DNA of 64,000 bases from an uncultured Gemmatimonadales bacterium (lineage in GTDB: Bacteria > Gemmatimonadota > Gemmatimonadetes > Longimicrobiales > RSA9): contig CAVUKA010000005.1 of the NCBI GenBank assembly GCA_963741945.1, positions 288,001 through 352,000 of the forward strand, given 5' to 3'. The translations under genes were made by a program, and so were the position numbers. Positions 1-64,000 of this stretch are shown here, in pieces. The notes below the pieces were generated by a model. The model worked only from the letters and a program-made list of their open reading frames with translations. It was not told the DNA's origin and did no database searches. Within the stretch, counting starts at the first letter, position 1. The number at the start of each line of letters is the position of its first letter.

Positions 1-2636
1 CACGTCCCGGCCGAAGCGGAAGCGGCCATCCTCCACGTAGTCGGTGCGCCCCTGGCTCCACACCAGGAAGACCGTCGAGCCGGGCCGGTACTCCCAGCGC
101 AGTACCACGTTCGACCGGAGCTGTTTGAAGTTGAAGCTCGGGTCGGTGAACTCGAAATCGCCGTTCCCGTCGCCGGTTGCGTCCACGCCGTGTACGAGCT
201 CGTCATCCTCGTTGCGCCACGACGTCATCTCCCCGGCGCCGATGCGATGGAAGCGGTCCTCGTAGGCCGCGGCCCTCGCGTTGGTGACGTACTTGAAGTC
301 CGCGTAGGTCCCGGCGCTCATGAACGGCTGGGCATAGAGCTGGAGTGAGAGCGTGGGCGAGAACGTGTAGTTGAGCCGCGCCGTCATGGAGACGGTGGTC
401 TGGTCCACGGTCCCGAGGATCCAGTACGGCTGTCCATCGGCGTCCTGCTCATCCACGTACTGGATCGGGTTCGTGCTCTTCGAGTAGGAAGGCCCGACGT
501 ACAGGTCGGCATTGTCGGAAGGGCGGATCGTCAGGCCTGGGGAGACGTACATGCCGTGCGCTCCGGACCCGGCGGCGCCGTCGCCCCCGAAGCTGACGCT
601 GAGCTGGACGGGCTTGCGGTGATCCGTCCAGAAATTCGACCACACGTTCCAGCTGGCCGGCCGGAGGAACCCGGGGCCGCCCCGCAGCATCGAGGTCGAC
701 AGCGCCTCCGTGGAGTAGTTGATCCCGGCACTGCCGCCCCACAGGTTGTTCAGCTCGAACCCGCCATTGACGTTTCCGCCCAGGTCGATGCGGTCGCCGC
801 CGTACGTGGACCCGTTCCAGCCGTTCATGCCGACTCGCCAGCTCCGGAACACGGGCCCCGCGTCGTTCTCGTTGTACCCGGTCCAGAACCCGCTGAAGAT
901 CATGTCGCCATTTCGCTGGTAGCCGAGGTCGTTGGCGTCGAACTCGGGCGAGAGGGTCATGCCAAAGAGAGCAAAGCGCCAGTCGCCCTGCAGCTTCCAC
1001 AGCTCCATCTTGGCTGCGCTCCCCGCCAATGTCGTCCGCGCGGCATCGTAGTGCAGGTAATCCGCGTCCGGGCGCTGGAAGTTGTGGACGGGAGAGGTCT
1101 GCACCTCGTCGATCGCGTCGGCCGTTCCGGTGAGATAGCTGCCCACGAAGGAGCCGGTGATCTGGTAGGCGTTGTCGGGACCGAACCGATGGCGCACGTC
1201 CACGCCCGCCGTGTACGCGGACTTCTGAAGCCAGTCCAGCTCCCCGGAAGGGGGGAGCGAGCGGTTCGTGGTGGTGAAGATCCCGCCAATGGCGCTCTTG
1301 CCTTCGCGGAAGTCCCTGATGACGCGGACCACGCCGTAGTTCGTCAGCGGCTCCACCGGCGTGGTGCTTTCCACCCCGTCGGTCATGGACCGCGCCGTCT
1401 CTTTCCCCGTCAGCGCGTCCAGCACGCCGATGGACCACCCGCCCGCGGTCTTCCCCGAAAGCTTGGCGGCGCCGAGGATCGTGGTGGCCTCGGGCTGATC
1501 CACGAAGTCCCCGTCCACCTCGCCCTGCGGTGAGCGCCCGATGCGTCTCGAGTAGAACAGGCTCTCGTTCCCCAGGTCGCCATCGCCGATCCCCAGCCCG
1601 AAGCGGAAGATGTCCATCCCTTCGGTGAAGAACGGTCGCCGCTCCGGGAAGAACGTCTCGAACGCCGAAAGGTTCACCACGGACGGGTCCGCCTCGACCT
1701 GCCCGAAATCCGGGTTGATGGTGGCCGTCAGAGTGAGATCGGATGTGATGCCCGCCTTCACGTCCGCACCCATGCCGCCGAACGGATCGACACTGCGGTA
1801 GAACGGGTCACCGGCCTCGTGCGGCGCTCGCGTGGCGCTGCCCACGGCGTACGGCATGACTTCCAGGCGACGCGGGGGGTTCAGGTCCCGGAGACCGCGC
1901 AGCTCCCCGAACAGGGAAACCATGCGGGCATCGGTCGGCAGCGTGGGAGCCCACAGGGCCTCCTCGTTGTTGCGTGCGATCTTGCGGAGAAAGTTGATCC
2001 CCCAGACCTGCTCCCGGCCATCCGGACTCGGCTTGAAGCGGAGCTGTGAGAGCGGGATGCGGTACTCGGCCGTCCAGCCTTCGCTGTCCTGCTTCGCCGC
2101 ACCCTCCCAGACGGCGTCCCACGAGCCGTCGTCCTCCGTGTCATCGAACAGCAGCACGTCCACCATCACGCCCCTCGGATTCAGCCCGAACGCAAAGCCG
2201 GTCCGCCGGTCGAAGTAGCTGTCGATGGCTACGTACAGCCAGTCGGAATAGACCTCGTTGTCGCGCCGCCCCAGCTGCCCCACCACCGAGTCCGGCGCCG
2301 TGTCGTGCATGCGGGCCGCCACGTACAGTGCCCGGTCGTCGTAGAGGACGCGGACCTCGGTGCGCTGTGACGCGGCCGCGCCCGGGTTCGGCTGCTTCTG
2401 GGTGAACCCGGTGGCCACCTGGGCACCGGCCCACGCCGGATCGCCGAGATCACCGTCGATCGTGGGAGGGGCAGCCACGCGTGTGGCATGGAGCGCAAGG
2501 ATGGCATCCCGACCGCCGGGGGAACCGCTCCCACGGCCGGAAACGGCGGCCATGGAGCCGGTGTCCTGCGCGGACGCGCCCGCGGTCCATACAGCTGTCG
2601 CTGTGAGAAAAGGACTGCAATGAACGGGAATCTCAT
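1..2636 (-). CDS. DUF5916 / CBM9-like domain outer-membrane protein, 3'-partial, apparent 1-nt frameshift in the signal peptide
   Basis: Not in the ORF track because it runs off the edge. Manual translation of both ends falls in one frame (ATG 2553 to position 1): N-term PPTIDGDLGDPAW...RTEVRVLYDDRALYVAARMHD, C-term FNFKQLRSNVVLRWEYRPGSTVFLVWSQ. The signal peptide MRFPFIAVLF begins at ATG 2636 in a different frame. Confidence 0.8.
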
Positions 2637-2821
2637 CGGGGACTTCGCGTTACGTCGCACCAACGCCGGAGCTGCTCACCAGGGCCGGCGTTGAGTGCGC
2701 TGTGGTCTGTGGTATTCGGCCATCCGTACGCGCCTCGACGCACATGGGTTTCGACAGCCACGGCCGGGACAGGGTTGCATGCGGGGTCGTGCCCGACCAT
2801 CTCTTCCAGAATGCCGAAACC

Positions 2822-4114
2822 ATGGAGAATCGAGCGATGACGCTGTCCGCGCCGGCACCAGGCCGGATCCTACTTTTCGTTTCCGCGCTCCTGGCCGCCG
2901 CAGCACCAGCGGCGGCCCAGGACCTGCTCCTTCGCCCCGACCGCGTGTTCGACGGACACGCCGTCCACCCCGGGTGGGTCGTTCGCGTCCACGGCGATCG
3001 GATCGCCGCCGCGGGGCCCGCCGCGAGCGTGGATGCCGCCGGAGCCCGTGTGATCGAGCTCCCCGGCGCCACGCTCCTCCCGGGCCTCATTGATGGCCAC
3101 ACCCACATGTTCCTCCACCCGTACGACGAGGTGTCCTGGAACGACCAGGTGCTCAAGGAGTCGCGCGCGGAGCGGACGCTGCGCGCGGGCAATCACGCCC
3201 GCGCCACCCTCATGGCCGGCTTCACGACGGCGCGGGACCTGGGCACGGAGGGGGCGGGGTACGCGGATGCGGGGCTGAAGACCGCCATTGAGAAAGGCGT
3301 GATCGCCGGCCCCCGCCTGCTCATTGCGACCAAGGCCATTGTCGCCACGGGAAGTTACGGCCCCAAAGGGTTCGTGCCCGAGCTGGACATGCTGCTCGGC
3401 GCCGAGGAAGCGGACGGCCCGACCATGGCGCGCGTGGTCCGCGACCAGATCGGTCACGGCGCCGACTGGGTGAAAGTGTACGCCGACTACGGCTGGGGCC
3501 CCGGCGGCCGGGCCATGCCCACGTTCACGGAAGGCGAGCTCCGCACGGCGGTGGAAGTAGCCGGGAGCAGCGGGCGCCGCATTTCCGCTCACGCCTCGAC
3601 CCCGGAAGGGATGCGACGCGCTACGCTGGCCGGCGCCGCCACCATCGAGCATGGCGACGGTGGGACGCCCGAAATCTTCCGCCTGATGGCCGAGCGGGGG
3701 GTGGCGCTCTGTCCCACCCTGGCGGCCTCCGAGGCCATCGCCCGCTACCGCGGCTGGCCCCCCGGAAGCTCGCCCGAGCCCGAGCGGATCCGGCAGAGCC
3801 GCGAGAGCTTCCGCGCCGCCCTCGCTGCCGGCGTGCCCATGTGCCTGGGCGGCGACACGGGCGTGTTCAGCCACGGCGACAACGCACGGGAGGCCGAGCT
3901 CATGGCGGAGTACGGCATGCCCGCTCTGGATGTTCTCCGCGCCGGCACGTCCGGCAACGCCACCATCCTGGGACTCGACGACCGCGGCGTGGTCGAGTCC
4001 GGCCGCCTCGCGGACCTGGTGGCCGTGGCTGGTGACCCGTCGCAGGACATCCGGGCGCTGCGGAGCGTCCGGTTCGTCATGAAGGGTGGCGAGATCGTCC
4101 GCGCGGAGGAGTAG
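2822..4114 (+). CDS. Secreted metal-dependent amidohydrolase (Xaa-Pro dipeptidase-like)
   Basis: LLPGLIDGHTH metal motif, GFTTARDLG, WVKVY, SAHA, TIEHG, GGDTG, GRLADLVAV; signal peptide ending AAA-Q. Start 2822 or 2837. Confidence 0.88.
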   Translation: MENRAMTLSAPAPGRILLFVSALLAAAAPAAAQDLLLRPDRVFDGHAVHPGWVVRVHGDRIAAAGPAASVDAAGARVIELPGATLLPGLIDGHTHMFLHPYDEVSWNDQVLKESRAERTLRAGNHARATLMAGFTTARDLGTEGAGYADAGLKTAIEKGVIAGPRLLIATKAIVATGSYGPKGFVPELDMLLGAEEADGPTMARVVRDQIGHGADWVKVYADYGWGPGGRAMPTFTEGELRTAVEVAGSSGRRISAHASTPEGMRRATLAGAATIEHGDGGTPEIFRLMAERGVALCPTLAASEAIARYRGWPPGSSPEPERIRQSRESFRAALAAGVPMCLGGDTGVFSHGDNAREAELMAEYGMPALDVLRAGTSGNATILGLDDRGVVESGRLADLVAVAGDPSQDIRALRSVRFVMKGGEIVRAEE

Positions 4115-4144
4115 CGGGCCCGGGCCCGAGCCGCTCCCGCGTCC

Positions 4145-7100
4145 TCAGAGATCCAGCGCGGCCCGGACGATGCGCAGCAGCGACCCCGCCACGAACGGCT
4201 TCTCGAGGAAGAGACTTCGTGGAACCTCGCCGGCCTGGCGCCGCGCGGCTTCCTCGGCATATCCGGAAGTCAGGAGCACGGGCAGGTCTCCGCGCACGCG
4301 ACGCAGCCTCCCGGCCAGCTCGCCGCCGCCGATACCGGGCATGACCATGTCCGTGAGCAGCAGGTCGATGCGACTCTCGTAATCGGCCGCCACCGCCAGG
4401 GCTTCTTCCCCGCTGCGGGCTTCCAGCACCGTGTAGCCGCTCTTCCGGAGCACTTTCCGGACGAGCGCTCGGACCGCCGGCTCATCCTCCACGAGCAGGA
4501 TGGTCTCGTCACCATCGAGATCCGCGCCTTCCTCCGCCGGGCGCTCCGGTGCGTCCGGCCGCTCGTTCACGATGGGCAGATAGATCTTGAACGTGCTCCC
4601 CAGCCCGGGCTCCGAGTACACCCAGATCCAGCCACCGCTCTGCTTCACGATGCCGTACACCGTGCTGAGCCCGAGCCCCGTCCCCTTGCCGACCTCCTTC
4701 GTCGTGAAGAAGGGCTCGAACACACGGTCCCGGATCTCCTGCGCGATTCCCATCCCCGTGTCCGTCACGGCCAGCATCACGAACCGCCCGGCCTCGGCCG
4801 TGGGGCGCCCGCGCGCGTACTCCTCGTCCAGGTCCACGTTGGCGGTCTGCAGCGTGAGACGCCCACCCTCCGGCATGGCGTCGCGGGCGTTGACGGCGAG
4901 GTTCATCAGCACCTGGCCGAGCTGTCCCGGATCGGCCCGGACCGGCTCCAGGTCCGGCGCAAGCTGCTGCTCCAGCTCCACATCCTCCCCGATGAGACGG
5001 CGCAGCATCCGGCTCGTGTCCTCCACGACTGCATTCAGGTCCAGCACGCGGGGACGGAGGATCTGCTGCCGGCTGAACGCCAGCAGCTGCCGGGTCAGAT
5101 CTCTCGCCCGCGTAGCGGCCCGCTGCACTTCCGCCAGGTCCTCCTTCGCCGCTTCATCCACGCGCTGCATGAGCAGATCGACATGCCCCATGATCGCGGT
5201 CAGGAGGTTGTTGAAATCGTGCGCCACGCCGCCCGCCAGCCGCCCGACCGCCTCCATCTTCTGCGCCTGCTGGAGCTGCCGCTCGAGCTCGCGGATCGGG
5301 CGGATGTCACGCGCGATCGTGGACAGGAACGTGGACCCTTCCGGCGATGTGTGGGCGATGACCACCTGCGACACCGGGATCTCGCGCCCGCCCCGCGAGA
5401 TCAGTCTGGTTTCCCCACTCCAGCTCCCCTTCTCCAGCGCCGTGGGTATGACCACCTCCCGGAACCAGCGGCCATCGGCCTCGGAGAGCGAGCCGAAGAA
5501 CGCACTGCCGTCCTCGTCCGTGTCATCGATCTCCATGACCCGCCGCATGGCAGCGTTGCGGTAGACCACGGTGCCGTCCTCGTGGGCGATCCCCACGTAG
5601 TCGGTCGTCGCCTCCAGCAGGGCCGTGAAGCGCTGGCGCTGACGCTCGGCACGTTCCCGCTCCATCGCCGCTCCCACCACGTTCGCCACCGCCTGCACGA
5701 AGGCCCCGTCCTGCTCCGTGAAGCTGCGGGGCTGCCTGGAGTGGGCCGCCAGAACGCCGAGGATGCCGTGGTGCCCTCGGATCGGCACGGTGAGGCCGCT
5801 CCGGATCCGGTTCTCGCGGAGCAGGTCGCTCCCCGGGAAACGCTCCTCCTGGTCCAGGTCCGCGACCGCAACGGGGCTGTTCGTGGCCAGCGTATGTCCG
5901 GCCTGCGACTCCGGCCCGCCCGACACCCACGCGCTCCCGATCAGCTCCGGGGCCCACCCCACACCCGCGCGTAGCAGCAGCTCAGGGCGATCGGGCCGCC
6001 GTTCCAGCACCTTCGCGTACTCGACGGCGAGCGTTTCACGGATCAGCGTGGTGGCTTCGCTCAGGATCACCTCGATGCGGACCTCTTCCAGCGCCCTCTG
6101 CCCCAGCCACGCCACGGCGCTCTGCTGCTCCGCGGCCGTGATCAGCTCCTGTTCCGCCGCCTTCCGCGCCGTCATGTCCGCCGCGACCACGATGGCGCCC
6201 GCCGCGCCGCCGGCGGCATCGTGGAGCGGGGCGGCCGAGACGCTGGCCACGAACATTCCCCCGTCTCCGCGGGGAAGCCTGAGCTCGATATCCGTGAACG
6301 CGTCGCCCGCGAGAATCCGGCGCTCCAGCTCTGCACCCACCCGCCCCGGCGGCAGGACGTTCCGGAGCGGGGTCCGGAGCCGCTCCGCCTCGGTCCACCC
6401 GAACCCGTGCTCGGCGGCCGGGTTCCACATGTGGATCAACCCCTCGGGATCCGCCGCGATGATCGGAACGGGAGAGGCACGGACCACGGCCTGCAGGATC
6501 TCGTTCGTTTCCCGCACCGCCTCCGCACGCCGCCGCCACTCGGTGACATCGCGGATGAACCCCGCGTAGCCGACGATTCCACCATCGTCGTCTCGCCGCA
6601 GCGCGGCTGACAGGAGACATTCCCGCTGCGCGCCCCCCTTGCGGACCAGCGTGACCGGCCAGTCCCGCAACCGGCCCGCCGCCTCCACCCGGCGGCGGAA
6701 CTCCTGCCGTTCGGACGGGTTGGCGTACAGCGCGCGGACGTCCTGCCTTGCCACTTCCTCTTCCGTGTAGCCGAACAGCTCCAGGAACGCCTGGTTCCAC
6801 GCCGTCAGCCTCCCGTCCACTGTGCTGATGTAGAACGCGTCCGCGGTCTGCTCCAGGATGGTCCGGTAGCGCTCCTCGCTCTCCCGCAGCAGCGCTTCGG
6901 CCCTGTGCTGCTCCGTGACATCGCGGAACGAGGTCACCGTGCCGGTGAACTCTCCATCGTCCAGGAGCGGCGCCGCGTTCACCGACAGCACCTTGCGCCT
7001 GCCGTCGGGCAGCTCGACCACCTGAATGGCGTCGTGAACCGGCTCCCCCGTGCGGCGGACCCGGGCCAGCGGGTAGTCCTCGGGCGGAAGCGGATCACCA

Positions 7101-7726
7101 TCCGGCGTGGTCACTTTCCACGCCGCGTCGTCATGGGTCCGGCGCGTGATCTCGGAAAGCGGGACGCCCAGGATCTTCTCGGCCCCGGCGTTCGCGAACG
7201 TGATCCGGCCATCCGAGCTCTCGATCAGCAATCCGTCCTCCACCGCCCCCACCACCTGACGGAGCCGCTCCTCGCTGGATCGGAGCGCCGCCTCCGAACG
7301 GAGACGCTCCGTTACATCCTCCACCAGCACGAGCCGGCACCTGCGGCCATCGAGCACGAGGTCATGGCTCGTAACGGCCACGTCCAGGAGCGTCCCGTCA
7401 CGCCTCCGGTGCCGCCATCCCGTCTGCCGCCGCAGTCCATGCGATTCGGTGCTCATCAGCGCCCGCAGCGCCTCCGCTTCGGACCCGGGGCGGATGTCGA
7501 GGATCGAAAGCGTCAGCATCTCGTCCAGGCTGTATCCGTACAGCTCCCTCGCCGCCGCGTTCGCGCCCAGGATCCGCAGGCTCTCCGCGTCGAACAGCAG
7601 CAGTGGAACCGGGCTCGCCTCGAAGAGCTGACGATACGTCCCGACCGCGCTCTCTCCGGGTTCCGGCGCACCTCCGGCCAGGCGATCCGCCGCGCCCCCG
7701 GCCCCCTCGCCGACAGCGCCGCTCAC
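4145..7726 (-). CDS. Cytoplasmic hybrid sensor histidine kinase (4 PAS, GAF, PAS, HisKA, HATPase, REC)
   Basis: QKMEAVGRLAGGVAHDFNNLL H-box, NLAVNARDAM, DTGMG, FEPFFTTK, GTGLGL; C-terminal ILLVEDE...DLLLTDMVMP...LEKPF. GTG at 7726 follows GGAGAGGGG; the extension to 8302 overlaps the opposite-strand ABC gene. Confidence 0.92.
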   Translation of the reverse strand: MSGAVGEGAGGAADRLAGGAPEPGESAVGTYRQLFEASPVPLLLFDAESLRILGANAAARELYGYSLDEMLTLSILDIRPGSEAEALRALMSTESHGLRRQTGWRHRRRDGTLLDVAVTSHDLVLDGRRCRLVLVEDVTERLRSEAALRSSEERLRQVVGAVEDGLLIESSDGRITFANAGAEKILGVPLSEITRRTHDDAAWKVTTPDGDPLPPEDYPLARVRRTGEPVHDAIQVVELPDGRRKVLSVNAAPLLDDGEFTGTVTSFRDVTEQHRAEALLRESEERYRTILEQTADAFYISTVDGRLTAWNQAFLELFGYTEEEVARQDVRALYANPSERQEFRRRVEAAGRLRDWPVTLVRKGGAQRECLLSAALRRDDDGGIVGYAGFIRDVTEWRRRAEAVRETNEILQAVVRASPVPIIAADPEGLIHMWNPAAEHGFGWTEAERLRTPLRNVLPPGRVGAELERRILAGDAFTDIELRLPRGDGGMFVASVSAAPLHDAAGGAAGAIVVAADMTARKAAEQELITAAEQQSAVAWLGQRALEEVRIEVILSEATTLIRETLAVEYAKVLERRPDRPELLLRAGVGWAPELIGSAWVSGGPESQAGHTLATNSPVAVADLDQEERFPGSDLLRENRIRSGLTVPIRGHHGILGVLAAHSRQPRSFTEQDGAFVQAVANVVGAAMERERAERQRQRFTALLEATTDYVGIAHEDGTVVYRNAAMRRVMEIDDTDEDGSAFFGSLSEADGRWFREVVIPTALEKGSWSGETRLISRGGREIPVSQVVIAHTSPEGSTFLSTIARDIRPIRELERQLQQAQKMEAVGRLAGGVAHDFNNLLTAIMGHVDLLMQRVDEAAKEDLAEVQRAATRARDLTRQLLAFSRQQILRPRVLDLNAVVEDTSRMLRRLIGEDVELEQQLAPDLEPVRADPGQLGQVLMNLAVNARDAMPEGGRLTLQTANVDLDEEYARGRPTAEAGRFVMLAVTDTGMGIAQEIRDRVFEPFFTTKEVGKGTGLGLSTVYGIVKQSGGWIWVYSEPGLGSTFKIYLPIVNERPDAPERPAEEGADLDGDETILLVEDEPAVRALVRKVLRKSGYTVLEARSGEEALAVAADYESRIDLLLTDMVMPGIGGGELAGRLRRVRGDLPVLLTSGYAEEAARRQAGEVPRSLFLEKPFVAGSLLRIVRAALDL

Positions 7727-7960
7727 GCCCCTCTCCGGACCGATCCCCGACTCGCTCGGATGCTCGGCCGACAAAATCCCCCCTGATGGTGGAAATAGTT
7801 GAAGGTCACTGCGGAAGAACGCGGCGACAACCCCTCCACTCGACCAGTGTCGGCCGCTGCGGAGGCGACTTGAGAGAGCGCTGCGGAGCGCCGCTGGCGA
7901 TGGGCTCGCGCCCCACCAGCTCGTGGTGAGCCGCGTCGCCTGTGGCCGCCGTGCGTTGCC

Positions 7961-8632
7961 ATGGCTACGTTCGGCCTCATGCCAGCGCCGCCCGTCATCG
8001 CCGTCGAGCAGCTGACCGTTACGCCGCCGGATGCGGACGCGCCCGTCCTGCGCGACGTCCGCCTCGCCGTCCATGCGGGCGACCGCGTGGTGCTCACGGG
8101 GCCGTCCGGCTCGGGGAAGACCACGCTCCTGCGCGCCATGGTCATGCTCGAGCCGGCCGACGGGCGAATCCTCCTGGACGGCGACGAAGTGACGCCGGAG
8201 CGCGTCCGGGAGCTCCGCCGGCGCGTGGGCTACCTGCCCCAGCGGCCCGTGTCCATTGCCGAGACCGTGGAGAGCAACCTGTCGTTCCCCCGGGAGATCC
8301 ATCCCGACGCACTGGACGAGGAAGAGCAGCGGCTCCTCCTCGATCGCCTGGGTCTCGGGACCACCGACCTCTCCCGCCGCTTCGGCGCGCTCTCGGGTGG
8401 TGAGCAGCAGCGGGTGGCCCTGGTCCGCTCACTCACGCCCCGGCCGACGGTATTGCTGCTGGATGAGCCCACGGCGAGCCTGGACCCTGAGAATGTGGAG
8501 GTCGTGGTCGCGCTGCTGGCCGAGTGGTCGGCAGCGGCCCCGGGTCGGGCGCTGGTCTGGGTGAGCCATCACGCCGCGGAGGTCGAGGCGCTGGCCACGC
8601 GCCGGGCAACGGTCGGAGAGCTGGCACAGTGA
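7961..8632 (+). CDS. ABC transporter ATP-binding protein (FetA/YbbL-like)
   Basis: Walker A GPSGSGKTT, LSGGEQQR, Walker B LLLDEPT, VSH; GTGA overlap with the permease. Alternative start ATG 7979. Confidence 0.88.
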   Translation: MATFGLMPAPPVIAVEQLTVTPPDADAPVLRDVRLAVHAGDRVVLTGPSGSGKTTLLRAMVMLEPADGRILLDGDEVTPERVRELRRRVGYLPQRPVSIAETVESNLSFPREIHPDALDEEEQRLLLDRLGLGTTDLSRRFGALSGGEQQRVALVRSLTPRPTVLLLDEPTASLDPENVEVVVALLAEWSAAAPGRALVWVSHHAAEVEALATRRATVGELAQ

Positions 8633-9423
8633 ACCGGCCACTCATCACGCTGGGCCCTTGGGACCTCGCCCTCGCCGCCACCCTGCTCATCGTCCCGGCC
8701 GCCATCAGCATCGGGCTCCGGCTCGGCCTCGAGCGCCGCCTCGCGATCGCCGGCGTTCGCACGGTTCTGCAGCTCACGTTCATCGGCGTGGTGCTCGAGT
8801 GGGTGTTCGCGCTGGACCGCTGGTACTACGTCATACCCGTTCTCCTCGTCATGCTCGTGGCCGCAGCGCGAGCCGCCGTGCAGCGCTCGAAGCGACGCTT
8901 CAATGGAGCGCACGTCGCCGCGTTCGGCTCCCTCGTGCTGGCTACCGGGACGGTGACGTTCGTATCCACGGAGCTCATCATTGGCGTGGACCGCTGGTAC
9001 CAGCCCCAGTACGTCATCCCGCTGCTCGGGATGCTGCTGGGCAACGGGCTCACGGGGATCAGCCTGGCCATGGACCGCCTGCTGAACGAGCTGGTGGATC
9101 GGCGCGACGCCGTGGAAGCGCGGCTCGCGCTCGGTGCATCGTTGTGGATCGCCCTCCGACCCTGGATCGCGGAGGCCGTGCGCACCGGGCTGATTCCCAT
9201 CATCAACGCCATGATGGTGGTGGGCCTGGTCAGCCTCCCCGGAATGATGACCGGCCAGATCCTGGCGGGCGCCAACCCGCGCGACGCCGTTTCCTACCAG
9301 ATCCTCATCATGTTCATGATCGCGGGCGCCACCGCCATGGCCACCATCGCGCTCTGCCTCCTCGCGTATCGCGTGCTGGCCGACCCGTTCGAGCGCGTGC
9401 GCTGGGTCAAGATCAGGACCTAG
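8629..9423 (+). CDS. fetB: ABC transporter permease, FetB/YbbM (UPF0014) family
   Basis: [46 protein letters not shown] signature. Confidence 0.85.
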
Positions 9424-9562
9424 CCGGGGGCTGGCCGGACCGGAAACGACGGCTCCGCGCGAGCGCGCCGCCGCCAGCCGGCTTGTTGCTCGCGTGCCGC
9501 CCCCCTACAATCCTCGCAGCCCTTCCCGTTCAATCCGGCGAGCCTACCGGGAGCTTGCGCTT

Positions 9563-11050
9563 ATGGACGTGCTGCTGCTGTCGCGGATCCAGTTCGCTGC
9601 GACCATCATGTTCCATTACCTCTTCCCGCCGCTGACCATCGGCCTCGGCGCCGTGATGGTCTATCTCGAAGCGCAGTACCTCCGGACGAAGGACCTGGAG
9701 TACGAGTCGGCGGCGAGGTTCTGGACGAAGATCTTCGCGGTGAACTTCGCCATGGGCGTGGCCACGGGGATCGTCATGGAGTTCCAGTTCGGGACGAACT
9801 GGGCCACATACTCCCGCTTCGTGGGCGACGTGTTCGGCTCGGCGCTGGCTGCGGAGGGGATCTTCGCCTTCTTCCTGGAATCCGGCTTCCTGGCCGTGCT
9901 GGTGTTCGGCTGGGACCGGGTCTCGGCGAAGATGCACTTCTTCGCCACGCTCATGGTCTCGCTGGGCAGCATGTTCTCCGCCGTCTGGATCGTGGTGGCG
10001 AACTCGTTCCAGCAGACGCCCGCGGGCTACCACCTGGTGCAGCACGGCGACTCGGTGCGGGCGGAGATCACGGATTTCTGGGCGCTGCTGTTCAACCCGT
10101 CCAGCATGGTCCGGATCGGCCATGTGCTCATTGGCGCCTTCATCCTGGGCTCGTTCTTCGTCATGAGCATCGGCGCGTGGTACGTGCTCCACGGGCGTCA
10201 CGAGGAGTTCGCCAAGCGCACGTTCGGCGGCGGGCTGCTCCTGGGGCTGATCGCCTCCATTGCCGCGCCGATCTCCGGTGACTTCCACGGCCGGATCGTG
10301 GCCGAGTACCAGCCCACCAAGCTGGCGGCCATGGAAGGGCTCTATCGCACGCCCACTGCCGGGGCGCCGCTCCACGTGTTCGGCATCGTGGACGAGGCGG
10401 CGAGAGAGGTGAAGGCGGGCCTGTCGATACCCGGCGGCCTGAGCTTCCTGGTCCACCGCAACTTCACCCAGCCGGTGCCCGGGCTGGATCAGTTCCCGGA
10501 ATCCGACTGGCCCCCCGTCGCCATGACGTTCTACAGCTTCCACCTCATGGTGGGCCTCGGGCTCTTCTTCATCCTGATCACCGCCATCGGGCTCTGGTTC
10601 CACTGGCGCGACACCCTGGTGGAGAAACGGTGGCTGCTCTGGATCTTCGTCTTCGCCGTGCTGGGCCCCTACGCCGCCAACCAGCTCGGCTGGGTCACGG
10701 CGGAGGTGGGCAGACAGCCGTGGACCGTCTACGGCCTGCTCCGCACGGGCGACTCCTTCTCCACCAACCTGGTCAACGGCGAGGTCCTCACGTCCCTCGC
10801 CGGCTTCGGCCTCATCTACCTGCTCCTCTTCCTGGTCTGGGTCTTCGTGCTCAACGACAAGATCCAGCATGGACCGGAGCCCGTCACCATGCAGGCGGAA
10901 ACGCGGACCGGCGACCTGGTGGAAGCGGCTTCGCGGCGGGTGCAGGAGGACCGCTATTCCATGACCGAAGCCCACGGCGACGAGGAGCGGGCCGCAGAGG
11001 GACGCGGGCCGGCGCCCGCTCCCGATCAGACGGAGGAGGAGGAGGGTTGA
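9563..11050 (+). CDS. cydA: Cytochrome bd ubiquinol oxidase subunit I
   Basis: [56 protein letters not shown]; acidic C-terminal extension. Confidence 0.97.
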
Positions 11051-11052
11051 TC

Positions 11053-12069
11053 ATGGACATCTACACGTTCTGGTTCTTCACCATGGGCGTCCTCCTCACG
11101 GGCTACGCCATCCTGGATGGCTTCGACCTGGGCGTCGGGATCCTCCACCCGCTGGCGAAGACGGACGAGGAGCGGCGGGTGGTCATGAACTCCATTGGCC
11201 CGCTCTGGGACGGCAACGAGGTCTGGCTGGTGACGTTCGGCGGCGCGCTCTTCGCCGCCTTCCCCGTGGCCTACGCGGCCGCCTTCAGCGGTTTCTATCT
11301 GGCGTTCATGCTGTTGCTCTTCGCGCTCATCTTTCGCGCCGTCTCGCTCGAGTTCCGCAGCAAGCGTCAGCATACGCGCTGGCGCTCCGCTTGGGACTGG
11401 GCGTTCTTCGCCGCCAGCCTCATCGCCAGCCTCCTGTTCGGCGTCGCGGTGGGCAACGCCATTCAGGGCGTGCCCCTGGGCGCCGACCACCAGTTCGTGG
11501 GCGGCATCCTCCAGCTGCTCACCCCATACCCCCTCCTGGTCGGGATCCTGGTGGTCGCCACGTTCGCCATGCACGGCTCCATCTACCTGTACCTCAAGAC
11601 GGAAGGCGACCTGCAGCAGCGGATCCACGGGTGGATGTGGCGCACGTTCGGCTTCTTCCTCGTCGCCTACCTGCTCACCACCATCTTCACGCTGGCCATG
11701 GTGCCTCAGGCCACCACCAATTTCCGCGAGATCCCGCTGGCGTGGGTCGTGGTCGTCCTGAACGTCCTCGCCGTGGCGAACGTCCCCCGCGCGATCTACC
11801 GGGGACGCCCGTTCGCCGCATTCATCTCCTCCGTCGCCGCCATCGCCGCGCTCTCGTTCCTCTTCGGAATGGCCATTTTCCCGCACCTCCTGGTGAGCAG
11901 CATCGACCCGGCCTACAGCCTCACCATCTACAACGCCGCCAGCTCGATGAAGACGCTGCACATCATGCGCATCATCGCGTTCATCGGGATGCCGTTCGTC
12001 CTGACCTACACCGTCGTCATCTATTGGGTGTTCCGCGGCAAGGTGAAGATCGGGACGCACAGCTACTAG
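11053..12069 (+). CDS. cydB: Cytochrome bd ubiquinol oxidase subunit II
   Basis: GYAILDGFDLGVG, IGPLWDGNEVWLV, FRAVSLEFR; ATG 2 nt after the cydA stop, preceded by GGAGG. Confidence 0.97.
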   Translation: MDIYTFWFFTMGVLLTGYAILDGFDLGVGILHPLAKTDEERRVVMNSIGPLWDGNEVWLVTFGGALFAAFPVAYAAAFSGFYLAFMLLLFALIFRAVSLEFRSKRQHTRWRSAWDWAFFAASLIASLLFGVAVGNAIQGVPLGADHQFVGGILQLLTPYPLLVGILVVATFAMHGSIYLYLKTEGDLQQRIHGWMWRTFGFFLVAYLLTTIFTLAMVPQATTNFREIPLAWVVVVLNVLAVANVPRAIYRGRPFAAFISSVAAIAALSFLFGMAIFPHLLVSSIDPAYSLTIYNAASSMKTLHIMRIIAFIGMPFVLTYTVVIYWVFRGKVKIGTHSY

Positions 12070-12110
12070 GCCGGCCCGGAGAGGCTTCGCCCTCCAGGGC
12101 GTGGGGTTGC

Positions 12111-12140
12111 CGGAGATCTCTCCAGCTGGAGAGATCTCCG
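12111..12140. repeat. Perfect 30-bp palindrome CGGAGATCTCTCCAGCTGGAGAGATCTCCG
   Basis: Equals its own reverse complement; related copy GTCTCTCCACCTGGAGAGAC at 12204-12223. Confidence 0.9.
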
Positions 12141-12345
12141 CCGGTGGCCATGTGGCCGCAAGTCATTGCAGTGCAAGGGATCAGCGCAGCTGCGCGCCCG
12201 CATGTCTCTCCACCTGGAGAGACTTCGCGCGCAGGCTGCCTGAGACCCGGGGACCCGAGCGACGCCCGCGGGCGGCCCCGGGACCCCGGCGACACCCGCG
12301 GGCGCCCGGGTTTCCCGGCGGTGGCCTCGGCGTCATCTTCCGCCC

Positions 12346-12972
12346 ATGAAAGCCACTCGCCTGGTCCTCTTCGGCGTCCTCCTCTTCGCCCTGGCCACCC
12401 TCCTCGACCCCTGGGCCTTCCATCATTTCCGCATGCAGGACGTCTATTCTCAGGACTGGGGACGGTTTCTTCGCATCCAGGGCTTTCTCCCCACCTGGAT
12501 CATCGCCGCCGCCGCGCTCGCGCTCCACGACCGCACACCCGGGCGACGGCTCCACCGCTCGCGCGCCGGGCTCCTCTTCTTCGGCGCCACCCTGGGCGGC
12601 ATCGCGGCCGAGCTCCTCAAGCTGGTTTTCCGCCGCCAGCGGCCGGGCGAGCTCGGTGTCTACGTATTCCGCTCGTTCTCCGACCGCCCCCTGTACAACG
12701 GCGGCCTCGCGCTTCCCTCCAGCCACGCCCTCGTCGCGTTCGGCGCTGCCGCCGTTCTGGCCCGGATGTTCCCGCGCGCACGCTGGATCTGGTGGGGGCT
12801 CGCCTGGGGCTGCGCCCTCACCCGCGTGGCTGCGCACGCCCACTTCCTCAGCGACGTCACCGCGTCGTTCCTCATCGCCTGGCCGCTGGGTGCCTGGATC
12901 TGGCGCTGGCGGGACCGCGACCTCGAGCGGGCACCGGCGCCCGGCCCGGCGGGGCCGTCGGCGCACCCGTGA
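12346..12972 (+). CDS. PAP2-family membrane phosphatase
   Basis: K...RQRP (C1), LPSSH (C2), TRVAAHAHFLSDV (C3); hydrophobic helices. Confidence 0.88.
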   Translation: MKATRLVLFGVLLFALATLLDPWAFHHFRMQDVYSQDWGRFLRIQGFLPTWIIAAAALALHDRTPGRRLHRSRAGLLFFGATLGGIAAELLKLVFRRQRPGELGVYVFRSFSDRPLYNGGLALPSSHALVAFGAAAVLARMFPRARWIWWGLAWGCALTRVAAHAHFLSDVTASFLIAWPLGAWIWRWRDRDLERAPAPGPAGPSAHP

Positions 12973-13138
12973 GAGGACACCCGCTGTCCCATGCAGGGGA
13001 CGTGCAGCGCCCCTGACATCTTCCGCCCTTGCCGGCCATGTCGTTACAATGTAATGGTTTGAATGAAGATCGAGGCGACCGGTCCGACTCCTGCCCCTTG
13101 CGGCGGTGCCCCTGCCCCTCCTTCAATGCGTCGTGACC

Positions 13139-14158
13139 ATGAAGCGCTTGACACTGATTTTGTGCGCCGCACTCGTGGCCCCGGGATCCATGGCACTTCC
13201 GGGCAGCCTCGCCGCCCAGTCCCATGGGACCAAGCCCGTGCCGTCGCGGCCGTCCGCGCGCCCCGCGCCGTCGAGACCGTCCGCCAGCCCGGCCACGCGG
13301 CCGTCGTCCTCCAGGCCATCTGCCAGGCCGTCCTCGACACCCACGCCCCGGGTGGAGCGCACCGTGCCGACCCGGAGCGCGCCGGTGAGACAGGCGCCGA
13401 GTCGACCGCAGGCCACCCCGCAGTCGCCGCGACCGCAGCCGAGCCGGCCACCCAGCACCCTGCCGCAGTCGACCCGCAGCAGGACGACGGTTCTGCCCCG
13501 TCCGGCCGGACAGGAGCGGACCGCCCGCCCGTCCGCCATTCCGGACGGGCGCCCCGCCGAGAGGGGGACCATGCGGTCGGTGATCCCCAGCCGGCCGGAG
13601 GGGACGCGGCCCGGGCCGCCGATCGTGGAGCGGCCGGATCCGCGGGATGCGGGCCGGGGTGGCCGGGTCGTGAACACCCGCGACCGCGACAGGCGGGACT
13701 ACGATCGCAACCGGTACGACCGCGACCGGCGCGGTGCCTGGGACCGCAGTCACTACGACCCGATGTGGTACTCGAGCTGGCGGTACGACCGCGGACCGCG
13801 GTGGTACCCGGGCCATCCGGGTGTCTGGATCGAGCTGGTGTACGTGCGCAGCCCCGAACGGTGGAGCTACGGCGCGCGGGCCGTGCGCTGCTCCATCGTG
13901 GGGGACGAGCTGGAGAACGCGCACGACGAGTGGCACTGGCGGAATGACCGGTACCAGTGGGAGTGGTGGTACCCGGACGAGCACGCCCGCCTCATGCGCG
14001 CGCTCGATCTGGAATGGGCCCGCTCCGGCTGCGGACGCCGGCCGGTGTACGACATCGACTGTCGCTACCGGGGTGCGCACCACCCGCGGACCAGCGAGGC
14101 CGTGATCGTGGCGCTGGAAGTGCTCGACATCCTCATGGACGGGCACGTCCACCACTGA
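13139..14158 (+). CDS. Secreted hypothetical protein, Pro/Ser/Arg-rich N-half and Trp/Tyr/His-rich C-half
   Basis: Signal peptide MKRLTLILCAALVAPG...LAA-Q; repeated PSRP/PSARP; fills the gap between flanking genes. Confidence 0.7.
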   Translation: MKRLTLILCAALVAPGSMALPGSLAAQSHGTKPVPSRPSARPAPSRPSASPATRPSSSRPSARPSSTPTPRVERTVPTRSAPVRQAPSRPQATPQSPRPQPSRPPSTLPQSTRSRTTVLPRPAGQERTARPSAIPDGRPAERGTMRSVIPSRPEGTRPGPPIVERPDPRDAGRGGRVVNTRDRDRRDYDRNRYDRDRRGAWDRSHYDPMWYSSWRYDRGPRWYPGHPGVWIELVYVRSPERWSYGARAVRCSIVGDELENAHDEWHWRNDRYQWEWWYPDEHARLMRALDLEWARSGCGRRPVYDIDCRYRGAHHPRTSEAVIVALEVLDILMDGHVHH

Positions 14159-14233
14159 CGCGCCCCGCCGGACCCGGCGCCCCCGGTCCGGGTCCGCGGG
14201 CGCCTCGGTTCGGCGACTCCTGCCGCCGCCGCT

Positions 14234-15916
14234 TCAGCGCACGGCCGGCAGGGGTCGGCCATCCAGGTCGGCCGGCGCAGGGATCCCGGCCCATCGCGCC
14301 AGCGTGGGAGCGATGTCGACGCTGCGCACCCGTGTCGAGTCTCGACCCGGCTCGATCCCGGGACCCAGCAGGACGATGGGTACCCAGCGGTCGTAGAAGT
14401 ACGGGGTTCCATGCGTGGTCCCGGTGAACGCCTTGTCCACCCAGTATTCCGGCGCCCGCACGTCCACACCGAACGGTCCGACCAGGTCGTTCGGCCGCCG
14501 CCCGGCACGGAACGAGTTCCGGTACAGCACCCGGAACGAGTCCGAGGGCTCGCGCCCCACCAGCTCGTGCAGCGGCATCGCATCCACCACGGAGGGCAAC
14601 CGCCTCAGCGCCGCGGCTACCTGGCGCTGAGCGCGCTCCGCGTCGAGGCCGAGCCCCACGGGTGCGTTCGTGCGCGCTGCCCGCTGTGCCGCTTCCCCCG
14701 CCACCCGCACCTCGTCGCGCCGCATCTCGCTCGGGACACGGAGCGCGCCGACGCCCTCCCGCTGCCACCACTCGGGGACATCGGCCGTGCCGTGGTCCGA
14801 GGTGATCACGGCCGCCCACCGTCCGGCTCCCACGGTCCGGTCGAGGTAGTCGAAGAACACGCCCAGCGCCCGGTCGAGGCGCATCAGGTTGTCCAGCTGT
14901 TCCCGGCTGATCGGACCGTAGGCATGGCCGATGGCGTCCGTCTGCGACAGCTCGAGCGCCAGGTAATCCGTTGTGCCCCGGGCACCCAGGCCCAGCGCGG
15001 CCACCGCTCGCTCCGCCAGGGCGAGCACGGCCGAATCGGGCGCGGGCGAGCCCATCCACCAGTCGTCGTACGTCGGCCAGCTGCTCGATGGTGCTTCCAC
15101 CGCGGCCCGGTGGGGGAAGGCGGTGTGCTGGCCATCACCCTCGAACGGGAAGGTGTCAGGGCGGGTCAGCTCCGGCGCCGTCGCCGCCAGCGCGCCGCTC
15201 CACACACTGTCCGCGTACAGGCGGGGCATCACCTCGCGATTGAAGCGCTCGACCCAGTCCGGGATTCCCCCACGGTACCAGGTGGACGTGACGAACCGCC
15301 CCGTTCCGGGACCGATCCAGAAGACGTGGGCACCGTGGGAGCGCCCGCCCATGGTGATCGCCGCGCGGTCCTTCCGCGACAGCGACACCACCCTCGCCTC
15401 CGGCTTCGCCGCCATCAGCCAGTCGCCGAACGCGTCCCGGAGCATGTTGGCTGGAGACCGACCCGGAAGGTCCGTTGCGCCCACGATGTGGGACGTGGTG
15501 TCATCGACCGCATACTCCAGTCGCCATTGGCTGCCCTTCTGCTGCCACCACATGTTGCTCACGATCCCGTGGTGCGACGGCGTCGTGCCCGTCGCGATGG
15601 TGGCATGCCCCGCGGCCGTCTCCGTATGGGCATGGTCGTGCACCGCGTCGGTGTAGAGCAGCCCCTCGTCCAGCGCGCGGGCGAATCCGCCCGTGAACGC
15701 CGGCGCATAGCGGGGCAGCAGATCGCCCCGCAGCTGGTCCACCACCAGCGCCACGAGGAGCGCGGGGCGGGCGGCGGAATCGGCGGCCGGCGGAGCAATG
15801 CCGCGCGGCGCGGCACCCGGCGCGGCCGGAGTCTGGGCGCCCGCCGACGGCGCGGCAGTCAATGCGAGCGTGAGCGTCAGCAGCGCTGTCGCGGGCGCCG
15901 AGCTGGATCGGGTCAT
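14234..15916 (-). CDS. Alkaline phosphatase family protein (PafA-like)
   Basis: VVDQLRGD, TETAAGHATIATG (Thr nucleophile), SRKDRAAI, TDAIGHAYGP, TSDHG, THGTPYFYD; signal peptide. Confidence 0.9.
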   Translation of the reverse strand: MTRSSSAPATALLTLTLALTAAPSAGAQTPAAPGAAPRGIAPPAADSAARPALLVALVVDQLRGDLLPRYAPAFTGGFARALDEGLLYTDAVHDHAHTETAAGHATIATGTTPSHHGIVSNMWWQQKGSQWRLEYAVDDTTSHIVGATDLPGRSPANMLRDAFGDWLMAAKPEARVVSLSRKDRAAITMGGRSHGAHVFWIGPGTGRFVTSTWYRGGIPDWVERFNREVMPRLYADSVWSGALAATAPELTRPDTFPFEGDGQHTAFPHRAAVEAPSSSWPTYDDWWMGSPAPDSAVLALAERAVAALGLGARGTTDYLALELSQTDAIGHAYGPISREQLDNLMRLDRALGVFFDYLDRTVGAGRWAAVITSDHGTADVPEWWQREGVGALRVPSEMRRDEVRVAGEAAQRAARTNAPVGLGLDAERAQRQVAAALRRLPSVVDAMPLHELVGREPSDSFRVLYRNSFRAGRRPNDLVGPFGVDVRAPEYWVDKAFTGTTHGTPYFYDRWVPIVLLGPGIEPGRDSTRVRSVDIAPTLARWAGIPAPADLDGRPLPAVR

Positions 15917-16016
15917 GGATTTCCCCTGTCTGTCATCGCTGGAAGCCGACGGAAGATAGAGCCATCCAGACGGCCGCGGTATGGAGAGGAACCCCCCTCC
16001 GGGTTAGCTTTTCCCC

Positions 16017-16802
16017 ATGCTCGACCTGCACAACCACATCATTCCGGGCGTGGACGACGGCGCCCGCTCTCTGGACGAGGCGTACGCAGCCCTCGTCGCC
16101 ATGCGCGACGACGGCGTGACCAGCGTCCTGTGCACGCCTCACTTCGACGCGTCCTTCACTCGCCAGCGCGACGCATGCACCGCGCGGCTCGAGCAGATCG
16201 ACCAGGGGTGGGACGCGCTCGTGGCGATGGCCCGCGAGCGGCTGCCGGACCTCGAGCTGCGGCGAGGCGTCGAGCTTCGCCTCGATACGCCCAACCCGGA
16301 TCTCGACGATCCCCGCCTCCGCCTGGACGGCGGAAGCGCGGTCCTGGTCGAGTTCCACGGCTTCTTCGTGCCGCCCGGCGCCGCCGACGCGCTGCGCGAT
16401 CTCGCCACCAGCGGCTTCGTGCCACTCCTCGCCCACCCCGAGCGCTACCGCGCCATGACGCCCGCTCTCGCCCGGAGCTTTCACGACGCCGGCGCCTTCC
16501 TCCAGGTCAATGCAGGCTCCTTGAGCGGCCGCTACGGCAGCGCCGCCCGGGACGCGGCATGGCAGCTCCTGGAGCAGAGCCTGGTCTCGCTGGTGGCGAG
16601 CGACTATCACGCCCGCGGCGCCACGTACCTCCCCCAGGCCCGTGCCCGCCTGGAGCGACACCTCGGCGAGGAGGCCACGCGGCACCTGATGGAAGAGAAC
16701 CCGCGACGGCTGGTGAGCGGGGAAATGCCGCTGCTGGTCGTGGGCCGGGGGAGCGCGCGAGGGCTGCTGGGGCGGTTGATGGAGTGGCTGCCCGGCCGGT
16801 AG
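16017..16802 (+). CDS. PHP-fold tyrosine-protein phosphatase, CpsB/CapC/YwqE family
   Basis: MLDLHNHIIPGVDDGA, CTPH, LAHPERY, LQVNAGSL.G.YG, VASDYH, ENP. Confidence 0.92.
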   Translation: MLDLHNHIIPGVDDGARSLDEAYAALVAMRDDGVTSVLCTPHFDASFTRQRDACTARLEQIDQGWDALVAMARERLPDLELRRGVELRLDTPNPDLDDPRLRLDGGSAVLVEFHGFFVPPGAADALRDLATSGFVPLLAHPERYRAMTPALARSFHDAGAFLQVNAGSLSGRYGSAARDAAWQLLEQSLVSLVASDYHARGATYLPQARARLERHLGEEATRHLMEENPRRLVSGEMPLLVVGRGSARGLLGRLMEWLPGR

Positions 16803-16915
16803 CACTCCGCCGCCCCGCTGCTCACCCTCGCATCGGGCGCCGGCGGCGCCCGGCTGGCGCCATCGACGTCGCGCGGGTACAATGGGGTCTTCCCATTCCC
16901 CCGAACATAATGCCC

Positions 16916-17305
16916 ATGGACCGCGCATCCGCGAACCGCTACCGCATCCTCCTCGCCGACGATGATGACAGCGTCCGCGAGGTGCTCCGGCGCTCTCTCG
17001 CGGGCGCGGGCTTCGAAGTGGAAGCCGTCGCGGACGGGGATGCCGCCCGGGAGGCCTATCTCCGCCGCTGCCCGGACGTCCTCCTGGCCGATCTCGTGAT
17101 GCCCGGCGTCAACGGGCAGGAGCTGGCCGCGGGCTGCCGCGAGCGCTGCGGCGAGACCATCCTCGTGTTCATGAGCGGCTACACCGAGGAAGAGCTCCAG
17201 CGGCTGGAGATCCGCCAGGTGGTCTTCCTCCCCAAGCCGATCTCCCCCTTCGATCTGGTCCAGACCATCCAGCGGCTGCTGCGCGGCCGCAAACCCGCCG
17301 TCTGA
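16916..17305 (+). CDS. Single-domain response regulator
   Basis: 3' end of the 14411 ORF: ILLADDD, DVLLADLVMPGVNG, FMSGY, FLPKP. Start 16910 or 16916. Confidence 0.88.
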   Translation: MDRASANRYRILLADDDDSVREVLRRSLAGAGFEVEAVADGDAAREAYLRRCPDVLLADLVMPGVNGQELAAGCRERCGETILVFMSGYTEEELQRLEIRQVVFLPKPISPFDLVQTIQRLLRGRKPAV

Positions 17306-17398
17306 CACTCCCCGATCCACTGGTCATCACCAGAGCCGGGCATTACGTTGCTGCCTGACCGACCATCGTCGTAGCTCCTAACTCGAAGCCGCATACCC

Positions 17399-20338
17399 AT
17401 GCCACCTGCACGAGGTGCGAAGGCGCTGCTCTTCATCGTTGCCGCGCTCGTCCCCGCTGTTCTGTCCGCACAGAGCCCCACCACCGCCGCCCTCGAAGGG
17501 ACGGTGGCCGGCCCGGACGGCTCGCCGCTTTCCGACGTGGGTCTCACGCTCCGTCAGGTCGGCGCGAACACCGCGGTGCTCGGTCAAACGGGCATCGAGG
17601 GCGAGTTCGAGTTCCCGCTCCTCCCGCCGGGTCGATACGAGCTCCTGGTGGAGCAGCTCGGGTATCGGCCGGTCCTGGTGGGCCCGATCCCGCTGGGGCT
17701 CGATCATCGCGTGGGCATCGCCGTGGAGCTCAGGCCGGCCGAGGGTGTGGTGGAGGAGCCCGACCGGGTTCCCTTCATCGGCGCCGCGAGCGCGGGCTCG
17801 CGGGCGGGTCGGAGCGTCGCCTTCAGCGAATGGGAGCGGCGGGCGATCCCGTACGTGGACGGTGAAGCGGGCGAGCTGATGATGACGAGCACCGTGGGCG
17901 AGCCACCGCTGACGGTGGAAGGGCTGCCTGCGACACTGGGTGCGCTCACGATCGATGGCGTCGCGTTCCAGCCGCTCGAGCTGCCGGCACTGGCGGACCT
18001 GGGATCGATCCTCGTGCCCATCCTCGGTCTGGCCCAGGCCGAGCTGTTCGCCGGGCGACCCGATGTGGAATGGCCGAGCGCCGCGGGCGGCATACTGGCG
18101 ACGATGCTCAACACCGGCGGCGACCGTTCCTCCGGTCGGCTGGAAGGCGCCCTGGGGATGGATCCCCTGGCGATCGACGAGGTGACCTCCTCGTACACCA
18201 CGTGGCGCGGCGGAGCGAGCTTCGGGGGAGCGCTGGCCGGGGACAGCGCTCACGCCTGGTTCGGCGTTCAGGCCCTGCAGCGCGAGCAGCCGGTGTCCCG
18301 CGTCCCGGGATGGGCGGCCGACCTCCAGCTCGGGACGGGCGACGAGTTCGGATGGGTCGCAACGCCGATCAAGAAGCAGCACATCGAAGCGGCGGGGACG
18401 TTCGACTGGTCCCTCCCCCGCGGGCGCTACCTGCGCGTGAGCGCCGTTGTGGCCGACGCCCAGGATGACGTACCGGCCGTCGCCCCCGAAGGCGGTCGGA
18501 TCCCCGTCGCACGGGATGCCCGCGACATCATGACCGCCGCCACCATGCTCGCGCCGCTCTCCGATGAAGTGTCCGCGCAGTTCCATCTCGGATTCGGGAA
18601 CAGCACGCGGACGTACGAGGCGGCTGGCGGTGACACGACACCGTTCGGCGACGCGGCCGTGGTCGTCGCTTCCGTCCCGCTCCAGCTTTCCGGGAGTCAG
18701 GCGCTGCCCGCGGACCTGAAGCGGAGCGAGATCAACGGACAGGGGACCGTGTACTTTCAGTCCGGGGCCCACCGAGTGAAGCTGGGCGCCGGGTTCGCCG
18801 CCCGGTGGCACGACCGCACCGAGCTGTACGGCCGGACCGGGAGCTACCTGTTCGCGACCCCGGCCGATCTCAGGAACCGGCTCGGCGCGTTCCAGGGTAC
18901 GGCCGGTCCCGTTCCGGCCGCCACGTTCACCACGCAGGACTTCTTCGGCTACGCACAGGACACGTGGCAGCTCGCGCCGGGGTTCGATTTCACGACGGGC
19001 GCGCGCGTCGACATCGAGACGCTGCCGGCTTCCGGGCTGCTCAGGAACCGGCGCTGGTTCGAGCTGACCGGCATCGACAACACCGACATCTCCTCGGCCG
19101 CGACCACGTTCGGCGCGGTCGCCGCACTCAACTGGGACATCGAGAACCGCCACGAGTGGTTCATCCGGGGTGGCCTCACGCTCGTCGGCGGGGATGTCTC
19201 CCCGGCGCTCCTCGGCGAGGCGCTCACCTCGAACGGGCGCATATCGGCCCTCGGCGCGGTCGGGAACCTCGCGGACACCTCCCCCCGGGACCTCGGGCCC
19301 ATGCTCACCGTCCTTTCGGGGGACATCCAGCCGCCGCTCACCACGCGCGGGAGCATCGGCCTGAGTCGCGCCCTCGGCGCCTCCGCCGCCCTTCACCTCA
19401 GCGGTGTGCTGCGCCGGACGGAGAACCTGCCGCGGCGCCGCGACCTCAATCTCCTCGCCACCGCACCATACGCCGATCAGTACGACCGTCCGGTGTTCGG
19501 CAGCCTGGTGCGCCAGGGCAGCCTGCTCGCGGCCGAGCCGGGCAGCAACCGCAGGTTCTCGGAGTTCGATCGCGTCTTCGCCGTGCACACGGACGGCATC
19601 TCCACGTACTGGGGCCTCACGGCCGCCCTGGAGAAGAACGCCGGTGACCGGGTGAAGCTCACGGCTTCCTTCACGCATTCCGCAACCCGTGACGAATGGC
19701 CGGGTGCGGGCATGCTCCCCGGTGTGCAGGAGCTGCCGCCCTTCCCGGGCGTCGACGGCCTGGACGACTGGCAGGACGGGATCTCCGACCTGGACGCGCC
19801 CAATCGCGCCATGGCCGCGGTGGACGTGCGCCTCCCCGTGATCACCGGTGTTCACTTTGGCGCGCTGTACCGGATGGCTTCGGGCCTCCCGTTCACCCCC
19901 GGCTTCGGCAGCGCCGTGGACGCCAACGGCGATGGCGTGATCGGGAACGACCCCGCGTACGTCGATGACGCCCTTCCCGGAATGGACGACCTTCTCACAC
20001 GCTGGCCCTGCCTGCGCGAAAACGCCGGGCGCTTCGCCGAGCGGAACTCCTGCCGGCTCCCGACCCGCCGCTCCATCGATGCCTGGGTCACCGCCGCGCT
20101 GCCGGTCATGGAAGGCGTCCGCACCGAGCTGCGCCTGGAGGGGATCGATCTCTCACCACGAGGGCTGGGGATCTACGATACGGCGCTGTACGTCCTCGAT
20201 CCGAACGGATCGCTGACCGTCGACCCCGTGTCCGGGCGCGTCCACGTTCCGCTGGCCGTCAACTCGCACTTCCGGCAGGGTCAGCTCACCGACACGCAGC
20301 TGTCCCGGCTCCGCATTTCCCTGAGATTGTACTTCTGA
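17399..20338 (+). CDS. TonB-dependent-receptor-like (Oar-type) outer-membrane protein with N-terminal carboxypeptidase-regulatory-like domain
   Basis: Signal peptide; GTVAGPDGSPL...LPPGRYEL; GYAQDTWQL..GARVD; SGLPFTP..DANGDG..NDPAYV, RNSCRLP; C-terminal beta-signal LRISLRLYF. Confidence 0.8.
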   Translation: MPPARGAKALLFIVAALVPAVLSAQSPTTAALEGTVAGPDGSPLSDVGLTLRQVGANTAVLGQTGIEGEFEFPLLPPGRYELLVEQLGYRPVLVGPIPLGLDHRVGIAVELRPAEGVVEEPDRVPFIGAASAGSRAGRSVAFSEWERRAIPYVDGEAGELMMTSTVGEPPLTVEGLPATLGALTIDGVAFQPLELPALADLGSILVPILGLAQAELFAGRPDVEWPSAAGGILATMLNTGGDRSSGRLEGALGMDPLAIDEVTSSYTTWRGGASFGGALAGDSAHAWFGVQALQREQPVSRVPGWAADLQLGTGDEFGWVATPIKKQHIEAAGTFDWSLPRGRYLRVSAVVADAQDDVPAVAPEGGRIPVARDARDIMTAATMLAPLSDEVSAQFHLGFGNSTRTYEAAGGDTTPFGDAAVVVASVPLQLSGSQALPADLKRSEINGQGTVYFQSGAHRVKLGAGFAARWHDRTELYGRTGSYLFATPADLRNRLGAFQGTAGPVPAATFTTQDFFGYAQDTWQLAPGFDFTTGARVDIETLPASGLLRNRRWFELTGIDNTDISSAATTFGAVAALNWDIENRHEWFIRGGLTLVGGDVSPALLGEALTSNGRISALGAVGNLADTSPRDLGPMLTVLSGDIQPPLTTRGSIGLSRALGASAALHLSGVLRRTENLPRRRDLNLLATAPYADQYDRPVFGSLVRQGSLLAAEPGSNRRFSEFDRVFAVHTDGISTYWGLTAALEKNAGDRVKLTASFTHSATRDEWPGAGMLPGVQELPPFPGVDGLDDWQDGISDLDAPNRAMAAVDVRLPVITGVHFGALYRMASGLPFTPGFGSAVDANGDGVIGNDPAYVDDALPGMDDLLTRWPCLRENAGRFAERNSCRLPTRRSIDAWVTAALPVMEGVRTELRLEGIDLSPRGLGIYDTALYVLDPNGSLTVDPVSGRVHVPLAVNSHFRQGQLTDTQLSRLRISLRLYF

Positions 20339-21930
20339 TGAGAACCACTCTGCTCCTTCTGATGACCCTCTCGCTGGCCGCACTCGCCGCCGCCTGCGGC
20401 CAGTCCCGTTCCGACTTCGTCGGGATCGACGCGAAGGGGACCGCCGTGGGGCTCGTGTGGGTGGACCGCAACGGGAATGGGACGCTGGACGGCAGTGACG
20501 GTCCGGTCCCGAACGTGACGGTGGAGCTCGCGCAGCGTGAGAACGGGAGGACCGAGGCCACCCGGTCGTCGGGCCCGAGCGGCGAGGTGATCTTCGATGG
20601 CATTCCCGTGGGCAACTACGTGGCCCGTGTGGCGGCGGCCGGAATCCCGGACACGCTGCGCCTCCTCCGCGTGGACTCCGCGAACGTGACCGTGACGTAC
20701 GGCGACACCGCCGCCTTCCTCGTCAGCCTCACGTTCCCCGCGCTTCCCATTGACTCGGCACGGCACCAGCCGCCGGAGACACGCGTCTTCATCGAGGGGC
20801 TGGCGCTCACCGGCTGGCGAACGTTCGCCGACTCCACCGTGCACGTGCGGGACTCCACGGGTGCGATCCGGGCCGTGCGCGTGCCGCCGGTGGCGGTAGC
20901 TACGGGCGACAGCGTCCGGCTGCTCGGCCGCATCGGGATCGACGCGGGCGCCCCCGTCCTCAAGGACGTGCAGGCCACGATCGTGCGCACCGCCGTCCGC
21001 ACCCCCGAAGCCATTCCGGTGAACGCCAGGACGGCCGCCGGCGCCGACAATGGCCGCCTCGATGCCGAGCTCGTCCACCTGGACAGCGTCGTGGTGCGCG
21101 ACACGGCCACGGACAACAGGGGGAACATGACCCTGACCGTCAACGACGGGTCGGGGAGCGTGAACGTGGTGCTGGACGCGGACGTGGGATTCCGCGTCTT
21201 CTTCCCGTCCTCCGTCCTCGGGTCCATCATGGACATCTCCGGCGTGCTCGTGCCCAGGGCGGCCGGCGAATGGGTGGTGAAGCCGCGCACGGCGGCCGAC
21301 GTGGTGGTCGGCCCGCTCTCGTATCCGCTCCTCACCATTGCCGCGGCCCGCGACCGGCCGGTGGGCACCCGCCTCCAGGTCGAAGGCACCGCGCTGAACA
21401 CCTGGTCGACCTTCGGCGACGCCATTCTCCACGTGCGCGACGCGACCGGCGCGATCCGTGCCTTCCAGGTGCCGGCCACCACCATTGCCAGCGGCGACAG
21501 TGTGCGCCTGGTCGGGACCGTCGACGTCGCCTACGGACAGCCCGTGCTGACGAACGTCCAGACCACGCTCCTCCACGCCGGGATCCAGCCCGCGCAGCCG
21601 AGCGACGTGGTCTCCACTCTCATGGCATCTACGGCGCGCTCCGGACAGCTGGATGCCGGGCTGGTCAGAGTGATGGGAGCCACCATCCAGGATACCGCCC
21701 GCACGGCGGGCGGGGACCGCGTCTTCATCGTGAACGACGGATCGGGGCCGCTCAGTGTGGTCCTCGATGCGCAGGTGCCGTTCTATCTCAGCTGGCCCGC
21801 GGATGGCAGCGGTCGGCCGGTGATCATCGGCACCCGGATCTCCGCCACCGGCCTCCTCGTTCCGGCGCCCCTCCCCGCGGGGAGCTGGATCCTGAAGCCA
21901 CGCGGAACTGCCGACATCACGATCCAGTAA
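20338..21930 (+). CDS. Lipoprotein with SdrD-B-like domain and a duplicated ~200-aa beta (OB-fold-like) module
   Basis: Lipobox LAAAC; GLVWVDRNGNGTLD; repeats ..HVRDSTGAIRA..GDSVRL..VNDGSG..VVLDA..KPR and ..HVRDATGAIRA..GDSVRL..VNDGSG..VVLDA..KPR; TGATG coupling to the upstream gene. Confidence 0.78.
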   Translation: MRTTLLLLMTLSLAALAAACGQSRSDFVGIDAKGTAVGLVWVDRNGNGTLDGSDGPVPNVTVELAQRENGRTEATRSSGPSGEVIFDGIPVGNYVARVAAAGIPDTLRLLRVDSANVTVTYGDTAAFLVSLTFPALPIDSARHQPPETRVFIEGLALTGWRTFADSTVHVRDSTGAIRAVRVPPVAVATGDSVRLLGRIGIDAGAPVLKDVQATIVRTAVRTPEAIPVNARTAAGADNGRLDAELVHLDSVVVRDTATDNRGNMTLTVNDGSGSVNVVLDADVGFRVFFPSSVLGSIMDISGVLVPRAAGEWVVKPRTAADVVVGPLSYPLLTIAAARDRPVGTRLQVEGTALNTWSTFGDAILHVRDATGAIRAFQVPATTIASGDSVRLVGTVDVAYGQPVLTNVQTTLLHAGIQPAQPSDVVSTLMASTARSGQLDAGLVRVMGATIQDTARTAGGDRVFIVNDGSGPLSVVLDAQVPFYLSWPADGSGRPVIIGTRISATGLLVPAPLPAGSWILKPRGTADITIQ

Positions 21931-21976
21931 CCGCGCTCCAGTTCGTGCCACGGGGCCGGCGTGTTCCCTCGCGGGG

Positions 21977-23152
21977 TCACGCCGGCCCCGTCAGCACACC
22001 GGCGATCCGCTCCATCACGTCCAGGTCCACCCAGCGGTGCACCGGCACCGTGAACAGCTCCCTCGCCAGTGCGTCGGCGCCCGGCGTCCGCCGGGCCGTA
22101 CCGATCACGCCCGCGACTTCCGGCAGCGACGACAGCGCCCGCGGATAGCTCGGCAGCACCCCCACGCTCCGCCCGCCCCGAACCACCTCCTCCGCCGCCA
22201 CTCCCGGCTTGCGGACCGGAAGCCGAAGGTATCCGGGCACACCACCGCCGGGCGGCTGGGACGGGAGCCACAGCCCCGGAACCGCGGTCAGGCGGGCGCG
22301 GAGCACGGCCGCATTCCGGCGGCGCGCGGCCGCCTCCGCCGCCGAGGCCGCATCCGCCGCCATGACCGCCGCTGCCGCCGCTCGCCCCATCGCCCGCGCC
22401 GGGGACGGAGGCGCGAACCGGGTCTCCCCCAGCCCGAGCCACGGCAGCCGCGACGGGAGCCCGTACAGCACGGGACGCCCGAGCACCCCCTGCGCCGCCA
22501 GTCGCGCCAGCAGGACCACGGCGCCCCCGCGACGAGGCTGCGGGAGCGGGAGTGCTCTGGTCGCCGCACCGAACCCGTCCCGCGCCAGGAGCGCCCCGCC
22601 CCCGCCTCCCGTCCACCCCTTCCCGCGGCCGAAGCTCAGCACGCTAAGTGTGCCCAGGCTCCCGAGCGGCCGCCCACCCAGCGAGCCCCCGTGCCCCTGG
22701 GCGGCGTCCTCGATCAACACGGCGCCGCTCGCTTCCACCCGCGAGCGAAGATCCGGGATGTCCACGGGGATCCCGAACGCGTGGACCACCACCACCGCGG
22801 CCACGCCCCGGGCGAGCGCAGCGGTCAGCGACTCCGGCTCCGGCGCCAGCGTCTCCGGGGAGATGTCGTAGAACTCGAGACGCGCCCGGGCCGCCAGCCC
22901 GGCGGTGGCCACGTCGTAGCAGCTGTACGCGGGCAGCGCCACGCCGTTCTTCCCCGTTTCCCGGATGGCCAGCGAGAGGGCCACCTGGAGCGCGTGCGTG
23001 CCGGAGTCGCACAACATCACGGCGTCCGCCGCGAACCGCTCGAGAAGCAGCGCCTCGAGTTCGGCGCGCGGGCTGCCACGCCCCAGCGCAGCAGCGGCCG
23101 CGGCGGCGAGGGCGCCAGCGGGAACAGGCGAACTCACAGGAGGTAGCATCAT
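21977..23152 (-). CDS. DegT/DnrJ/EryC1/StrS PLP-dependent sugar aminotransferase
   Basis: DSGTHAL, LPAYSC, VVHAFG, LIEDAAQ, SFGRGKG (PLP Lys), LFTVPVH. Confidence 0.88.
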   Translation of the reverse strand: MMLPPVSSPVPAGALAAAAAAALGRGSPRAELEALLLERFAADAVMLCDSGTHALQVALSLAIRETGKNGVALPAYSCYDVATAGLAARARLEFYDISPETLAPEPESLTAALARGVAAVVVVHAFGIPVDIPDLRSRVEASGAVLIEDAAQGHGGSLGGRPLGSLGTLSVLSFGRGKGWTGGGGGALLARDGFGAATRALPLPQPRRGGAVVLLARLAAQGVLGRPVLYGLPSRLPWLGLGETRFAPPSPARAMGRAAAAAVMAADAASAAEAAARRRNAAVLRARLTAVPGLWLPSQPPGGGVPGYLRLPVRKPGVAAEEVVRGGRSVGVLPSYPRALSSLPEVAGVIGTARRTPGADALARELFTVPVHRWVDLDVMERIAGVLTGPA

Positions 23153-23215
23153 CGGTCCAAGGTGGGCGTACCACAGACCCTCGCGCAATTCCGCCCGCAT
23201 CCCCATCATTGCTCC

Positions 23216-24040
23216 ATGACCGATCACGCGCCGGGCGACGCGACCCCCCTCACCGTGCTCGCCGTGCTCGAGCACGACCCCGCGGGCGAAATCGTCCACC
23301 GCCTCCTCGTCGAGGAAGGGCTCCGGGTGGTGCGGCAACCCGTCTCGCACCTCGCCGACGCATGGAGCGCGGCACCCGGTGCCCACGCCGTCCTCCTGGA
23401 CGACAGAGCCGACCCCGCCGAGCTCCGGCAGGCGCTCGACCGCGGCGTCGTGGACAGCACCGCCCCCGTGTTCGTCGTCACCCGGCGACTGCCTGAGCCC
23501 GGCCGGTACACGGCGTGGCTCGAAGCGGGCGCGTGGGACATCGTCAAGATCCCCCTCGAATCCACCGCCCTGATCCTCCGCCTCCGCAACATCCTGCGCG
23601 CCCGCCGCACGCCGGAGCCCGTCCACGGCTGGCCCACCGTCCGCTACTCCCGCGACACCCTCGAGCGCGTGGCCGATGAGACCCTCGCCCTCGCACGCCG
23701 CCGACACCACCCCGTCCACTGCCTCGCGCTCCGACTCGAAGGCTGCAATCCTGCCGCGGGCGACCCCGCCGCACTCCTCGAGCGCCTCGCCGAAGTCTCC
23801 CGCTCCCTGCTCCGCGCCTCCGATGTCATCGGCCTCGGTGACCACGGCCCGCTTTTCATTCTCCTCCCCCAGGCCGACGGCGAGGCCGCTGCCGCTTCCG
23901 CGGCCCGCATCCGCTCGGCCCTCGCCAGCCGCCTCCGCGACTGGGGCGTCTCGGGCACCCTCGTGGCTGCCTCCGTCGGCTCCAGCCACGTCGCCACCGG
24001 CGAAGATCTCCTCGATGCCGCCCTCCGCGCCCTCGGCTGA
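23216..24040 (+). CDS. Pseudo-receiver plus degenerate GGDEF protein
   Basis: REC-like ...PVFVVT..LEAGAWDIVKIP..LILRLRNILR; GGDEF-like LLRASDVIGLGDHGPLFILLPQAD with the catalytic motif lost and RxxD kept. Confidence 0.72.
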   Translation: MTDHAPGDATPLTVLAVLEHDPAGEIVHRLLVEEGLRVVRQPVSHLADAWSAAPGAHAVLLDDRADPAELRQALDRGVVDSTAPVFVVTRRLPEPGRYTAWLEAGAWDIVKIPLESTALILRLRNILRARRTPEPVHGWPTVRYSRDTLERVADETLALARRRHHPVHCLALRLEGCNPAAGDPAALLERLAEVSRSLLRASDVIGLGDHGPLFILLPQADGEAAAASAARIRSALASRLRDWGVSGTLVAASVGSSHVATGEDLLDAALRALG

Positions 24041-24312
24041 CTCGTCGGTCCGTCGACACGATGACGGCCCGTCACGCCCCACGTCGTGCCCGCCGCGGGA
24101 TGTGGTGCGGCCGCAACACGATTGCGGTATCGCTGCGATACTTGACGGATACGCCCGCCGGCTCCAACACTGCCTGTGGCAACCCGCACAAGCATTACGG
24201 GGGACGTGCGCCGATAGCACGGAACGTGCTGGATGTAGCGACATCTAGGGCATAGAGTCACAATCACGCCTGATCAGGTTGCTGGGCGGGCGGAGCGTCC
24301 GGGAAACGCTTT

Positions 24313-25176
24313 TTGGCCAGAGCACCGATCGTACTCATCGTCAGCGAGCACGAGTGGGCATCGCGCTCACTCGACACCGTGCTCGGCCACCGCGGCTATG
24401 CCGTGCTCCGGGCGTATACCGGTGAGCTCGCGCTGGAGCGGGCCTCGGCGTCCAACCCGGACGCGGTCTTCATCGAGCACAATCTCCCGGACATGAGCGG
24501 CGCGGACCTGTGCCGCGAGCTGTTGGCGTCGGACGCCGTTTCGCCGGCCGCGCCGTTCATCGTCATGACCTCGGGGCCGATCACGCCCGAAGAGAGGATC
24601 GACGTGCTGCGGGCCGGGGCGTGGGAGGTGCTGGCCCTGCCGGTGGACGCGGAGGAGCTGGTGCTCCGGCTCGAGCGCTATGTGCGCGCGAAGCTGGAAG
24701 CGGACCGGGCGCAGGACCGTACGCTGCTGGACCCCGACACGGGGCTGTACACCCGCGCCGGCGTGCTTCAGCGCGCGCGGGAGCTGGCCGCGGCCGCCGC
24801 CCGTTACGGGCGCCCGATCGCCTGCATCGTGGTGGAGATGGCGGCATCGGAAGGCGAGCCGCGCGGAGACAGGGAGATCGAGGCCGATATCGCCACGCTC
24901 CTCCGCAGCTCGACCCGGCGCTCGGACATCCTGGGCCAGCTCGGACCCCACCAGTACGCGGTCCTGACGCCGGACACCCCGGAGCAGGGCGCCCGCGTCG
25001 CGGCCGAGCGACTCAGGCGCTCCACCGGCCCCCCGGCCGGTGCCGGCGCCCCCGGGACGGCCAGGACCGCCGTCTTCTCCATCTCGGATCTCGACATCGG
25101 AGGGCTCGATCCCGAGCAGTTCGTGCGCCGGGCCGCGGAGGCGCTCGGCGCCGATCCGGACACGCTGCTGAACTGA
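24313..25176 (+). CDS. Pseudo-receiver plus degenerate GGDEF protein
   Basis: PDAVFIEHNLPDMSG (Asp replaced by Glu), AGAWEVLALP (Lys lost), DPDTGLYTR, RRSDILGQLGPHQYAVLTPDT, AERLR; TTG start. Confidence 0.85.
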   Translation: MARAPIVLIVSEHEWASRSLDTVLGHRGYAVLRAYTGELALERASASNPDAVFIEHNLPDMSGADLCRELLASDAVSPAAPFIVMTSGPITPEERIDVLRAGAWEVLALPVDAEELVLRLERYVRAKLEADRAQDRTLLDPDTGLYTRAGVLQRARELAAAAARYGRPIACIVVEMAASEGEPRGDREIEADIATLLRSSTRRSDILGQLGPHQYAVLTPDTPEQGARVAAERLRRSTGPPAGAGAPGTARTAVFSISDLDIGGLDPEQFVRRAAEALGADPDTLLN

Positions 25177-25400
25177 CAGGCCGGCGGGGCCGGCCCCGTC
25201 GCGCCGGGCACGGACCGATTCCCCTTTCGCTCCCGCGTCCGCGGGAGCGGCATTGACTGGCGCCCTCGATCGCCTCTCCTGTTGATTTTCGCGGGCGGCG
25301 ATGGTATCTCTCGTGTCCGCCATCCTGCGGGAGCGGCGCTCGCCCGGGAGCGGCCCTCGCCACCGCATCGTGTGGCGCCGCTGCGCAGCGGACCGTCCCG

Positions 25401-26915
25401 GTGGCCCACGCAACTCGCCCCAGCTTTATGCCGACACCCGCTTCAGCTTCCGGCTTCGCACCACTCACCCACGAGGATCGTGATTCCATTCGCATCCTCG
25501 TGGTGGACGACGAGGCCACGCTCCGGGACACGTGCGTCAACGTGTTGCGGATGCAGGGCTACTCCGTCTCGGCCGAGGGGCGTGGGGAGGACGCGCTGGA
25601 GACGATCCGGCGCCATGATTTCGACATCATGCTCATCGACCTCTACATGACCGGCGTGCCGGGCATCGAGCTGCTGAAAGCCGCGCTCAAGCGCCGCGCT
25701 GCCACGGTCGTGATCATGATGACCGGGAACCCCAGTGTGGAGTCCAACCTCGAGGTCCTGGGCGCCGGCGCCTGGGACTACCTGCCCAAGCCGTTCTCCG
25801 CCACTCACGTGGAAGTGCTCATCGGCCGCGCCGCGCACGCCGTTCGCGCGCACAAAGCCGACGGGGCAGCGGGTGGGGGAGGCACGGAGGCGGACGGGGA
25901 CAGCGACAGCAAGGTCATCGGGTCGTCGGCGGCCATCCGGTCCGTCCTGGAGCTCGCGCGCAAGGTGGCGCAGAGCAACGCCTCCGTGTTCATCACCGGC
26001 GAGAGCGGGAGCGGGAAGGAGCTCATCGCCAGCTACATCCATCGGCTGAGTCGCCGCGCGTCCAGGCCGCTCGTCGCCGTCAACTGCGCGGCGCTCCCCG
26101 AGCCGCTCCTGGAGTCGGAGATGTTCGGGCACGTGAAGGGATCCTTCACCGGCGCCGTGCGCGACAAGGAAGGGCTGTTCGAGATCGCCGACGGTGGGAC
26201 CCTCTTCCTCGACGAGCTCCCGGAAATGTCGGTGGCGATCCAGGCCAAGCTCCTGCGCGTGATCCAGGACGGCGTGCTCCGGCGCGTCGGCAGCACGTCG
26301 GCGGACGCCCACGTGGACGTGCGCATCATCGCCGCCACGAACCGCGACCCCAGGCAGGCGGTCCGCGACGGCGCGCTGCGCTCGGACCTCTACTATCGGC
26401 TGCGGGTGGTGCCGATCCATGTCCCGCCGCTCCGTGAGCGAGCGGAGGACATCCCCGAGCTCGCCGCCCATTTTCTCCTGGCATACTGGACGCGAGACTA
26501 CCCGCGCGAGGAGCCGCCCCGGTTCACGGATGGCGCCACGCAGGCGCTCCTGGAGTACCCCTGGCCTGGGAACGTGCGGGAGCTCCAGAACGTGGTCGAG
26601 CATACGGTGGTGCTGGCGGAGCCCGGTCAGGCCATCGAGGCATCCACGATCCCGTTCATGCATGACGCCGCCCCCGAAACCGGCGACGGCAATGCTCTTG
26701 CATCCATCCTCGAGAGCCTGCACGGCCGCTCGTACCACGAGGCGCGCGAGGCTCTGCTGTCGGAGTTCGAGCGCTCGTACTTGAGCTCACTGGTCACGCG
26801 GGCTGATGGCAACATGTCCAAGGCCGCGCGCATGGCGGGCGTCGACCGCACCACGCTGTACCGGCTGATCGACAAGCACGACCTTCAACGGGACAGCATT
26901 CTCCGAGAGAAGTAA
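25401..26915 (+). CDS. Sigma-54-dependent NtrC-family response regulator (REC-AAA-HTH)
   Basis: ILVVDDE, DIMLIDLYM, YLPKPF, ITGESGSGKE, ESEMFGHVKGSFTGA, TLFLDE, WPGNVRELQN, GNMSKAARMAGVDRTTLYR. Start 25401 or 25428. Confidence 0.95.
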   Translation: MAHATRPSFMPTPASASGFAPLTHEDRDSIRILVVDDEATLRDTCVNVLRMQGYSVSAEGRGEDALETIRRHDFDIMLIDLYMTGVPGIELLKAALKRRAATVVIMMTGNPSVESNLEVLGAGAWDYLPKPFSATHVEVLIGRAAHAVRAHKADGAAGGGGTEADGDSDSKVIGSSAAIRSVLELARKVAQSNASVFITGESGSGKELIASYIHRLSRRASRPLVAVNCAALPEPLLESEMFGHVKGSFTGAVRDKEGLFEIADGGTLFLDELPEMSVAIQAKLLRVIQDGVLRRVGSTSADAHVDVRIIAATNRDPRQAVRDGALRSDLYYRLRVVPIHVPPLRERAEDIPELAAHFLLAYWTRDYPREEPPRFTDGATQALLEYPWPGNVRELQNVVEHTVVLAEPGQAIEASTIPFMHDAAPETGDGNALASILESLHGRSYHEAREALLSEFERSYLSSLVTRADGNMSKAARMAGVDRTTLYRLIDKHDLQRDSILREK

Positions 26916-28051
26916 TGGACAGCAGCGGAGTCTCCATGGCAGACGCTCGCCGCCACGCGGGCCCGGCTCAGCGGACCGAATACCCGGCCGGGAGCAGTGA
27001 TTCCGTCCGGGCCGAGTCGCATGCCCTCCGCGCCGCCGCGGACGCCGTCCTCGCCGACACCGACGCCTGGCGCCGCCAGGCGCTCGGCCGCGAGGAGGCC
27101 GCCGCAGTCATGGACGAGATCGTCGGCTTCGTTCTCGAAGTCCCCGCGGCCGAACAGCAGGCAGGCCGCCGGTCGGGTGGCGAAGTCAGCCTGGCCCTCC
27201 GCCTCCAGGAGCTGCTCTGCCACCGCATCCTCAGCGGGGAGCGCACCCTACCGGCCGAGCAGCAGCTCGAGCTGCTCAGGAAGCTCGACGGCTACCGCGC
27301 CGCCGTCTACCCGGACGACCGCCAGAACCTGGCGTTCCTCCTCACCGGCGCCAACGCCCTCGAGCTCGTGGTGGAGCTGGCTCACGACCTCAGGTCGCCT
27401 CTGACCTCGATCATGTTCCTCGCCGAAACCCTCCGGAAAGGACAGAGCGGGGAGATCAACGACCTCCAGCGCCAGCAGCTCGGGATCGTTTACAGCGCCG
27501 CCCTCAGCATGGTCGGTGTCGCCAATGACGTCATGGACCTGGCCACAAGCCGATCGGACGGGGCGTGGGAGCGCGCGCAGGATGAGGAGTTCTCCATCAA
27601 GGACCTCGTGGAAGGCGTCCGCGACGTCGTCGCACCCATGCTGGAGCAGAAACGCCTCGGCTTCTCCTTCTTCACCCCGCGCAACGACACCCGCCTCGGA
27701 CGACCGGTCCCGCTCACACGCGTCCTCGTCAACCTGGTCTCCAACGCCATCAAGTTCACGGAAACCGGCCGCGTCGAGATCGTGGTGGGGGAGGTGGGCG
27801 GCGAGCGCGACAACCGCGTCGAGTTCTCCGTCCGCGATACCGGCCCCGGGATGAGCAGAGAGCGGCTCGACGCCGTCCACGACCTCTTCACTCGCAGCCG
27901 CAGCAGCACCGGCTACCACTTCTCCGACACCGGCCTCGGCCTCTCCATCTGTCACCGCATGGTCACCCTCCTGGGCGGCCAGCTGCACGTCGACAGCCGG
28001 CCCGGAGAGGGCACTCGCTTCCATTTCGTCATCCCGCTGCCCCGAGGGTAG
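26915..28051 (+). CDS. Soluble histidine kinase (HisKA-HATPase)
   Basis: LAHDLRSPLTSI, NLVSNAIKFT, VRDTGPG, TGLGLSIC, GEGTRF; no TM segment; TAATG coupling to the regulator. Confidence 0.92.
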   Translation: MDSSGVSMADARRHAGPAQRTEYPAGSSDSVRAESHALRAAADAVLADTDAWRRQALGREEAAAVMDEIVGFVLEVPAAEQQAGRRSGGEVSLALRLQELLCHRILSGERTLPAEQQLELLRKLDGYRAAVYPDDRQNLAFLLTGANALELVVELAHDLRSPLTSIMFLAETLRKGQSGEINDLQRQQLGIVYSAALSMVGVANDVMDLATSRSDGAWERAQDEEFSIKDLVEGVRDVVAPMLEQKRLGFSFFTPRNDTRLGRPVPLTRVLVNLVSNAIKFTETGRVEIVVGEVGGERDNRVEFSVRDTGPGMSRERLDAVHDLFTRSRSSTGYHFSDTGLGLSICHRMVTLLGGQLHVDSRPGEGTRFHFVIPLPRG

Positions 28052-28122
28052 GCGGCACCGCGACTCCAGACGCGGCGAGGAGCTTCAGCCGCGGCCGTCA
28101 CGACAGGAGCTTCCGCAACGAC

Positions 28123-28162
28123 AAGGGCGGCCGTACCGAGTCCTTCGGTACGGCCGCCCTTT
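28123..28162. terminator. Probable bidirectional rho-independent terminator
   Basis: 17-bp stem AAGGGCGGCCGTACCGA / TCGGTACGGCCGCCCTT with a 5-nt loop, between convergent genes. Confidence 0.8.
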
Positions 28163-28208
28163 CTGCTCCGAGGAAGAGCGTTCTACATCACTGGATCAGG
28201 TCCCCCCG

Positions 28209-28883
28209 TCAGTCTTCCCGGCGGCGACGACGGTACCCCACCACTCCGAGCCCCAGCAGCCCCGTTCCCATCAGCAGCAGCGTGGCGGGCTCGGGCACCA
28301 CGTTCGGATCCTGACAGTCGGCCAGGCTGGTGTAGCCATCCGGCAGCAGGATGGAGCCATCGGACGTGAGCTTCACCGAGCAGCGACCATAGCTCTGGAT
28401 GTGCACACGGCCTTCCGTCAGCTGCTGCAGTTCTGCCAGCGTCAGGTCGCTCGCGAACGTGAAGCTCACGGAACCCCCCGGCGCCAGTCCGTCATTCACA
28501 CCATTGGTCGTGCACGCCCCCGCCAGCGGCTTGCTCGAGACACCGCCACCGGAGAGGTCATTGCAGTTCCCGTCACCCGGATCAAGAGCCCACCCACTCA
28601 GGACGGGCCCGTTGAACGAGAGGCCGGAAAAATCGTCGGCGTACTGGCTCGCGCCGATCAGCCCCGCCGCTGTGATCACACCCGGGTCCAACGCCGTCCC
28701 GGTGGTATACGTGACCGTGAACTTGAAGAGGTCACCATCCTGTTCAAGATTGAACCCGATGCACGTGTCCAACGAACCCCCGCCGCATACGGGATTGGCC
28801 ATCCATTCAGCCGACAGACCCGCGGGGGCCAGCAAGGCCACGCCCACCAGCATGGACCATGGGGAGAGATTTCGAAGTTTCAT
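28209..28883 (-). CDS. PEP-CTERM protein 1
   Basis: Signal peptide; C-term VPEPATLLLMGTGLLGLGVVGYRRRRRED; six Cys in the mature part; ATGA overlap with the upstream 4-TM gene. Confidence 0.93.
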   Translation of the reverse strand: MKLRNLSPWSMLVGVALLAPAGLSAEWMANPVCGGGSLDTCIGFNLEQDGDLFKFTVTYTTGTALDPGVITAAGLIGASQYADDFSGLSFNGPVLSGWALDPGDGNCNDLSGGGVSSKPLAGACTTNGVNDGLAPGGSVSFTFASDLTLAELQQLTEGRVHIQSYGRCSVKLTSDGSILLPDGYTSLADCQDPNVVPEPATLLLMGTGLLGLGVVGYRRRRRED

Positions 28884-29323
28884 GGGCCCTTCCTCGGAAA
28901 TAGGGTGCGGATCAATACGATCCCGGAAACCAGATAGCCGAGGCCGAAGCCGACGGCCATCACGGACGTCCGGATGATGGCGCGGACCAGAAGTGTGCCC
29001 TGCGGTCCGTTCGCGGAACGCAGCGCCAGCGGCACGTTGAGCAGGAACAGCACGTAGGCCGCCGCGACCAGGAGCGCTGCGGCCAGGAGCGTGATGCCCA
29101 CCACGCTGCGCCCGGCGCGACCGCCGCGCGCCAGCGCCCACGCCAGCAGTGCCGCAAACCCGATCGTGGGAAGCGGCAGGCTGCTCACCATGGACGCCAC
29201 GGTCCCGAACTCCCACTCCGGGGAGCCGAACGCGGGGGGGTAGGCGTACAGCGCCACGTCCACCACGCCCACCACCGCCAGCAGGAGGCCGAGCCCGGGG
29301 AGCACGCGCCACGCCGCGTCCAT
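28880..29323 (-). CDS. Uncharacterised 4-TM membrane protein (paralog A)
   Basis: Four hydrophobic segments; D..YPPAFGSPEWEFG, LFLLNV; similar to 30322 and 61441. Start uncertain (GTG 29356 possible). Confidence 0.75.
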   Translation of the reverse strand: MDAAWRVLPGLGLLLAVVGVVDVALYAYPPAFGSPEWEFGTVASMVSSLPLPTIGFAALLAWALARGGRAGRSVVGITLLAAALLVAAAYVLFLLNVPLALRSANGPQGTLLVRAIIRTSVMAVGFGLGYLVSGIVLIRTLFPRKGP

Positions 29324-29689
29324 GGACGGGCGCAGCGGAGCCGGCCCTTCGCTCACCAGCCGTGCGGCTAGCAGCGGAGCTTCCGGATCGCGTCTCTGCT
29401 CTCGTGCCACGGTCCCCTGCAGTTCTGGCATGTTCTGAACACGGTGAATGGCGGGACCCCGCTCAACGGGGGTCCGTCGTAAGCGTGCAGTCGTCGCACC
29501 TTTCACGCCATCGATGCGCTCGAGCCGTCAAACGTCAAGCCACGTTGTGCCACAACCGATTGCGGACTGATCGAACGCGTCGGGCAGGCCATCGCCAGGA
29601 GATTTGTGATGCATCAGACCAACACCATCGGTGTACCCGTGCACCACCCGGCCCCTGGCCACGGTCTCCGGCCCCACGCCATCCGCCCC

Positions 29690-30295
29690 TCATTGGGAGG
29701 CCAGCAGAGCCCGGTCCAGCTCCCGGACACACCGCTCGATCCGGGCGTAGACCTCATCGAACACACCCGACTCCGCGCCCCACGGATCGCGGATGCCTCG
29801 ACGCCGGATCGCTGTCGGATCCAGGTCCCCGAGCACGAGGATGAAGGCCGGGGGCTGCCGCATGAGCTGCCGAGCGTGCCGTCGTTGCCGGACGTCCATG
29901 ACCACGACGAGCGGCGCAGCCACGGTGGGCCCCTGGTCGAGCAGCCGGGACCGGTGTCCCGAGAGGTCGACGCCCAGCCGCGCGGCCGCGGCGCGGGCTT
30001 CGGGAGGCGAGGGTCGCCCGGGGCCGATGAATCCAGCCGAAGCCACCTCGACGAGCTGACCGCGCATCGCCATTTCACGGCGGAGCACGGCCTCGGCGAA
30101 CGGGCTCCGGCAGATGTTGCCGTGACAGAGGAAGACGACGGAGGTGTCCGGCGGCAGGGCGCGGAGGTGGCGGAGGGCCGCATTTCGCCGCAGCGGATGG
30201 AGCGCGGCATCGAGGCGGTCCAGGAAGGTGCGGGCCGCGCGTCGCAGCGCGCGCACCGGCCGAGCCCCGCGATCTCCCTCGCTCTGATCTCCCAT
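29690..30295 (-). CDS. Low-molecular-weight protein-tyrosine phosphatase (Wzb-like)
   Basis: VFLCHGNICRSPFAE P-loop, VASAG, HRSR, VVMD, IRDPWG. Confidence 0.93.
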   Translation of the reverse strand: MGDQSEGDRGARPVRALRRAARTFLDRLDAALHPLRRNAALRHLRALPPDTSVVFLCHGNICRSPFAEAVLRREMAMRGQLVEVASAGFIGPGRPSPPEARAAAARLGVDLSGHRSRLLDQGPTVAAPLVVVMDVRQRRHARQLMRQPPAFILVLGDLDPTAIRRRGIRDPWGAESGVFDEVYARIERCVRELDRALLASQ

Positions 30296-30321
30296 GCGCG
30301 CGGTCGGGCTGCTCCGCCGTC

Positions 30322-30858
30322 TCAGCGACTCGCGGACGACGTTCCGGGGGGGTTACCCCCGAGTACCAGACCGGCGCCGCCTTCCTCCTTCGACCGGCGG
30401 GTCTGCCGGATCGAGCGCCAGAGCGCCGCGGCCAGAAGGAGCAGGATGGCCCCTGTGACCAGCACGATCGCCAGCGACCGGGCCGAGTTCATCTCGTAGA
30501 GCTGCTGCAGCTCCGGCTTCACGCCGCGCCGGACCTGCAACGCGTCCAGCATGAAGAGCGGCCCCACGATGACAAGGGCCAGCCCCGCAACTCCGCTCAC
30601 CACGGAATAGAACCGGCGCCAGCCTGGCCGATCGTGCAGCGCGGCAAGCGCAGCCCCCAGGAAAATTCCCAGCAGCGGGATGGCCGTGCCATCCGCCATC
30701 AACCCCAGCAGGCGCGTCCTTCGGAACGCCCCTTCCGTCCCCGGCACCAGCTGCGTCAGCACCAGCCCCGACAGCGGGAACAGGATCAGCGCCCAGGCCA
30801 CGAGCTGTCCGGGCCAGAACAGGGATCGCAGCGGCGTCGCGTTTCTCAGGTGTGCCAT
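30322..30858 (-). CDS. Uncharacterised 4-TM membrane protein (paralog B)
   Basis: LILFPL, LLGLM..PLLG, VVSGVAG, LFMLDALQVR; four hydrophobic segments. Confidence 0.78.
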   Translation of the reverse strand: MAHLRNATPLRSLFWPGQLVAWALILFPLSGLVLTQLVPGTEGAFRRTRLLGLMADGTAIPLLGIFLGAALAALHDRPGWRRFYSVVSGVAGLALVIVGPLFMLDALQVRRGVKPELQQLYEMNSARSLAIVLVTGAILLLLAAALWRSIRQTRRSKEEGGAGLVLGGNPPGTSSASR

Positions 30859-30977
30859 GCTGAACTCTTCGAGGCAGGATGAGGTGCGCCGGATCGCTCC
30901 ATCACGCGGCGGCGCCGCTCCCCGGCCGGGAAGCGGCGCCGCAGTCCGCACGCGATCACGAACGGTCCGTCAGCTCG

Positions 30978-31529
30978 TCAGACGCTGTCCTTGCGACGAC
31001 GTCGGGCCAGGCCGAACACGCCCAAGAGACCGGTGCCGAGCAGGAGAAGCGTGGCCGGCTCCGGCACCGTAGTCGGGGGTGGCGAGCCGCCCTCCCGCAT
31101 CTTGATCTCCAGGTTGCACCCCTGCCCCGTCGTGCACACCTCGTCCGTCACGGCCGTGGCCCCGATGTAGTAGGTCGTGCTCGCCGCCAGGTCGGGTGAA
31201 CCGAACCACTGGTTCGAATTCGGATCCGGGACGAAATAGTTGTAGTGGTACGCGTACGTTGCCGGGGTCGATTCCGGGTCGAAGTTGGTCGGATCCGTGA
31301 AGATCCACACGTCGAACTGGCCGGTCGCGGTCCCGGCCGCGTAGAGATCGTAGATGCCGGCCGGATCCACCGTGAACTGGTACAGGTAGTCGCTGTAGAC
31401 GGTGGGGCCGTTGCCCACGGTGGTGCAGCCCGGGCACTGGAAATGGAAGTTCTGCGCCTCCACGGCCGTGGGTGGCAGCAGTGCGAGCGCGGCCACCGCG
31501 CCCACGATCATGGCAATTCTCTTCTTCAT
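30978..31529 (-). CDS. PEP-CTERM protein 2
   Basis: AGGAGG RBS, signal peptide MKKRIAMIVGAVAALALLPPTAVEA; C-term VPEPATLLLLGTGLLGVFGLARRRRKDSV. Confidence 0.93.
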   Translation of the reverse strand: MKKRIAMIVGAVAALALLPPTAVEAQNFHFQCPGCTTVGNGPTVYSDYLYQFTVDPAGIYDLYAAGTATGQFDVWIFTDPTNFDPESTPATYAYHYNYFVPDPNSNQWFGSPDLAASTTYYIGATAVTDEVCTTGQGCNLEIKMREGGSPPPTTVPEPATLLLLGTGLLGVFGLARRRRKDSV

Positions 31530-31992
31530 GCGGCCCTCCTGGGGGGAACAACGGGTGATCGCGTACATCGCCACGGAAACGCCCGGTCCCGTTCATCAGG
31601 TGCCGGACTGTCCGTATGCGACGGTATTTCGGAGTCGCAAGATCGGAACCGACCATCGCAATCCGGAACGCGACCACCCGGTAATACCTGCTAACGCAAG
31701 TTATTACAACGATTTAGGGGCCATGACAGCATCCGGATGTCCGACCTCCGCATCCTCCCGATCGGCCCCATGAGTGTGGAGTGGCTACCACAGGTGTCGT
31801 GGACAGCCGCCATGAAGACAGGCCCGGCCCGGCCGCCAGGGCGGCGGTGGTGGCGGACGGCCGCATTTCCCCGTAGCGTGATGGCGGCCCGGGGGTCAAA
31901 CCGCCCTGGCCGCCGTGCTGGTCCGAACCGTGCCGGGACGAAGAATCCGTGAGCGACGATCCCCTGACTCGCCGGTGGAGCGTTCGAAGCTT

Positions 31993-32880
31993 TTGATCCA
32001 TCATCATTTCACGGTCGATGTCGAGGAGTACTTCCAGGTGGTGGCGCTGGCGCCGCACGTGTCCCGCGACGCGTGGCCGACGCTGCCGTCGCGGGTGGAA
32101 GCTTCCGTCGACCTGATCCTCGAGCGGCTGGCCGGGGTCGGCGCCACGGGCACGTTCTTCGTCCTGGGCTGGATCGCCGAGCGGCACCCGGAGCTGGTGC
32201 GCCGGATCGGCGACGCCGGTCACGAGATCGCGTCGCACGGCCAGGCGCACCGGCGCGTCACGGAGTTGACGCCCGCGGAGCTGCGGGAGAGCGTGCGGCG
32301 GAGCCGTGCGGTGCTCGAGGATGCCGCGGGGCGGCCCGTCGTCGGCTACCGGGCCCCGAGCTTCAGCATCACGCCCGGCATGGAATGGGCGCTCGAGATC
32401 CTGCTGGAGGAGGGGTATCGCTACGACTCGTCACTCTTCCCCGTCCGGCGACGCGGCTACGGCTACCCTGGCGGCCGGCGCGAGCCCCACCGGCTCGAGC
32501 TGAGCGCCGGCACGCTGCACGAGGTCCCGCCCACCACGCTCCGGCTGGGCGGCGCTGTGCTGCCGGCCGCCGGCGGCGCGTATTTCCGGCTGCTGCCGTA
32601 CGGCCTGGTGAGCGCCGGTCTGCGTCAGGCGGAGCGGGCGGGCCATCCCGGCACGTTCTACATCCACCCGTGGGAGCTGGACCCCGGTCAGCCCCGGCTC
32701 CCCGTCCCGCCGGCCACACGCGTCCGGCACTACGGCGGTGTGCGAGGAACCGAGCGCAAGCTCCGCAAGCTGCTGCGGGAGTTTCGCTTCCAGTCCATCG
32801 CCACTACACTCGACGCGGGCTCGCCCGGCGCGCGCCCGGCGTCGCCTCGCAACCCCGAACCCCGATGCTCCAGCTCGTGA
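31993..32880 (+). CDS. Polysaccharide deacetylase, PEP-CTERM/XrtA-associated type (with DUF3473-like C-term)
   Basis: FTVDVEEYFQV, TFFVLGWIAER, HEIASHG, GYRAPSFSI, YDSSLFP, AGGAYFRLLP, FYIHPWELDPGQPR; TTG start inferred. Confidence 0.92.
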   Translation: MIHHHFTVDVEEYFQVVALAPHVSRDAWPTLPSRVEASVDLILERLAGVGATGTFFVLGWIAERHPELVRRIGDAGHEIASHGQAHRRVTELTPAELRESVRRSRAVLEDAAGRPVVGYRAPSFSITPGMEWALEILLEEGYRYDSSLFPVRRRGYGYPGGRREPHRLELSAGTLHEVPPTTLRLGGAVLPAAGGAYFRLLPYGLVSAGLRQAERAGHPGTFYIHPWELDPGQPRLPVPPATRVRHYGGVRGTERKLRKLLREFRFQSIATTLDAGSPGARPASPRNPEPRCSSS

Positions 32881-33917
32881 AGCCCAGCCGCACCCTCTAC
32901 ATCGACACCGCCGGCTACTCCGACGCCCGGCGATGGGACGACTTCGTCCGCTCCCGCCCGGAGTCCACGTTCTGCCAGTTGCACGGCTGGCGCCCCATCG
33001 TCGAGGAGATCCTCGGCCACGAGACCCGCTACCTCATGGCGCGCGCGGGCGACGCCAGCGTCGCCGGCGTCCTCCCGCTCGTGCGGGTCCGGAGCCGCCT
33101 GTTCGGCGACTACCTCATGAGCATGCCCTTCCTCAATTACGGAGGGCCGCTGGGCGACGAGGACGCCGTCGAGCTCCTCGTCCGGCACGCCCGGGACGTG
33201 GCAGAAGCTGCCGACGTGGACCTCCTCGAGCTGCGCGCCCGCTCCCCGCTCCCGGGCGACCTGGACACGTCCGACCGCAAGATCACCGTCCTCCTCGACC
33301 TCCCGTCCGACCCCGAGGAGCTGTGGAAGGCGCTCAGGTCCAAAGTGCGCAGCCAGGTGCGGCGCCCGATGAAGGAAGGCATGGAAGTGCGCACGGACCT
33401 GGACCAGATCCGCCCGTTCTACGACATCTACTGCCGCAACATGCGCGACCTCGGCACGCCCGTGCTGCCGCTGAGCTTCTTCACCCGCGTGCTCCACCTC
33501 TTCGAGGACCACATCACGTTCGCCGCCGTCTACCACGAGGGGAAGGCCGTGGCCGCCGGCGCCGGCATCACGCACGGCAGCGAGTTCGAGATCACCTGGG
33601 CCTCGGCGCTCCGCGAGTACAGCCGCATGGCGCCCAACATGCTCCTGTACTGGAGCCTCATGGAGGAGATGAGCCGGCGAGGGCTGGAGACGTTCAACTT
33701 CGGCCGCTGCACCCCCGGCGGCGGCACCCACCGCTTCAAGAGCCAGTGGGGCGGCCGCGACGTACCGCTGCCATGGGCGCAGTGGTCCCCGGATGGCGTC
33801 GACGCCACCCCGTCGCCCGACTCCCCGAAGTACCGGCTCGCCACGAGCATCTGGCAGAAGCTGCCGCTCGCCGTGACCAACCGGCTCGGGCCCGTGCTGG
33901 CGAGGAGCCTGCCGTAG
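32865..33917 (+). CDS. FemAB-like (GNAT-fold) PEP-CTERM system-associated protein
   Basis: WDDFV, SMPFLNYGG, RNMRDLGTP, APNMLLYW, FNFGR, FKSQWG, WQKLP. Confidence 0.9.
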   Translation: MLQLVKPSRTLYIDTAGYSDARRWDDFVRSRPESTFCQLHGWRPIVEEILGHETRYLMARAGDASVAGVLPLVRVRSRLFGDYLMSMPFLNYGGPLGDEDAVELLVRHARDVAEAADVDLLELRARSPLPGDLDTSDRKITVLLDLPSDPEELWKALRSKVRSQVRRPMKEGMEVRTDLDQIRPFYDIYCRNMRDLGTPVLPLSFFTRVLHLFEDHITFAAVYHEGKAVAAGAGITHGSEFEITWASALREYSRMAPNMLLYWSLMEEMSRRGLETFNFGRCTPGGGTHRFKSQWGGRDVPLPWAQWSPDGVDATPSPDSPKYRLATSIWQKLPLAVTNRLGPVLARSLP

Positions 33918-33924
33918 GCGACGC

Positions 33925-35037
33925 ATGGCGCCGTCATCCCGCCGGGTCCTGGCCGGCTTCGCGGCCGCCGCGGCCACCGCGGTCATCCTCGCCCTCACGC
34001 TCCAGCCCGCTTCCGCCGCGGTCGATACGCGGGAAGTGCTGACCACCACCTGCATCATCTGCGGCTCCCGAGGCACCGCCGACGCCATCCTGAACGTCTT
34101 CCTCTTCGCCCCCTTCGGCGCCGCGCTGGTGCTGGCCGGGTGGCGAGTCGGGTGGGTGGTCCTGACCGCGGCCCTCCTCTCCACCGGCATCGAGGCCACG
34201 CAGCTCGGGCTGGTCGGGCGCTACGCGTCGGTGGGGGACGTGATCTGGAACACCACCGGCGCCGCGCTCGCCGCGCTGCTCGCCGCCCGCGCGGGATCGA
34301 TCCGCGCGTGGGTCGTGACCCACCGCCGAGCCGCGGGAGCCGCGCTCGTCGCTCTACCCGTGGTCGTGGTCGGGGCCACCGCTTGGCTCCTGCTACCCGC
34401 GCCGCAGGAAGGCACCTACTACGGCCAGTGGACGGCCGACCTGGGACCGTCGTTGGGCGTGTACCGGGGACGGATCTTCCAGGCGACGATCGGCGACCAG
34501 CCCGCTCCCTCCCGGCGGCTCCGGGACTCCGCAGCTTCCCGCCGGGCCATCCTCGCCGGCGAGCCGATCCGGCTCCGCTTCGTGGCCGGCGCTCCACCCG
34601 CGCGCCTCGCGCCGATCTTCAGCATCTACGACGGGCGCCACCACGAGGTGCTGCTGCTGGGGGCGGAAGGGGACGACATGGTGCTGCGGATCCGGCGGAA
34701 GGCGGAAGCGTTGCGCCTGGATGAGCCGACTCTCCGGTGGCGCGGTGCGCTGGCGGGGATCGCGCCCGGAGACACCATCACCGCCGCGCTCCGCCGGTCC
34801 GGGCCCTGGGGCTTCTGCCTGAAGGTGACCCGTCCCGGGCCCTCGGCCGACGGCTGCGCGGAGGTGGGGGCGTGGCGGGGATGGGCGCTGCTGGCGGATC
34901 CGTCCGACGCGCCTCCGTGGATGCGGTCGGCGGCCGACGTCGTCTGGGTGCTGGCCGGTGTCGCCGTGGCGGCGCTGGGGCTGTGGATCCTGCGAAGACC
35001 CCCCGCGCTCAGCCAGCGCCCGCCCGGCGACGCGTAG
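33925..35037 (+). CDS. VanZ-like membrane protein with periplasmic domain
   Basis: DAILNVFLFAPFG, STGIEATQ, GRYASVGDVIWNTTGA. Confidence 0.82.
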   Translation: MAPSSRRVLAGFAAAAATAVILALTLQPASAAVDTREVLTTTCIICGSRGTADAILNVFLFAPFGAALVLAGWRVGWVVLTAALLSTGIEATQLGLVGRYASVGDVIWNTTGAALAALLAARAGSIRAWVVTHRRAAGAALVALPVVVVGATAWLLLPAPQEGTYYGQWTADLGPSLGVYRGRIFQATIGDQPAPSRRLRDSAASRRAILAGEPIRLRFVAGAPPARLAPIFSIYDGRHHEVLLLGAEGDDMVLRIRRKAEALRLDEPTLRWRGALAGIAPGDTITAALRRSGPWGFCLKVTRPGPSADGCAEVGAWRGWALLADPSDAPPWMRSAADVVWVLAGVAVAALGLWILRRPPALSQRPPGDA

Positions 35038-36196
35038 GCTCCCACACCGCCTGACGGCTGCCACTGAGCAGTCCGAGGAACGCGCGCATCGCCGCCACGT
35101 TCCCCATGAGCCCGTACGTCAGGGTCCCCACGGGCGACGGGAGCACGCGCCCGCGCGCCGCCCTGGTCCATCCCCAGGCCGCCACGGCCAGCCCCGCCGT
35201 CCCCAGCCCGGCAAGTGCGGCGGCCCACGCGTGGGCCCGCGCCAGCACCACCAGCGCCGCGAACGCGGCCACCCCCGCCCATGGCAGCGCCCAGCGCGCC
35301 ACCTTGTGGCTCCACAGCATCCATGCGAAGACGGGATGCCGGAACGGGTTCAGCAGGTGGCGCTTGTACCAGAGCGTGTGCATCCCCCGCTCGATGGTCC
35401 GGACCTTCCGCCGGTACTCCCGCTGGAGCGAGTCGGTGCGGGGTACGTAGCAGACCGCTTCCGGCACCGACACTGCCCGGTAGCCGTTCTCCTCCGCGTG
35501 CAGCGCGGCGGCGAAATCGCGACTCAGGTCACGCGGCAGCGGCCAGCGGTGCAGGTCCGTCCGGATGGCATAGAGGGAGCCGGACGCGCCCACGATGCCG
35601 TGCAGCCGGGTCTCCGCGTCGCGCACCGCCATCTCGTAGCCCACGTACCCCGCCTCGCCGGCGTTCTGCTCGCGCTCCGCGTGCGAAACACTCACGTCCC
35701 TCCCCGACGCCACGCCCACCGACGCGTCGCGGAAGCGGGACACCAGCGGCTTGATGGCGTCAGGAGCGATGCGGATCGATGCGTCCGTGTTGATCACGAT
35801 GCCGCCCCGGACGTGCTCCGCCGCCAGCTCCTCGGCGGCCGTCTTCCCCCGCCGCTCCGGCTGTCGCACCAGCTCCACACCCCTGTCCGCGTACGCCCGC
35901 ACGATCCCGTCGGTGCCGTCCGTGGACGCGTCGGACACGACGATGATCTGCCGACGGTCCGCCGGGTAGTCGATGGCGAGGAGCGCTTCGATGGTCCCCG
36001 CGATCTCCGCCTCTTCGTTGTACGCGGGGACGCTGAAGGAGATGAACGGCCATTCACCCGGCGCCTCGAGCTCCCCATCCCTCGGGCGGCCTCCGCGCCG
36101 GAACCGGGCCAGCACGCCCACCAGGAAGGGGTACCCCGCGTAGGTGTAGAGAGCCAGGAGCACGGCACACGCGAGAACGGCGTAGGCAACGCTCAT
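35009..36196 (-). CDS. Glycosyltransferase family 2, membrane-anchored
   Basis: YTYAGYP, VPAYNEE, VSDASTDGT, GKTAA, TDA, GASGSLYAIR, EYRRKVR, SHKVARW. Confidence 0.92.
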   Translation of the reverse strand: MSVAYAVLACAVLLALYTYAGYPFLVGVLARFRRGGRPRDGELEAPGEWPFISFSVPAYNEEAEIAGTIEALLAIDYPADRRQIIVVSDASTDGTDGIVRAYADRGVELVRQPERRGKTAAEELAAEHVRGGIVINTDASIRIAPDAIKPLVSRFRDASVGVASGRDVSVSHAEREQNAGEAGYVGYEMAVRDAETRLHGIVGASGSLYAIRTDLHRWPLPRDLSRDFAAALHAEENGYRAVSVPEAVCYVPRTDSLQREYRRKVRTIERGMHTLWYKRHLLNPFRHPVFAWMLWSHKVARWALPWAGVAAFAALVVLARAHAWAAALAGLGTAGLAVAAWGWTRAARGRVLPSPVGTLTYGLMGNVAAMRAFLGLLSGSRQAVWEPTRRRAGAG

Positions 36197-37332
36197 CGGT
36201 CGCGCCGCCTCCGCTCCATTGCGCTCCGGTACACCCTCTGGTACGCCTCCACCCACTGCTCCGCCCCGAACTCCCGCTCCAGCCGCTGCTTCGCCGCTTC
36301 CGCCCGGGCCCGCGCCGCCCCGGGATCGTCGCGCACGGCCCGGATCGCCGCGGCCAGCGCCGCCGGATCCTCCGGCGGCACCAGCAGCGCCTCCCGCGGC
36401 CCGACCACGTCCGGCACCCCGCCGACCCGCGTCGCCACGATCGGCACTCCGGCGTGCATGGCTTCCAGCAGGACCATGGGCGTCCCTTCCGTCCGTGAGC
36501 TGAGGACGAACACGTCGAATGCGCGGAACAGCGTGTCCGCGCCGTGGATGACGCCGTGCCACCGCACCGGCGGCGCGGATGTCACGGACTGCGCCTCGAG
36601 CGCGGCACGGAGCGGACCATCGCCGATGACCGACGCCTCGAAGCCCTCATCCCCCAGGCGCCGCAGCGCGTCCAGCAGCACATCCGGCCCCTTCTCCCGA
36701 CTCACCCGGCCCACCCACCCGATACGGAACTCCGGCTGGACGCCGAGCCGGGCGCGAGCCGAGTCCCGGTCGAGCAAAGGCGCCGTCGCGAGCCAACCGT
36801 TCCGCACCACATGGAGACGATCGGGAGACACGCCCGAAGCTTCGACTCCCTTTCGCATGGGTTCACTGACGACCACGATGCCATCCAGGTGCCTGGCTGT
36901 GCGCCGCTGGAGTCGCTCGTAAAGCCGATTCCGCAAGCTGCCACCAGTGAATCCGTGCAACGTGGTGACCGCCGCGAGGCCCGCACGCCTCGCCGCGGGG
37001 GCATCCACCACATCGGCGCGATAACCATGGCTATGGACAATATCTGCCCCCGTCGCACGTGCGTGTGCGACCACGGCCTTGCGCTCGGTTAGATAAGCCC
37101 GTCTGCTCCGCAGTGGCAGCTGGAAAACTCGAACCTCGTTGCGGTCTAGGGATGCGAGGATGGGATGCGCGGTGACACGACCCGTAGTCACAGCAAGCAC
37201 GGCCGGCTCCAAGCCGGCACGGCGCTGCGCCACTGCGAGCGCCTCCACCACTCGGAACTGCCCTCCGACGACGCCCATTTCGAAGGCATGGAGGACGCGA
37301 CACGGCTCCGGGCCGTTCACGGGCCCGCACAC
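36193..37332 (-). CDS. Glycosyltransferase family 4
   Basis: VHSHG, TTLHG, VGRVSREKG, FVLSSRTEGTPMVLLEAM, ATRVGG. Confidence 0.92.
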   Translation of the reverse strand: MCGPVNGPEPCRVLHAFEMGVVGGQFRVVEALAVAQRRAGLEPAVLAVTTGRVTAHPILASLDRNEVRVFQLPLRSRRAYLTERKAVVAHARATGADIVHSHGYRADVVDAPAARRAGLAAVTTLHGFTGGSLRNRLYERLQRRTARHLDGIVVVSEPMRKGVEASGVSPDRLHVVRNGWLATAPLLDRDSARARLGVQPEFRIGWVGRVSREKGPDVLLDALRRLGDEGFEASVIGDGPLRAALEAQSVTSAPPVRWHGVIHGADTLFRAFDVFVLSSRTEGTPMVLLEAMHAGVPIVATRVGGVPDVVGPREALLVPPEDPAALAAAIRAVRDDPGAARARAEAAKQRLEREFGAEQWVEAYQRVYRSAMERRRRDR

Positions 37333-37626
37333 CAGGGCGCCCGGCGGAGGATAGGCCTCGACCCCTGCATGACAGTCTTCATACCCTCCCCGCGGTCGCG
37401 GACTTCAGATCGGGAAATCTGCATGATGGCAGCGCAGAATACACAGCTCCAGCCAGCAGAGAGCGCCGTCTGTGAGCTCGCAAGCCGGTGCATCCGACAA
37501 TGATCGCATCATCATATTCGTGGTCGCAGTTCGCTGCCAGCAGCGGCCAAGCGGTGAAGCCTGGACTTCGCCTCGAACTCGCTGCATACGGACCGGAGCC
37601 GTGGGTATCTCACGATCGTGGAAAGA

Positions 37627-37667
37627 AGCGATCAGGGGCACCCGCGTGGCGGGTGCCCCTGATCGCT
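37627..37667 (-). terminator. Rho-independent terminator after the Ig-repeat gene
   Basis: 19-bp stem AGCGATCAGGGGCACCCGC-gtg-GCGGGTGCCCCTGATCGCT followed on the minus strand by TCTTTC, about 37 nt after the stop. Confidence 0.75.
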
Positions 37668-37704
37668 ACGGCTGGGGCATACGGCTGGAGCAGGTTCGAG
37701 CGTG

Positions 37705-40167
37705 TCACCAACCGGGATCGGCCGTGTAAACCTTGAAGTTGTCCTCGAAGATTTGCGTGGCCTCCTCGAACCCGCTGTTCGCCGCACCCCACAGGTACCC
37801 GGCCTCGAAATACGGCGCGGGCGTGTCTGTCCCGCCCTCCGGGTACAGGTTGAGTCCACTCTGGTCGAAGATGAGGGCGCTTCCTATCCACGCCTGAATG
37901 ACACCCTCACCGGGACCGGACCCCACTTTGACGTGAAGCCGGAATGTGGTGTACTGGCCGCGCAACAGCGCGGTCCCCGAACTCGCGATGCCGGGGCTGA
38001 CGTATGTGGCCGTGCCGCCAACGTTGCTAGTGCCCAGGTTGTACGAGGAGGGCCCGCCGCTGGGGTTTGCCAGGAACCGGAACTTCGAGTCTCCCGTCTC
38101 CATACCAGAGGTGTTGTCCGGACGGAACTCGATAACGAGCTTGGCTCGGTTGTCACCTCCATACTCCCGTCCCCACAGTGCAAAGAACTTGTTGTTGTTG
38201 TGACCGTCGGGCGGTGTGATGTGCCTGTAGTTGGCGCCAATGTAGATGTGGCGTTCGATCCAAAGCTCGGAGTAGTGGCCGCGGAGGTTGAAGTTCGCTT
38301 CGTTGTTGGCATTGCCACCCGGAAGGGTGGAGGCCGGATAGCTCCGATCCAGTGCGTAGCTGCCGGTTTCAGGCTGGACCGTGGAACGATGGTTAGCCAA
38401 GCCGGAAACCCAGGAAAATCCCGAAGGCGCACCGAAATAGTCAGCATTCTCGAAGCCGTCGGTCACTATCAACCCGGTTGGCGCTTGACTCTCGTGAACG
38501 TCGATCGTAGCCGACGCAGACAAACCAGAGAACGAGCCACGTACGATGGCGGACCCCGCCGCCACCCCGCGGACGAGTCCCGCATCCATAATCATGGCCA
38601 CTGCCGGGTTCGAACTGGCCCACGTTGGAGTGGCGGTCATCGTGTTGCCGTTGGCGTCTTGTACGACGGTCGCCAACTGCACCGCCTCCCCCACGGCTAG
38701 AGAGGACACTGTGGGCGATAAAGTGATCGTCGCCGCCACCTGGTGGACCGTGACTGCCACCGTATCCGCGGCCGAGCAGCAAAGCGCTGCCACGACCACG
38801 GACGCGGTCCCGACGCTGCGGGCTGTCAAGAGTCCCATGCTATCCACCGTGACCACTGAGGCGTTCGAGCTCGACCACCCGAAGCTAACCTCACTCACCG
38901 TTCCTCCGGAACCGTCGAGCGCCGTGGCGCTCAGGCGAGCGGTGTCGCCGAGGGCCGTGAATGCGAGCGCGGCCTTGCTGACCTGGACCCGCGCCACGTC
39001 GACAGTCGGTGGGGGCGGTGTCGTCGCCACGACGTTGACACTGGCCTTGCCCGACAGCGTTCCGGCTTTCGCCGTGATCGTGGCGGAGCCCGCGCCCACT
39101 CCCTTCACCTTGCCATCGGAGCCGACCGTTGCCGCCGCTGCGTTGCTCGACGAGAACGTGGCGCCGCCGACCGGGTGCCCCTGATTGTCCTTGACGGACA
39201 GCTGGACGGTCTGACCCACGTCCACGCTGACCTCGCCAGGATCGAGCACGAGGCTGGTGGCCGGGGGCGGTGAAACGGTGATGGCGATCTGATCCGACTT
39301 CCCGCAGCACGGCGCGCTCACGGTGATGGTCGCGCTCCCATCGGCCACGGCCGTGATCCGGCCGTTCTTGTCGACGGTCGCTACGGACGCGTTGGAGCTG
39401 CTCCAGTCGAACGCGATGCCGTGGACCACGTTGCCGCTGGCGTCGAGCGCGTCCGCACTGGCGTCGAGCACGTCGCCGAGGGCCTTGAACTGATAGCTGT
39501 CGACAGAGGCCCGGATCTCCGAAACCTCCGTGTTGGTCTTGCCGCGCACCTTGACGTCCGCCTGCGCCCGCACGGCGCCGACCGATACCTCGACGGCGGT
39601 GGTCCCTTCCCCCTTCGCCGAAACGACGCCATCGTCGCTCACCGCGGCCACCGTTCCGTCCTGGGTCGTGAAGGTGAGGCCCTGGATCGCGTTGCCATTC
39701 GCGTCCTCGGCCCGGGCGTCGATGCGCAGGGTGTCACCCACGTCCATCTCCGCCTGGTCAGGAGTGACGAGGAGAACGGTCGGAACCTGTTCGATCGTGA
39801 CTTCCACCTTCTTCGACACGTCGCAGCAGCGGGCCTTGACCGTGACCTGGGCCTGCCCCGTTGCCCTGGACGTCACCACCCCGGCGCCGCTGACCGCCGC
39901 GATCGCCGGATCGGTGCTCGACCACTGCAGATCGGGCTCGGCAATCGGGTCACCGATCGCGTTCAGGACCGTGGCCGTCAACTGTCTCGAATCGCTGAGC
40001 GCGGTGAAATGCACCGAGCTCGTGTTCACCTGCAGATCAGCCTGGAGCTGAGGCTCGAGAAAGCTGTCACATGCGGTCATTCCCGCGAACGCCAGTACGG
40101 CGCCCAGGAGGCTGATGATCTTATGGAAATGGATCCGGCCGGTCTCGCTCGCCAGGGTCGGCATCAA
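37705..40167 (-). CDS. Lipoprotein with six Big_2-type Ig-like repeats and a C-terminal beta-sandwich domain
   Basis: Lipobox AGMTAC; repeats with WSSS(N/D)..VA.V...G.(V/I).A...G.A.(I/V); C-terminal ~240-aa aromatic-rich domain. Confidence 0.85.
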   Translation of the reverse strand: MMPTLASETGRIHFHKIISLLGAVLAFAGMTACDSFLEPQLQADLQVNTSSVHFTALSDSRQLTATVLNAIGDPIAEPDLQWSSTDPAIAAVSGAGVVTSRATGQAQVTVKARCCDVSKKVEVTIEQVPTVLLVTPDQAEMDVGDTLRIDARAEDANGNAIQGLTFTTQDGTVAAVSDDGVVSAKGEGTTAVEVSVGAVRAQADVKVRGKTNTEVSEIRASVDSYQFKALGDVLDASADALDASGNVVHGIAFDWSSSNASVATVDKNGRITAVADGSATITVSAPCCGKSDQIAITVSPPPATSLVLDPGEVSVDVGQTVQLSVKDNQGHPVGGATFSSSNAAAATVGSDGKVKGVGAGSATITAKAGTLSGKASVNVVATTPPPPTVDVARVQVSKAALAFTALGDTARLSATALDGSGGTVSEVSFGWSSSNASVVTVDSMGLLTARSVGTASVVVAALCCSAADTVAVTVHQVAATITLSPTVSSLAVGEAVQLATVVQDANGNTMTATPTWASSNPAVAMIMDAGLVRGVAAGSAIVRGSFSGLSASATIDVHESQAPTGLIVTDGFENADYFGAPSGFSWVSGLANHRSTVQPETGSYALDRSYPASTLPGGNANNEANFNLRGHYSELWIERHIYIGANYRHITPPDGHNNNKFFALWGREYGGDNRAKLVIEFRPDNTSGMETGDSKFRFLANPSGGPSSYNLGTSNVGGTATYVSPGIASSGTALLRGQYTTFRLHVKVGSGPGEGVIQAWIGSALIFDQSGLNLYPEGGTDTPAPYFEAGYLWGAANSGFEEATQIFEDNFKVYTADPGW

Positions 40168-40384
40168 CCCGGTCTCCTGAATTCATGAGGTGTCCCGATG
40201 TATTCATGGCAGTCGGACTGCCGCGGGCACCCAGGAGCAAGCGCGGTGCACGAGGAGAGAGTGAACGCTGAAGATGGCTGTACCACGGGCCGAATCAGCC
40301 CCGGGACCTCATTTGAGTCTGGAGTCCCGACTGCCGAAACGCGCAATCATTTCGGAACTGACGAACTGTTTTCCGGGCCCGACG

Positions 40385-41617
40385 TCAGCCGGAAAGGAGC
40401 TTCTCGTAGGCGGGAATCATGCTACGGCCGATCACTTCCCAATCGTACTGCTCCTCGGCGGTCTGGCGGGCGGCGTGGCCGAGCCGTGTCCGCAGAGAAG
40501 CATCGGTCAGAACCGAGCTGACCGCTGCGGCGAACTCTGCCGGATCGTCGCGAATCAGGATGTTCTCGCCATCACGGGCATCCAGTCCTTCACAGCCGAC
40601 GCTCGTGCTCACCACCGCTTTGCCCATGGCCCAGGCGTCCAGGACCTTCAGGCGCGTCCCCCCGCCCACGCGCAGGGGAACGACGTAGCAGGCCGCGCGC
40701 CCCACGTGCGGTTGGATCGAATCCACGTAACCCGTGAGCTCAATGCCGTGCTGGAGGCGATAACGCTCCCGCACGTGTTCGGGCGCACGGCCGAGCCAGC
40801 GGACGGGGACCCGCGGACCCTTCTGGCTCCGGATGACCGGCAGGATCTCTGTCGCGAAATAGTGCAGGGCATCGCGGTTCGGGAACCAGGTGTATCCGCC
40901 GACGAACACGATGCCGTCCTCACCGTCCGCCCGAGGGCGGAACAGTTGAGTGTCGACGCCGTTCGGGACCACCTGAACCCGAGCGCCTGGCGCGATCTCC
41001 TGGAGGGCGACGGCGTCTGCGGGGGAAACAGCGACGTTCAGGGCGACACGGGGAGCCCATCGGGCCTCCTCCCGCAGCATGAGCCCGGCCTGGTGGCGAA
41101 GGTACGAACGCCGAGTCCCGGACTGCTGCGCCGCCCGCCGGCGCAGCAGCTCCGACTCGATGTTGTGATGCGTGCAGATCGTCGGCACTCCATCGACCTC
41201 CGGCAGATACCCGGAGAGATCCAGGCTGTCCATGTGCACCAGCTCGAACTCCCCCGTGCGCACCAGGTCGCGCAGGCGCCGGCGAAACGGGTCCGAGCGG
41301 TACGCGTGCACCGTGTACACCCGTCCCGAGATGACGCTACGCAGGTGGTCCAGGAGCAACTGTGGTCGGGAGTGCTCCTGGGGGATCGGGAAGGCTTCCA
41401 CGCGCCCCAGCTCGTTCAATGCAGCGACGCTTCGCTCCACGTTCGGCGCAGTCGGATGGATCGCCCGTCGGTAAAAGCAGAGCGCGTGGACATGATACTG
41501 CCGTGCAAGGAGCCGAAAGATGTTGTACGTCCGGATCTGCACACCCCCGTCAGGGGGATAGGGGAGCGTCTGGGCCAGGAAGAGAATCTGCGGCTTGCCT
41601 CCTGCTACATTACTCAT
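40385..41617 (-). CDS. Glycosyltransferase family 4 (PEP-CTERM-locus type)
   Basis: LPYPPDGG..IR, HNIES, VPNGVD, WFPNRDA, PLRVGGGTRLKVLDAWAMG, GCEGL. Confidence 0.92.
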   Translation of the reverse strand: MSNVAGGKPQILFLAQTLPYPPDGGVQIRTYNIFRLLARQYHVHALCFYRRAIHPTAPNVERSVAALNELGRVEAFPIPQEHSRPQLLLDHLRSVISGRVYTVHAYRSDPFRRRLRDLVRTGEFELVHMDSLDLSGYLPEVDGVPTICTHHNIESELLRRRAAQQSGTRRSYLRHQAGLMLREEARWAPRVALNVAVSPADAVALQEIAPGARVQVVPNGVDTQLFRPRADGEDGIVFVGGYTWFPNRDALHYFATEILPVIRSQKGPRVPVRWLGRAPEHVRERYRLQHGIELTGYVDSIQPHVGRAACYVVPLRVGGGTRLKVLDAWAMGKAVVSTSVGCEGLDARDGENILIRDDPAEFAAAVSSVLTDASLRTRLGHAARQTAEEQYDWEVIGRSMIPAYEKLLSG

Positions 41618-41628
41618 GGTATCGGGCC

Positions 41629-43041
41629 TTACCGGTCCCAGTTGAAGCGCAGGGCATGAGGTACCCGCGAGACCACCCAACGGAACTTTCCCGAGGGCTC
41701 CCGGGGAATGTTCTCGACCCGCTCGATCTCGACCCTCATGCCCTTCCCGACCCGGTCCATCAGTGCCCGGAGCAGCCCCGCCTCCTCTTTCGGACCGAAC
41801 GACTCTCCCGCCACTACGTAGACATCAAGCCTGTCAGGCGCCGTCTGCACTATCTGCGACTCCCGGATCTGATCGAATGGCTTGAACGGGTGGGTTAGCA
41901 CCGAGGGTGACAGGAAGCGGCCGTCGGCTGTGACTATGATGTCCTCGGCCTTCGTCGTGATATCTTCGATACGACGGAGGGTCCTTCCGCAGGGGCACGG
42001 ATCCTCGATCATGGCGGAGACGTCGCTCGTCCGATACCGGATCAGCGGCATGGCGGTGTTGTGGAAGGATGTTCCCACCAGAAAGCCGACCTCACCAGGT
42101 TCCACAGGATTATCCTCCTGGTCGACCACCTCGGTGTAGCCGTATTCGTCCGCGAGGTGCTTCCCCGAGTGGTGCTCGCACTCGGCCGCGAAGATCGTGC
42201 GCTCGGCATGACCATAGAAGTCGAAGATCGGGCAGCCGAACGCGGCCTCGATCGCTTCTCGCTGCACGTCGTGGAGCGTCTCGGAGGACGTGAACACGGA
42301 TGCCATTGGCAGAGTCTCGCCGTGGTCGCGAAGATGGCGGGCGATAATGTAGAGGGTGGACGGGTAGCCCTCGAGAAACCGCAGACCTCGCCGCCTGATC
42401 TCTCCTACGTAGGCACCCAGATTTCGAGGCTGGAGATGAAAGCTCGAAAACCACACCTGCCGTTGCACGTGGTTGGCCCGCCAGAAGGGAGGCTCGTCCT
42501 GCTTTGTCGGGACGATCACTCGCCCCAGGAATACGCCGATCCAGTCGCCATCGCGGAGCCCACCCCACGCCTTCTGGCGAGCATCCACGGCATTGGTCAT
42601 GATGCAGGTGCTGCGATCGTACCACAGGGAGAGCGGAGCGCCCGTGGTTCCGCTGGTGTGGCCGTGGAGCCACCCCTTTACGGGTCTTTCCGCGCTCCGC
42701 ATCTCGGGGCCGTGGGCTCGCACCTCCTCCTTGGTCAAAATCGGCAGGCGGGACCAGTCGCCTGCACCCTGTAGTCCCTCGGCATCGATGCCGTGCTCCA
42801 CGAGCCTGCGAGCGTAGAAAGGACTCCGGGTCGCCGCAAAGCGGAGTATTTCCCGCAGCTTCCGGTCGCGGACGGCATCGAGGTCCTCGCGCGGCGCCCG
42901 TTCGCTCTGAAGAAGGTCCCGCAGAGCCCGTCGGAACGGCGGCCCGTAGCGGTGCGCCTCGATTCGAAGGGCATGGGCGTTCAGGAGGATCTTCTGCGCC
43001 CAGATTGGGGCATGCCGATACAACTTTTCAGCAGCACTCAC
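41629..43041 (-). CDS. Phenylacetate-CoA ligase-like adenylate-forming enzyme (CapK-like)
   Basis: LPILTKEEVR, HTSGTTGAP, GYPS, FYGHAE, MPLIRYRTSD, CPCGR, SGKFR. Confidence 0.9.
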   Translation of the reverse strand: MSAAEKLYRHAPIWAQKILLNAHALRIEAHRYGPPFRRALRDLLQSERAPREDLDAVRDRKLREILRFAATRSPFYARRLVEHGIDAEGLQGAGDWSRLPILTKEEVRAHGPEMRSAERPVKGWLHGHTSGTTGAPLSLWYDRSTCIMTNAVDARQKAWGGLRDGDWIGVFLGRVIVPTKQDEPPFWRANHVQRQVWFSSFHLQPRNLGAYVGEIRRRGLRFLEGYPSTLYIIARHLRDHGETLPMASVFTSSETLHDVQREAIEAAFGCPIFDFYGHAERTIFAAECEHHSGKHLADEYGYTEVVDQEDNPVEPGEVGFLVGTSFHNTAMPLIRYRTSDVSAMIEDPCPCGRTLRRIEDITTKAEDIIVTADGRFLSPSVLTHPFKPFDQIRESQIVQTAPDRLDVYVVAGESFGPKEEAGLLRALMDRVGKGMRVEIERVENIPREPSGKFRWVVSRVPHALRFNWDR

Positions 43042-43277
43042 TCGTCGACTGCATGTCCTGTGGAAAGATCCGGTGGCCGGAGGAGGCGTTCAGGTCAAGA
43101 TACCATCGGCCATCGAGAAGGAGAACGGTCGCGTTCGCCTGCTGTAGCATGGCAGCAGAAGTGTCTCGCTTCTGGTGCAGCAGAAATGAAAGGTGCAGGA
43201 TGTAACGTGGGGCGCCGGGACTCGGACGGAGCGGGGAATCGCTCGCATGCGTCTAGGCAGAAATGCGGCGCGTGCAG

Positions 43278-44042
43278 TCATTGATCGGTTGAAGAACGGG
43301 AAGATGAGCCTGGTTGGGAACGACGGGGGGCATCAGCCTTCCGCTCCTCGTACTCATAGCCGAAGTAGGCGATTTCGCGGGCGAACATCCTGGCGATCTT
43401 GTCCCTGTCCGGCGGTGACAGCAGTTCCGAATAGCGCCGCTTGTCCTTCCGGGCTTTCGCCTTTGTTCTCGGCAGCACCGGGACCTCGGGAAGGTCCAGT
43501 CGTCCCGCCAGATCCGTCAGGCTGTCGTTCAATCGCTCATAGCGATACACCCGGTCCACCACGATCTCGTTTCGAACGGAATACAGCTCGAAGCCACGGA
43601 TCCAGTTGGCGTGTCCCGACTGTGTCCATTCCGAAAGCCCCTTCATCGAAGGCGACAATCCCCTCCACGCGGCGTTCCAGTAGTAGGCGGACACGACCTT
43701 GTCCCATGGATTGCGCTCGAACGCGAACTTGAAATACTCTTTCCAGACCTCCGGAGCCACGTACTGCCGGATGAACGAAGCCCCCGCGTGGTTGAAGAAA
43801 TGTAGGCGCTGCCGGCGGTATGCTGCGCGTAGAACATCGCCTGCGCCGTAGCGCCTGAACGGAATGTGGTAGTTCTGGGCGCCGCGGTAGCCCAGCGCAG
43901 CCCGCTTCTGCTCATCTTCCGGGACCAGCGGCGTGATCACGTCATGGGGGCCGCAATATTTCGACAGGGCGATCTCGAGGCTCGTCCCCGCGGTCTTCTC
44001 CGTCTTGATGAAGATGAACCTGTGCTTGTGGGAGAGGATCAT
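43278..44042 (-). CDS. Sulfotransferase family 2 protein
   Basis: ILSHKHRFIFIKTEKTAGTS (5'-PSB), FKFAFERNPWDKVVSAY (3'-PB), RYERL, FGY. Confidence 0.88.
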   Translation of the reverse strand: MILSHKHRFIFIKTEKTAGTSLEIALSKYCGPHDVITPLVPEDEQKRAALGYRGAQNYHIPFRRYGAGDVLRAAYRRQRLHFFNHAGASFIRQYVAPEVWKEYFKFAFERNPWDKVVSAYYWNAAWRGLSPSMKGLSEWTQSGHANWIRGFELYSVRNEIVVDRVYRYERLNDSLTDLAGRLDLPEVPVLPRTKAKARKDKRRYSELLSPPDRDKIARMFAREIAYFGYEYEERKADAPRRSQPGSSSRSSTDQ

Positions 44043-44282
44043 GGGTTCTCGCGGTGGCTCGCCTGGGATCACGGGACACGGATACAAGGATCAGGCCTGG
44101 GAGCGACGCTAGACATAGTGCGCCCCGTAGAACAGCGCGGTCAAGCGAAGCCACATGGCCGCCGGCGCGCCGCGGGGCGGCCTCCGACGCCGCTCTCGCA
44201 CTGACCGGCAGTTGGCAGAACCCGGCCGCTCGGCTACACTACCACGCCTCGACGCTCGAGCACGACCAGCCTCTTGTGATCC

Positions 44283-45167
44283 ATGCCGAAGAAGCCCAAC
44301 CTGTTTCTCATCGGGGCGGCGAAGTCCGGCACGACCTCGCTGCACCATCTCCTGAGCACTCACCCCGCGATCTTCCTGAGTGAGCCCAAGGAACCCGGGT
44401 TCTTCGTGCCGGAGCTGACGTACTATCCCGCGGACGCCGACTGGTACATGAGCCTGTTCGCGGCCGCCGGCAATGCGGTCTATCGCGGGGAATCGAGCAC
44501 CCATTACACGAAGCTTCCCTTGTATCGGGGCGTGGCGGCGCGCATCGCGGCATTCGTGGACGAGCCGCCCCGGTTCATCTATCTGATGCGGGATCCCGTC
44601 GACCGCACCCTGAGCCACTACTGGCACAACGTCCGGAAGCACCAGGAACACCGCCCTCTGGAGGCCGCGTTCCGGGAGGTGCCGGAGTACACGGCGGTGA
44701 GCGATTACCCGATGCAGCTGGCGCCGTACTTCGAGGAGTTCGGCCGGGACGCTGTGTTCGCCGCTACCTTCGAGGAGCTGGTCGCCGAACCGGATCGCAC
44801 AGTGCGGAGCCTCCTGAGCTGGCTCGGGCTGGACCCGGCGCTCCCGAGGGGAGGGCTGGAAAAACGCAATGCGCGACCCGAACGCTTCACCCGGCTCCGC
44901 GGCCGCGGCCGGCTGGACCGGTTCGCCCGGTCCCGGCTGTGGGATCGTCTATCCCCTGGCGTCCCGCAGTGGATCAAGGCTCTCGGCCGCCGGGCGGGCT
45001 ACCGCCCTGCCGCACCCGACGAGGAAGCAATGGAACGGGCGGTGGAGCAGCTGCGGCCGGAGATGCGCGCCATGGCCGAGCGCCTGGGGGTGCTGCTCGG
45101 CCGGTCCTTCCAGGATTGGACCACCACCTTTTCCGCGGAGCCCGCTCGGACGGGGCCCGACGATTGA
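44283..45167 (+). CDS. Sulfotransferase
   Basis: PNLFLIGAAKSGTTSL, KEPGFF, GESSTHY, MRDPVDRTLSHY. Confidence 0.92.
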   Translation: MPKKPNLFLIGAAKSGTTSLHHLLSTHPAIFLSEPKEPGFFVPELTYYPADADWYMSLFAAAGNAVYRGESSTHYTKLPLYRGVAARIAAFVDEPPRFIYLMRDPVDRTLSHYWHNVRKHQEHRPLEAAFREVPEYTAVSDYPMQLAPYFEEFGRDAVFAATFEELVAEPDRTVRSLLSWLGLDPALPRGGLEKRNARPERFTRLRGRGRLDRFARSRLWDRLSPGVPQWIKALGRRAGYRPAAPDEEAMERAVEQLRPEMRAMAERLGVLLGRSFQDWTTTFSAEPARTGPDD

Positions 45168-45180
45168 CCGCGCGGTGAGC

Positions 45181-46344
45181 ATGCCGGGTGTCTGCATCTA
45201 TCAGCGATACATGCCGCCGGATGCCAGTGGCGCGGGGAAACAGGCGCTGACCCTGGCGCACATCGTTCGGGAAGCGGGGTGGGACGTATCGCTGCTCACG
45301 GACGGCGCCCCCGACCAAGCATCGACCGGGTTCCTCGAGGGGGTGCCCATCCGGCGGGTGGCGGCCCTCCCGGCGGACGCGTCCCATGCTGTCACGCTCG
45401 CCTATTGGGCCCGGATCGCCCGAGCATTGCACGGCCTCCGTCGCCGGTTTGATGTGCTCCACGTCCATTCCGCGGCGTTCCATCAGGCGGGAGCGATCCC
45501 GGCGGCCAGAGCATTGGGCAAGCGAGTCCTCGTGAGATCCAGCCTTTCGGGGGAGTTCGCCGGGCTTGCCCGCTCCCGGAGCGGGCGTTTTCAGAAGCGC
45601 CTGCTCCGCCTGGCCGGGGCGTTCGTGGTCCTGAGCAAGCGGCTCGGCGAGGAGTACCTCGCCAGTGGCCTGCCGCCGGGCAGGCTGCACCGCATCCCCA
45701 ACGGAGTGGACACCACCGTGTATCACCCGGTCCCCGACCCTCGGAAGAGGGAGCTCCGGCGGGAACTCGGCCTGCCGACTGACGGGCGGCTGATGGTCTT
45801 CCACGGCGTGTTCATGGAGCGGAAGTCTCTGCACTGGCTGGTGCAGGTGCTGGATCCGCATCTCGAGTTCCTGGACCTGAAGCTCCTGCTGGTGGGAGGA
45901 GCCGCCCGCGACGAGCACAGAACAGCGTACGCTCGGCGGCTGACATCGCAGATCGACGAGTCAGCGGCCGGAGACCGGATCATCGTCCGCGGATACGACC
46001 CCGAGGTCCACCGGTACCTACAGGCGGCCGACTCGTACATCCTCCCCTCCACGGGCGAAGGCCTGTCCAACGCGCTGCTGGAGGCCATGGCCGTGGGACT
46101 CACGCCCGTCGTCACCCGGACGGGCGGGTCGGAGGACGTCATCGAGGACGGCATCTCGGGCCTCCTGTTCGATCCGCGTGACCCCGATTCGCTCCTCCAG
46201 GCCCTCTACGCCGCCTACGGCACATCCCCGTCCGTGGACCCGGTGGCCATCGGCCGGGCGGCCGCGGAGCGAGTCGAGAAGCGGTTCAGCATCCGGTCCA
46301 CGGGGATGGAGTACGTCCGCCTGTATCAGGAGCTGACGGCATGA
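45181..46344 (+). CDS. Glycosyltransferase family 4
   Basis: SGAGKQA, IPNGVD, LPSTGEGLSNALLEAMAVG, TRTGG. Confidence 0.9.
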   Translation: MPGVCIYQRYMPPDASGAGKQALTLAHIVREAGWDVSLLTDGAPDQASTGFLEGVPIRRVAALPADASHAVTLAYWARIARALHGLRRRFDVLHVHSAAFHQAGAIPAARALGKRVLVRSSLSGEFAGLARSRSGRFQKRLLRLAGAFVVLSKRLGEEYLASGLPPGRLHRIPNGVDTTVYHPVPDPRKRELRRELGLPTDGRLMVFHGVFMERKSLHWLVQVLDPHLEFLDLKLLLVGGAARDEHRTAYARRLTSQIDESAAGDRIIVRGYDPEVHRYLQAADSYILPSTGEGLSNALLEAMAVGLTPVVTRTGGSEDVIEDGISGLLFDPRDPDSLLQALYAAYGTSPSVDPVAIGRAAAERVEKRFSIRSTGMEYVRLYQELTA

Positions 46345-47222
46345 CGCGGGAAGCGAAGCCGCCGGTGCAAGACGGCCCCGATTTCGTCTGCATCGGCGCG
46401 CAGAAGGCCGGTACCACCTGGCTCTACGACAACCTCGCCATCCAGCCGGGGATATGGCTCCCGCCCGTGAAGGAGCTCCATTTCTTCAACACCATCTGCG
46501 CCAACGAGGAGCTGCTGGGTGTGGAAGAGCGCAGCTGGACGGGGCTGCGAGAGCGGTATTCGCCTCTCCTCCAGCGGCCCTCACCCTCCGTCTGGCGCTG
46601 GCTCCGCCGGTTCTACGACGAACCGCGGACCACGCGCTGGTATCGATCCCTCTTCCCGGCCGGGCTGGTCCGGGGCCGACTCGCCGGCGACATCACGCCG
46701 GCCTACTCCACCCTCGACGAACGCGGCGTGTCCCTCGCGCGCCGCGTCCTCAGGCCCGGAGCCCGCCTCCTCCTGCTCGTCCGGGATCCCGTGGACCGGG
46801 TCTGGTCCGGGCTCAAGATGATGTATCGGTGGAAGGGGCGGGATGTTCAGGAGACGGACCTGGACGCCTTCCTGGCGCAGATGGATCACCCGACCCACCG
46901 CCTGCGAACCGATTATCCGCGCATGGTCCGCCTCTGGCGCGCGGCTTTCGGTGACGACTTCCAGGTCTTCCTCTACGACCGGCTCGTTGCGGCGCCTGGC
47001 GATTTCCTCCGCGCCGTGGGTGACCACATAGGTCTGGAAGGGACGCTGGACACATCGCGGCTGCGTCGGCGGTCGAACCGCGATCCGTCGAGCCTCCCGA
47101 TCCCGCCGGAGCTGGAAGCGATCCTGCGCGACCGCTTCCTCCCTCAGGTCGAGGAGCTGGCCGCGCTCGTCCCCGGCGTGGAGGAAGCATGGCTGGAACG
47201 GGGTGCCAGCAGCTCGTCATAG
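46341..47222 (+). CDS. Sulfotransferase
   Basis: PDFVCIGAQKAGTTWL, KELHFF, GDITPAY, RDPVDRVWS; ATGA overlap. Confidence 0.92.
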   Translation: MTREAKPPVQDGPDFVCIGAQKAGTTWLYDNLAIQPGIWLPPVKELHFFNTICANEELLGVEERSWTGLRERYSPLLQRPSPSVWRWLRRFYDEPRTTRWYRSLFPAGLVRGRLAGDITPAYSTLDERGVSLARRVLRPGARLLLLVRDPVDRVWSGLKMMYRWKGRDVQETDLDAFLAQMDHPTHRLRTDYPRMVRLWRAAFGDDFQVFLYDRLVAAPGDFLRAVGDHIGLEGTLDTSRLRRRSNRDPSSLPIPPELEAILRDRFLPQVEELAALVPGVEEAWLERGASSSS

Positions 47223-48307
47223 AGGCTTTCGTACGCGTCCAGCATGGACTCCAGCGAGAACCGGTCCCGGACCGTGCGCTGCGCCCGCACGGCCAGCTGC
47301 GCAGCCCACTCCGGATCTTCCGCGCACCGCCGCAGCCCCGCGGCCAGCGACTCGGGGGAGCCGGGAGCGACCAGCACTCCGTCCTGCCCGTCCGTGATGA
47401 TCCCTTCGGGACCGCCCGACCGCGTCGCCACAACGGGGGTTCCGGCCGCCATGGCCTGAATGGCGGCGATGGAGAAGCCCTCCGTGCTCGAGCTGATGGC
47501 GAGGACGTCGAACGCCGCCAGGATCTCGGGAACATCCTCCCGGAAGCCCCAGAACGAAACGCGATCCTCGAGACCGAGCTGGCTGCGGAGAGCCAGCAGC
47601 TCTCCGTACAGCGGCTCCGTCCGCTCTCCCACGATGGCGAAGCGGAGACGCGGGTCGTCGCGGAGGATCGCGGCCGCCCGCAGGAGCGTGGCGTAGTCCT
47701 TCGCCGGACGCACGTTCCCAAGTGCCCCCACCAACACCGCACCTACCGGCACGCCATGCTCGCGCCGCACCACTTCGCCGTCGGCGCTGCCGAACGCGCG
47801 CATGTCCACGCCGTTGTGGATCACGCGCGCCCGATTCGCGGGGACCAGCCCCGTCCGTGCCAGCTCCCGGCCGAGTGATTCGGATACGCAGACCACTCGC
47901 GCCGCCCGCGCCAGGAGCCGGAAGCGGAGCCTGCGACCGAAGCTGCCGGCATCGATGTCGGAATTGCCGTGGAACGTGGCCGCCACGGGCGTCCCCGTCC
48001 AGAGGCCGACAGCGCTGGTGTAGACGGCGGGGCTGAACAGGTGCGCCTGGATCAGGCGGATGTCGTGGCGCCGGACCAAGGCCGCCATGGTACGGGCGTA
48101 CCGCACGTCCAGGCGGCCTTCCGTCGGCAACAGGTCCACGGGGAGATCCAGCTCCCGCACCCGGTCCAGCACCCACCCCCTTCCAACCACCGCCATCCTC
48201 GGCTTCCACCCCCGACCACGCAGCCCATCGGCCAGCTGCAGGAACACGGTCTCCGCACCCCCGGGCCCCGTGGTGTCGATGACGTGGAGAACGGGCGTGT
48301 CCGTCAT
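47144..48307 (-). CDS. Glycosyltransferase family 4
   Basis: LHVIDTTGPGGAE, IHNGVD, PAKDY, SSSTEGFSIAAIQAMAAG, ATRSGG; 79-bp convergent overlap with the sulfotransferase. Confidence 0.9.
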   Translation of the reverse strand: MTDTPVLHVIDTTGPGGAETVFLQLADGLRGRGWKPRMAVVGRGWVLDRVRELDLPVDLLPTEGRLDVRYARTMAALVRRHDIRLIQAHLFSPAVYTSAVGLWTGTPVAATFHGNSDIDAGSFGRRLRFRLLARAARVVCVSESLGRELARTGLVPANRARVIHNGVDMRAFGSADGEVVRREHGVPVGAVLVGALGNVRPAKDYATLLRAAAILRDDPRLRFAIVGERTEPLYGELLALRSQLGLEDRVSFWGFREDVPEILAAFDVLAISSSTEGFSIAAIQAMAAGTPVVATRSGGPEGIITDGQDGVLVAPGSPESLAAGLRRCAEDPEWAAQLAVRAQRTVRDRFSLESMLDAYESLYDELLAPRSSHASSTPGTSAASSST

Positions 48308-49641
48308 CCCGCCGCGGCTCGCCCCAGCACCGGCGCTCCACCGGTCACCATCTGCGGGGCCCCGCCCCGACGCACCGCCGCCAGGTAGCGCCGGCGGTGC
48401 CCACTGACCGCCGCATGCAGCGAAACGGTCATGGCCAGGTTGATCCAGAAGAACGGGTAGTACAGCACGGTGACGAAGAACCCGCTGGCCATGTACCCGA
48501 TGAGCGCACCATCCAGGCCGTACGCCATGTGCCGCATGAAGGACGTGTACGTGGGCACGCTGCCCAATAATCTTCGCGTGTCGAAATTGACCCAGAACGT
48601 GGCGGCGATGAGCGCCAGGAATCCCAGCAGCCCCGTATACCCCAGCTCCGCCCACGCCTGGATGAAGATGTTGTGCGGCAGGTGACCGTCGAAGTACGTC
48701 CCCCAGTTGTTGTAGCCGATCCCCAGGACCGGATACTCGTTGGCGATCTCCACGCCGTCCTTCCACCGGTCCAGCCGCGCCACCGACGTCTTGTCCTCGC
48801 CCGCCGCGTTGAAGCGCGCCTTCTGCTCCGGCGGCACAATGGCCCACGTGACGGCCGCGAGCAGCACGATGGCCGTCAGCCCTCGCACCCGGTGCTTCGA
48901 ACGCGCCACCCACCACATCCCCACCACCCCCGCCCCCACCAGCGCGCCCCTCGATGACGAGGCCACGATGCTGATGATCGCCGTGAACGGGAGGAAATAG
49001 AAGAAGAGCCGCGTCCAGCGCCCCCAGTGCGGCCGCAGGGCCAAGATGAACTCGACCACCAGCGGCAGGAAGACGCACATCTGGATCCCGAACTCCCCCG
49101 AGTTCTGGAACCAACCGGGCGCCCCCGTCGCCCCCCAGCTGACGAAGCTTCCCCCGCTCAGCACCCAGCCCTGGAAGCCGTGCTGCGACATCTTGAAGGA
49201 GTACAACAGGAACGCCAGCATCAACACGAAGAAGCGCTTCTCCGTGTTGATGATGTTCGTGATCAGCAGATAGATCAGCACCCACGAGTAGTACAGTTGG
49301 AACTGGGCGTAAGACGCCGCCGGACTGTACGCGGTGATGGCGGACAGGAGAACGATCACCGAGAACGCCAGGAGCAGCGGCCCCGCGATCGTGTGCAGCC
49401 TGGGCAGCTTGCCTTCGAACAGGAGCACGATGGTGGCCAGGATTAGCGTGGTCTGACCCCACGGCAGGACATCGAGGGCGGGCCAGACCTGCTGCGGCCG
49501 GACGTACTCTATGAAGAGATAGAAGTTGATGAGCCAGAACGATGCCGGCTGCGTCAACAGGTACCGCCAGATGGACCGGACGTTCACGCGGAAGAGCGCG
49601 GGTACCGGCTGCTGCCGCTCTTGAGTCGCTGCGGAGGCCAT
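48304..49641 (-). CDS. O-antigen ligase / Wzy-like polymerase (PEP-CTERM-associated type)
   Basis: Many TM segments; EYVRPQ, SSSRGALV, RLDRW, PVLGIG, PHNIFIQAWAELGYTG. Confidence 0.88.
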   Translation of the reverse strand: MASAATQERQQPVPALFRVNVRSIWRYLLTQPASFWLINFYLFIEYVRPQQVWPALDVLPWGQTTLILATIVLLFEGKLPRLHTIAGPLLLAFSVIVLLSAITAYSPAASYAQFQLYYSWVLIYLLITNIINTEKRFFVLMLAFLLYSFKMSQHGFQGWVLSGGSFVSWGATGAPGWFQNSGEFGIQMCVFLPLVVEFILALRPHWGRWTRLFFYFLPFTAIISIVASSSRGALVGAGVVGMWWVARSKHRVRGLTAIVLLAAVTWAIVPPEQKARFNAAGEDKTSVARLDRWKDGVEIANEYPVLGIGYNNWGTYFDGHLPHNIFIQAWAELGYTGLLGFLALIAATFWVNFDTRRLLGSVPTYTSFMRHMAYGLDGALIGYMASGFFVTVLYYPFFWINLAMTVSLHAAVSGHRRRYLAAVRRGGAPQMVTGGAPVLGRAAAG

Positions 49642-49655
49642 CGGTTACCCCCCGG

Positions 49656-51410
49656 TCAGCGGCCGCTCGCCGCTGACACCTCGCTCCCGGAGGCGTCCAC
49701 GGCCGTGATCCGTCCATCCACCAGCTCGATCACCAGGTCCGCCGTCTGCCTCAGCGCCGGCTGGTGCGATACCGCCAGGATCGTGACCTTCCCTTTCAGC
49801 CTGCGCAGTGTCTCCAGGATGCCCGCCTCGGTTCGGGTGTCGAGGCCCGTGGTCGCTTCGTCCAGCACCATCAGCGTGGGGCGCTTCACCAGCGCCCGCG
49901 CGATCGCAAGCCGCTGCCGCTGCCCCCCCGAAAGGTTGGAGCCCTGCGGGGAGATGAGCGCATCGATCCCGGCGGAGTTCCGCGCTACGAAATCCCACGC
50001 TCCCGCGTCGCGCAGCGCCTTCTCGACTCTCGCATCATCGATGGACTCATCCCCGAGGGTGATGTTGCGCCGGATCGTGTCATGGAAGAGGAACACTTCC
50101 TGCGGAACGTAGCCGATGCGGCTGCGCCAGGCGGTCAGATCCAGCTCCCCCAGGGCGATCCCGTCCACGAACACCTCACCGGCCTGCGGGCGCTGGAGCC
50201 CGGTGATCAGGTCCAGGATCGTGGTCTTCCCGCTTCCCGACTGACCGAGCAACGCCGTCATGCGCCCCGCCGGGATCACCATGTCCAGACCGTCCAACAC
50301 CTGAAGGTCATCGTAGGCGAAGTCCACCTGCTTCAGCTCGATCCGGTCCCGCAGACCGTCGATCCCCTTGTCGCCGGTGTGCGCTTCGGCCTCCCGCTCG
50401 GCCGCCTCGATCTGGTCCCGGAGCTGCCAGAACGCCCCCTCCCCGGTGGTCATCACCTGGTACTGCATCTGAAGGGTCCTGAAGTTCGTCATCAGGCGGT
50501 AGAAGATGAACGCCAGCACGATCACCGAGGAGAAGGAGCGGTCGGTCAGCATCAGGAGCCCGACCAGACCGGCCGTGAGGAACAGCGTGATGATCGGCTC
50601 CTGGAACAGGCGCAGCGATTCCGCGGCCACCACCCTCGCGCGCTGCGCCTCGTTCAGGCCCTGCGCCTCATCCTCCAGCAGGGGCCAGAACAGCTCCTCC
50701 CGCGCCATGGCCTTCATGGGCTTGATGCCCTGGAGGGCGTCCATGAGACGGCTCGTCAGGCTCCGCGTCAGCCGCGCCTGCTCCTTCCCCGCCGCCCGGC
50801 TCATGGCCACGAACCGCCGCAGCGCGATCACCAGCGTCACGCCCAGCACCAGCGCCACCACCGTCACCTGCCACGAGATGGCGGCCGAGATCAACAGGTA
50901 CACTGCGATCTGGGCAAACGACGCGATGACCGAGCACGCTTGCTGGTAGGCGGCAGCAGAGGCCACCGCCTCGCTGCTCACCCCAGCCGCGAACCGACCG
51001 ATCGGCTGGCTGCCGAAATAGTGCCAGCGGGCCCGGAGCACGGCGCGCACCAGCCGGAGCCTAAGGTCGAGCGTCACCCGCGCAACCGTGTAGCCCACTT
51101 CCCGCATCCCCAGCCAGATCAACACGGCCTTCAGCGTGATGGCCAGGACGATGAACGCGGCCAGCACCGGAAGGCTCGGCTGGAGCCCCAACGTGTGGAG
51201 ACCTTCCGCCATGAACTGACCAAGCCGCGAGTGCGGCCCCTGGCCGCGCCCGATGGCAACCTCCAGCAGAGGCAGCAACGCTACCACGCTGATCCCCTCT
51301 AGCATTCCCGCCAGGATCAGCAGCGCGATCATCACCGCGCTCCGAAGCTTGTACGCCCGGAAGAAGTAGAAGAAGAAGGACAGCCTTCCGTGGCGAGGCG
51401 TCTCCTCCAT
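49656..51410 (-). CDS. ABC exporter, fused permease-ATPase (MsbA/PglK-like candidate flippase)
   Basis: N-terminal TM domain; GQSGSGKTT, GYVPQE, LSGGQRQR, VLDEAT, VSH. Confidence 0.92.
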   Translation of the reverse strand: MEETPRHGRLSFFFYFFRAYKLRSAVMIALLILAGMLEGISVVALLPLLEVAIGRGQGPHSRLGQFMAEGLHTLGLQPSLPVLAAFIVLAITLKAVLIWLGMREVGYTVARVTLDLRLRLVRAVLRARWHYFGSQPIGRFAAGVSSEAVASAAAYQQACSVIASFAQIAVYLLISAAISWQVTVVALVLGVTLVIALRRFVAMSRAAGKEQARLTRSLTSRLMDALQGIKPMKAMAREELFWPLLEDEAQGLNEAQRARVVAAESLRLFQEPIITLFLTAGLVGLLMLTDRSFSSVIVLAFIFYRLMTNFRTLQMQYQVMTTGEGAFWQLRDQIEAAEREAEAHTGDKGIDGLRDRIELKQVDFAYDDLQVLDGLDMVIPAGRMTALLGQSGSGKTTILDLITGLQRPQAGEVFVDGIALGELDLTAWRSRIGYVPQEVFLFHDTIRRNITLGDESIDDARVEKALRDAGAWDFVARNSAGIDALISPQGSNLSGGQRQRLAIARALVKRPTLMVLDEATTGLDTRTEAGILETLRRLKGKVTILAVSHQPALRQTADLVIELVDGRITAVDASGSEVSAASGR

Positions 51411-52041
51411 GGTTCCTGCGGATTTCACGGTGGAAACAGTCACTCGCGCTCGTCGGCTTCAGGGGATGCGTAGTCGGCTTTGCGTATCGCCATAGTGCGA
51501 AACCGCGGAATCTTCACTGTTTCAACTTACCGCGCAGCAATGCCCAGCACCACCGGCCGACGGCATCGGCTCATGGCCGATGAGTCTCTTCGAATACCGC
51601 TGCGGAACACCCCAGCATGGATTGGATTGCAGAACGAGGGCCAGTATTCCATCTTTCAGCCTCCGCTGGCGCGCAGGGCTTCTCGCCGAGGTCGATCAAT
51701 GCACGTGATTGGTCGAGAATCCGCGTATGCCCATCGACTCCTGTTCAGGACCCATCAAGTCTGGAATGTGGTGCAATTGCCAACCGGCGGTTGCTGATCT
51801 CTTCCATGAACCCGCCCGGAGCTTTTGAGCCGCTTCCCAGTCCTAGTAGCCGGTGGTCTTCTCCCCAGAATTGAGTCCGGGCAGGGGCCCGTTTAGGAGC
51901 GTTATCTTCGCCTCGGACCCGGAGTCTCAGGAGAGTTGAAATGAGAAGGCCGCCCTCGGCTGGTCGCGGCGTCACCTAATATCAGGGCGCCAAGATGGTT
52001 GACCATTCACGGGCTCGAGGCCCAGATGCCGGAGGACGGCC

Positions 52042-53106
52042 ATGCTCACAGGTGTCGCGCTGTTTCCAAAGCTAACGATGGGGATGGACTTGGGCGATAG
52101 AGTCAGCCGGATCTGCGGGGTGGATGCCGGAGGGGACGTGGTCCGCGAGGAGTCGGTGGCGACGACGTGGCCGGCGGTGGAGGAGTACTTCGGCGCGCTA
52201 GGGGCATGCCGGGTGGTGATCGAGGTGGGCACGCATTCGCCGTGGGTGTGTTGGCTGCTGGAGCGGTTGGGGCATGAAGTGATCGTGGTGAATGCGGCGC
52301 TGGTGTACGGGAAGGGGCGGCGCAAGAAGCGCAATGACGCCATGGACGCGGAGTTTCTGGCGCGACAGGGGCGAGCGGACCCGAAGCTGCTACACCCGAT
52401 CCGCCACCGAGGGGTGCAGGCCCAGGAGCATCTGGCACTGATTCGGGCCCGGGATCAGCTGGTGTCGGCGCGAACGAAGCTGGTCAATCATGTGCGGGGA
52501 ACGGTGAAGCCGGTAGGGGGGCGCATCCAGGGGTGTTCGGCGGACGCGTTTGCCCGCAAGGCGGACAGCCAGATCCCGAGCGGACTGCGAGCGGCGCTGG
52601 CGCCGGTGCTTGAGATGATCGGAGCCCTGACGGCTCAGATTCGGGGCTACGACCGGGAGATCGAGCGTTTGGCCCGGGAGCGATACCCGGAGACCGCGCG
52701 ACTGCAGCAGGTTACGGGCGTGGGCCCGGTGACCTCGCTGGCCTACGTGCTCGTGGTGGAGGACGCCAACCGCTTCGACCGAAGCCGGGACGCGGGGGCG
52801 TACTTCGGACTGGTGCCGAAGCTGGACGAGAGTAGCGATTCGAGTCCGCAGCTGCGGATCACGAAAGCGGGAGACGAGCTCGGACGAAGACTCCTGGTGA
52901 ATGCGGCTCACTACATCCTGGGTCGCTTCGGACCGGACAGTGACTTACGCGCTCATGGGGAGCGGATCGCCGCCCGGGGAGGAAAGAACGCCAAGAAGCG
53001 AGCGGTGATTGCCGTGGCCAGAAAGCTCGCAGTCCTGCTCCACCACCTCTGGGTCACGGGGGTGAAGTATGACCCGCATTATTCCGCCCGGCGTAAGGCG
53101 GCGTAG
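52042..53106 (+). CDS. IS110-family DEDD transposase/recombinase
   Basis: GMDLG, VVIEVG, KRNDAMDAEFLAR (D-E-D-D); GVGPVT, AYFGLVP..ESS, RITKAG, KRAVIAVARKLAVLL. Confidence 0.95.
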   Translation: MLTGVALFPKLTMGMDLGDRVSRICGVDAGGDVVREESVATTWPAVEEYFGALGACRVVIEVGTHSPWVCWLLERLGHEVIVVNAALVYGKGRRKKRNDAMDAEFLARQGRADPKLLHPIRHRGVQAQEHLALIRARDQLVSARTKLVNHVRGTVKPVGGRIQGCSADAFARKADSQIPSGLRAALAPVLEMIGALTAQIRGYDREIERLARERYPETARLQQVTGVGPVTSLAYVLVVEDANRFDRSRDAGAYFGLVPKLDESSDSSPQLRITKAGDELGRRLLVNAAHYILGRFGPDSDLRAHGERIAARGGKNAKKRAVIAVARKLAVLLHHLWVTGVKYDPHYSARRKAA

Positions 53107-53365
53107 AACGAGTCCGTAGACGAGCACAGACAGGAGCATCAGCACTTCGCCCAGAGAAACCGCGTCCCTGAGACTGCGTTCCGCGCCTTGACCGTGAGAG
53201 GTCGCCGCAGAGTTGGCAGCTCAGGAGCGGGAAACGGACACCAGCTGGCACCGGTGCACCCGAGCGTGCACCCTCGACGAGTGCGGATAGAAGGATGGTC
53301 CGATGGGCGAACGCAGGGCCGGTCGAGGACCGGCTGGGGCCACCACGTTGGCCCTTGACAGACAA
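53107..53365 (+). ncRNA. Putative bridge RNA / seekRNA of the IS1111-type element
   Basis: 3' non-coding region; stem CCTGAG(A)CTGC/GCAGCTCAGG encloses an internal loop with TCCGCGCCTT, the reverse complement of the right flank. Boundaries approximate. Confidence 0.65.
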
Positions 53366-53395
53366 GGCCTTCTCATAGAAGGCGCGGAGCGGCCC

Positions 53396-53506
53396 ATGAG
53401 ACGGAGTCGATTTTCGGAAGGGCAGATCGCCATGGCATTGCGCCAGGCGGAGGCGGGTACGCCGGTGGCAGAGATCTCCCGGAAGCTCGAGATCTCCGAG
53501 ACCACC
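53396..53506 (+). pseudogene. Truncated IS3-family transposase orfA (HTH)
   Basis: MRRSRFSEGQIAMALRQAEAGTPVAEISRKLEISETT; similarity ends abruptly at the 3' end of the pyruvyl transferase gene. Confidence 0.85.
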
Positions 53507-53509
53507 CAG

Positions 53510-54370
53510 CTACGGTCCGCTCACTTGGCCAAATGGGCAAGCGGCAAGAAGAGCCGTAGCCGTCTGTGCGAGTGTTCGCTGGTCAGGAATGTCGACGTGA
53601 TGCGCCGCGGCAATCAAATCTTTTCCTTCCGAGACGGGGGTCGATCGGTGGGTCATGCCGAGGGATTCGTAATAATCCTGAAACTTGACGCCATCGCCAG
53701 ATAACCGATCGGTGACAATGATGTGCCGGGCTGGTATCCCGTAAGCATGTGCTATTATTACGCCATGCAGCGAACTGGAGACGACGCATTCACAACTGGT
53801 TACGGCCTCCACGAAATCGTTGATTGAATACCGCACATCAATCAGTATCAGCCCAGCAAGGCCACGGATCATCTCCCGGACATCTCGAATCTCCGTATAA
53901 TGCGGAACGACGCCCACCCGGCCAGAACGCATGGTGATGGTTGCTTCCAGGAACCGAGGCAGCAAGATCGCGGGATCACCAAATACTGAGGGGCACTCGA
54001 TGGCGAAATCTCGGTAGCGATCGAACGTCCGCGGCCCCCGTACAGCTCGGATTTCCTGAGGTTGCTCGAGGTAGGAATCCGACGACATGATTCCTGAACC
54101 CCAAATAATGGAATCCCATTGGGCGCGATTCGCGATACTCCCCGCCGTGAGGTAAACACTTCGTACTGACCACCTTGAAGGCCAGACGTTGACGGGTTGC
54201 CTGCCCGTCATCACCCCGAACAGATATGGTCCTACTTGATCGCCTACGTTCATAAAGCTGTACGGCTCAGACCAGTGCATTCGGTTCCCAGGGCTTCGGC
54301 GTACGCTATCCAGCGCAGCTCTAATCGCCGGCTTGGCTCGTCTCCGCAGCGCCGTCAGGTCGAGGCGCAT
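53510..54370 (-). CDS. Polysaccharide pyruvyl transferase family protein
   Basis: NVGD, GSI, IWGSG, AVRGPRT, GDPAILL, GVVPHY, SSSLHGVIIAHAYGIP, KFQDYY. Confidence 0.9.
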   Translation of the reverse strand: MRLDLTALRRRAKPAIRAALDSVRRSPGNRMHWSEPYSFMNVGDQVGPYLFGVMTGRQPVNVWPSRWSVRSVYLTAGSIANRAQWDSIIWGSGIMSSDSYLEQPQEIRAVRGPRTFDRYRDFAIECPSVFGDPAILLPRFLEATITMRSGRVGVVPHYTEIRDVREMIRGLAGLILIDVRYSINDFVEAVTSCECVVSSSLHGVIIAHAYGIPARHIIVTDRLSGDGVKFQDYYESLGMTHRSTPVSEGKDLIAAAHHVDIPDQRTLAQTATALLAACPFGQVSGP

Positions 54371-54476
54371 GGCAGAGCGGGTATGAGGTTTGCGCGGCGA
54401 CCCTTTGTCCGCGTATCCGACTGTGTCGGTCCTGGACGGTTCCGAACAGTGTCGCACCCACATCTTCGGAGCTGCA

Positions 54477-55505
54477 TCATTGACTCGGCCACCGCGCCGC
54501 CAGTGCAATCATCCAGGACGACCACGTGCGGCGCAGTCGCGAGGACCCTCCGATTCGGTCCGTTCGAATTCGTTTGAAGCCCCATTTGTCTTGCAATATC
54601 TCCTGAAAGCCACCGTTCCGGTACCGGAACTTAAAATACTCTTGCGGCTGTTCTGGAGCGGAAGGCCCTGCGTGCTCATGCACGGAATCCGGAGTGAAGG
54701 CTAGCCCCCAATCGGTATTCCGTCGGATTTGGAGCATGAAGTCAATGTGCTCGCCGCGGATCTTGAGTCGGTCGTCCCAGCGGACATCATCGAACAACTC
54801 GCGTCGGATCAGGAGGAAGTTGCGGCAATAATCGCACATCGAAAAGCGGACCCCCGCTGTCTCCTGCCATTCAACCCGCTCCAAGGCAAACGGGATCTTC
54901 CAAAGTGTACCACCAATCTGGTCCAAGCGCCCTTGTCCTGCGCTGACCTGCCCAGAACGTACACCGCGACCGCGATGGCGCTGAATTTCGAGGTCGGCCA
55001 CGGCTCCGATTTGTGGCCGTGCTTTCAACAAGGCTAACATACGGTCTACCGAAGTGTCGGGAGTGAAGACAAAGTCGTCGTCCATCCGAAGCACATACGG
55101 CTCATCGACATGAAGCAGAGCAGCGTTTCGCGCCGCAGAAGCACCCATGTCGAACGGCAGACGTATCACACTGTGCCCTGCCTTTTCAAGGTCTGCATAA
55201 AGGCGGTTCCGGTCGCCATCGTCTACCCCATCATCGACCACATAGATGCGGTAGTCTAGTTCGCCTGCGTTGACACCAATGGACTGCACCGTCTCGAATA
55301 GGCAGGGATTGCGCAGGAATGTCTTGATGAAAAGAGCCACCTCGGCCAAAGATGGCACCTCCTTTCTCAATCGGCCAAATTTTTTTTGCACTGCCAAACC
55401 GTATCCTACGGTGATCCTCAGAGCCCACGCAAGAAGGGGAATCAGCAGGATGTGCTCCGGGACTGTGCGTTGGCGTTTCTTCGAATTACATCTCCGTCCA
55501 AACAA
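54477..55505 (-). CDS. GT-A glycosyltransferase resembling B4GALNT (GT12-like)
   Basis: IKTFLR, VVDDG, LPFDMGASAARN, YVLRMDDDFVFT, NFLLIR, WDDRLK..EHIDF. Start uncertain. Confidence 0.8.
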   Translation of the reverse strand: MFGRRCNSKKRQRTVPEHILLIPLLAWALRITVGYGLAVQKKFGRLRKEVPSLAEVALFIKTFLRNPCLFETVQSIGVNAGELDYRIYVVDDGVDDGDRNRLYADLEKAGHSVIRLPFDMGASAARNAALLHVDEPYVLRMDDDFVFTPDTSVDRMLALLKARPQIGAVADLEIQRHRGRGVRSGQVSAGQGRLDQIGGTLWKIPFALERVEWQETAGVRFSMCDYCRNFLLIRRELFDDVRWDDRLKIRGEHIDFMLQIRRNTDWGLAFTPDSVHEHAGPSAPEQPQEYFKFRYRNGGFQEILQDKWGFKRIRTDRIGGSSRLRRTWSSWMIALAARWPSQ

Positions 55506-55777
55506 ATCTCACGGCGTTTCTGATAGATAAATATATCGCCAAACGGCAGTTCGGCACGCCGCCGCGCATTCTGAGCAACCTAACGTCTTATCCGAGCGGA
55601 GCCGCTCTGCAAGGCTTGAGCGAAAGAACCCGAGCGGCACCGGCGGCCGTTGTCGATAGGAGTTTGCCTTGCGGAGAGACTCCGACGCGCAAGGGTGAGC
55701 GCGCTTTGACCGCATTCCGAAAGCTGACGTAGAGCCCGACGGGCTGATAGATGCTTCCCGGGCTCGGGACCGGGACA

Positions 55778-56947
55778 TCACGGTCGTCGCAGGGCATGGC
55801 TCAGCCACGCTGCGCTCTCGCGGAAGAAGGGGCGGGGGTCGCGCCAGTGGAACACTTCGTCGCGGTAGCCGGGGCCGAACGCCCGCAGGAAGCCGCCCAC
55901 GGCGGCGGCGCGGCTGCGCCAGCCGTAGCGTGAGTCCCGCCAGACGGCCAGCAGATGATCCACGTCGCCCCACATCCACCGGGTACGCGCGAAGCGATAG
56001 GGCGGAGGGGGTGGCAGGGCGCGGCCGGTGTGGAGGTCCAGGAGCAGTCGTGGGAAGTCCACGCCGGCGTCGATGGCCAGCTGGAGCGAGCCCCAGAAGC
56101 GGCCGTTGATCTCCATGAGGACCGGGTCGCCGGTCTCCGCGTCGAGCTTGTACTCCACCATGGCCACGCCGGACCAGTCGAAGGCGTCCAGCAGCGCGAG
56201 GCTCGTCTCGAGGAGCGCGGGGCCCACGGGCTCGCTCTGGCGCAGCACGCTCACGCCGCCGCTCGGCGGCTTCTCCCGGAGCCGGCGGTGGGCGAAACGG
56301 GCCAGCGCGCGCCCCTCGTGCAGCAGCACGAAAAGGCCGATCCCGGGACCCGTCACCGGCTGCTGGATCAGCACGGGGAACGCCGCCTCCGGGTACGCGG
56401 CCAGCCCGGCCTCCAGCTCCTGCCGCGTGCGGACCCAGCGGACGCCCACCTTGCCCCGTTGCCCGTCGCTGGCGGTGTAGACGGAGCGGGTCGGCTTGAG
56501 CACGGCCGGGAGGGGTGTGCCGGGTCCAGGATCCTCGCCGCGGGCCATCACGGTCGTCTGCGCCGGCACCCGGATCCCCAGGCGCGCGGCCATGTCCAGG
56601 ACCCGGGCCTTGTCGCAGATCGCCCGCACTGAGCTCAGCTCCGGGAACGGCAGGCGGGCTTCCAGCCGATCCCGGATCGGGAGCAGCGCAAGGAGGGCAG
56701 CCTCCGTCACGGGGACCACCAGATCCACGCCTTCCTCCTGCACTGCGGCGGCGACTGCCGCGGCATAGTCGCCGGGGCTGGCGGCGGGATCGGGGACGCG
56801 CAGCTCGCGACGCGCGTATCTCGAAGCCCCGGCCAGCGACCGGCCGCTGCCGCTGCACACCAGGCACCTGTACCCCGCGCGGCCGAGAGATCGCACGATC
56901 GCCAGCGCGGCCCGCTGGTCGCCATCGGTGACCAGGACGGTCTCCAT
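55778..56947 (-). CDS. ATP-grasp domain protein (carboxylate-amine ligase-like)
   Basis: VLVTDG..RAALAIVRSLG, DKAR, VLKP, LIQQ, HRRLREKPPSGG.S, GVAMVEYK, LMEINGRFWGSL. Confidence 0.9.
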   Translation of the reverse strand: METVLVTDGDQRAALAIVRSLGRAGYRCLVCSGSGRSLAGASRYARRELRVPDPAASPGDYAAAVAAAVQEEGVDLVVPVTEAALLALLPIRDRLEARLPFPELSSVRAICDKARVLDMAARLGIRVPAQTTVMARGEDPGPGTPLPAVLKPTRSVYTASDGQRGKVGVRWVRTRQELEAGLAAYPEAAFPVLIQQPVTGPGIGLFVLLHEGRALARFAHRRLREKPPSGGVSVLRQSEPVGPALLETSLALLDAFDWSGVAMVEYKLDAETGDPVLMEINGRFWGSLQLAIDAGVDFPRLLLDLHTGRALPPPPPYRFARTRWMWGDVDHLLAVWRDSRYGWRSRAAAVGGFLRAFGPGYRDEVFHWRDPRPFFRESAAWLSHALRRP

Positions 56948-57843
56948 CACAGCGCCACCCCGCTGGCGCGGAGCTCCAGGCCCCGGACGCTCAGACCCGC
57001 CGGGACGTTGATCCGGGGCACGGACCGCCGGTCGCTCCCCGGCCTCCACAGGCCGCCACGGATCTCCAGGATCCCGTCGAAACCTGCTTCCACGGCAGCC
57101 CGGAGCACTGCGGGCGTGCCGGCGCCGTACGGGAGTGCGAGCCAGGGGAGGGCGGGCGCCCGGAAGCGGCGGATCCAGTCCAGCGTCCGCGCCAGCTCGT
57201 CACTCAGCACCCCCCGCTCGAGGCCGGGGAGCCACGCATGTCCCCAGCCGTGGCCGCCCACCGTGATCCCGTCGCCGCACGCCGCCGCGAGCTCGTCCGC
57301 CGTGGCAATGCCGTAGTTTGCCGGCATGGCGGGTGTCTGACCGTCGGGAAAGGCCCAGCGGCGCACCGTCTCCAGGCGCCCCTGGTGTGCCTCGAGGGCG
57401 GTGTCCCGCTCGCGGGACGACAGCCGCCCGGCTTCCGCCAGCTCATCCCACCAGAGCCCCGCCTCCCCCAGGAGCGCCGGCGCCACGAAGACGGTGCCCG
57501 GGAGTCCGCGGCGGCGAAGCTCCGGCAGCGCCAGTGTCACCGCGCCGCGATACGCGTCGTCGAAAGTGATCACGGCCCGGGGTCGGCGCCGCCTTTCGGG
57601 CACGCCGACATCGCCCAGGGCGACGATCTCGTGCGTCTCCGCGAGCCGGTCCAGCTGCCGGAGGAAGCGCGAGAAGGGGATGTGCAGGCTGGCGTCTCCG
57701 CGGCCCGCCTCCCCGTCCGGCACCACATTGTGATACGCCAGGACAGCCACGCTCCCCGTGCGTGCGCGCCGCGCCACAGCCGCCGCCCCCGACGCTGTCA
57801 GCGCCAGCTCCAGCGCGGTCTTCACAGTGCGACGCAGCGTCAT
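56947..57843 (-). CDS. Polysaccharide deacetylase (NodB/IcaB-like)
   Basis: VLAYHNV, ITFDDAY, TVFV, GGHGWGH, ALPYG, VPRI. Confidence 0.88.
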   Translation of the reverse strand: MTLRRTVKTALELALTASGAAAVARRARTGSVAVLAYHNVVPDGEAGRGDASLHIPFSRFLRQLDRLAETHEIVALGDVGVPERRRRPRAVITFDDAYRGAVTLALPELRRRGLPGTVFVAPALLGEAGLWWDELAEAGRLSSRERDTALEAHQGRLETVRRWAFPDGQTPAMPANYGIATADELAAACGDGITVGGHGWGHAWLPGLERGVLSDELARTLDWIRRFRAPALPWLALPYGAGTPAVLRAAVEAGFDGILEIRGGLWRPGSDRRSVPRINVPAGLSVRGLELRASGVAL

Positions 57844-58985
57844 TCCTCCACTCCCGCGAGGCTCCGGAAGAGGTGGGTCAGCTCGCGGAGCTGCGCGCCG
57901 CGGGAGAAGTGTGCCTCGGCATGCTCCCGTGCCGCCGCCCCCATGCTGCGACGACGCTCGGGGTCCGCAAGGAGCGTCGCCATGGCTGCTGCCAGCGCCT
58001 CCACGTCGCCCGGGGGCACCAGGACCCCGGTCTCGCCGTCCCTCACCACCTCGGGGATCCCACCGGTCCGACTGGCCACCACGGGAACGCCCCGGGCCGC
58101 GGGCTCCAGCGCGGCCAGTCCGAACGCCTCCGCCCAGATCGAAGGGACCACGCACACGTCGGCGCCGCCCAGGAGATCGGCCGCGTCCGGACGGTAGCCG
58201 GCGAGGACGATGTCGTCCCGGGCGTCCAGTCGCTGACGCATCGATCGGAGTGCGTCCATGTACGGACCGTCGCCGAAATAGATGAGGACGGGCCGCGGCT
58301 CGGCCCGGCCGTGGATCCGGTCGAATGCCTCCAGAAGGTGCTGCACGCCCTTGTACTCCGCCGCCCGGCACGCGCACGCCACCACCGGGCGCTCCACCGC
58401 CACCCCGTACTCGCGCCGGAGCCATTCCCGGTCGGGGGCCGGCGGCACGATCACGGAGTTCTTGGTGACGCGCACCCGCGCGGGCGGCACCAGGGCCACC
58501 TCCACTGCGCGCCGGCCCACGTAGTCGCTCACCGCCAGGACCACGTCCGCGAGCCCGGGACGGAATGCGCGGCTGGCGCGCTTCAGCAGGCTCTTCAGAC
58601 CTCGCGGCGGCGTCCGTGCGCCCGATGTGTGGTCGTGCACCACGATCCGGCGCACTCCCGCGAGGCGCAGCACGGCGTACATCGGGTGCCAGGAAGCGCG
58701 ATCCGTGAGATAGAGGGTGCGGATCTCCCGGCGCCGCACGGTCCTCACCACCGCCAGCACGCCTGCCGGGGAGTTCAGCCGGACTGGCAGCTCGATCGCT
58801 TCCGCCGCGCTCACGGTGAGCGTGTCCGGCGCCGCATCCACGCGGGGATACGCCACCCACGTCCGGACCCCGTAGCGAGCGAGATCATCCGCCACGGCGG
58901 CGTAGAGGCTCTCGATGTATTGCCAGGCGTATCCCGCGCTGGTGGGGAAGTTGGCCACGCACAGCACGTTGCCGGTAGACGCCAC
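57840..58985 (-). CDS. Glycosyltransferase family 4
   Basis: AVSDY, YKGV, GDGP, VPSIWAEAFGLAALE, ASRTGGIPEVV; GTG start inferred. Confidence 0.9.
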   Translation of the reverse strand: MASTGNVLCVANFPTSAGYAWQYIESLYAAVADDLARYGVRTWVAYPRVDAAPDTLTVSAAEAIELPVRLNSPAGVLAVVRTVRRREIRTLYLTDRASWHPMYAVLRLAGVRRIVVHDHTSGARTPPRGLKSLLKRASRAFRPGLADVVLAVSDYVGRRAVEVALVPPARVRVTKNSVIVPPAPDREWLRREYGVAVERPVVACACRAAEYKGVQHLLEAFDRIHGRAEPRPVLIYFGDGPYMDALRSMRQRLDARDDIVLAGYRPDAADLLGGADVCVVPSIWAEAFGLAALEPAARGVPVVASRTGGIPEVVRDGETGVLVPPGDVEALAAAMATLLADPERRRSMGAAAREHAEAHFSRGAQLRELTHLFRSLAGVEE

Positions 58986-58987
58986 CG

Positions 58988-59938
58988 TCAGACGCGCCGC
59001 AGCAGGCGCTGGAGCTGCCAGTCCACGCTGTCGCGCAGGCGGGCCACGCCGTCGTGAACGGCCAGGCGTGCCCGGACCGCCGGTGTGGCGGAACCGGTGG
59101 GCCGGTATCCCAGCTCTTCCATCAGGGGACTCGCGATGGCTTCCACCATGCGGACTTCGCTCCGGCTCAGGTCCTGCGCCCACCCCCCGACTTCGCCCCT
59201 CCGGAAAAAGCCCGAGGGGATCGTCCGTCCTGGCACCGGCAGCCCGCCATCGCCGCCGGCCCCGCGCTTCTGCAGGCGCTGGAGCCGGCACGCTTCCACG
59301 TGGCTTTCAACTTCCGCGGCGGAAGCCTCGAGCCCCAGCCACTCCAGGACCGCCGACAGGGCCTCGCCCGTGTTGCCTGACAGGTCTTCGTAGCGCAACT
59401 CCCGGTAGCGCGCGCCGGTTCCGGCCAGCTCGCGTCCCCGCTCCACGTGCCGCCGCCACACCCTGGCCGCTTCCGCCGCGTGCCCGGGGGCCCAGTTTCG
59501 CCCCCAGCTCCGCCCCGCCGCCACCAGTGACGCGGCCGTGTCCCGCGGGTCGCGGAGCACGTGGAGAAAATACGCCTCGGGGAAGAGCCGGTGTATGAAC
59601 GAAGCGTGCAGCGCGTGCTGCGGGCTCTTCTCCACCACCACCGGCGCCTCGGGGTTCCTCGCCGCGATTCTGCCCAGCACGAACGCGGCGCTGGTCCGGC
59701 ACAGCTGCTCGAACTCCGCTTCGCTCAGGAGCTGGCTCAGCCCACCGCCACCCTGGCGGTTGCGACGAGCTCCGTCCCGCTCCTCCGCCCACTGGCGCCT
59801 GAAACCGCTGAGGTAGAACCCGAAGATCTGCGTCTCGGGCGCGGTCACCACTCCGGCGTGCTGATCCAGCAGCAGCTGGATCCACGTCGTTCCGCTTCGC
59901 GGCGACCCGAAGATGAACAGGACTCTTGCCTCGCCCAC
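58988..59938 (-). CDS. Sulfotransferase
   Basis: FIFGSPRSGTTW, VEKSP, LRDPRDTAAS, LRYEDL, FFRRG.VGGW; AAGGAG before GTG 59938. Confidence 0.92.
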   Translation of the reverse strand: MGEARVLFIFGSPRSGTTWIQLLLDQHAGVVTAPETQIFGFYLSGFRRQWAEERDGARRNRQGGGGLSQLLSEAEFEQLCRTSAAFVLGRIAARNPEAPVVVEKSPQHALHASFIHRLFPEAYFLHVLRDPRDTAASLVAAGRSWGRNWAPGHAAEAARVWRRHVERGRELAGTGARYRELRYEDLSGNTGEALSAVLEWLGLEASAAEVESHVEACRLQRLQKRGAGGDGGLPVPGRTIPSGFFRRGEVGGWAQDLSRSEVRMVEAIASPLMEELGYRPTGSATPAVRARLAVHDGVARLRDSVDWQLQRLLRRV

Positions 59939-60040
59939 GGACTCCTTCCCCCATATCTTGGAACGCTGACCCAAACGGCCGCCTCCGAGCATATGCGGAC
60001 CGCTCACCTCAGAACTACACGCCGGACTACTCCCCGCGCA

Positions 60041-61267
60041 ATGAGTGCTGCCGGTATCCGCGTCTACGCATTCGCCTCCTGGTACCCGAGCGCGTACAAG
60101 CCGTACTACGACGCCCAGTTCGCCGAGATCGTGGAGCAGGGCCACGAGCTGCGCATCTTCGCGTGCGGCACCCTCGGACGCGTCCGCAGCGGTCTGGTCC
60201 AGGCGTACGACCTCGACCGCCGAACCCGATACTGGCTGGCCACTGACACCCGGTCCACACTGCGCGTGCTCCCTCGTGTCCTCAGCCGCGCCATCACACA
60301 CCCGCTGCAGACGCTACGGCGCGCTGCGACGGGCGGTACCGGGGCACGCCTCCGAGCGCGCGCCAAGAATGCCATCCGGGCCACCACACTCCCATCGGCC
60401 ACGCCCGATCTCTGCCTCGTCCAGTCCCACGAGGCTCTGATTCTCGTGCCCTGGCTCGGGCGCGTCTACCCCGAGAGCAGAGTCGCCACGATCTACTACG
60501 GGGGGCTCCCCGCGGAAGCCGGGAGCCTCCGGGATGCCGGCGTACGGCGCGCCCTCCACACCGTGGACAGGGTTTTCGCACTCACAGAGTTCGCACGCAG
60601 AGAGGCCATCGCCCTCGGCGCACCGGAAGAGCGAACCGTCGTGCTGCCGCTCGGGTTCCCCATGAAGGACTTCCCGCCGTCCACCGGCCGGTCGTACCGC
60701 ACGGACGGACTGCTCCGCCTGGTCAGCGTCGGCCGGTTGAGCGAAGGGAAGGGGCACGCGGTGGCGCTCCGGGCCCTGGCAAAATTGGTGGACGCTACGC
60801 CCCTGCCGTTCCGCTACGACATCGTGGGCAACGGCCCGACTCGCGCCGCGCTGGAGCGCCTCGTCCGCGAGTTGGCGCTCGGCGAGCAGGTGGTCTTCCA
60901 TGGCTCCCTCCCCTACGAGCAAGCGCTCGCCCGCATCGGAGAGGCCGATGTGCTGCTCCTCCCGAGCATCCCCACGCCCACGTGGAACGAGACACAGGGG
61001 GCCGTTCTGCAGGAGGCGCTCCTTGAAGGAACGCTCATCGTCGCTTCCCATACGGGCGGCATCCCCGAATCGGTGCCGCCCTTCCTGCACCGATTTCTCG
61101 TTCCACCCGGCAGCCCCGAGGCCCTGGCCGGCGCCCTGTCCGAAATCGCGGTCATGGATACAGCGCAGATCGCGCAGCTCGCCAGGCGCGGTGACGACTG
61201 GGTGCGAGAACGTTACGATAACCGCGCCCTCGTCCGAAAGCTCGTCGCGGAAAGCCTCGCCACGTAG
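60041..61267 (+). CDS. Glycosyltransferase family 4 (WcaL-like)
   Basis: VSVGRLSEGKG, IVGNGP, LLPS..ETQGAVLQEA, HTGGIPE. Confidence 0.88.
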   Translation: MSAAGIRVYAFASWYPSAYKPYYDAQFAEIVEQGHELRIFACGTLGRVRSGLVQAYDLDRRTRYWLATDTRSTLRVLPRVLSRAITHPLQTLRRAATGGTGARLRARAKNAIRATTLPSATPDLCLVQSHEALILVPWLGRVYPESRVATIYYGGLPAEAGSLRDAGVRRALHTVDRVFALTEFARREAIALGAPEERTVVLPLGFPMKDFPPSTGRSYRTDGLLRLVSVGRLSEGKGHAVALRALAKLVDATPLPFRYDIVGNGPTRAALERLVRELALGEQVVFHGSLPYEQALARIGEADVLLLPSIPTPTWNETQGAVLQEALLEGTLIVASHTGGIPESVPPFLHRFLVPPGSPEALAGALSEIAVMDTAQIAQLARRGDDWVRERYDNRALVRKLVAESLAT

Positions 61268-61440
61268 GCGAGCCCCACAACGCCGTCCGACACGGCGCGC
61301 CGGCCTCCCGGGTGGCTGGAGCCGGGCCCGTGCTCGAGGCGGGTCAGCAGCCCTTCTTCGGACGCAAGACCGACGGCCACTCCGCTCGAGGAGCGAGGTG
61401 GCCGTCGGTTTCTTTCGGGATTGCGGCAGGGGGCCGGACT

Positions 61441-61941
61441 TCAACCCGAACCACTGCTCACGAGGACGTCGGTCCGATTGCCATCCGCGTCTCTCGCCGC
61501 CGCCACACCGCTGGCGCGCCACCCTGCCCGCGCGAACCAGAACAGGACCATCATCGAGAAGACGTTCTTGAACAGGGCCTTGGCCGTTCCGATGGCGAAC
61601 TGCGTCCGGGCTCCGGCCGGGGCGCCCGCGTGAACCTGGATGGCGTCGAGGCCATAGACTGCCGTGCTCGCAAGGAACACCACGCCCAGCAGTCCGCTGA
61701 GCACCGCCAGTCCGCGAGCCATCCGGTTGTGCCGGGCGAGAATCGCCGTGGCGAGCGCCAGGGCGAGGCCGAGGAGAGCTGTGAGCACGTATCCGGAAAG
61801 CAGTCCATAGCTGCCGTAGCGCCATGTGGGCGCCCCCACCTTCCACGGCCACAGGTTCGTCCCGAGGTCGGCCAGGGGGAAAAAGACGAGGACGCACGCC
61901 ATGGCGTACGCCGTTCCCACAACGCTCGATTGTTTGCTCAT
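61441..61941 (-). CDS. Uncharacterised 4-TM membrane protein (paralog C)
   Basis: LVFFPLADL..LWPWKVGAPTWRYGSYGLLS, LLG, VLSGLLG, YGLDAIQV. Confidence 0.8.
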   Translation of the reverse strand: MSKQSSVVGTAYAMACVLVFFPLADLGTNLWPWKVGAPTWRYGSYGLLSGYVLTALLGLALALATAILARHNRMARGLAVLSGLLGVVFLASTAVYGLDAIQVHAGAPAGARTQFAIGTAKALFKNVFSMMVLFWFARAGWRASGVAAARDADGNRTDVLVSSGSG

Positions 61942-62036
61942 TGCCCTCGTTTCATGCTATAAAGGCGCGCATCGGGAGGCGGAATCGCCTCCCGATGCGG
62001 CACTTCTTCCAATCGCTGCCGAAAGCCGGTCTGGGC

Positions 62037-62720
62037 TCAGGCCTGCATCCGGCGACGACGATACCCGAAACCGATGAGGCCGAGCAAGCCGGTCCCCAGC
62101 AGAAGCCAGGTGGAAGGCTCGGGCACGGGAGAGAGCATCACCATGAACTCCTGGCCGAATTCACCCTGCTCGGGATAGCCGACTCCCGAAAGGATGGCGT
62201 ACCTGTTCGTGTCCACGGAGTCGTAGTTGTTCTGCGCGTTGGTCACCCAGGTGCCGATGTTGGGCGCCGTATACCCGGAGGGGCCGCCATCGCCCAGGAT
62301 CTGCCAGATCGCTCCCTGAATCGACCCGTTCTGGTCGCTGTTCGGATCGCCGTAGGTAAACTGTGAAACCAGCCACGCGGCCTGGAGGTACTTGTCCAGG
62401 GATGCGTTGTAGGTGTAGCCGTACGCGCTGCCGGCGGCCCACAGTGGTGTGATGTAGACGTCCCCGCTCATGGGCTCGTTGACGGGGTCCACGCAGAACA
62501 TGTCGAAGGTGGCCCCGCCGAGCGCCCCATTATACCCATTGTTGATCACATAGCCGCTGTACCACCAGTCGCTGCCCTTGTGCCCCAGGTAGTCCAGATA
62601 CCCGGTCTGGCCGGGCGCCGGTGCCGGAGCCGGCGGTCCATACATGTCGACCTGGGCCGCCGCGCCGACCGGCATTGCGAGCACCAGGAGGACGAACGCC
62701 GCCTTGCGCAATTCTCTCAT
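62037..62720 (-). CDS. PEP-CTERM protein 3 (thioester-domain-like motifs)
   Basis: GGAGG RBS, signal peptide; C-term PVPEPSTWLLLGTGLLGLIGFGYRRRRMQA; FCVD, IQGAIW, GQEFM. Confidence 0.93.
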   Translation of the reverse strand: MRELRKAAFVLLVLAMPVGAAAQVDMYGPPAPAPAPGQTGYLDYLGHKGSDWWYSGYVINNGYNGALGGATFDMFCVDPVNEPMSGDVYITPLWAAGSAYGYTYNASLDKYLQAAWLVSQFTYGDPNSDQNGSIQGAIWQILGDGGPSGYTAPNIGTWVTNAQNNYDSVDTNRYAILSGVGYPEQGEFGQEFMVMLSPVPEPSTWLLLGTGLLGLIGFGYRRRRMQA

Positions 62721-62882
62721 GTACAACCTCCCACGTGGGTGTGGAACCAAGTGCCCCGGAGTGGCCAGCTCCCGGGTATGCGGGGCGCGAGCCCCACGTC
62801 CTGAGGAAGAGCGCCGCGGATCGTGGCCGGGCTGCGCTCCTCCGCGATTTTCAATACCGTCACTGGTGCGTGTTCTCGTGTG

Positions 62883-63656
62883 CTACCACGCCCCTTTCTT
62901 CATCATCACTGCCGGGATCGTCCGCAGCATGATCCGCAGGTCCTCGACCACGCCCTGGCGGTCGAGGTACTGCAGGTCGTAGCGGAGCTTGATCCGTACA
63001 TCGTCGATGGTGCGGTCATAGTGGTGATTGACCTGCGCCCAGCCGGTGATCCCGGGGAGCACGCGCTGCCGGCGGTGGTACTCGCCGATCTGGGAGCGGA
63101 GCTCCTTGAAGATCCCGGGCTGCTCGGGGCGGGGGCCCACGATGTTCATGTCGCCCCGGAGCACGTTCCAGAGCTGGGGCAGCTCGTCCAGGCGGTACTT
63201 CCTGAGGATGGCGCCCAGCCGTGTTGCGCGGGGGTCACCGGGGGTCGCCCAGACGGGTCCGGCCCGATCGGCGCCCACCACCATCGTGCGGAACTTGTAG
63301 ACCTTGAAGAGCCGACCGCCGTGATCCACGCTCCGCCGCCAGTTGCCGGACGGGAGGAACGGGTTGCGGCGATCCACGCCCACCCGCTCCTGGACGAACA
63401 GCACGGGGCCGCCGGACGTGAGCTTGATGGCGAGGGCGATGAGCAGCATCAGGGGGAACACCAGCACCAGACCCGCGGCGGCCACCACCACGTTGAGGAG
63501 GCGACGCGCCTTCCGCGAGTCGAAGTCGAGCTCCATCGAACGGAAGCCGGGAGCGGATACGACCTGGTCGGCGTTGAAGCGAATCGTGCGTCGGGGCACG
63601 AGCGGCGAGGCTGTCGAGCGCGTCGTCACTCGAGCTCCATCAGACAGTTGCAGCAC
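62883..63656 (-). CDS. Priming sugar transferase (bacterial sugar transferase, CpsE/WbaP C-terminal type)
   Basis: GPVLFVQERVG, YKFRTM, DPRATRLG..LRKYRLDELPQLWNVLRGDMNIVGPRPE, PGITGWAQV, YDLQY. Start between 63536 and 63656. Confidence 0.94.
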   Translation of the reverse strand: MLQLSDGARVTTRSTASPLVPRRTIRFNADQVVSAPGFRSMELDFDSRKARRLLNVVVAAAGLVLVFPLMLLIALAIKLTSGGPVLFVQERVGVDRRNPFLPSGNWRRSVDHGGRLFKVYKFRTMVVGADRAGPVWATPGDPRATRLGAILRKYRLDELPQLWNVLRGDMNIVGPRPEQPGIFKELRSQIGEYHRRQRVLPGITGWAQVNHHYDRTIDDVRIKLRYDLQYLDRQGVVEDLRIMLRTIPAVMMKKGAW

Positions 63657-64000
63657 GCAGTTCTCCGTTTCTCAGACCCGATCGGCCCAGTGATTCGGGG
63701 GCCGAAGTGGTCGGGAGTAACTGCAATACGCGTTCACGTCTTTTTCGCGAGAGGCCGCAGCGCCGTAACCGGTTGCCACATAACGTTTTAGCGGAATCAC
63801 CCCCGGAGCCCGCCGGCGGCGGATCTGTGGCGGCGATGTTCCGGAGTGTTGGATCCTCGCATCACCCCCGGCCCGCGACGATCCCGGCCGGGTGGCGCGG
63901 GGCCGTGCGGTCAGCCGGGGGTGGGAGCCTCCGAGGCCCCTTCAGTCCCGACCGGAATTGACCAGGATGCCGCCGCGCCGCTTGCGCCCGCGTGCGGTGC

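Follow-up and report, generated by a model that had tools for sequence, protein, structure and literature searches.

Three PEP-CTERM genes of an uncultured Gemmatimonadales bacterium each adjoin a gene for a small protein with four membrane helices (4-TM protein), and profile comparison places these proteins in the HpsJ family, as a compact branch in Gemmatimonadota that is distantly homologous to the cyanobacterial members. Because curators have already tied the HpsJ-like family to cyanoexosortases, this is not a new system. The finding extends HpsJ beyond cyanobacteria to a second, distant phylum, where a small membrane protein again tracks exosortases, reduced in one of the two to its membrane core. 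Within the exosortase pathway, the 4-TM proteins are candidate helpers that have yet to be characterised and can be put to the test.

Gene pairs in the EPS locus

The window, i.e., the whole stretch of 64,000 nucleotides analysed here, had been read before, and the pairs of 4-TM and PEP-CTERM genes were first noticed in that reading (the original prediction). Re-reading of coordinates, strands and spacing confirmed all three pairs as adjacent and on the same (minus) strand. PEP1 (28209..28883, 224 aa) follows 4TM-A (28880..29323, 147 aa from this ATG, although the true start may be further upstream); the stop of 4TM-A shares the four bases ATGA with the start of PEP1, which makes 4TM-A the upstream gene and bears out the proposed coupling. 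PEP2 (30978..31529) is 119 bp from 4TM-B (30322..30858, 178 aa), and PEP3 (62037..62720) is 95 bp from 4TM-C (61441..61941, 166 aa). The three PEP-CTERM proteins score 27.9, 29.4 and 26.4 bits, respectively, with TIGR02595 (cut-off 16 bits), and each has the C-terminal PEP motif, hydrophobic helix and basic tail. In a locus of 34-40 genes, the probability that all three PEP-CTERM genes touch one of four paralogs by chance is 0.005-0.008. Genome-wide, three of four PEP-CTERM genes and three of four 4-TM paralogs are paired; the remaining PEP-CTERM gene, on contig C6, has no 4-TM partner. A promoter scan gave 0 promoter-like sites, and the terminator-like sites (2 and 3) were close to the shuffle means of 1.3-1.4.

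All pairs are contained in an EPS/PEP-CTERM locus of approximately 42 kb, which extends from about 28 kb in the window to 6 kb beyond its end and has six markers over cut-off (TIGR02595, TIGR02602, TIGR02914, TIGR03006, TIGR03019 and TIGR03008). In its left part are a low-molecular-weight tyrosine phosphatase gene after 4TM-B (29690-30295, PF01451) and, on the plus strand, the genes for the XrtA-system polysaccharide deacetylase and FemAB-like protein (31975..33917), which exceed the cut-offs with 328 bits (TIGR03006) and 319 bits (TIGR03019). A WcaJ-like priming sugar transferase (62883..63656, minus strand; PF02397 202 bits) lies between PEP3 and a fourth paralog, 4TM-D, of which only the 3' end is in the window (63911..64000, minus strand) and which starts at C5:352460. 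This gene is frameshifted just before the fourth helix, and its tail, in another frame, matches HMM positions 126-158; the frameshift, which lies outside the contigs of three DNA sequencing runs, is either a real break or an assembly error. Directly upstream of 4TM-D is epsI (C5:352470-353153; TIGR02914 99.9 bits, over cut-off), and upstream of epsI is the single exosortase of the genome (match C5:353234-353983; PF09721 207 bits, TIGR02602 160 bits, over cut-off). The earlier statement that no exosortase is in the window is literally correct, but the gene lies only 1.2 kb past the window end. Its Cys, Arg and His are invariant in an alignment of 28 rows, and its 151 bits with the XrtA model are below the cut-off of 208. 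The order exosortase, epsI, 4TM-D is the same as in cyanobacterial crtA loci.

A compact branch of the HpsJ family

The homology of the three 4-TM proteins, originally proposed from an alignment by eye, was recovered by profile. A family HMM trained on 138 homologs, none of them from this genome or its genus, found 4TM-A, 4TM-B, 4TM-C and the fourth paralog in a genome-wide search (E-values 4e-42, 2e-36, 2e-29 and 2e-24, the first being that of 4TM-C; 4TM-B, a divergent paralog, has 1.5e-24), and the whole genome held no other match under E 0.05. Pairwise similarity is weak for 4TM-A (phmmer E about 1 with 4TM-C, as against 9e-7 between 4TM-B and 4TM-C), and a single-sequence protein search found only two relatives. 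The four hydrophobic segments noted earlier are present in 4TM-A, 4TM-B and 4TM-C by hydropathy, and the AF2 model of 4TM-C has four helices (pLDDT 94). As had been argued, the proteins are not exosortases, having four helices instead of about eight and no conserved Cys or His (alignment columns at 45% or more). A reading of the proteins as split or small exosortases was also rejected, PF09721 finding only the separate xrt gene.

The original prediction regarded the family as unannotated and possibly undescribed, and neither view survived the model searches. NCBIfam holds models named HpsJ-like protein, cyanoexosortase A-associated (NF050013) and C-associated (NF050019), which are matched below cut-off. 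With NF050013, 4TM-A has an E-value of 2.4e-9 (37.1 bits against an equivalog cut-off of 140), and 14 of 26 family members match at E<=0.01 (best 1.6e-9). 4TM-C matches NF050019 at 1.8e-6. With NF038305, whose curated NCBIfam cut-off of 60 bits is reached by none of the 4-TM proteins of the window, the scores are 37.0 bits for 4TM-A (E 3.4e-9), 21.7 for 4TM-C and 15.5 for 4TM-D, and NF050014 gave an E-value of 0.005 at best among the window proteins. 4TM-B matched no HpsJ model. A cyanobacterial HpsJ HMM has 4TM-A as its best match in this genome (E 7e-9) and picks up 79 of 144 proteins from Gemmatimonadota (E<1e-3). Profile-profile comparison by hhalign (26 Gemmatimonadota against 15 cyanobacterial rows) gave a probability of 96.9 and an E-value of 1.6e-10 over 100 columns. 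In the reverse search, the 4-TM profile had five matches in five cyanobacterial genomes, all of them HpsJ-family genes; four lie no more than 1.2 kb from an exosortase. Three N-terminal membrane helices and one C-terminal helix, as in HpsJ, are seen in hydropathy, the AF2 model and the alignment; of the 12 alignment rows listed, one includes helix 4. The matched family is itself exosortase-associated and not a known family of unrelated function.

Other resources were less informative. The Pfam copy searched had no HpsJ row for the window proteins or for 112 members and gave no consistent family (best Trp_oprn_chp in 6 of the 112, sub-cut-off where checked); PF28006 HpsJ (Pfam 38.1) is known here from labels on 23-24% of the members of two look-alike clusters. 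Foldseek with the 4TM-C model had no match at E<=0.001. The best VIA match was a designed helical repeat (Z 12.3, a value that plain helical bundles can be expected to reach), and sequence profiles found no solved-structure relative. In source records, the members are mostly hypothetical or nameless. Our literature search, which covered papers outside subscription, returned nothing on "HpsJ-like" or "HpsJ family", nothing joining PEP-CTERM, exosortase and Gemmatimonad, and nothing joining "thioester domain" with PEP-CTERM.

Co-occurrence and linkage in Gemmatimonadota

The phylum sample comprised 251 genomes that are kin, so the counts given here are not independent events. The 4-TM family and an exosortase occur together in 64 genomes, the family only in 14, the exosortase only in 6 and neither in 167. 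Among wzc-positive genomes, the family is present in 64 of 70 with an exosortase versus 9 of 60 without; wzc is found in 73 of the 78 4-TM genomes. Seven of these 78 have no exosortase or PEP-CTERM match, although two have variant tails and one is itself a weak match; two others (G065 and G242, 98% complete) keep a tandem 4-TM pair in an EPS setting.

A same-strand PEP-CTERM gene flanks 65 of 123 4-TM genes (55 if an intervening paralog disqualifies), where about 0.8 would be expected by chance. The predicted enrichment also held against controls from the same 40 genomes: 33 of 61 4-TM genes are beside a PEP-CTERM gene, compared with none of 87 control genes (femAB-like 0/27, O-antigen-ligase-like 0/30, epsI 0/30). 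An xrt or epsI gene is within 1.5 kb of 21 of the 123; a 4-TM gene is that close in only 6 of 30 epsI loci, and linkage to the enzyme is thus the minority case. Neither a PEP-CTERM tail nor xrt/epsI is within 1.5 kb of 42 of the 123, several of which are among housekeeping genes.

One partner for each PEP-CTERM gene, as the three pairs implied, is not the general rule. Copy numbers are uncorrelated (Spearman -0.03), and universal one-to-one pairing was rejected, as a single 4-TM gene can be accompanied by as many as 32 PEP-CTERM genes (32 matches and one gene in G113, 30 and one in G103). A PEP-CTERM match is beside a 4-TM gene in 24 of 41 genomes with at most two such matches and in 7 of 21 with seven or more; altogether, out of at least 403 PEP-CTERM matches, only 53 have a 4-TM gene next to them.

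Passenger families

No two of the passengers of PEP1, PEP2 and PEP3 align in blastp (E>=0.9), in agreement with the earlier impression that they are unrelated. Cassette duplication within this genome was rejected, since the passengers are unrelated and, for pairs A and C, relatives of their own exist in other families. At least seven passenger families, together with singletons, are direct 4-TM neighbours, among them F0 (thioester-domain), F1 (PEP1-like) and F2 (DUF4114). PEP3 belongs to F0, PEP1 appears to be a distant F1 member (F1 HMM E 3.8e-7, from a weak three-sequence search) and PEP2 is a singleton among the fetched neighbours. Over 57 labelled rows of the 4-TM tree the neighbour family changes only twice, while 1000 shuffles gave a mean of 24.2 and a minimum of 18. 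Nine genomes have two different clade-family pairs each, and pair orientation is largely fixed by clade.

The PEP3 passenger is a predicted thioester-domain adhesin, in which the Cys-Gln thioester itself is putative. C76 and Q190 are invariant in 22 rows, and the top eight structural matches of the model (pLDDT 73) are all thioester-type adhesin domains (Z 7.4-9.7, the next match having 2.8; the best with rmsd 3.8 over 138 aligned residues). The analysis thereby points to thioester-domain adhesins carried on PEP-CTERM tails. An adjacent 4-TM gene is found for 20 of 47 thioester-domain PEP-CTERM genes, but for only 1 of 28 outside those used in building the query.

Possible roles of the 4-TM proteins

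The original prediction of a partner in PEP-CTERM sorting holds in part: the link to PEP-CTERM genes and exosortases passed the tests of adjacency, homology and family identity, while the undescribed family and the one partner per gene did not stand. We consider it an even bet that the 4-TM proteins are a non-catalytic inner-membrane accessory of exosortase/EpsI sorting, serving all substrates of a genome in trans. Both termini are probably cytoplasmic, and the conserved Asp27, Pro34, Trp42, Arg/Glu43 and Asp101 (approximate 4TM-C numbering; 4TM-B is without the loop Trp) would therefore make up a surface that faces the periplasm, at the membrane depth predicted for the PEP motif and the exosortase active site. 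There the protein would most likely hold the tail-anchored PEP-CTERM precursor, or the transfer acceptor, at the site of exosortase action and EPS export. One to four copies could serve every substrate of the genome, and the pairs may go back to old operons in which a paralog was joined to the "core" PEP-CTERM genes of the EPS locus, a linkage retained for co-expression and not because each substrate needs its own partner. All support for this accessory role comes from genomic context in kin genomes. Against it count the 4-TM genes without a PEP-CTERM or xrt/epsI neighbour, the 4-TM genomes lacking both exosortase and PEP-CTERM matches, the small share of epsI loci with a nearby 4-TM gene and the GT2 neighbours of cyanobacterial HpsJ. 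A co-fold of exosortase, PEP3 and 4TM-C, run without controls, scored 0.01 and speaks neither for nor against it.

The tight match of clades to passengers fits at least as well with dedicated adaptors, in which each 4-TM clade would act for one class of substrates, as the chaperone or adaptor that brings its own passenger family to the single exosortase. The two neighbour-family changes, the genomes with two clade-family pairs, the clade-fixed orientation and the ATGA overlap of 4TM-A with PEP1 all speak for such adaptors; nevertheless, two changes can come from no more than three ancient linkages passed on by vertical descent among kin that share labels, most PEP-CTERM genes, including the thioester-domain genes outside query building, are not adjacent to a 4-TM gene, and some 4-TM genes persist with no PEP-CTERM neighbour. 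We regard this reading as rather unlikely, and equally speculative is its extension, in which HpsJ-like proteins would be the missing specificity subunit: in Gemmatimonadota, a single exosortase would draw on a few four-helix adaptors that are interchangeable, each inherited together with one cargo class and selective for it. If that were true, the adaptor would decide the attachment target of the cargo or its route to the surface, and one cargo class would be a covalent thioester-domain adhesin.

It is also improbable, to a similar degree, that the proteins act on the glycan side, handling a lipid-linked sugar or EPS chain as flippase helper or acceptor presenter and meeting PEP-CTERM proteins only via glycosylation or EPS attachment. 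GtrA with GtrB is the model for such a comparison, yet GtrA is absent from the Pfam matches listed for 112 members (E<=0.01) and from the fold rows listed. Every 4-TM copy here is within the EPS locus, wzc accompanies nearly all 4-TM genomes, and a GT2 glycosyltransferase gene is beside about 19 of 39 cyanobacterial HpsJ loci (read by eye, the loci being biased to the best-scoring HpsJ proper); in a table of PMC10581220, hpsJ is an hps locus gene. On the other hand, the family is absent from 51 of the 60 wzc-positive genomes without exosortase, and in Gemmatimonadota it adjoins PEP-CTERM genes much more often than glycosyltransferase genes. Least plausible is that the 4-TM genes are co-regulated passengers with an unrelated envelope function, sharing the promoters of highly expressed PEP-CTERM genes. 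The third of 4-TM genes lacking a PEP-CTERM or exosortase neighbour and the frameshift in 4TM-D would agree with this, but the link to exosortases is found again in a second phylum, the neighbours are of many passenger families and the control genes of the same locus show no such adjacency.

According to passages of the cyanoexosortase B (CrtB) paper (PMC12188702), the attachment target of exosortases and the outer-membrane crossing of PEP-CTERM proteins are open questions; HpsJ has 0 occurrences in its main text. The 4-TM protein offers a cheap and direct handle on them, and where a genome has many PEP-CTERM genes but only one 4-TM copy, one deletion would be enough.

Comparison with known systems

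The locus has the same markers over cut-off as the XrtA-type PEP-CTERM/EpsH system. The core PEP-CTERM genes are here linked to an hpsJ-like gene, unlike the single-gene operons that, in an excerpt of PMC1569441, account for most PEP-CTERM genes. The PEP3 passenger model has its fold, with invariant Cys and Gln, in common with Gram-positive TED/TIE adhesins, and differs in that it is one domain only, joined to a PEP-CTERM tail and present in a diderm, with 5-12% identity and a predicted thioester.

HpsJ proper (hormogonium polysaccharide; NF050014, NF038305, PF28006; Npun_F0077) is of the same family by profile and linked to polysaccharide loci, where it adjoins a GT2 gene; its similarity to the window proteins is weaker. 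The PEP-tail HMM found no tail in the 39 cyanobacterial loci, but it missed one true tail. The closest relatives are the cyanoexosortase A-associated HpsJ-like proteins (NF050013; C-associated, NF050019), homologous over the first three helices and sharing with the 4-TM family an Asp, a Pro, a Trp and a Gly in the region of helices 1 and 2. Their common gene order is exosortase, associated protein, hpsJ-like, and one copy (locus L288) resembles the 4-TM pairs in having a PEP-CTERM gene just upstream. Cyanobacterial HpsJ has a Gln/Glu-rich coiled coil of approximately 100 residues between helices 3 and 4, whereas the 4-TM family has a short hairpin with a loop of 19-24 residues. Unlike the cyanoexosortase-associated proteins, the 4-TM family has one to four paralogs that mostly flank substrate genes and not the enzyme, and goes with an XrtA/EpsH-type exosortase and a true EpsI.

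Association with PEP-CTERM genes

The association of the four-helix membrane (4-TM) family with PEP-CTERM genes and exosortases is real and well-supported. The fraction of homologs lying beside PEP-CTERM genes, on which the original prediction turned, is 65/123 (distinct 4-TM genes with fetched flanks, the genome holding the window excluded), with approximately 0.8 expected by chance, when a same-strand PEP-CTERM tail is counted up to 400 bp upstream or 1500 bp downstream of the 4-TM gene. The count is 57/115 with full flanks only and 55/123 when an intervening paralog is disqualifying. The exosortase gene (xrt) or the exosortase-associated gene epsI lies within 1.5 kb of 21 of the 123, and 42 have neither a PEP-CTERM tail nor xrt/epsI nearby; variant or gapped tails overlooked by the tail HMM were seen beside four of these, and many of the rest sit amid housekeeping genes. 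Other genes of the same system served as controls under the same rule in 40 of the 64 genomes that carry both the 4-TM family and an exosortase, and the predicted enrichment held: 33/61 4-TM genes were adjacent, versus none of the femAB-like (0/27), O-antigen-ligase-like (0/30; 31 hits) and epsI genes (0/30; 37 hits). With any tail within 1.5 kb allowed, the numbers are 37/61 versus 6, 0 and 3, respectively.

At three loci (L098, L109, L120) variant sorting tails with EPPP-like and PVPAPAP-like motifs adjoin 4-TM genes; a search of the L098 and L109 genomes for an exosortase found none. Two further genes are repeatedly found no more than 2.5 kb from 4-TM genes (e.g., L118 2496-3521, L105 1-2543): one for a conserved lipoprotein, in 15 genomes, and one for a probable outer-membrane protein, in 18. 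Genes at 17399-21930 of the window look similar.

Distribution was scored in 251 genomes drawn evenly across the phylum, the window's own among them, with 14 candidates per genome for the 4-TM family and 32 for PEP-CTERM; many assemblies are fragmented and related genomes are non-independent. The family was found in 78 genomes, an exosortase in 70 and a PEP-CTERM match in 78. Family and exosortase occur together in 64 (family only 14, exosortase only 6, neither 167), family and PEP-CTERM in 69 (9, 9 and 164, respectively). EPS was told from sorting by conditioning on wzc: among 130 wzc-positive genomes the family is present in 64/70 with an exosortase versus 9/60 without (9/59 with G185 left out, a genome flagged as unpublished that also counts as no-match in the 251-genome tallies).

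The gene pairs and their locus

The placement of the six paired genes in the original prediction was correct, and all are on the minus strand. 4TM-A lies upstream of PEP1 with a 4-base overlap, PEP2 upstream of 4TM-B (gap 119 bp) and PEP3 upstream of 4TM-C (gap 95 bp). All three PEP genes pass the cut-off of the tail model TIGR02595, and their passengers (the parts besides the tail) are unrelated as proposed, none aligning with another. Pairwise similarity among the 4-TM proteins is weak, 4TM-A being the weakest case. Their suggested homology was nevertheless borne out by an HMM of 138 homologs, rows from this genome or its genus excluded, which recovered A, B, C and a fourth paralog, 4TM-D (E 4e-42 to 2e-24), and no further match below E 0.05 in the genome. 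The permutation probability of 3/3 adjacency inside such an EPS locus is 0.005-0.008 (approximate 34-gene list).

In the 4.09-Mb genome (96.7% complete), four PEP-CTERM genes exceed the cut-off, three of them in the window; the single exosortase gene lies 1.2 kb beyond the window end. The gene order there is xrt, epsI, 4TM-D, priming sugar transferase, PEP3, 4TM-C. The XrtA-type EPS/PEP-CTERM locus spans from 28 kb to approximately 6 kb beyond the window end, with the markers TIGR03006, TIGR03019, TIGR02602, TIGR02914 and TIGR03008 over cut-off, wzc, wza and numerous glycosyltransferases. 4TM-D (minus strand; L002 1912-2460, window 63911 onward) has a frameshift just 5' of its fourth-helix part, either a real break or an assembly error; its ortholog in a genome of the same genus (L005) is uninterrupted and precedes a PEP-CTERM gene. 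The fourth PEP-CTERM gene (contig C6; L003 5238-5798, plus strand) has an atypical N-terminus, a basic stretch then a hydrophobic helix. The gene before it is, by eye, L,D-transpeptidase-like. No 4-TM gene adjoins this fourth PEP-CTERM gene, and the independent HMM found no 4-TM paralog on that contig.

The presence of three sulfotransferase genes (43278-44042, 44283-45167, 58988-59992) hints that the polysaccharide is sulfated. Next to an O-antigen-ligase-like gene (48304-49641) lies a HepA/PglK-like ABC exporter gene (49656-51410). The locus also encodes an 819-aa protein (37705-40164, minus strand) that begins like a lipoprotein and contains six Big_2 Ig-like repeats, and an IS110-family RNA-guided transposase (52078-53106, plus strand; NF033542 over cut-off); the gene finder called no gene in 53106-55778.

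Passenger families

Most passengers encoded next to 4-TM genes belong to one of three mutually unrelated families: F0 (PEP3-like, 23 genomes), F1 (PEP1-like, 18) and F2 (DUF4114, 6); the rest are five small families and singletons. PEP3 (62037-62720, minus strand) combines a predicted Cys-Gln thioester domain with the tail, which is the sole part named by NCBIfam; no paper pairing the two was found in a literature search. PEP3-like genes number 47, in 37 of the 251 genomes.

On a FastTree tree of 144 4-TM proteins (57 rows with a family label, 87 unlabelled) the label changes twice over the 57 rows, versus a shuffle mean of 24. The A-PEP1 and PEP3-C linkages are therefore old and class-wide, no quirk of this genome. 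The match between clade and passenger may represent just three ancient events and is no proof of co-evolution.

Obligate pairing was rejected. Copy numbers are uncorrelated (Spearman -0.03), just 53 of at least 403 PEP-CTERM matches have a 4-TM neighbour, and 20/47 F0-like genes are adjacent, yet 1/28 among those outside the query. A PEP-CTERM match lies beside a 4-TM gene in 24/41 genomes with at most two such matches and in 7/21 PEP-rich genomes. The PEP-CTERM genes linked to 4-TM genes appear to be the locus's core substrates.

Possible function

Basic residues follow helices 2 and 4 of the 4-TM proteins, which under the positive-inside rule suggests that both termini are cytoplasmic. The most conserved residues, led by Trp42 (95%) and Pro34 (90%) and including Gly60, Arg78, Asp101, Arg/Glu43 and Asp27 (approximate numbering), fall mostly in the loop joining helices 1 and 2 and in the hairpin between helices 3 and 4, both of which would be periplasmic; the alignment has no conserved Cys or His. 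An earlier account (PMC1569441) puts both the PEP motif and the exosortase triad at this same periplasm-facing interface. Because of these conserved loops, the lack of Cys/His and the shared interface, we favour, at about an even chance, a non-catalytic accessory that would bring the precursor or the acceptor into position for the one exosortase.

Substrate-class adaptors, a reading to be set beside the clade-passenger match and its possible origin in three events, seem unlikely. A role on the glycan side, in a locus rich in glycosyltransferases where the family nevertheless follows the exosortase among wzc-positive genomes, is similarly doubtful, and mere co-regulation, set against the control genes of the same system, is the least probable. 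The function of the 4-TM proteins is cheap to test.

Relationship to HpsJ

The family is not unannotated, as had been thought: 4TM-A and 4TM-C match NCBIfam HpsJ models, albeit below cut-off, the best being 'HpsJ-like protein, cyanoexosortase A-associated' (E 2.4e-9), and 14/26 aligned homologs have such sub-cut-off matches. The tie of HpsJ-like proteins to cyanoexosortases is thus already in NCBIfam, as read from model names and descriptions. No publications that treat the Gemmatimonadota branch, or that propose HpsJ-like proteins as partners in sorting, were found, subscription papers being outside the search. The family comprises 2196 representatives at E<=0.001, cyanobacterial members possibly among them; the Atlas clusters and named homologs are from Gemmatimonadota, which by kinship points to that phylum for the genome holding the window.

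Profile-profile comparison with cyanobacterial HpsJ gave a probability of 96.9 (E 1.6e-10, 100 columns). Conversely, the 4-TM profile had five matches in five cyanobacterial genomes, all on HpsJ genes, four of them near an exosortase. In one cyanobacterial genome (L260, G278) an HpsJ-like A gene and a gene for a fusion of cyanoexosortase A with its associated domain are preceded by a gene for a secreted protein whose hydrophobic-basic tail is unclassified. In cyanobacterial HpsJ a coiled coil of approximately 100 residues stands between the first three helices and the fourth, whereas in the Gemmatimonadota form a short loop takes its place. Given this difference and the two-way profile homology, the Gemmatimonadota proteins are homologous to HpsJ yet under the curated cut-offs: a new, compact variant within a family previously flagged as exosortase-associated.

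Follow-up and report, generated by a model that had tools for sequence, protein, structure and literature searches.

The 3' non-coding region of an IS110-family insertion element very probably encodes, on the + strand, a bridge/seek RNA that accompanies the element's own transposase. The element lies in the window, by which we mean the whole 64-kb stretch of DNA that was analysed; it is 1446 bp long (window 51936-53381) and is present in one copy in the 4.09-Mb host genome. An initial annotation made from the letters alone had read the region as one of the ncRNAs with which IS110/IS1111 recombinases specify target and donor, and this interpretation is supported by the IS110-family transposase next to it, by the IS1111 anatomy of the element and by covariation between guides and flanking DNA in homologs. 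Judged from its sequence, the element belongs to the IS1111 type of the IS110 family by every structural criterion that was tested. Its anatomy, exact junctions and conservation were observed directly, together with covariation within the RNA structure, between guides and flanks, and between guides and element ends. The features on which the argument draws are as follows.

51853 to 51933, + strand: left part of an IS3-family remnant, 69/83 bases identical to the paralog L013
51934 to 51935, + strand: left AG core copy, the end of the left target, from the overlap of the L013 alignments
51936 to 51940, + strand: TTGAA, the left terminal extension (right donor, RD), which separates the core from the subterminal repeat
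51941 to 51951, + strand: left subterminal inverted repeat ATGAGAAGGCC, the reverse complement of 53366-76
52042 to 53106, + strand: IS110-family transposase, 354 aa (PF01548, PF02371, NF033542)
53160 to 53230, + strand: putative target-binding module, consisting of outer stems, loop and inner hairpin, from covariance model R1 and pair counts
53180 to 53189, + strand: putative right target guide TCCGCGC-CT-T, that is TCCGCGCCTT, 10/10 complementary to 53379-88
53206 to 53215, + strand: putative left target guide CGCAG-AG (53206-12) followed by TTG, in the sense of left target, core and left end
53235 to 53302, + strand: putative donor-binding module with stems CGGAC/GTCCG and GCACC/GAGTGC and a hairpin at 53253-72, from pair counts in 44 sequences
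53242 to 53246, + strand: putative right donor guide CAGCT, able to pair with AG+TTG at the left end if one G-T wobble is allowed
53287 to 53294, + strand: putative left donor guide ATAGA-AG, plus a base G matching the first right-target base, from 7-mer identity with the right end
53355 to 53360, + strand: conserved TTGACA near the right end, from the family alignment
53366 to 53376, + strand: right subterminal inverted repeat GGCCTTCTCAT, the reverse complement of 51941-51
53377 to 53381, + strand: right terminal extension AGA and right AG core copy (53380-81), from the L013 alignment
53382 to 53505, + strand: right part of the IS3-family remnant, with the orfA start at 53396; 108/126 identical to L013 from 53380

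The transposase carries both domains of its family, PF01548 in the N-terminal part (residues 14-155, 3.9e-16) and PF02371 in the C-terminal part (residues 220-299, 1.7e-15), and reaches 201 bits, where 140 is the cut-off, with the NCBIfam model NF033542, 'IS110 family RNA-guided transposase', the name under which NCBI already files proteins of this kind. A phmmer comparison with IS621 (8wt6_A) gave E 9.3e-7, mainly through the C-terminal half, the N-terminal stretch being weak on its own. In this alignment, its weak N-terminal stretch included, E61, D99, D102 and S264 fall opposite E62, D104, D107 and S243 of 8wt6_A; if that chain has two extra N-terminal residues, these positions would be native E60, D102, D105 and S241, which are the catalytic residues of IS621 in the account of Hiraizumi et al. 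2024 (PMC11208158). An alignment of 31 homologs shows no variation at these four residues of the window protein, nor at D16. D16, which is unaligned to IS621, is a candidate catalytic residue by virtue of this invariance. At the position of the GL-P----S(t)G motif the protein reads GLVPKLDESS, in which the Ser is invariant and the Gly is replaced by a Ser whose conservation across the clade is at least 90%.

Relatives of this protein number in the thousands, with at least 7998 of 8000 scored candidates matching at E <= 0.001. The best non-self match, 87% identical, is known only from short metagenome contigs, and on sequenced plasmids the best match, to IS110-family genes, reaches only ~32% identity. 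In a sample of 401 genomes of the phylum, 10 matched at E <= 1e-60, the host's own genome counted. Loci for comparison comprised 11 from this 401-genome sample, the best 80 of 574 confirmed metagenome loci and the best 80 of 547 confirmed genome loci, and the transposases of the fetched loci are 49-64% identical to the window protein. The query that retrieved them was an alignment of 31 homologs out of the 120 listed; a single-protein query for related loci returned no relative. Six loci that matched on the minus strand were dropped (L025, L026, L028, L029, L032 and L034). Among 166 records, the 5' anchor was located in 154, the donor motif in 143, the right end in 121 and the left repeat in 140, with the remainder left uncounted. 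The clade is large and was encountered almost exclusively in soil-type metagenomes, the relatives coming from such metagenomes and from MAGs. Two distant IS110-like frames were also seen in the host genome, at G000:C1:350798-351526 (L023) and G000:C1:848240-848431 (L024), with 26% and 36% identity over part of the query.

The exact boundaries of the element follow from its insertion site. The element is nested in the left end of an IS3-family remnant, its insertion target, and an uninterrupted, diverged and more complete paralog of this IS3 end lies elsewhere in the host genome (L013, G000:C3). Against this empty paralogous site the left flank can be aligned as far as L013 1583 (69/83 identical), and the right flank aligns from L013 1582, corresponding to the core copy 53380-81, to window position 53505 (108/126 identical). 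On L013 the two alignments overlap by exactly 2 nt, AG, without any longer target duplication, and the core is therefore AG, with copies at both junctions (51934-35 and 53380-81). The element proper spans 51936-53379 plus one AG core copy; the junctions proposed in the initial annotation were slightly off, and the alignment to L013 moves the ends to 51936 and 53379(+AG). The subterminal inverted repeats are 11 bp long and lie 5 nt (left) and 3 nt (right) inside the element ends. An ATGAGAA motif precedes the gene in 140/166 records, and the target loop repeats the TTG of the left extension directly behind its core (53213-15). Non-coding DNA amounts to 106 nt upstream of the gene (51936-52041) against 273 nt downstream (53107-53379). 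As for the interrupted element, the IS3 remnant (51853-51935 and 53380-53505) keeps its left end and the first ~36 codons of orfA, with homology stopping at 53505. The orfA of L013 matches the IS3 model NF033516 at 3.7e-12, under the family cut-off, and L013 has an A-rich slippery stretch near L013 1850.

The initial annotation had described the downstream region as an outer stem, CCTGAG-A-CTGC (53167-77) with GCAG-CTCAGG (53216-25), enclosing an inner hairpin, GACC/GGTC (53190-93/53200-03). These strings are all found at the coordinates it gave, as are TCCGCGCCTT (53180-89), AAGGCGCGGA (53379-88), AGTCTCAGG (51923-31) and ATAGA (53287-91), and both helices are real, being kept by compensatory changes in 98 homologous RNAs to a degree that 0/500 shuffles equalled. 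A MAFFT alignment of the nearest 3' regions shows a conserved architecture. Pairs were counted on a MAFFT alignment of 44 sequences, selected from the 166 records for having a unique guide and a segment no longer than 175 nt, against a structure that we stated ourselves. In this set the outer stem is 92.2% paired, with 5/10 pairs changed on both sides, the inner hairpin 84.7% (2/4 pairs) and the central helix of the donor module, GCACC/GAGTGC, 98.2% (2/5 pairs), and the observed covariation score was reached by 0/500 shuffles. The outer stem of the donor module, CGGAC/GTCCG as drawn for the window, has an unconserved register and is 47% paired in the same 44 sequences.

A covariance model of the target module (R1) was built from 43 homologs with the window excluded, and this check, which the initial annotation had proposed, recovered the window at 53158-53229 (+) with 60 bits and E 3.8e-12, the next window match having 12.7 bits. 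R1 matched in 97/97 of the sources searched, at 28-68 bits, which places the window in mid-range; a search of the host genome for orphan RNA copies with R1 found none, the second-best match having E 0.4. When 98 RNAs are fitted to the model, pairing extends to 92.0% of cells, as against 21-54% in slid controls, and changes on both sides occupy 198 cells as against 51.7 in shuffles, with 0/500 shuffles as good; the outer stem is 93.8% paired (5/9 pairs changed on both sides) and the inner hairpin 87.8% (3/4 pairs). An alignment of this kind leans towards the structure of its model, and the MAFFT-based count is therefore given alongside it. The helices of these 98 RNAs contain G-U pairs (for example UG:10 and GU:8), which fit an RNA transcribed from the + strand. 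Generic folding was tried as well. The minimum free energy fold of the whole region, likewise proposed at the outset, is only weakly better than shuffles (z = -2.0) and pairs both loop strands together; taken by itself it is uninformative. From the MAFFT alignment RNAalifold retrieved no more than the two helices that align best, the inner hairpin needing the stated structure and the model-based alignment. A search of 51500-54000 against Rfam 15, at E up to 10, gave no matching family and one chance match of 15.7 bits, to a Giardia snoRNA. In one homolog, L166, two tandem target modules were seen (2568-2666 and 2745-2843, at 40.9 and 57.5 bits), whose right guides differ and whose left guides are almost identical; it is the second module that agrees better with the right flank of its element.

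Read from the sequence, the target loop lies between this outer stem and the inner hairpin. Its 5' strand, TCCGCGCCTT, is the exact reverse complement of the right junction AAGGCGCGGA, as first reported, with 10/10 pairs in a position-specific register: 7 nt correspond to the right target, 2 to the core and 1 to the last base of the right end. AAGGCGCGGA has 3 occurrences in the 64-kb window against 0.30 expected; the third exact copy lies at 4521-4530 (-). Covariation of guide and flank among homologs, on which the initial annotation had staked its reading, is evident, as the loop covaries with the flanks. The comparison drew on 119 loci in which both parts were found, comprising 97 unique guides and 9312 cross pairs. 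The longest reverse-complement match between guide and flank has a median of 8 in the 97 own pairs and 3 in the cross pairs, and matches of >=9 occur in 41/97 own pairs as against 33/9312 cross pairs. Position by position from +1 to +7, the number of loci with a Watson-Crick pair at the right-target base is 68, 68, 67, 65, 63, 49 and 53 of 78, with cross values of 25-30%, and the signal fades at +8; these 78 are the rows, out of 98 model-aligned, that could be anchored on the core-reading CT, the 20 without a CT near the 3' end of the loop being excluded.

For the left side the initial annotation had pointed to a strand of the stem. The left target guide is instead the 3' strand of the loop, CGCAG-AG (53206-12), which it had missed. 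Among 80 unique guides, left-target positions -5 to -1 match their own flank in 60/80/90/75/97% of cases, compared with ~26% in cross pairs, and there is nothing at -6 to -8. The window itself has AGGAG-AG in the left flank against CGCAG-AG in the guide, a 3/5 match (-1, -2 and -4) with mismatches at -3 and -5, the former a position matched in 90% of the family. At -3 and -5 the uninterrupted paralog L013 agrees with the window flank, and the mismatches were therefore probably present when the element inserted. The stem sequence CCTGAGACT (53167-75) does complement the left flank AGTCTCAGG at 51923-31, but the match is at chance level and is the coincidence that the initial annotation itself suspected: of 62,434 host 25-mers, 5.3% share a 9-mer or longer with the non-coding region and ~1.3% a 10-mer, on either strand. 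We considered such a match as a feature of the family and rejected it, the own mean being 3.99 and the cross mean 3.84, with a match of >=8 in the window only (1/107 loci).

On the opposite strand of the stem, CTCAGGAG (53220-27) equals the eight left-flank bases adjoining the core. The flank matches of CCTGAGACT and CTCAGGAG are linked because the two stem strands pair with each other, and together they carry an 11-nt copy of the element's own left target (AGTCTCAGG complement plus CTCAGGAG). We think it very doubtful that this copy, which accompanies a mismatched left guide, records a turnover of guides in which sequence from the flank was taken up by the RNA gene, beside the left guide, once a half-matched insertion had occurred; such turnover, if true, would bear on how these elements acquire new target specificities. 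In another locus, L027, the DNA at the right junction (~2765-2785) continues with the post-core sequence of that element's own left-guide region, AGATTGCAGCACCTG, which is the product expected of recombination between the right end and guide-coding DNA, or of a tandem partial copy.

The donor module can be matched to the element ends in a similar manner. The ATAGA that the initial annotation had placed at the predicted circle junction turns out to be part of a 7-nt match, ATAGAAG at 53287-93 and at 53375-81, the latter comprising the right end and the core. The loop 7-mer equals right end plus core in 115/119 loci, in three co-varying forms, ATGGAAG (83 loci), ATAGAAG (30) and ATGGCAG (2); these forms are shared by descent, and the independent covariation events are therefore few. 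The base that follows the donor core matches the first right-flank base in 62% of own pairs as against 33% of cross pairs. On the other side, 5 nt of the right donor guide pair with the element's own left end in the window, and donor positions +4 and +5 are mismatched. Covariation here is modest: over 28 loci with known left ends, one column gives 0.89 own against 0.59 cross and another 0.96 against 0.80. The locus L118, whose transposase is 62% identical, has the same combination of right donor guide and left end, and the mismatch has therefore been tolerated over evolutionary time.

A consensus scan for sigma-70 promoters returned 0 sites, and the suggestion that TTGACA (53355-60) could be the -35 box of a promoter formed at the circle junction is for this reason only a guess; TTGACA, a 15-nt spacing and TAGAAG make up a weak candidate promoter. 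Among the sequencing runs listed for this sequence, none was of RNA. A hairpin, GGGCC/GGCCC, with the conserved loop CCACCACGT stands directly before TTGACA (window 53337-53360), and both are kept across the family.

By analogy with the systems that have been characterised, the transcript of the transposase gene would probably yield the guide RNA, to be bound by the protein. In the target module (~53160-53230), the 3' strand at 53206-12, in the sense of the left target and core, would pair with the bottom strand, and the module as a whole would hold a site of the form NNNNN-AG-NNNNNNN. The donor module (~53235-53302), with ATAGA-AG reading the right end and core and CAGCT complementing the core and left end, would hold the junction at which the excised circle is closed, ...CTCATAGA-AG-TTGAAATGAG..., and strands would be exchanged at the AG core by the DEDD/Ser active sites. 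RNA production, protein binding and activity of the window copy are expected on the analogy with IS621 and ISEc11. The initial description of the element as intact holds in the sense that its open reading frame, ends and RNA modules are conserved, conservation being what the word stands for here.

It is possible, although in our view unlikely, that the RNA family is real but that the copy in the window has been stranded or inactive since a half-match or off-target insertion into the IS3 remnant. Its left target guide matches 3/5 as against 10/10 for the right target guide; the uninterrupted paralog carries the same two left mismatches, so that these were probably there at insertion; and a 2026 preprint reports half-match insertions for IS621. 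The right donor guide is also mismatched with the element's own left end, and the element is single-copy in a host genome that offers 1 perfect and 37 one-mismatch versions of the ideal 14-nt target, all unoccupied. Against this, the open reading frame is full length and has all the family-invariant residues, both ends, both repeats and both RNA modules are complete, and at 60 bits the model score lies in the middle of the family range (28-68). Moreover, two mismatches fall within the range of 0-2 given for natural sites in Durrant 2024 (PMC11208160), and L118 shares the mismatch between right donor guide and left end, which has been tolerated over evolutionary time. As regards the vacant sites, the single perfect 14-nt one is at C5:161485-98, and 31 of the 37 one-mismatch sites read CGCGGAGGCGCGGA, mostly within 37-43-bp tandem arrays and all of them unoccupied; at <=2 mismatches the 14-nt target has 215 host sites, compared with 132 for a reversed-pattern control. 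Intergenic arrays of this kind, at G000:C5:161300-162300 (L196) and G000:C3:503650-504600 (L197), are built around CGCGGAGGCGCGGAG in units of 37, 38, 42 and 43 bp, with up to 10.3 copies and 92-99% matches; both target guides fit the array units with one mismatch, and one site (C5:161485-98) perfectly. We considered whether homologs as a rule lie within arrays of their own target and rejected the idea, as only 8/117 loci have another site (<=2/14 mismatches) within 600 nt rightward.

The remaining alternatives concern the RNA itself. It is highly improbable that the 3' region forms a structure, in DNA or in RNA, that serves to recognise the ends or to regulate the transposase, with flank matches that arise from shared conserved target DNA. 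The region does overlap conserved terminal DNA, namely the subterminal repeat and TTGACA. However, the 97 different guides each fit their own, different flank and misfit those of the others, and the bases that vary fall precisely within the loop, flanked by two helices whose pairing is maintained through compensatory changes and G-U pairs, an arrangement that suggests that an RNA, and not a DNA duplex, is under selection; the same architecture is, furthermore, an RNA guide by experiment in ISEc11, ISKpn4, ISPa11 and IS621, as described in the 2024 reports. That the matches in the window arose by chance in GC-rich sequence has next to nothing to recommend it. Short matches are indeed common, ~1.3% of host 25-mers sharing a 10-mer and 5.3% a 9-mer with the non-coding region, and the match between stem and left flank is such a case, but the right guide matches in a position-specific manner, and chance is excluded by the independent model and by family-wide covariation. 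We accordingly favour the reading of the 3' region as a bridge/seek RNA gene.

An RNA guide has been demonstrated by experiment for ISEc11, ISKpn4 and ISPa11 of the IS1111 group (Siddiquee 2024, PMC11187229) and for IS621 (Durrant 2024, PMC11208160), and the window element can be set beside both. In the account of Siddiquee 2024 (PMC11187229), IS1111 elements have subterminal inverted repeats of 7-17 bp and a longer non-coding region downstream of the gene that holds the RNA, of the two guides the one complementary to the top strand comes first (5'), followed by its bottom-strand counterpart, and for ISEc11 the only promoter described is one formed at the circle junction. The window element shares with these three seekRNA elements, as they are portrayed there, the subterminal repeats, the short terminal extensions and the 3' non-coding region, as well as a target-reading module of ~70-80 nt and the lack of an evident internal promoter. 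The order of its guides follows the IS1111 rule given in the same paper, with the right target guide (53180-89) before the left (53206-12) and segments that overlap at the insertion point. The transposase has 354 aa, compared with the 330-350 reported for the IS1111 seekRNA elements, and its GLVPKLDESS has Ser-Ser where the IS1111 motif GL-P----S(t)G, as given for that group, has Ser/Thr-Gly. The protein is distant from characterised members, the highest identity to IS110-family genes on sequenced plasmids being the ~32% already mentioned.

With IS621, as presented in Durrant 2024 (PMC11208160) and Hiraizumi et al. 2024 (PMC11208158), the element shares two internal loops, one for target and one for donor, and four guides each with a 2-nt core. 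Within each loop the left guide has the sense of the top strand and the right guide is its complement, in keeping with the strand rules in the text of Durrant 2024, and the core-adjacent bases fit the other DNA partner in the manner of the IS621 handshake guides described in PMC11208158. The DEDD and Ser catalytic residues also align (8wt6). In contrast to the published description of IS621, the RNA lies at the 3' end of the element, not the 5' end, the order of guides within a loop is reversed and the core is AG rather than CT. Guides of 5+2 (left) and 7+2(+1) (right) and long subterminal repeats likewise set it apart from IS621 as described, and the protein resembles that of IS621 at an E of about 1e-6 in the C-terminal half only. 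There is also a likeness to the REP-targeting elements ISPpu9 and ISPpu10 of Pseudomonas, as far as these are characterised in our sources, in that the window guides best fit a short GC-rich repeat with many copies in the host. Unlike what is related there of ISPpu9 and ISPpu10, the repeat sites of the window element are all empty, and its only copy is in the IS3 remnant.

RNA-guided mobile elements of this kind were already described in 2024, and the element in the window is a further example; the covariance models of the 2024 papers may already cover its clade. For the genome itself the value of the work is one of annotation, in that an insertion sequence nested within an IS3 remnant has been recognised and the known mechanism is unchanged. 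What is added is a delimited natural RNA-guided recombinase, with exact ends, an AG core, left and right guides of 5+2 and 7+2 and donor guides, together with 97 natural guide sequences, most of which fit their own right flank, from which pairing rules for the clade can be drawn position by position. Such a data set could help searches for new bridge-recombinase orthologues.
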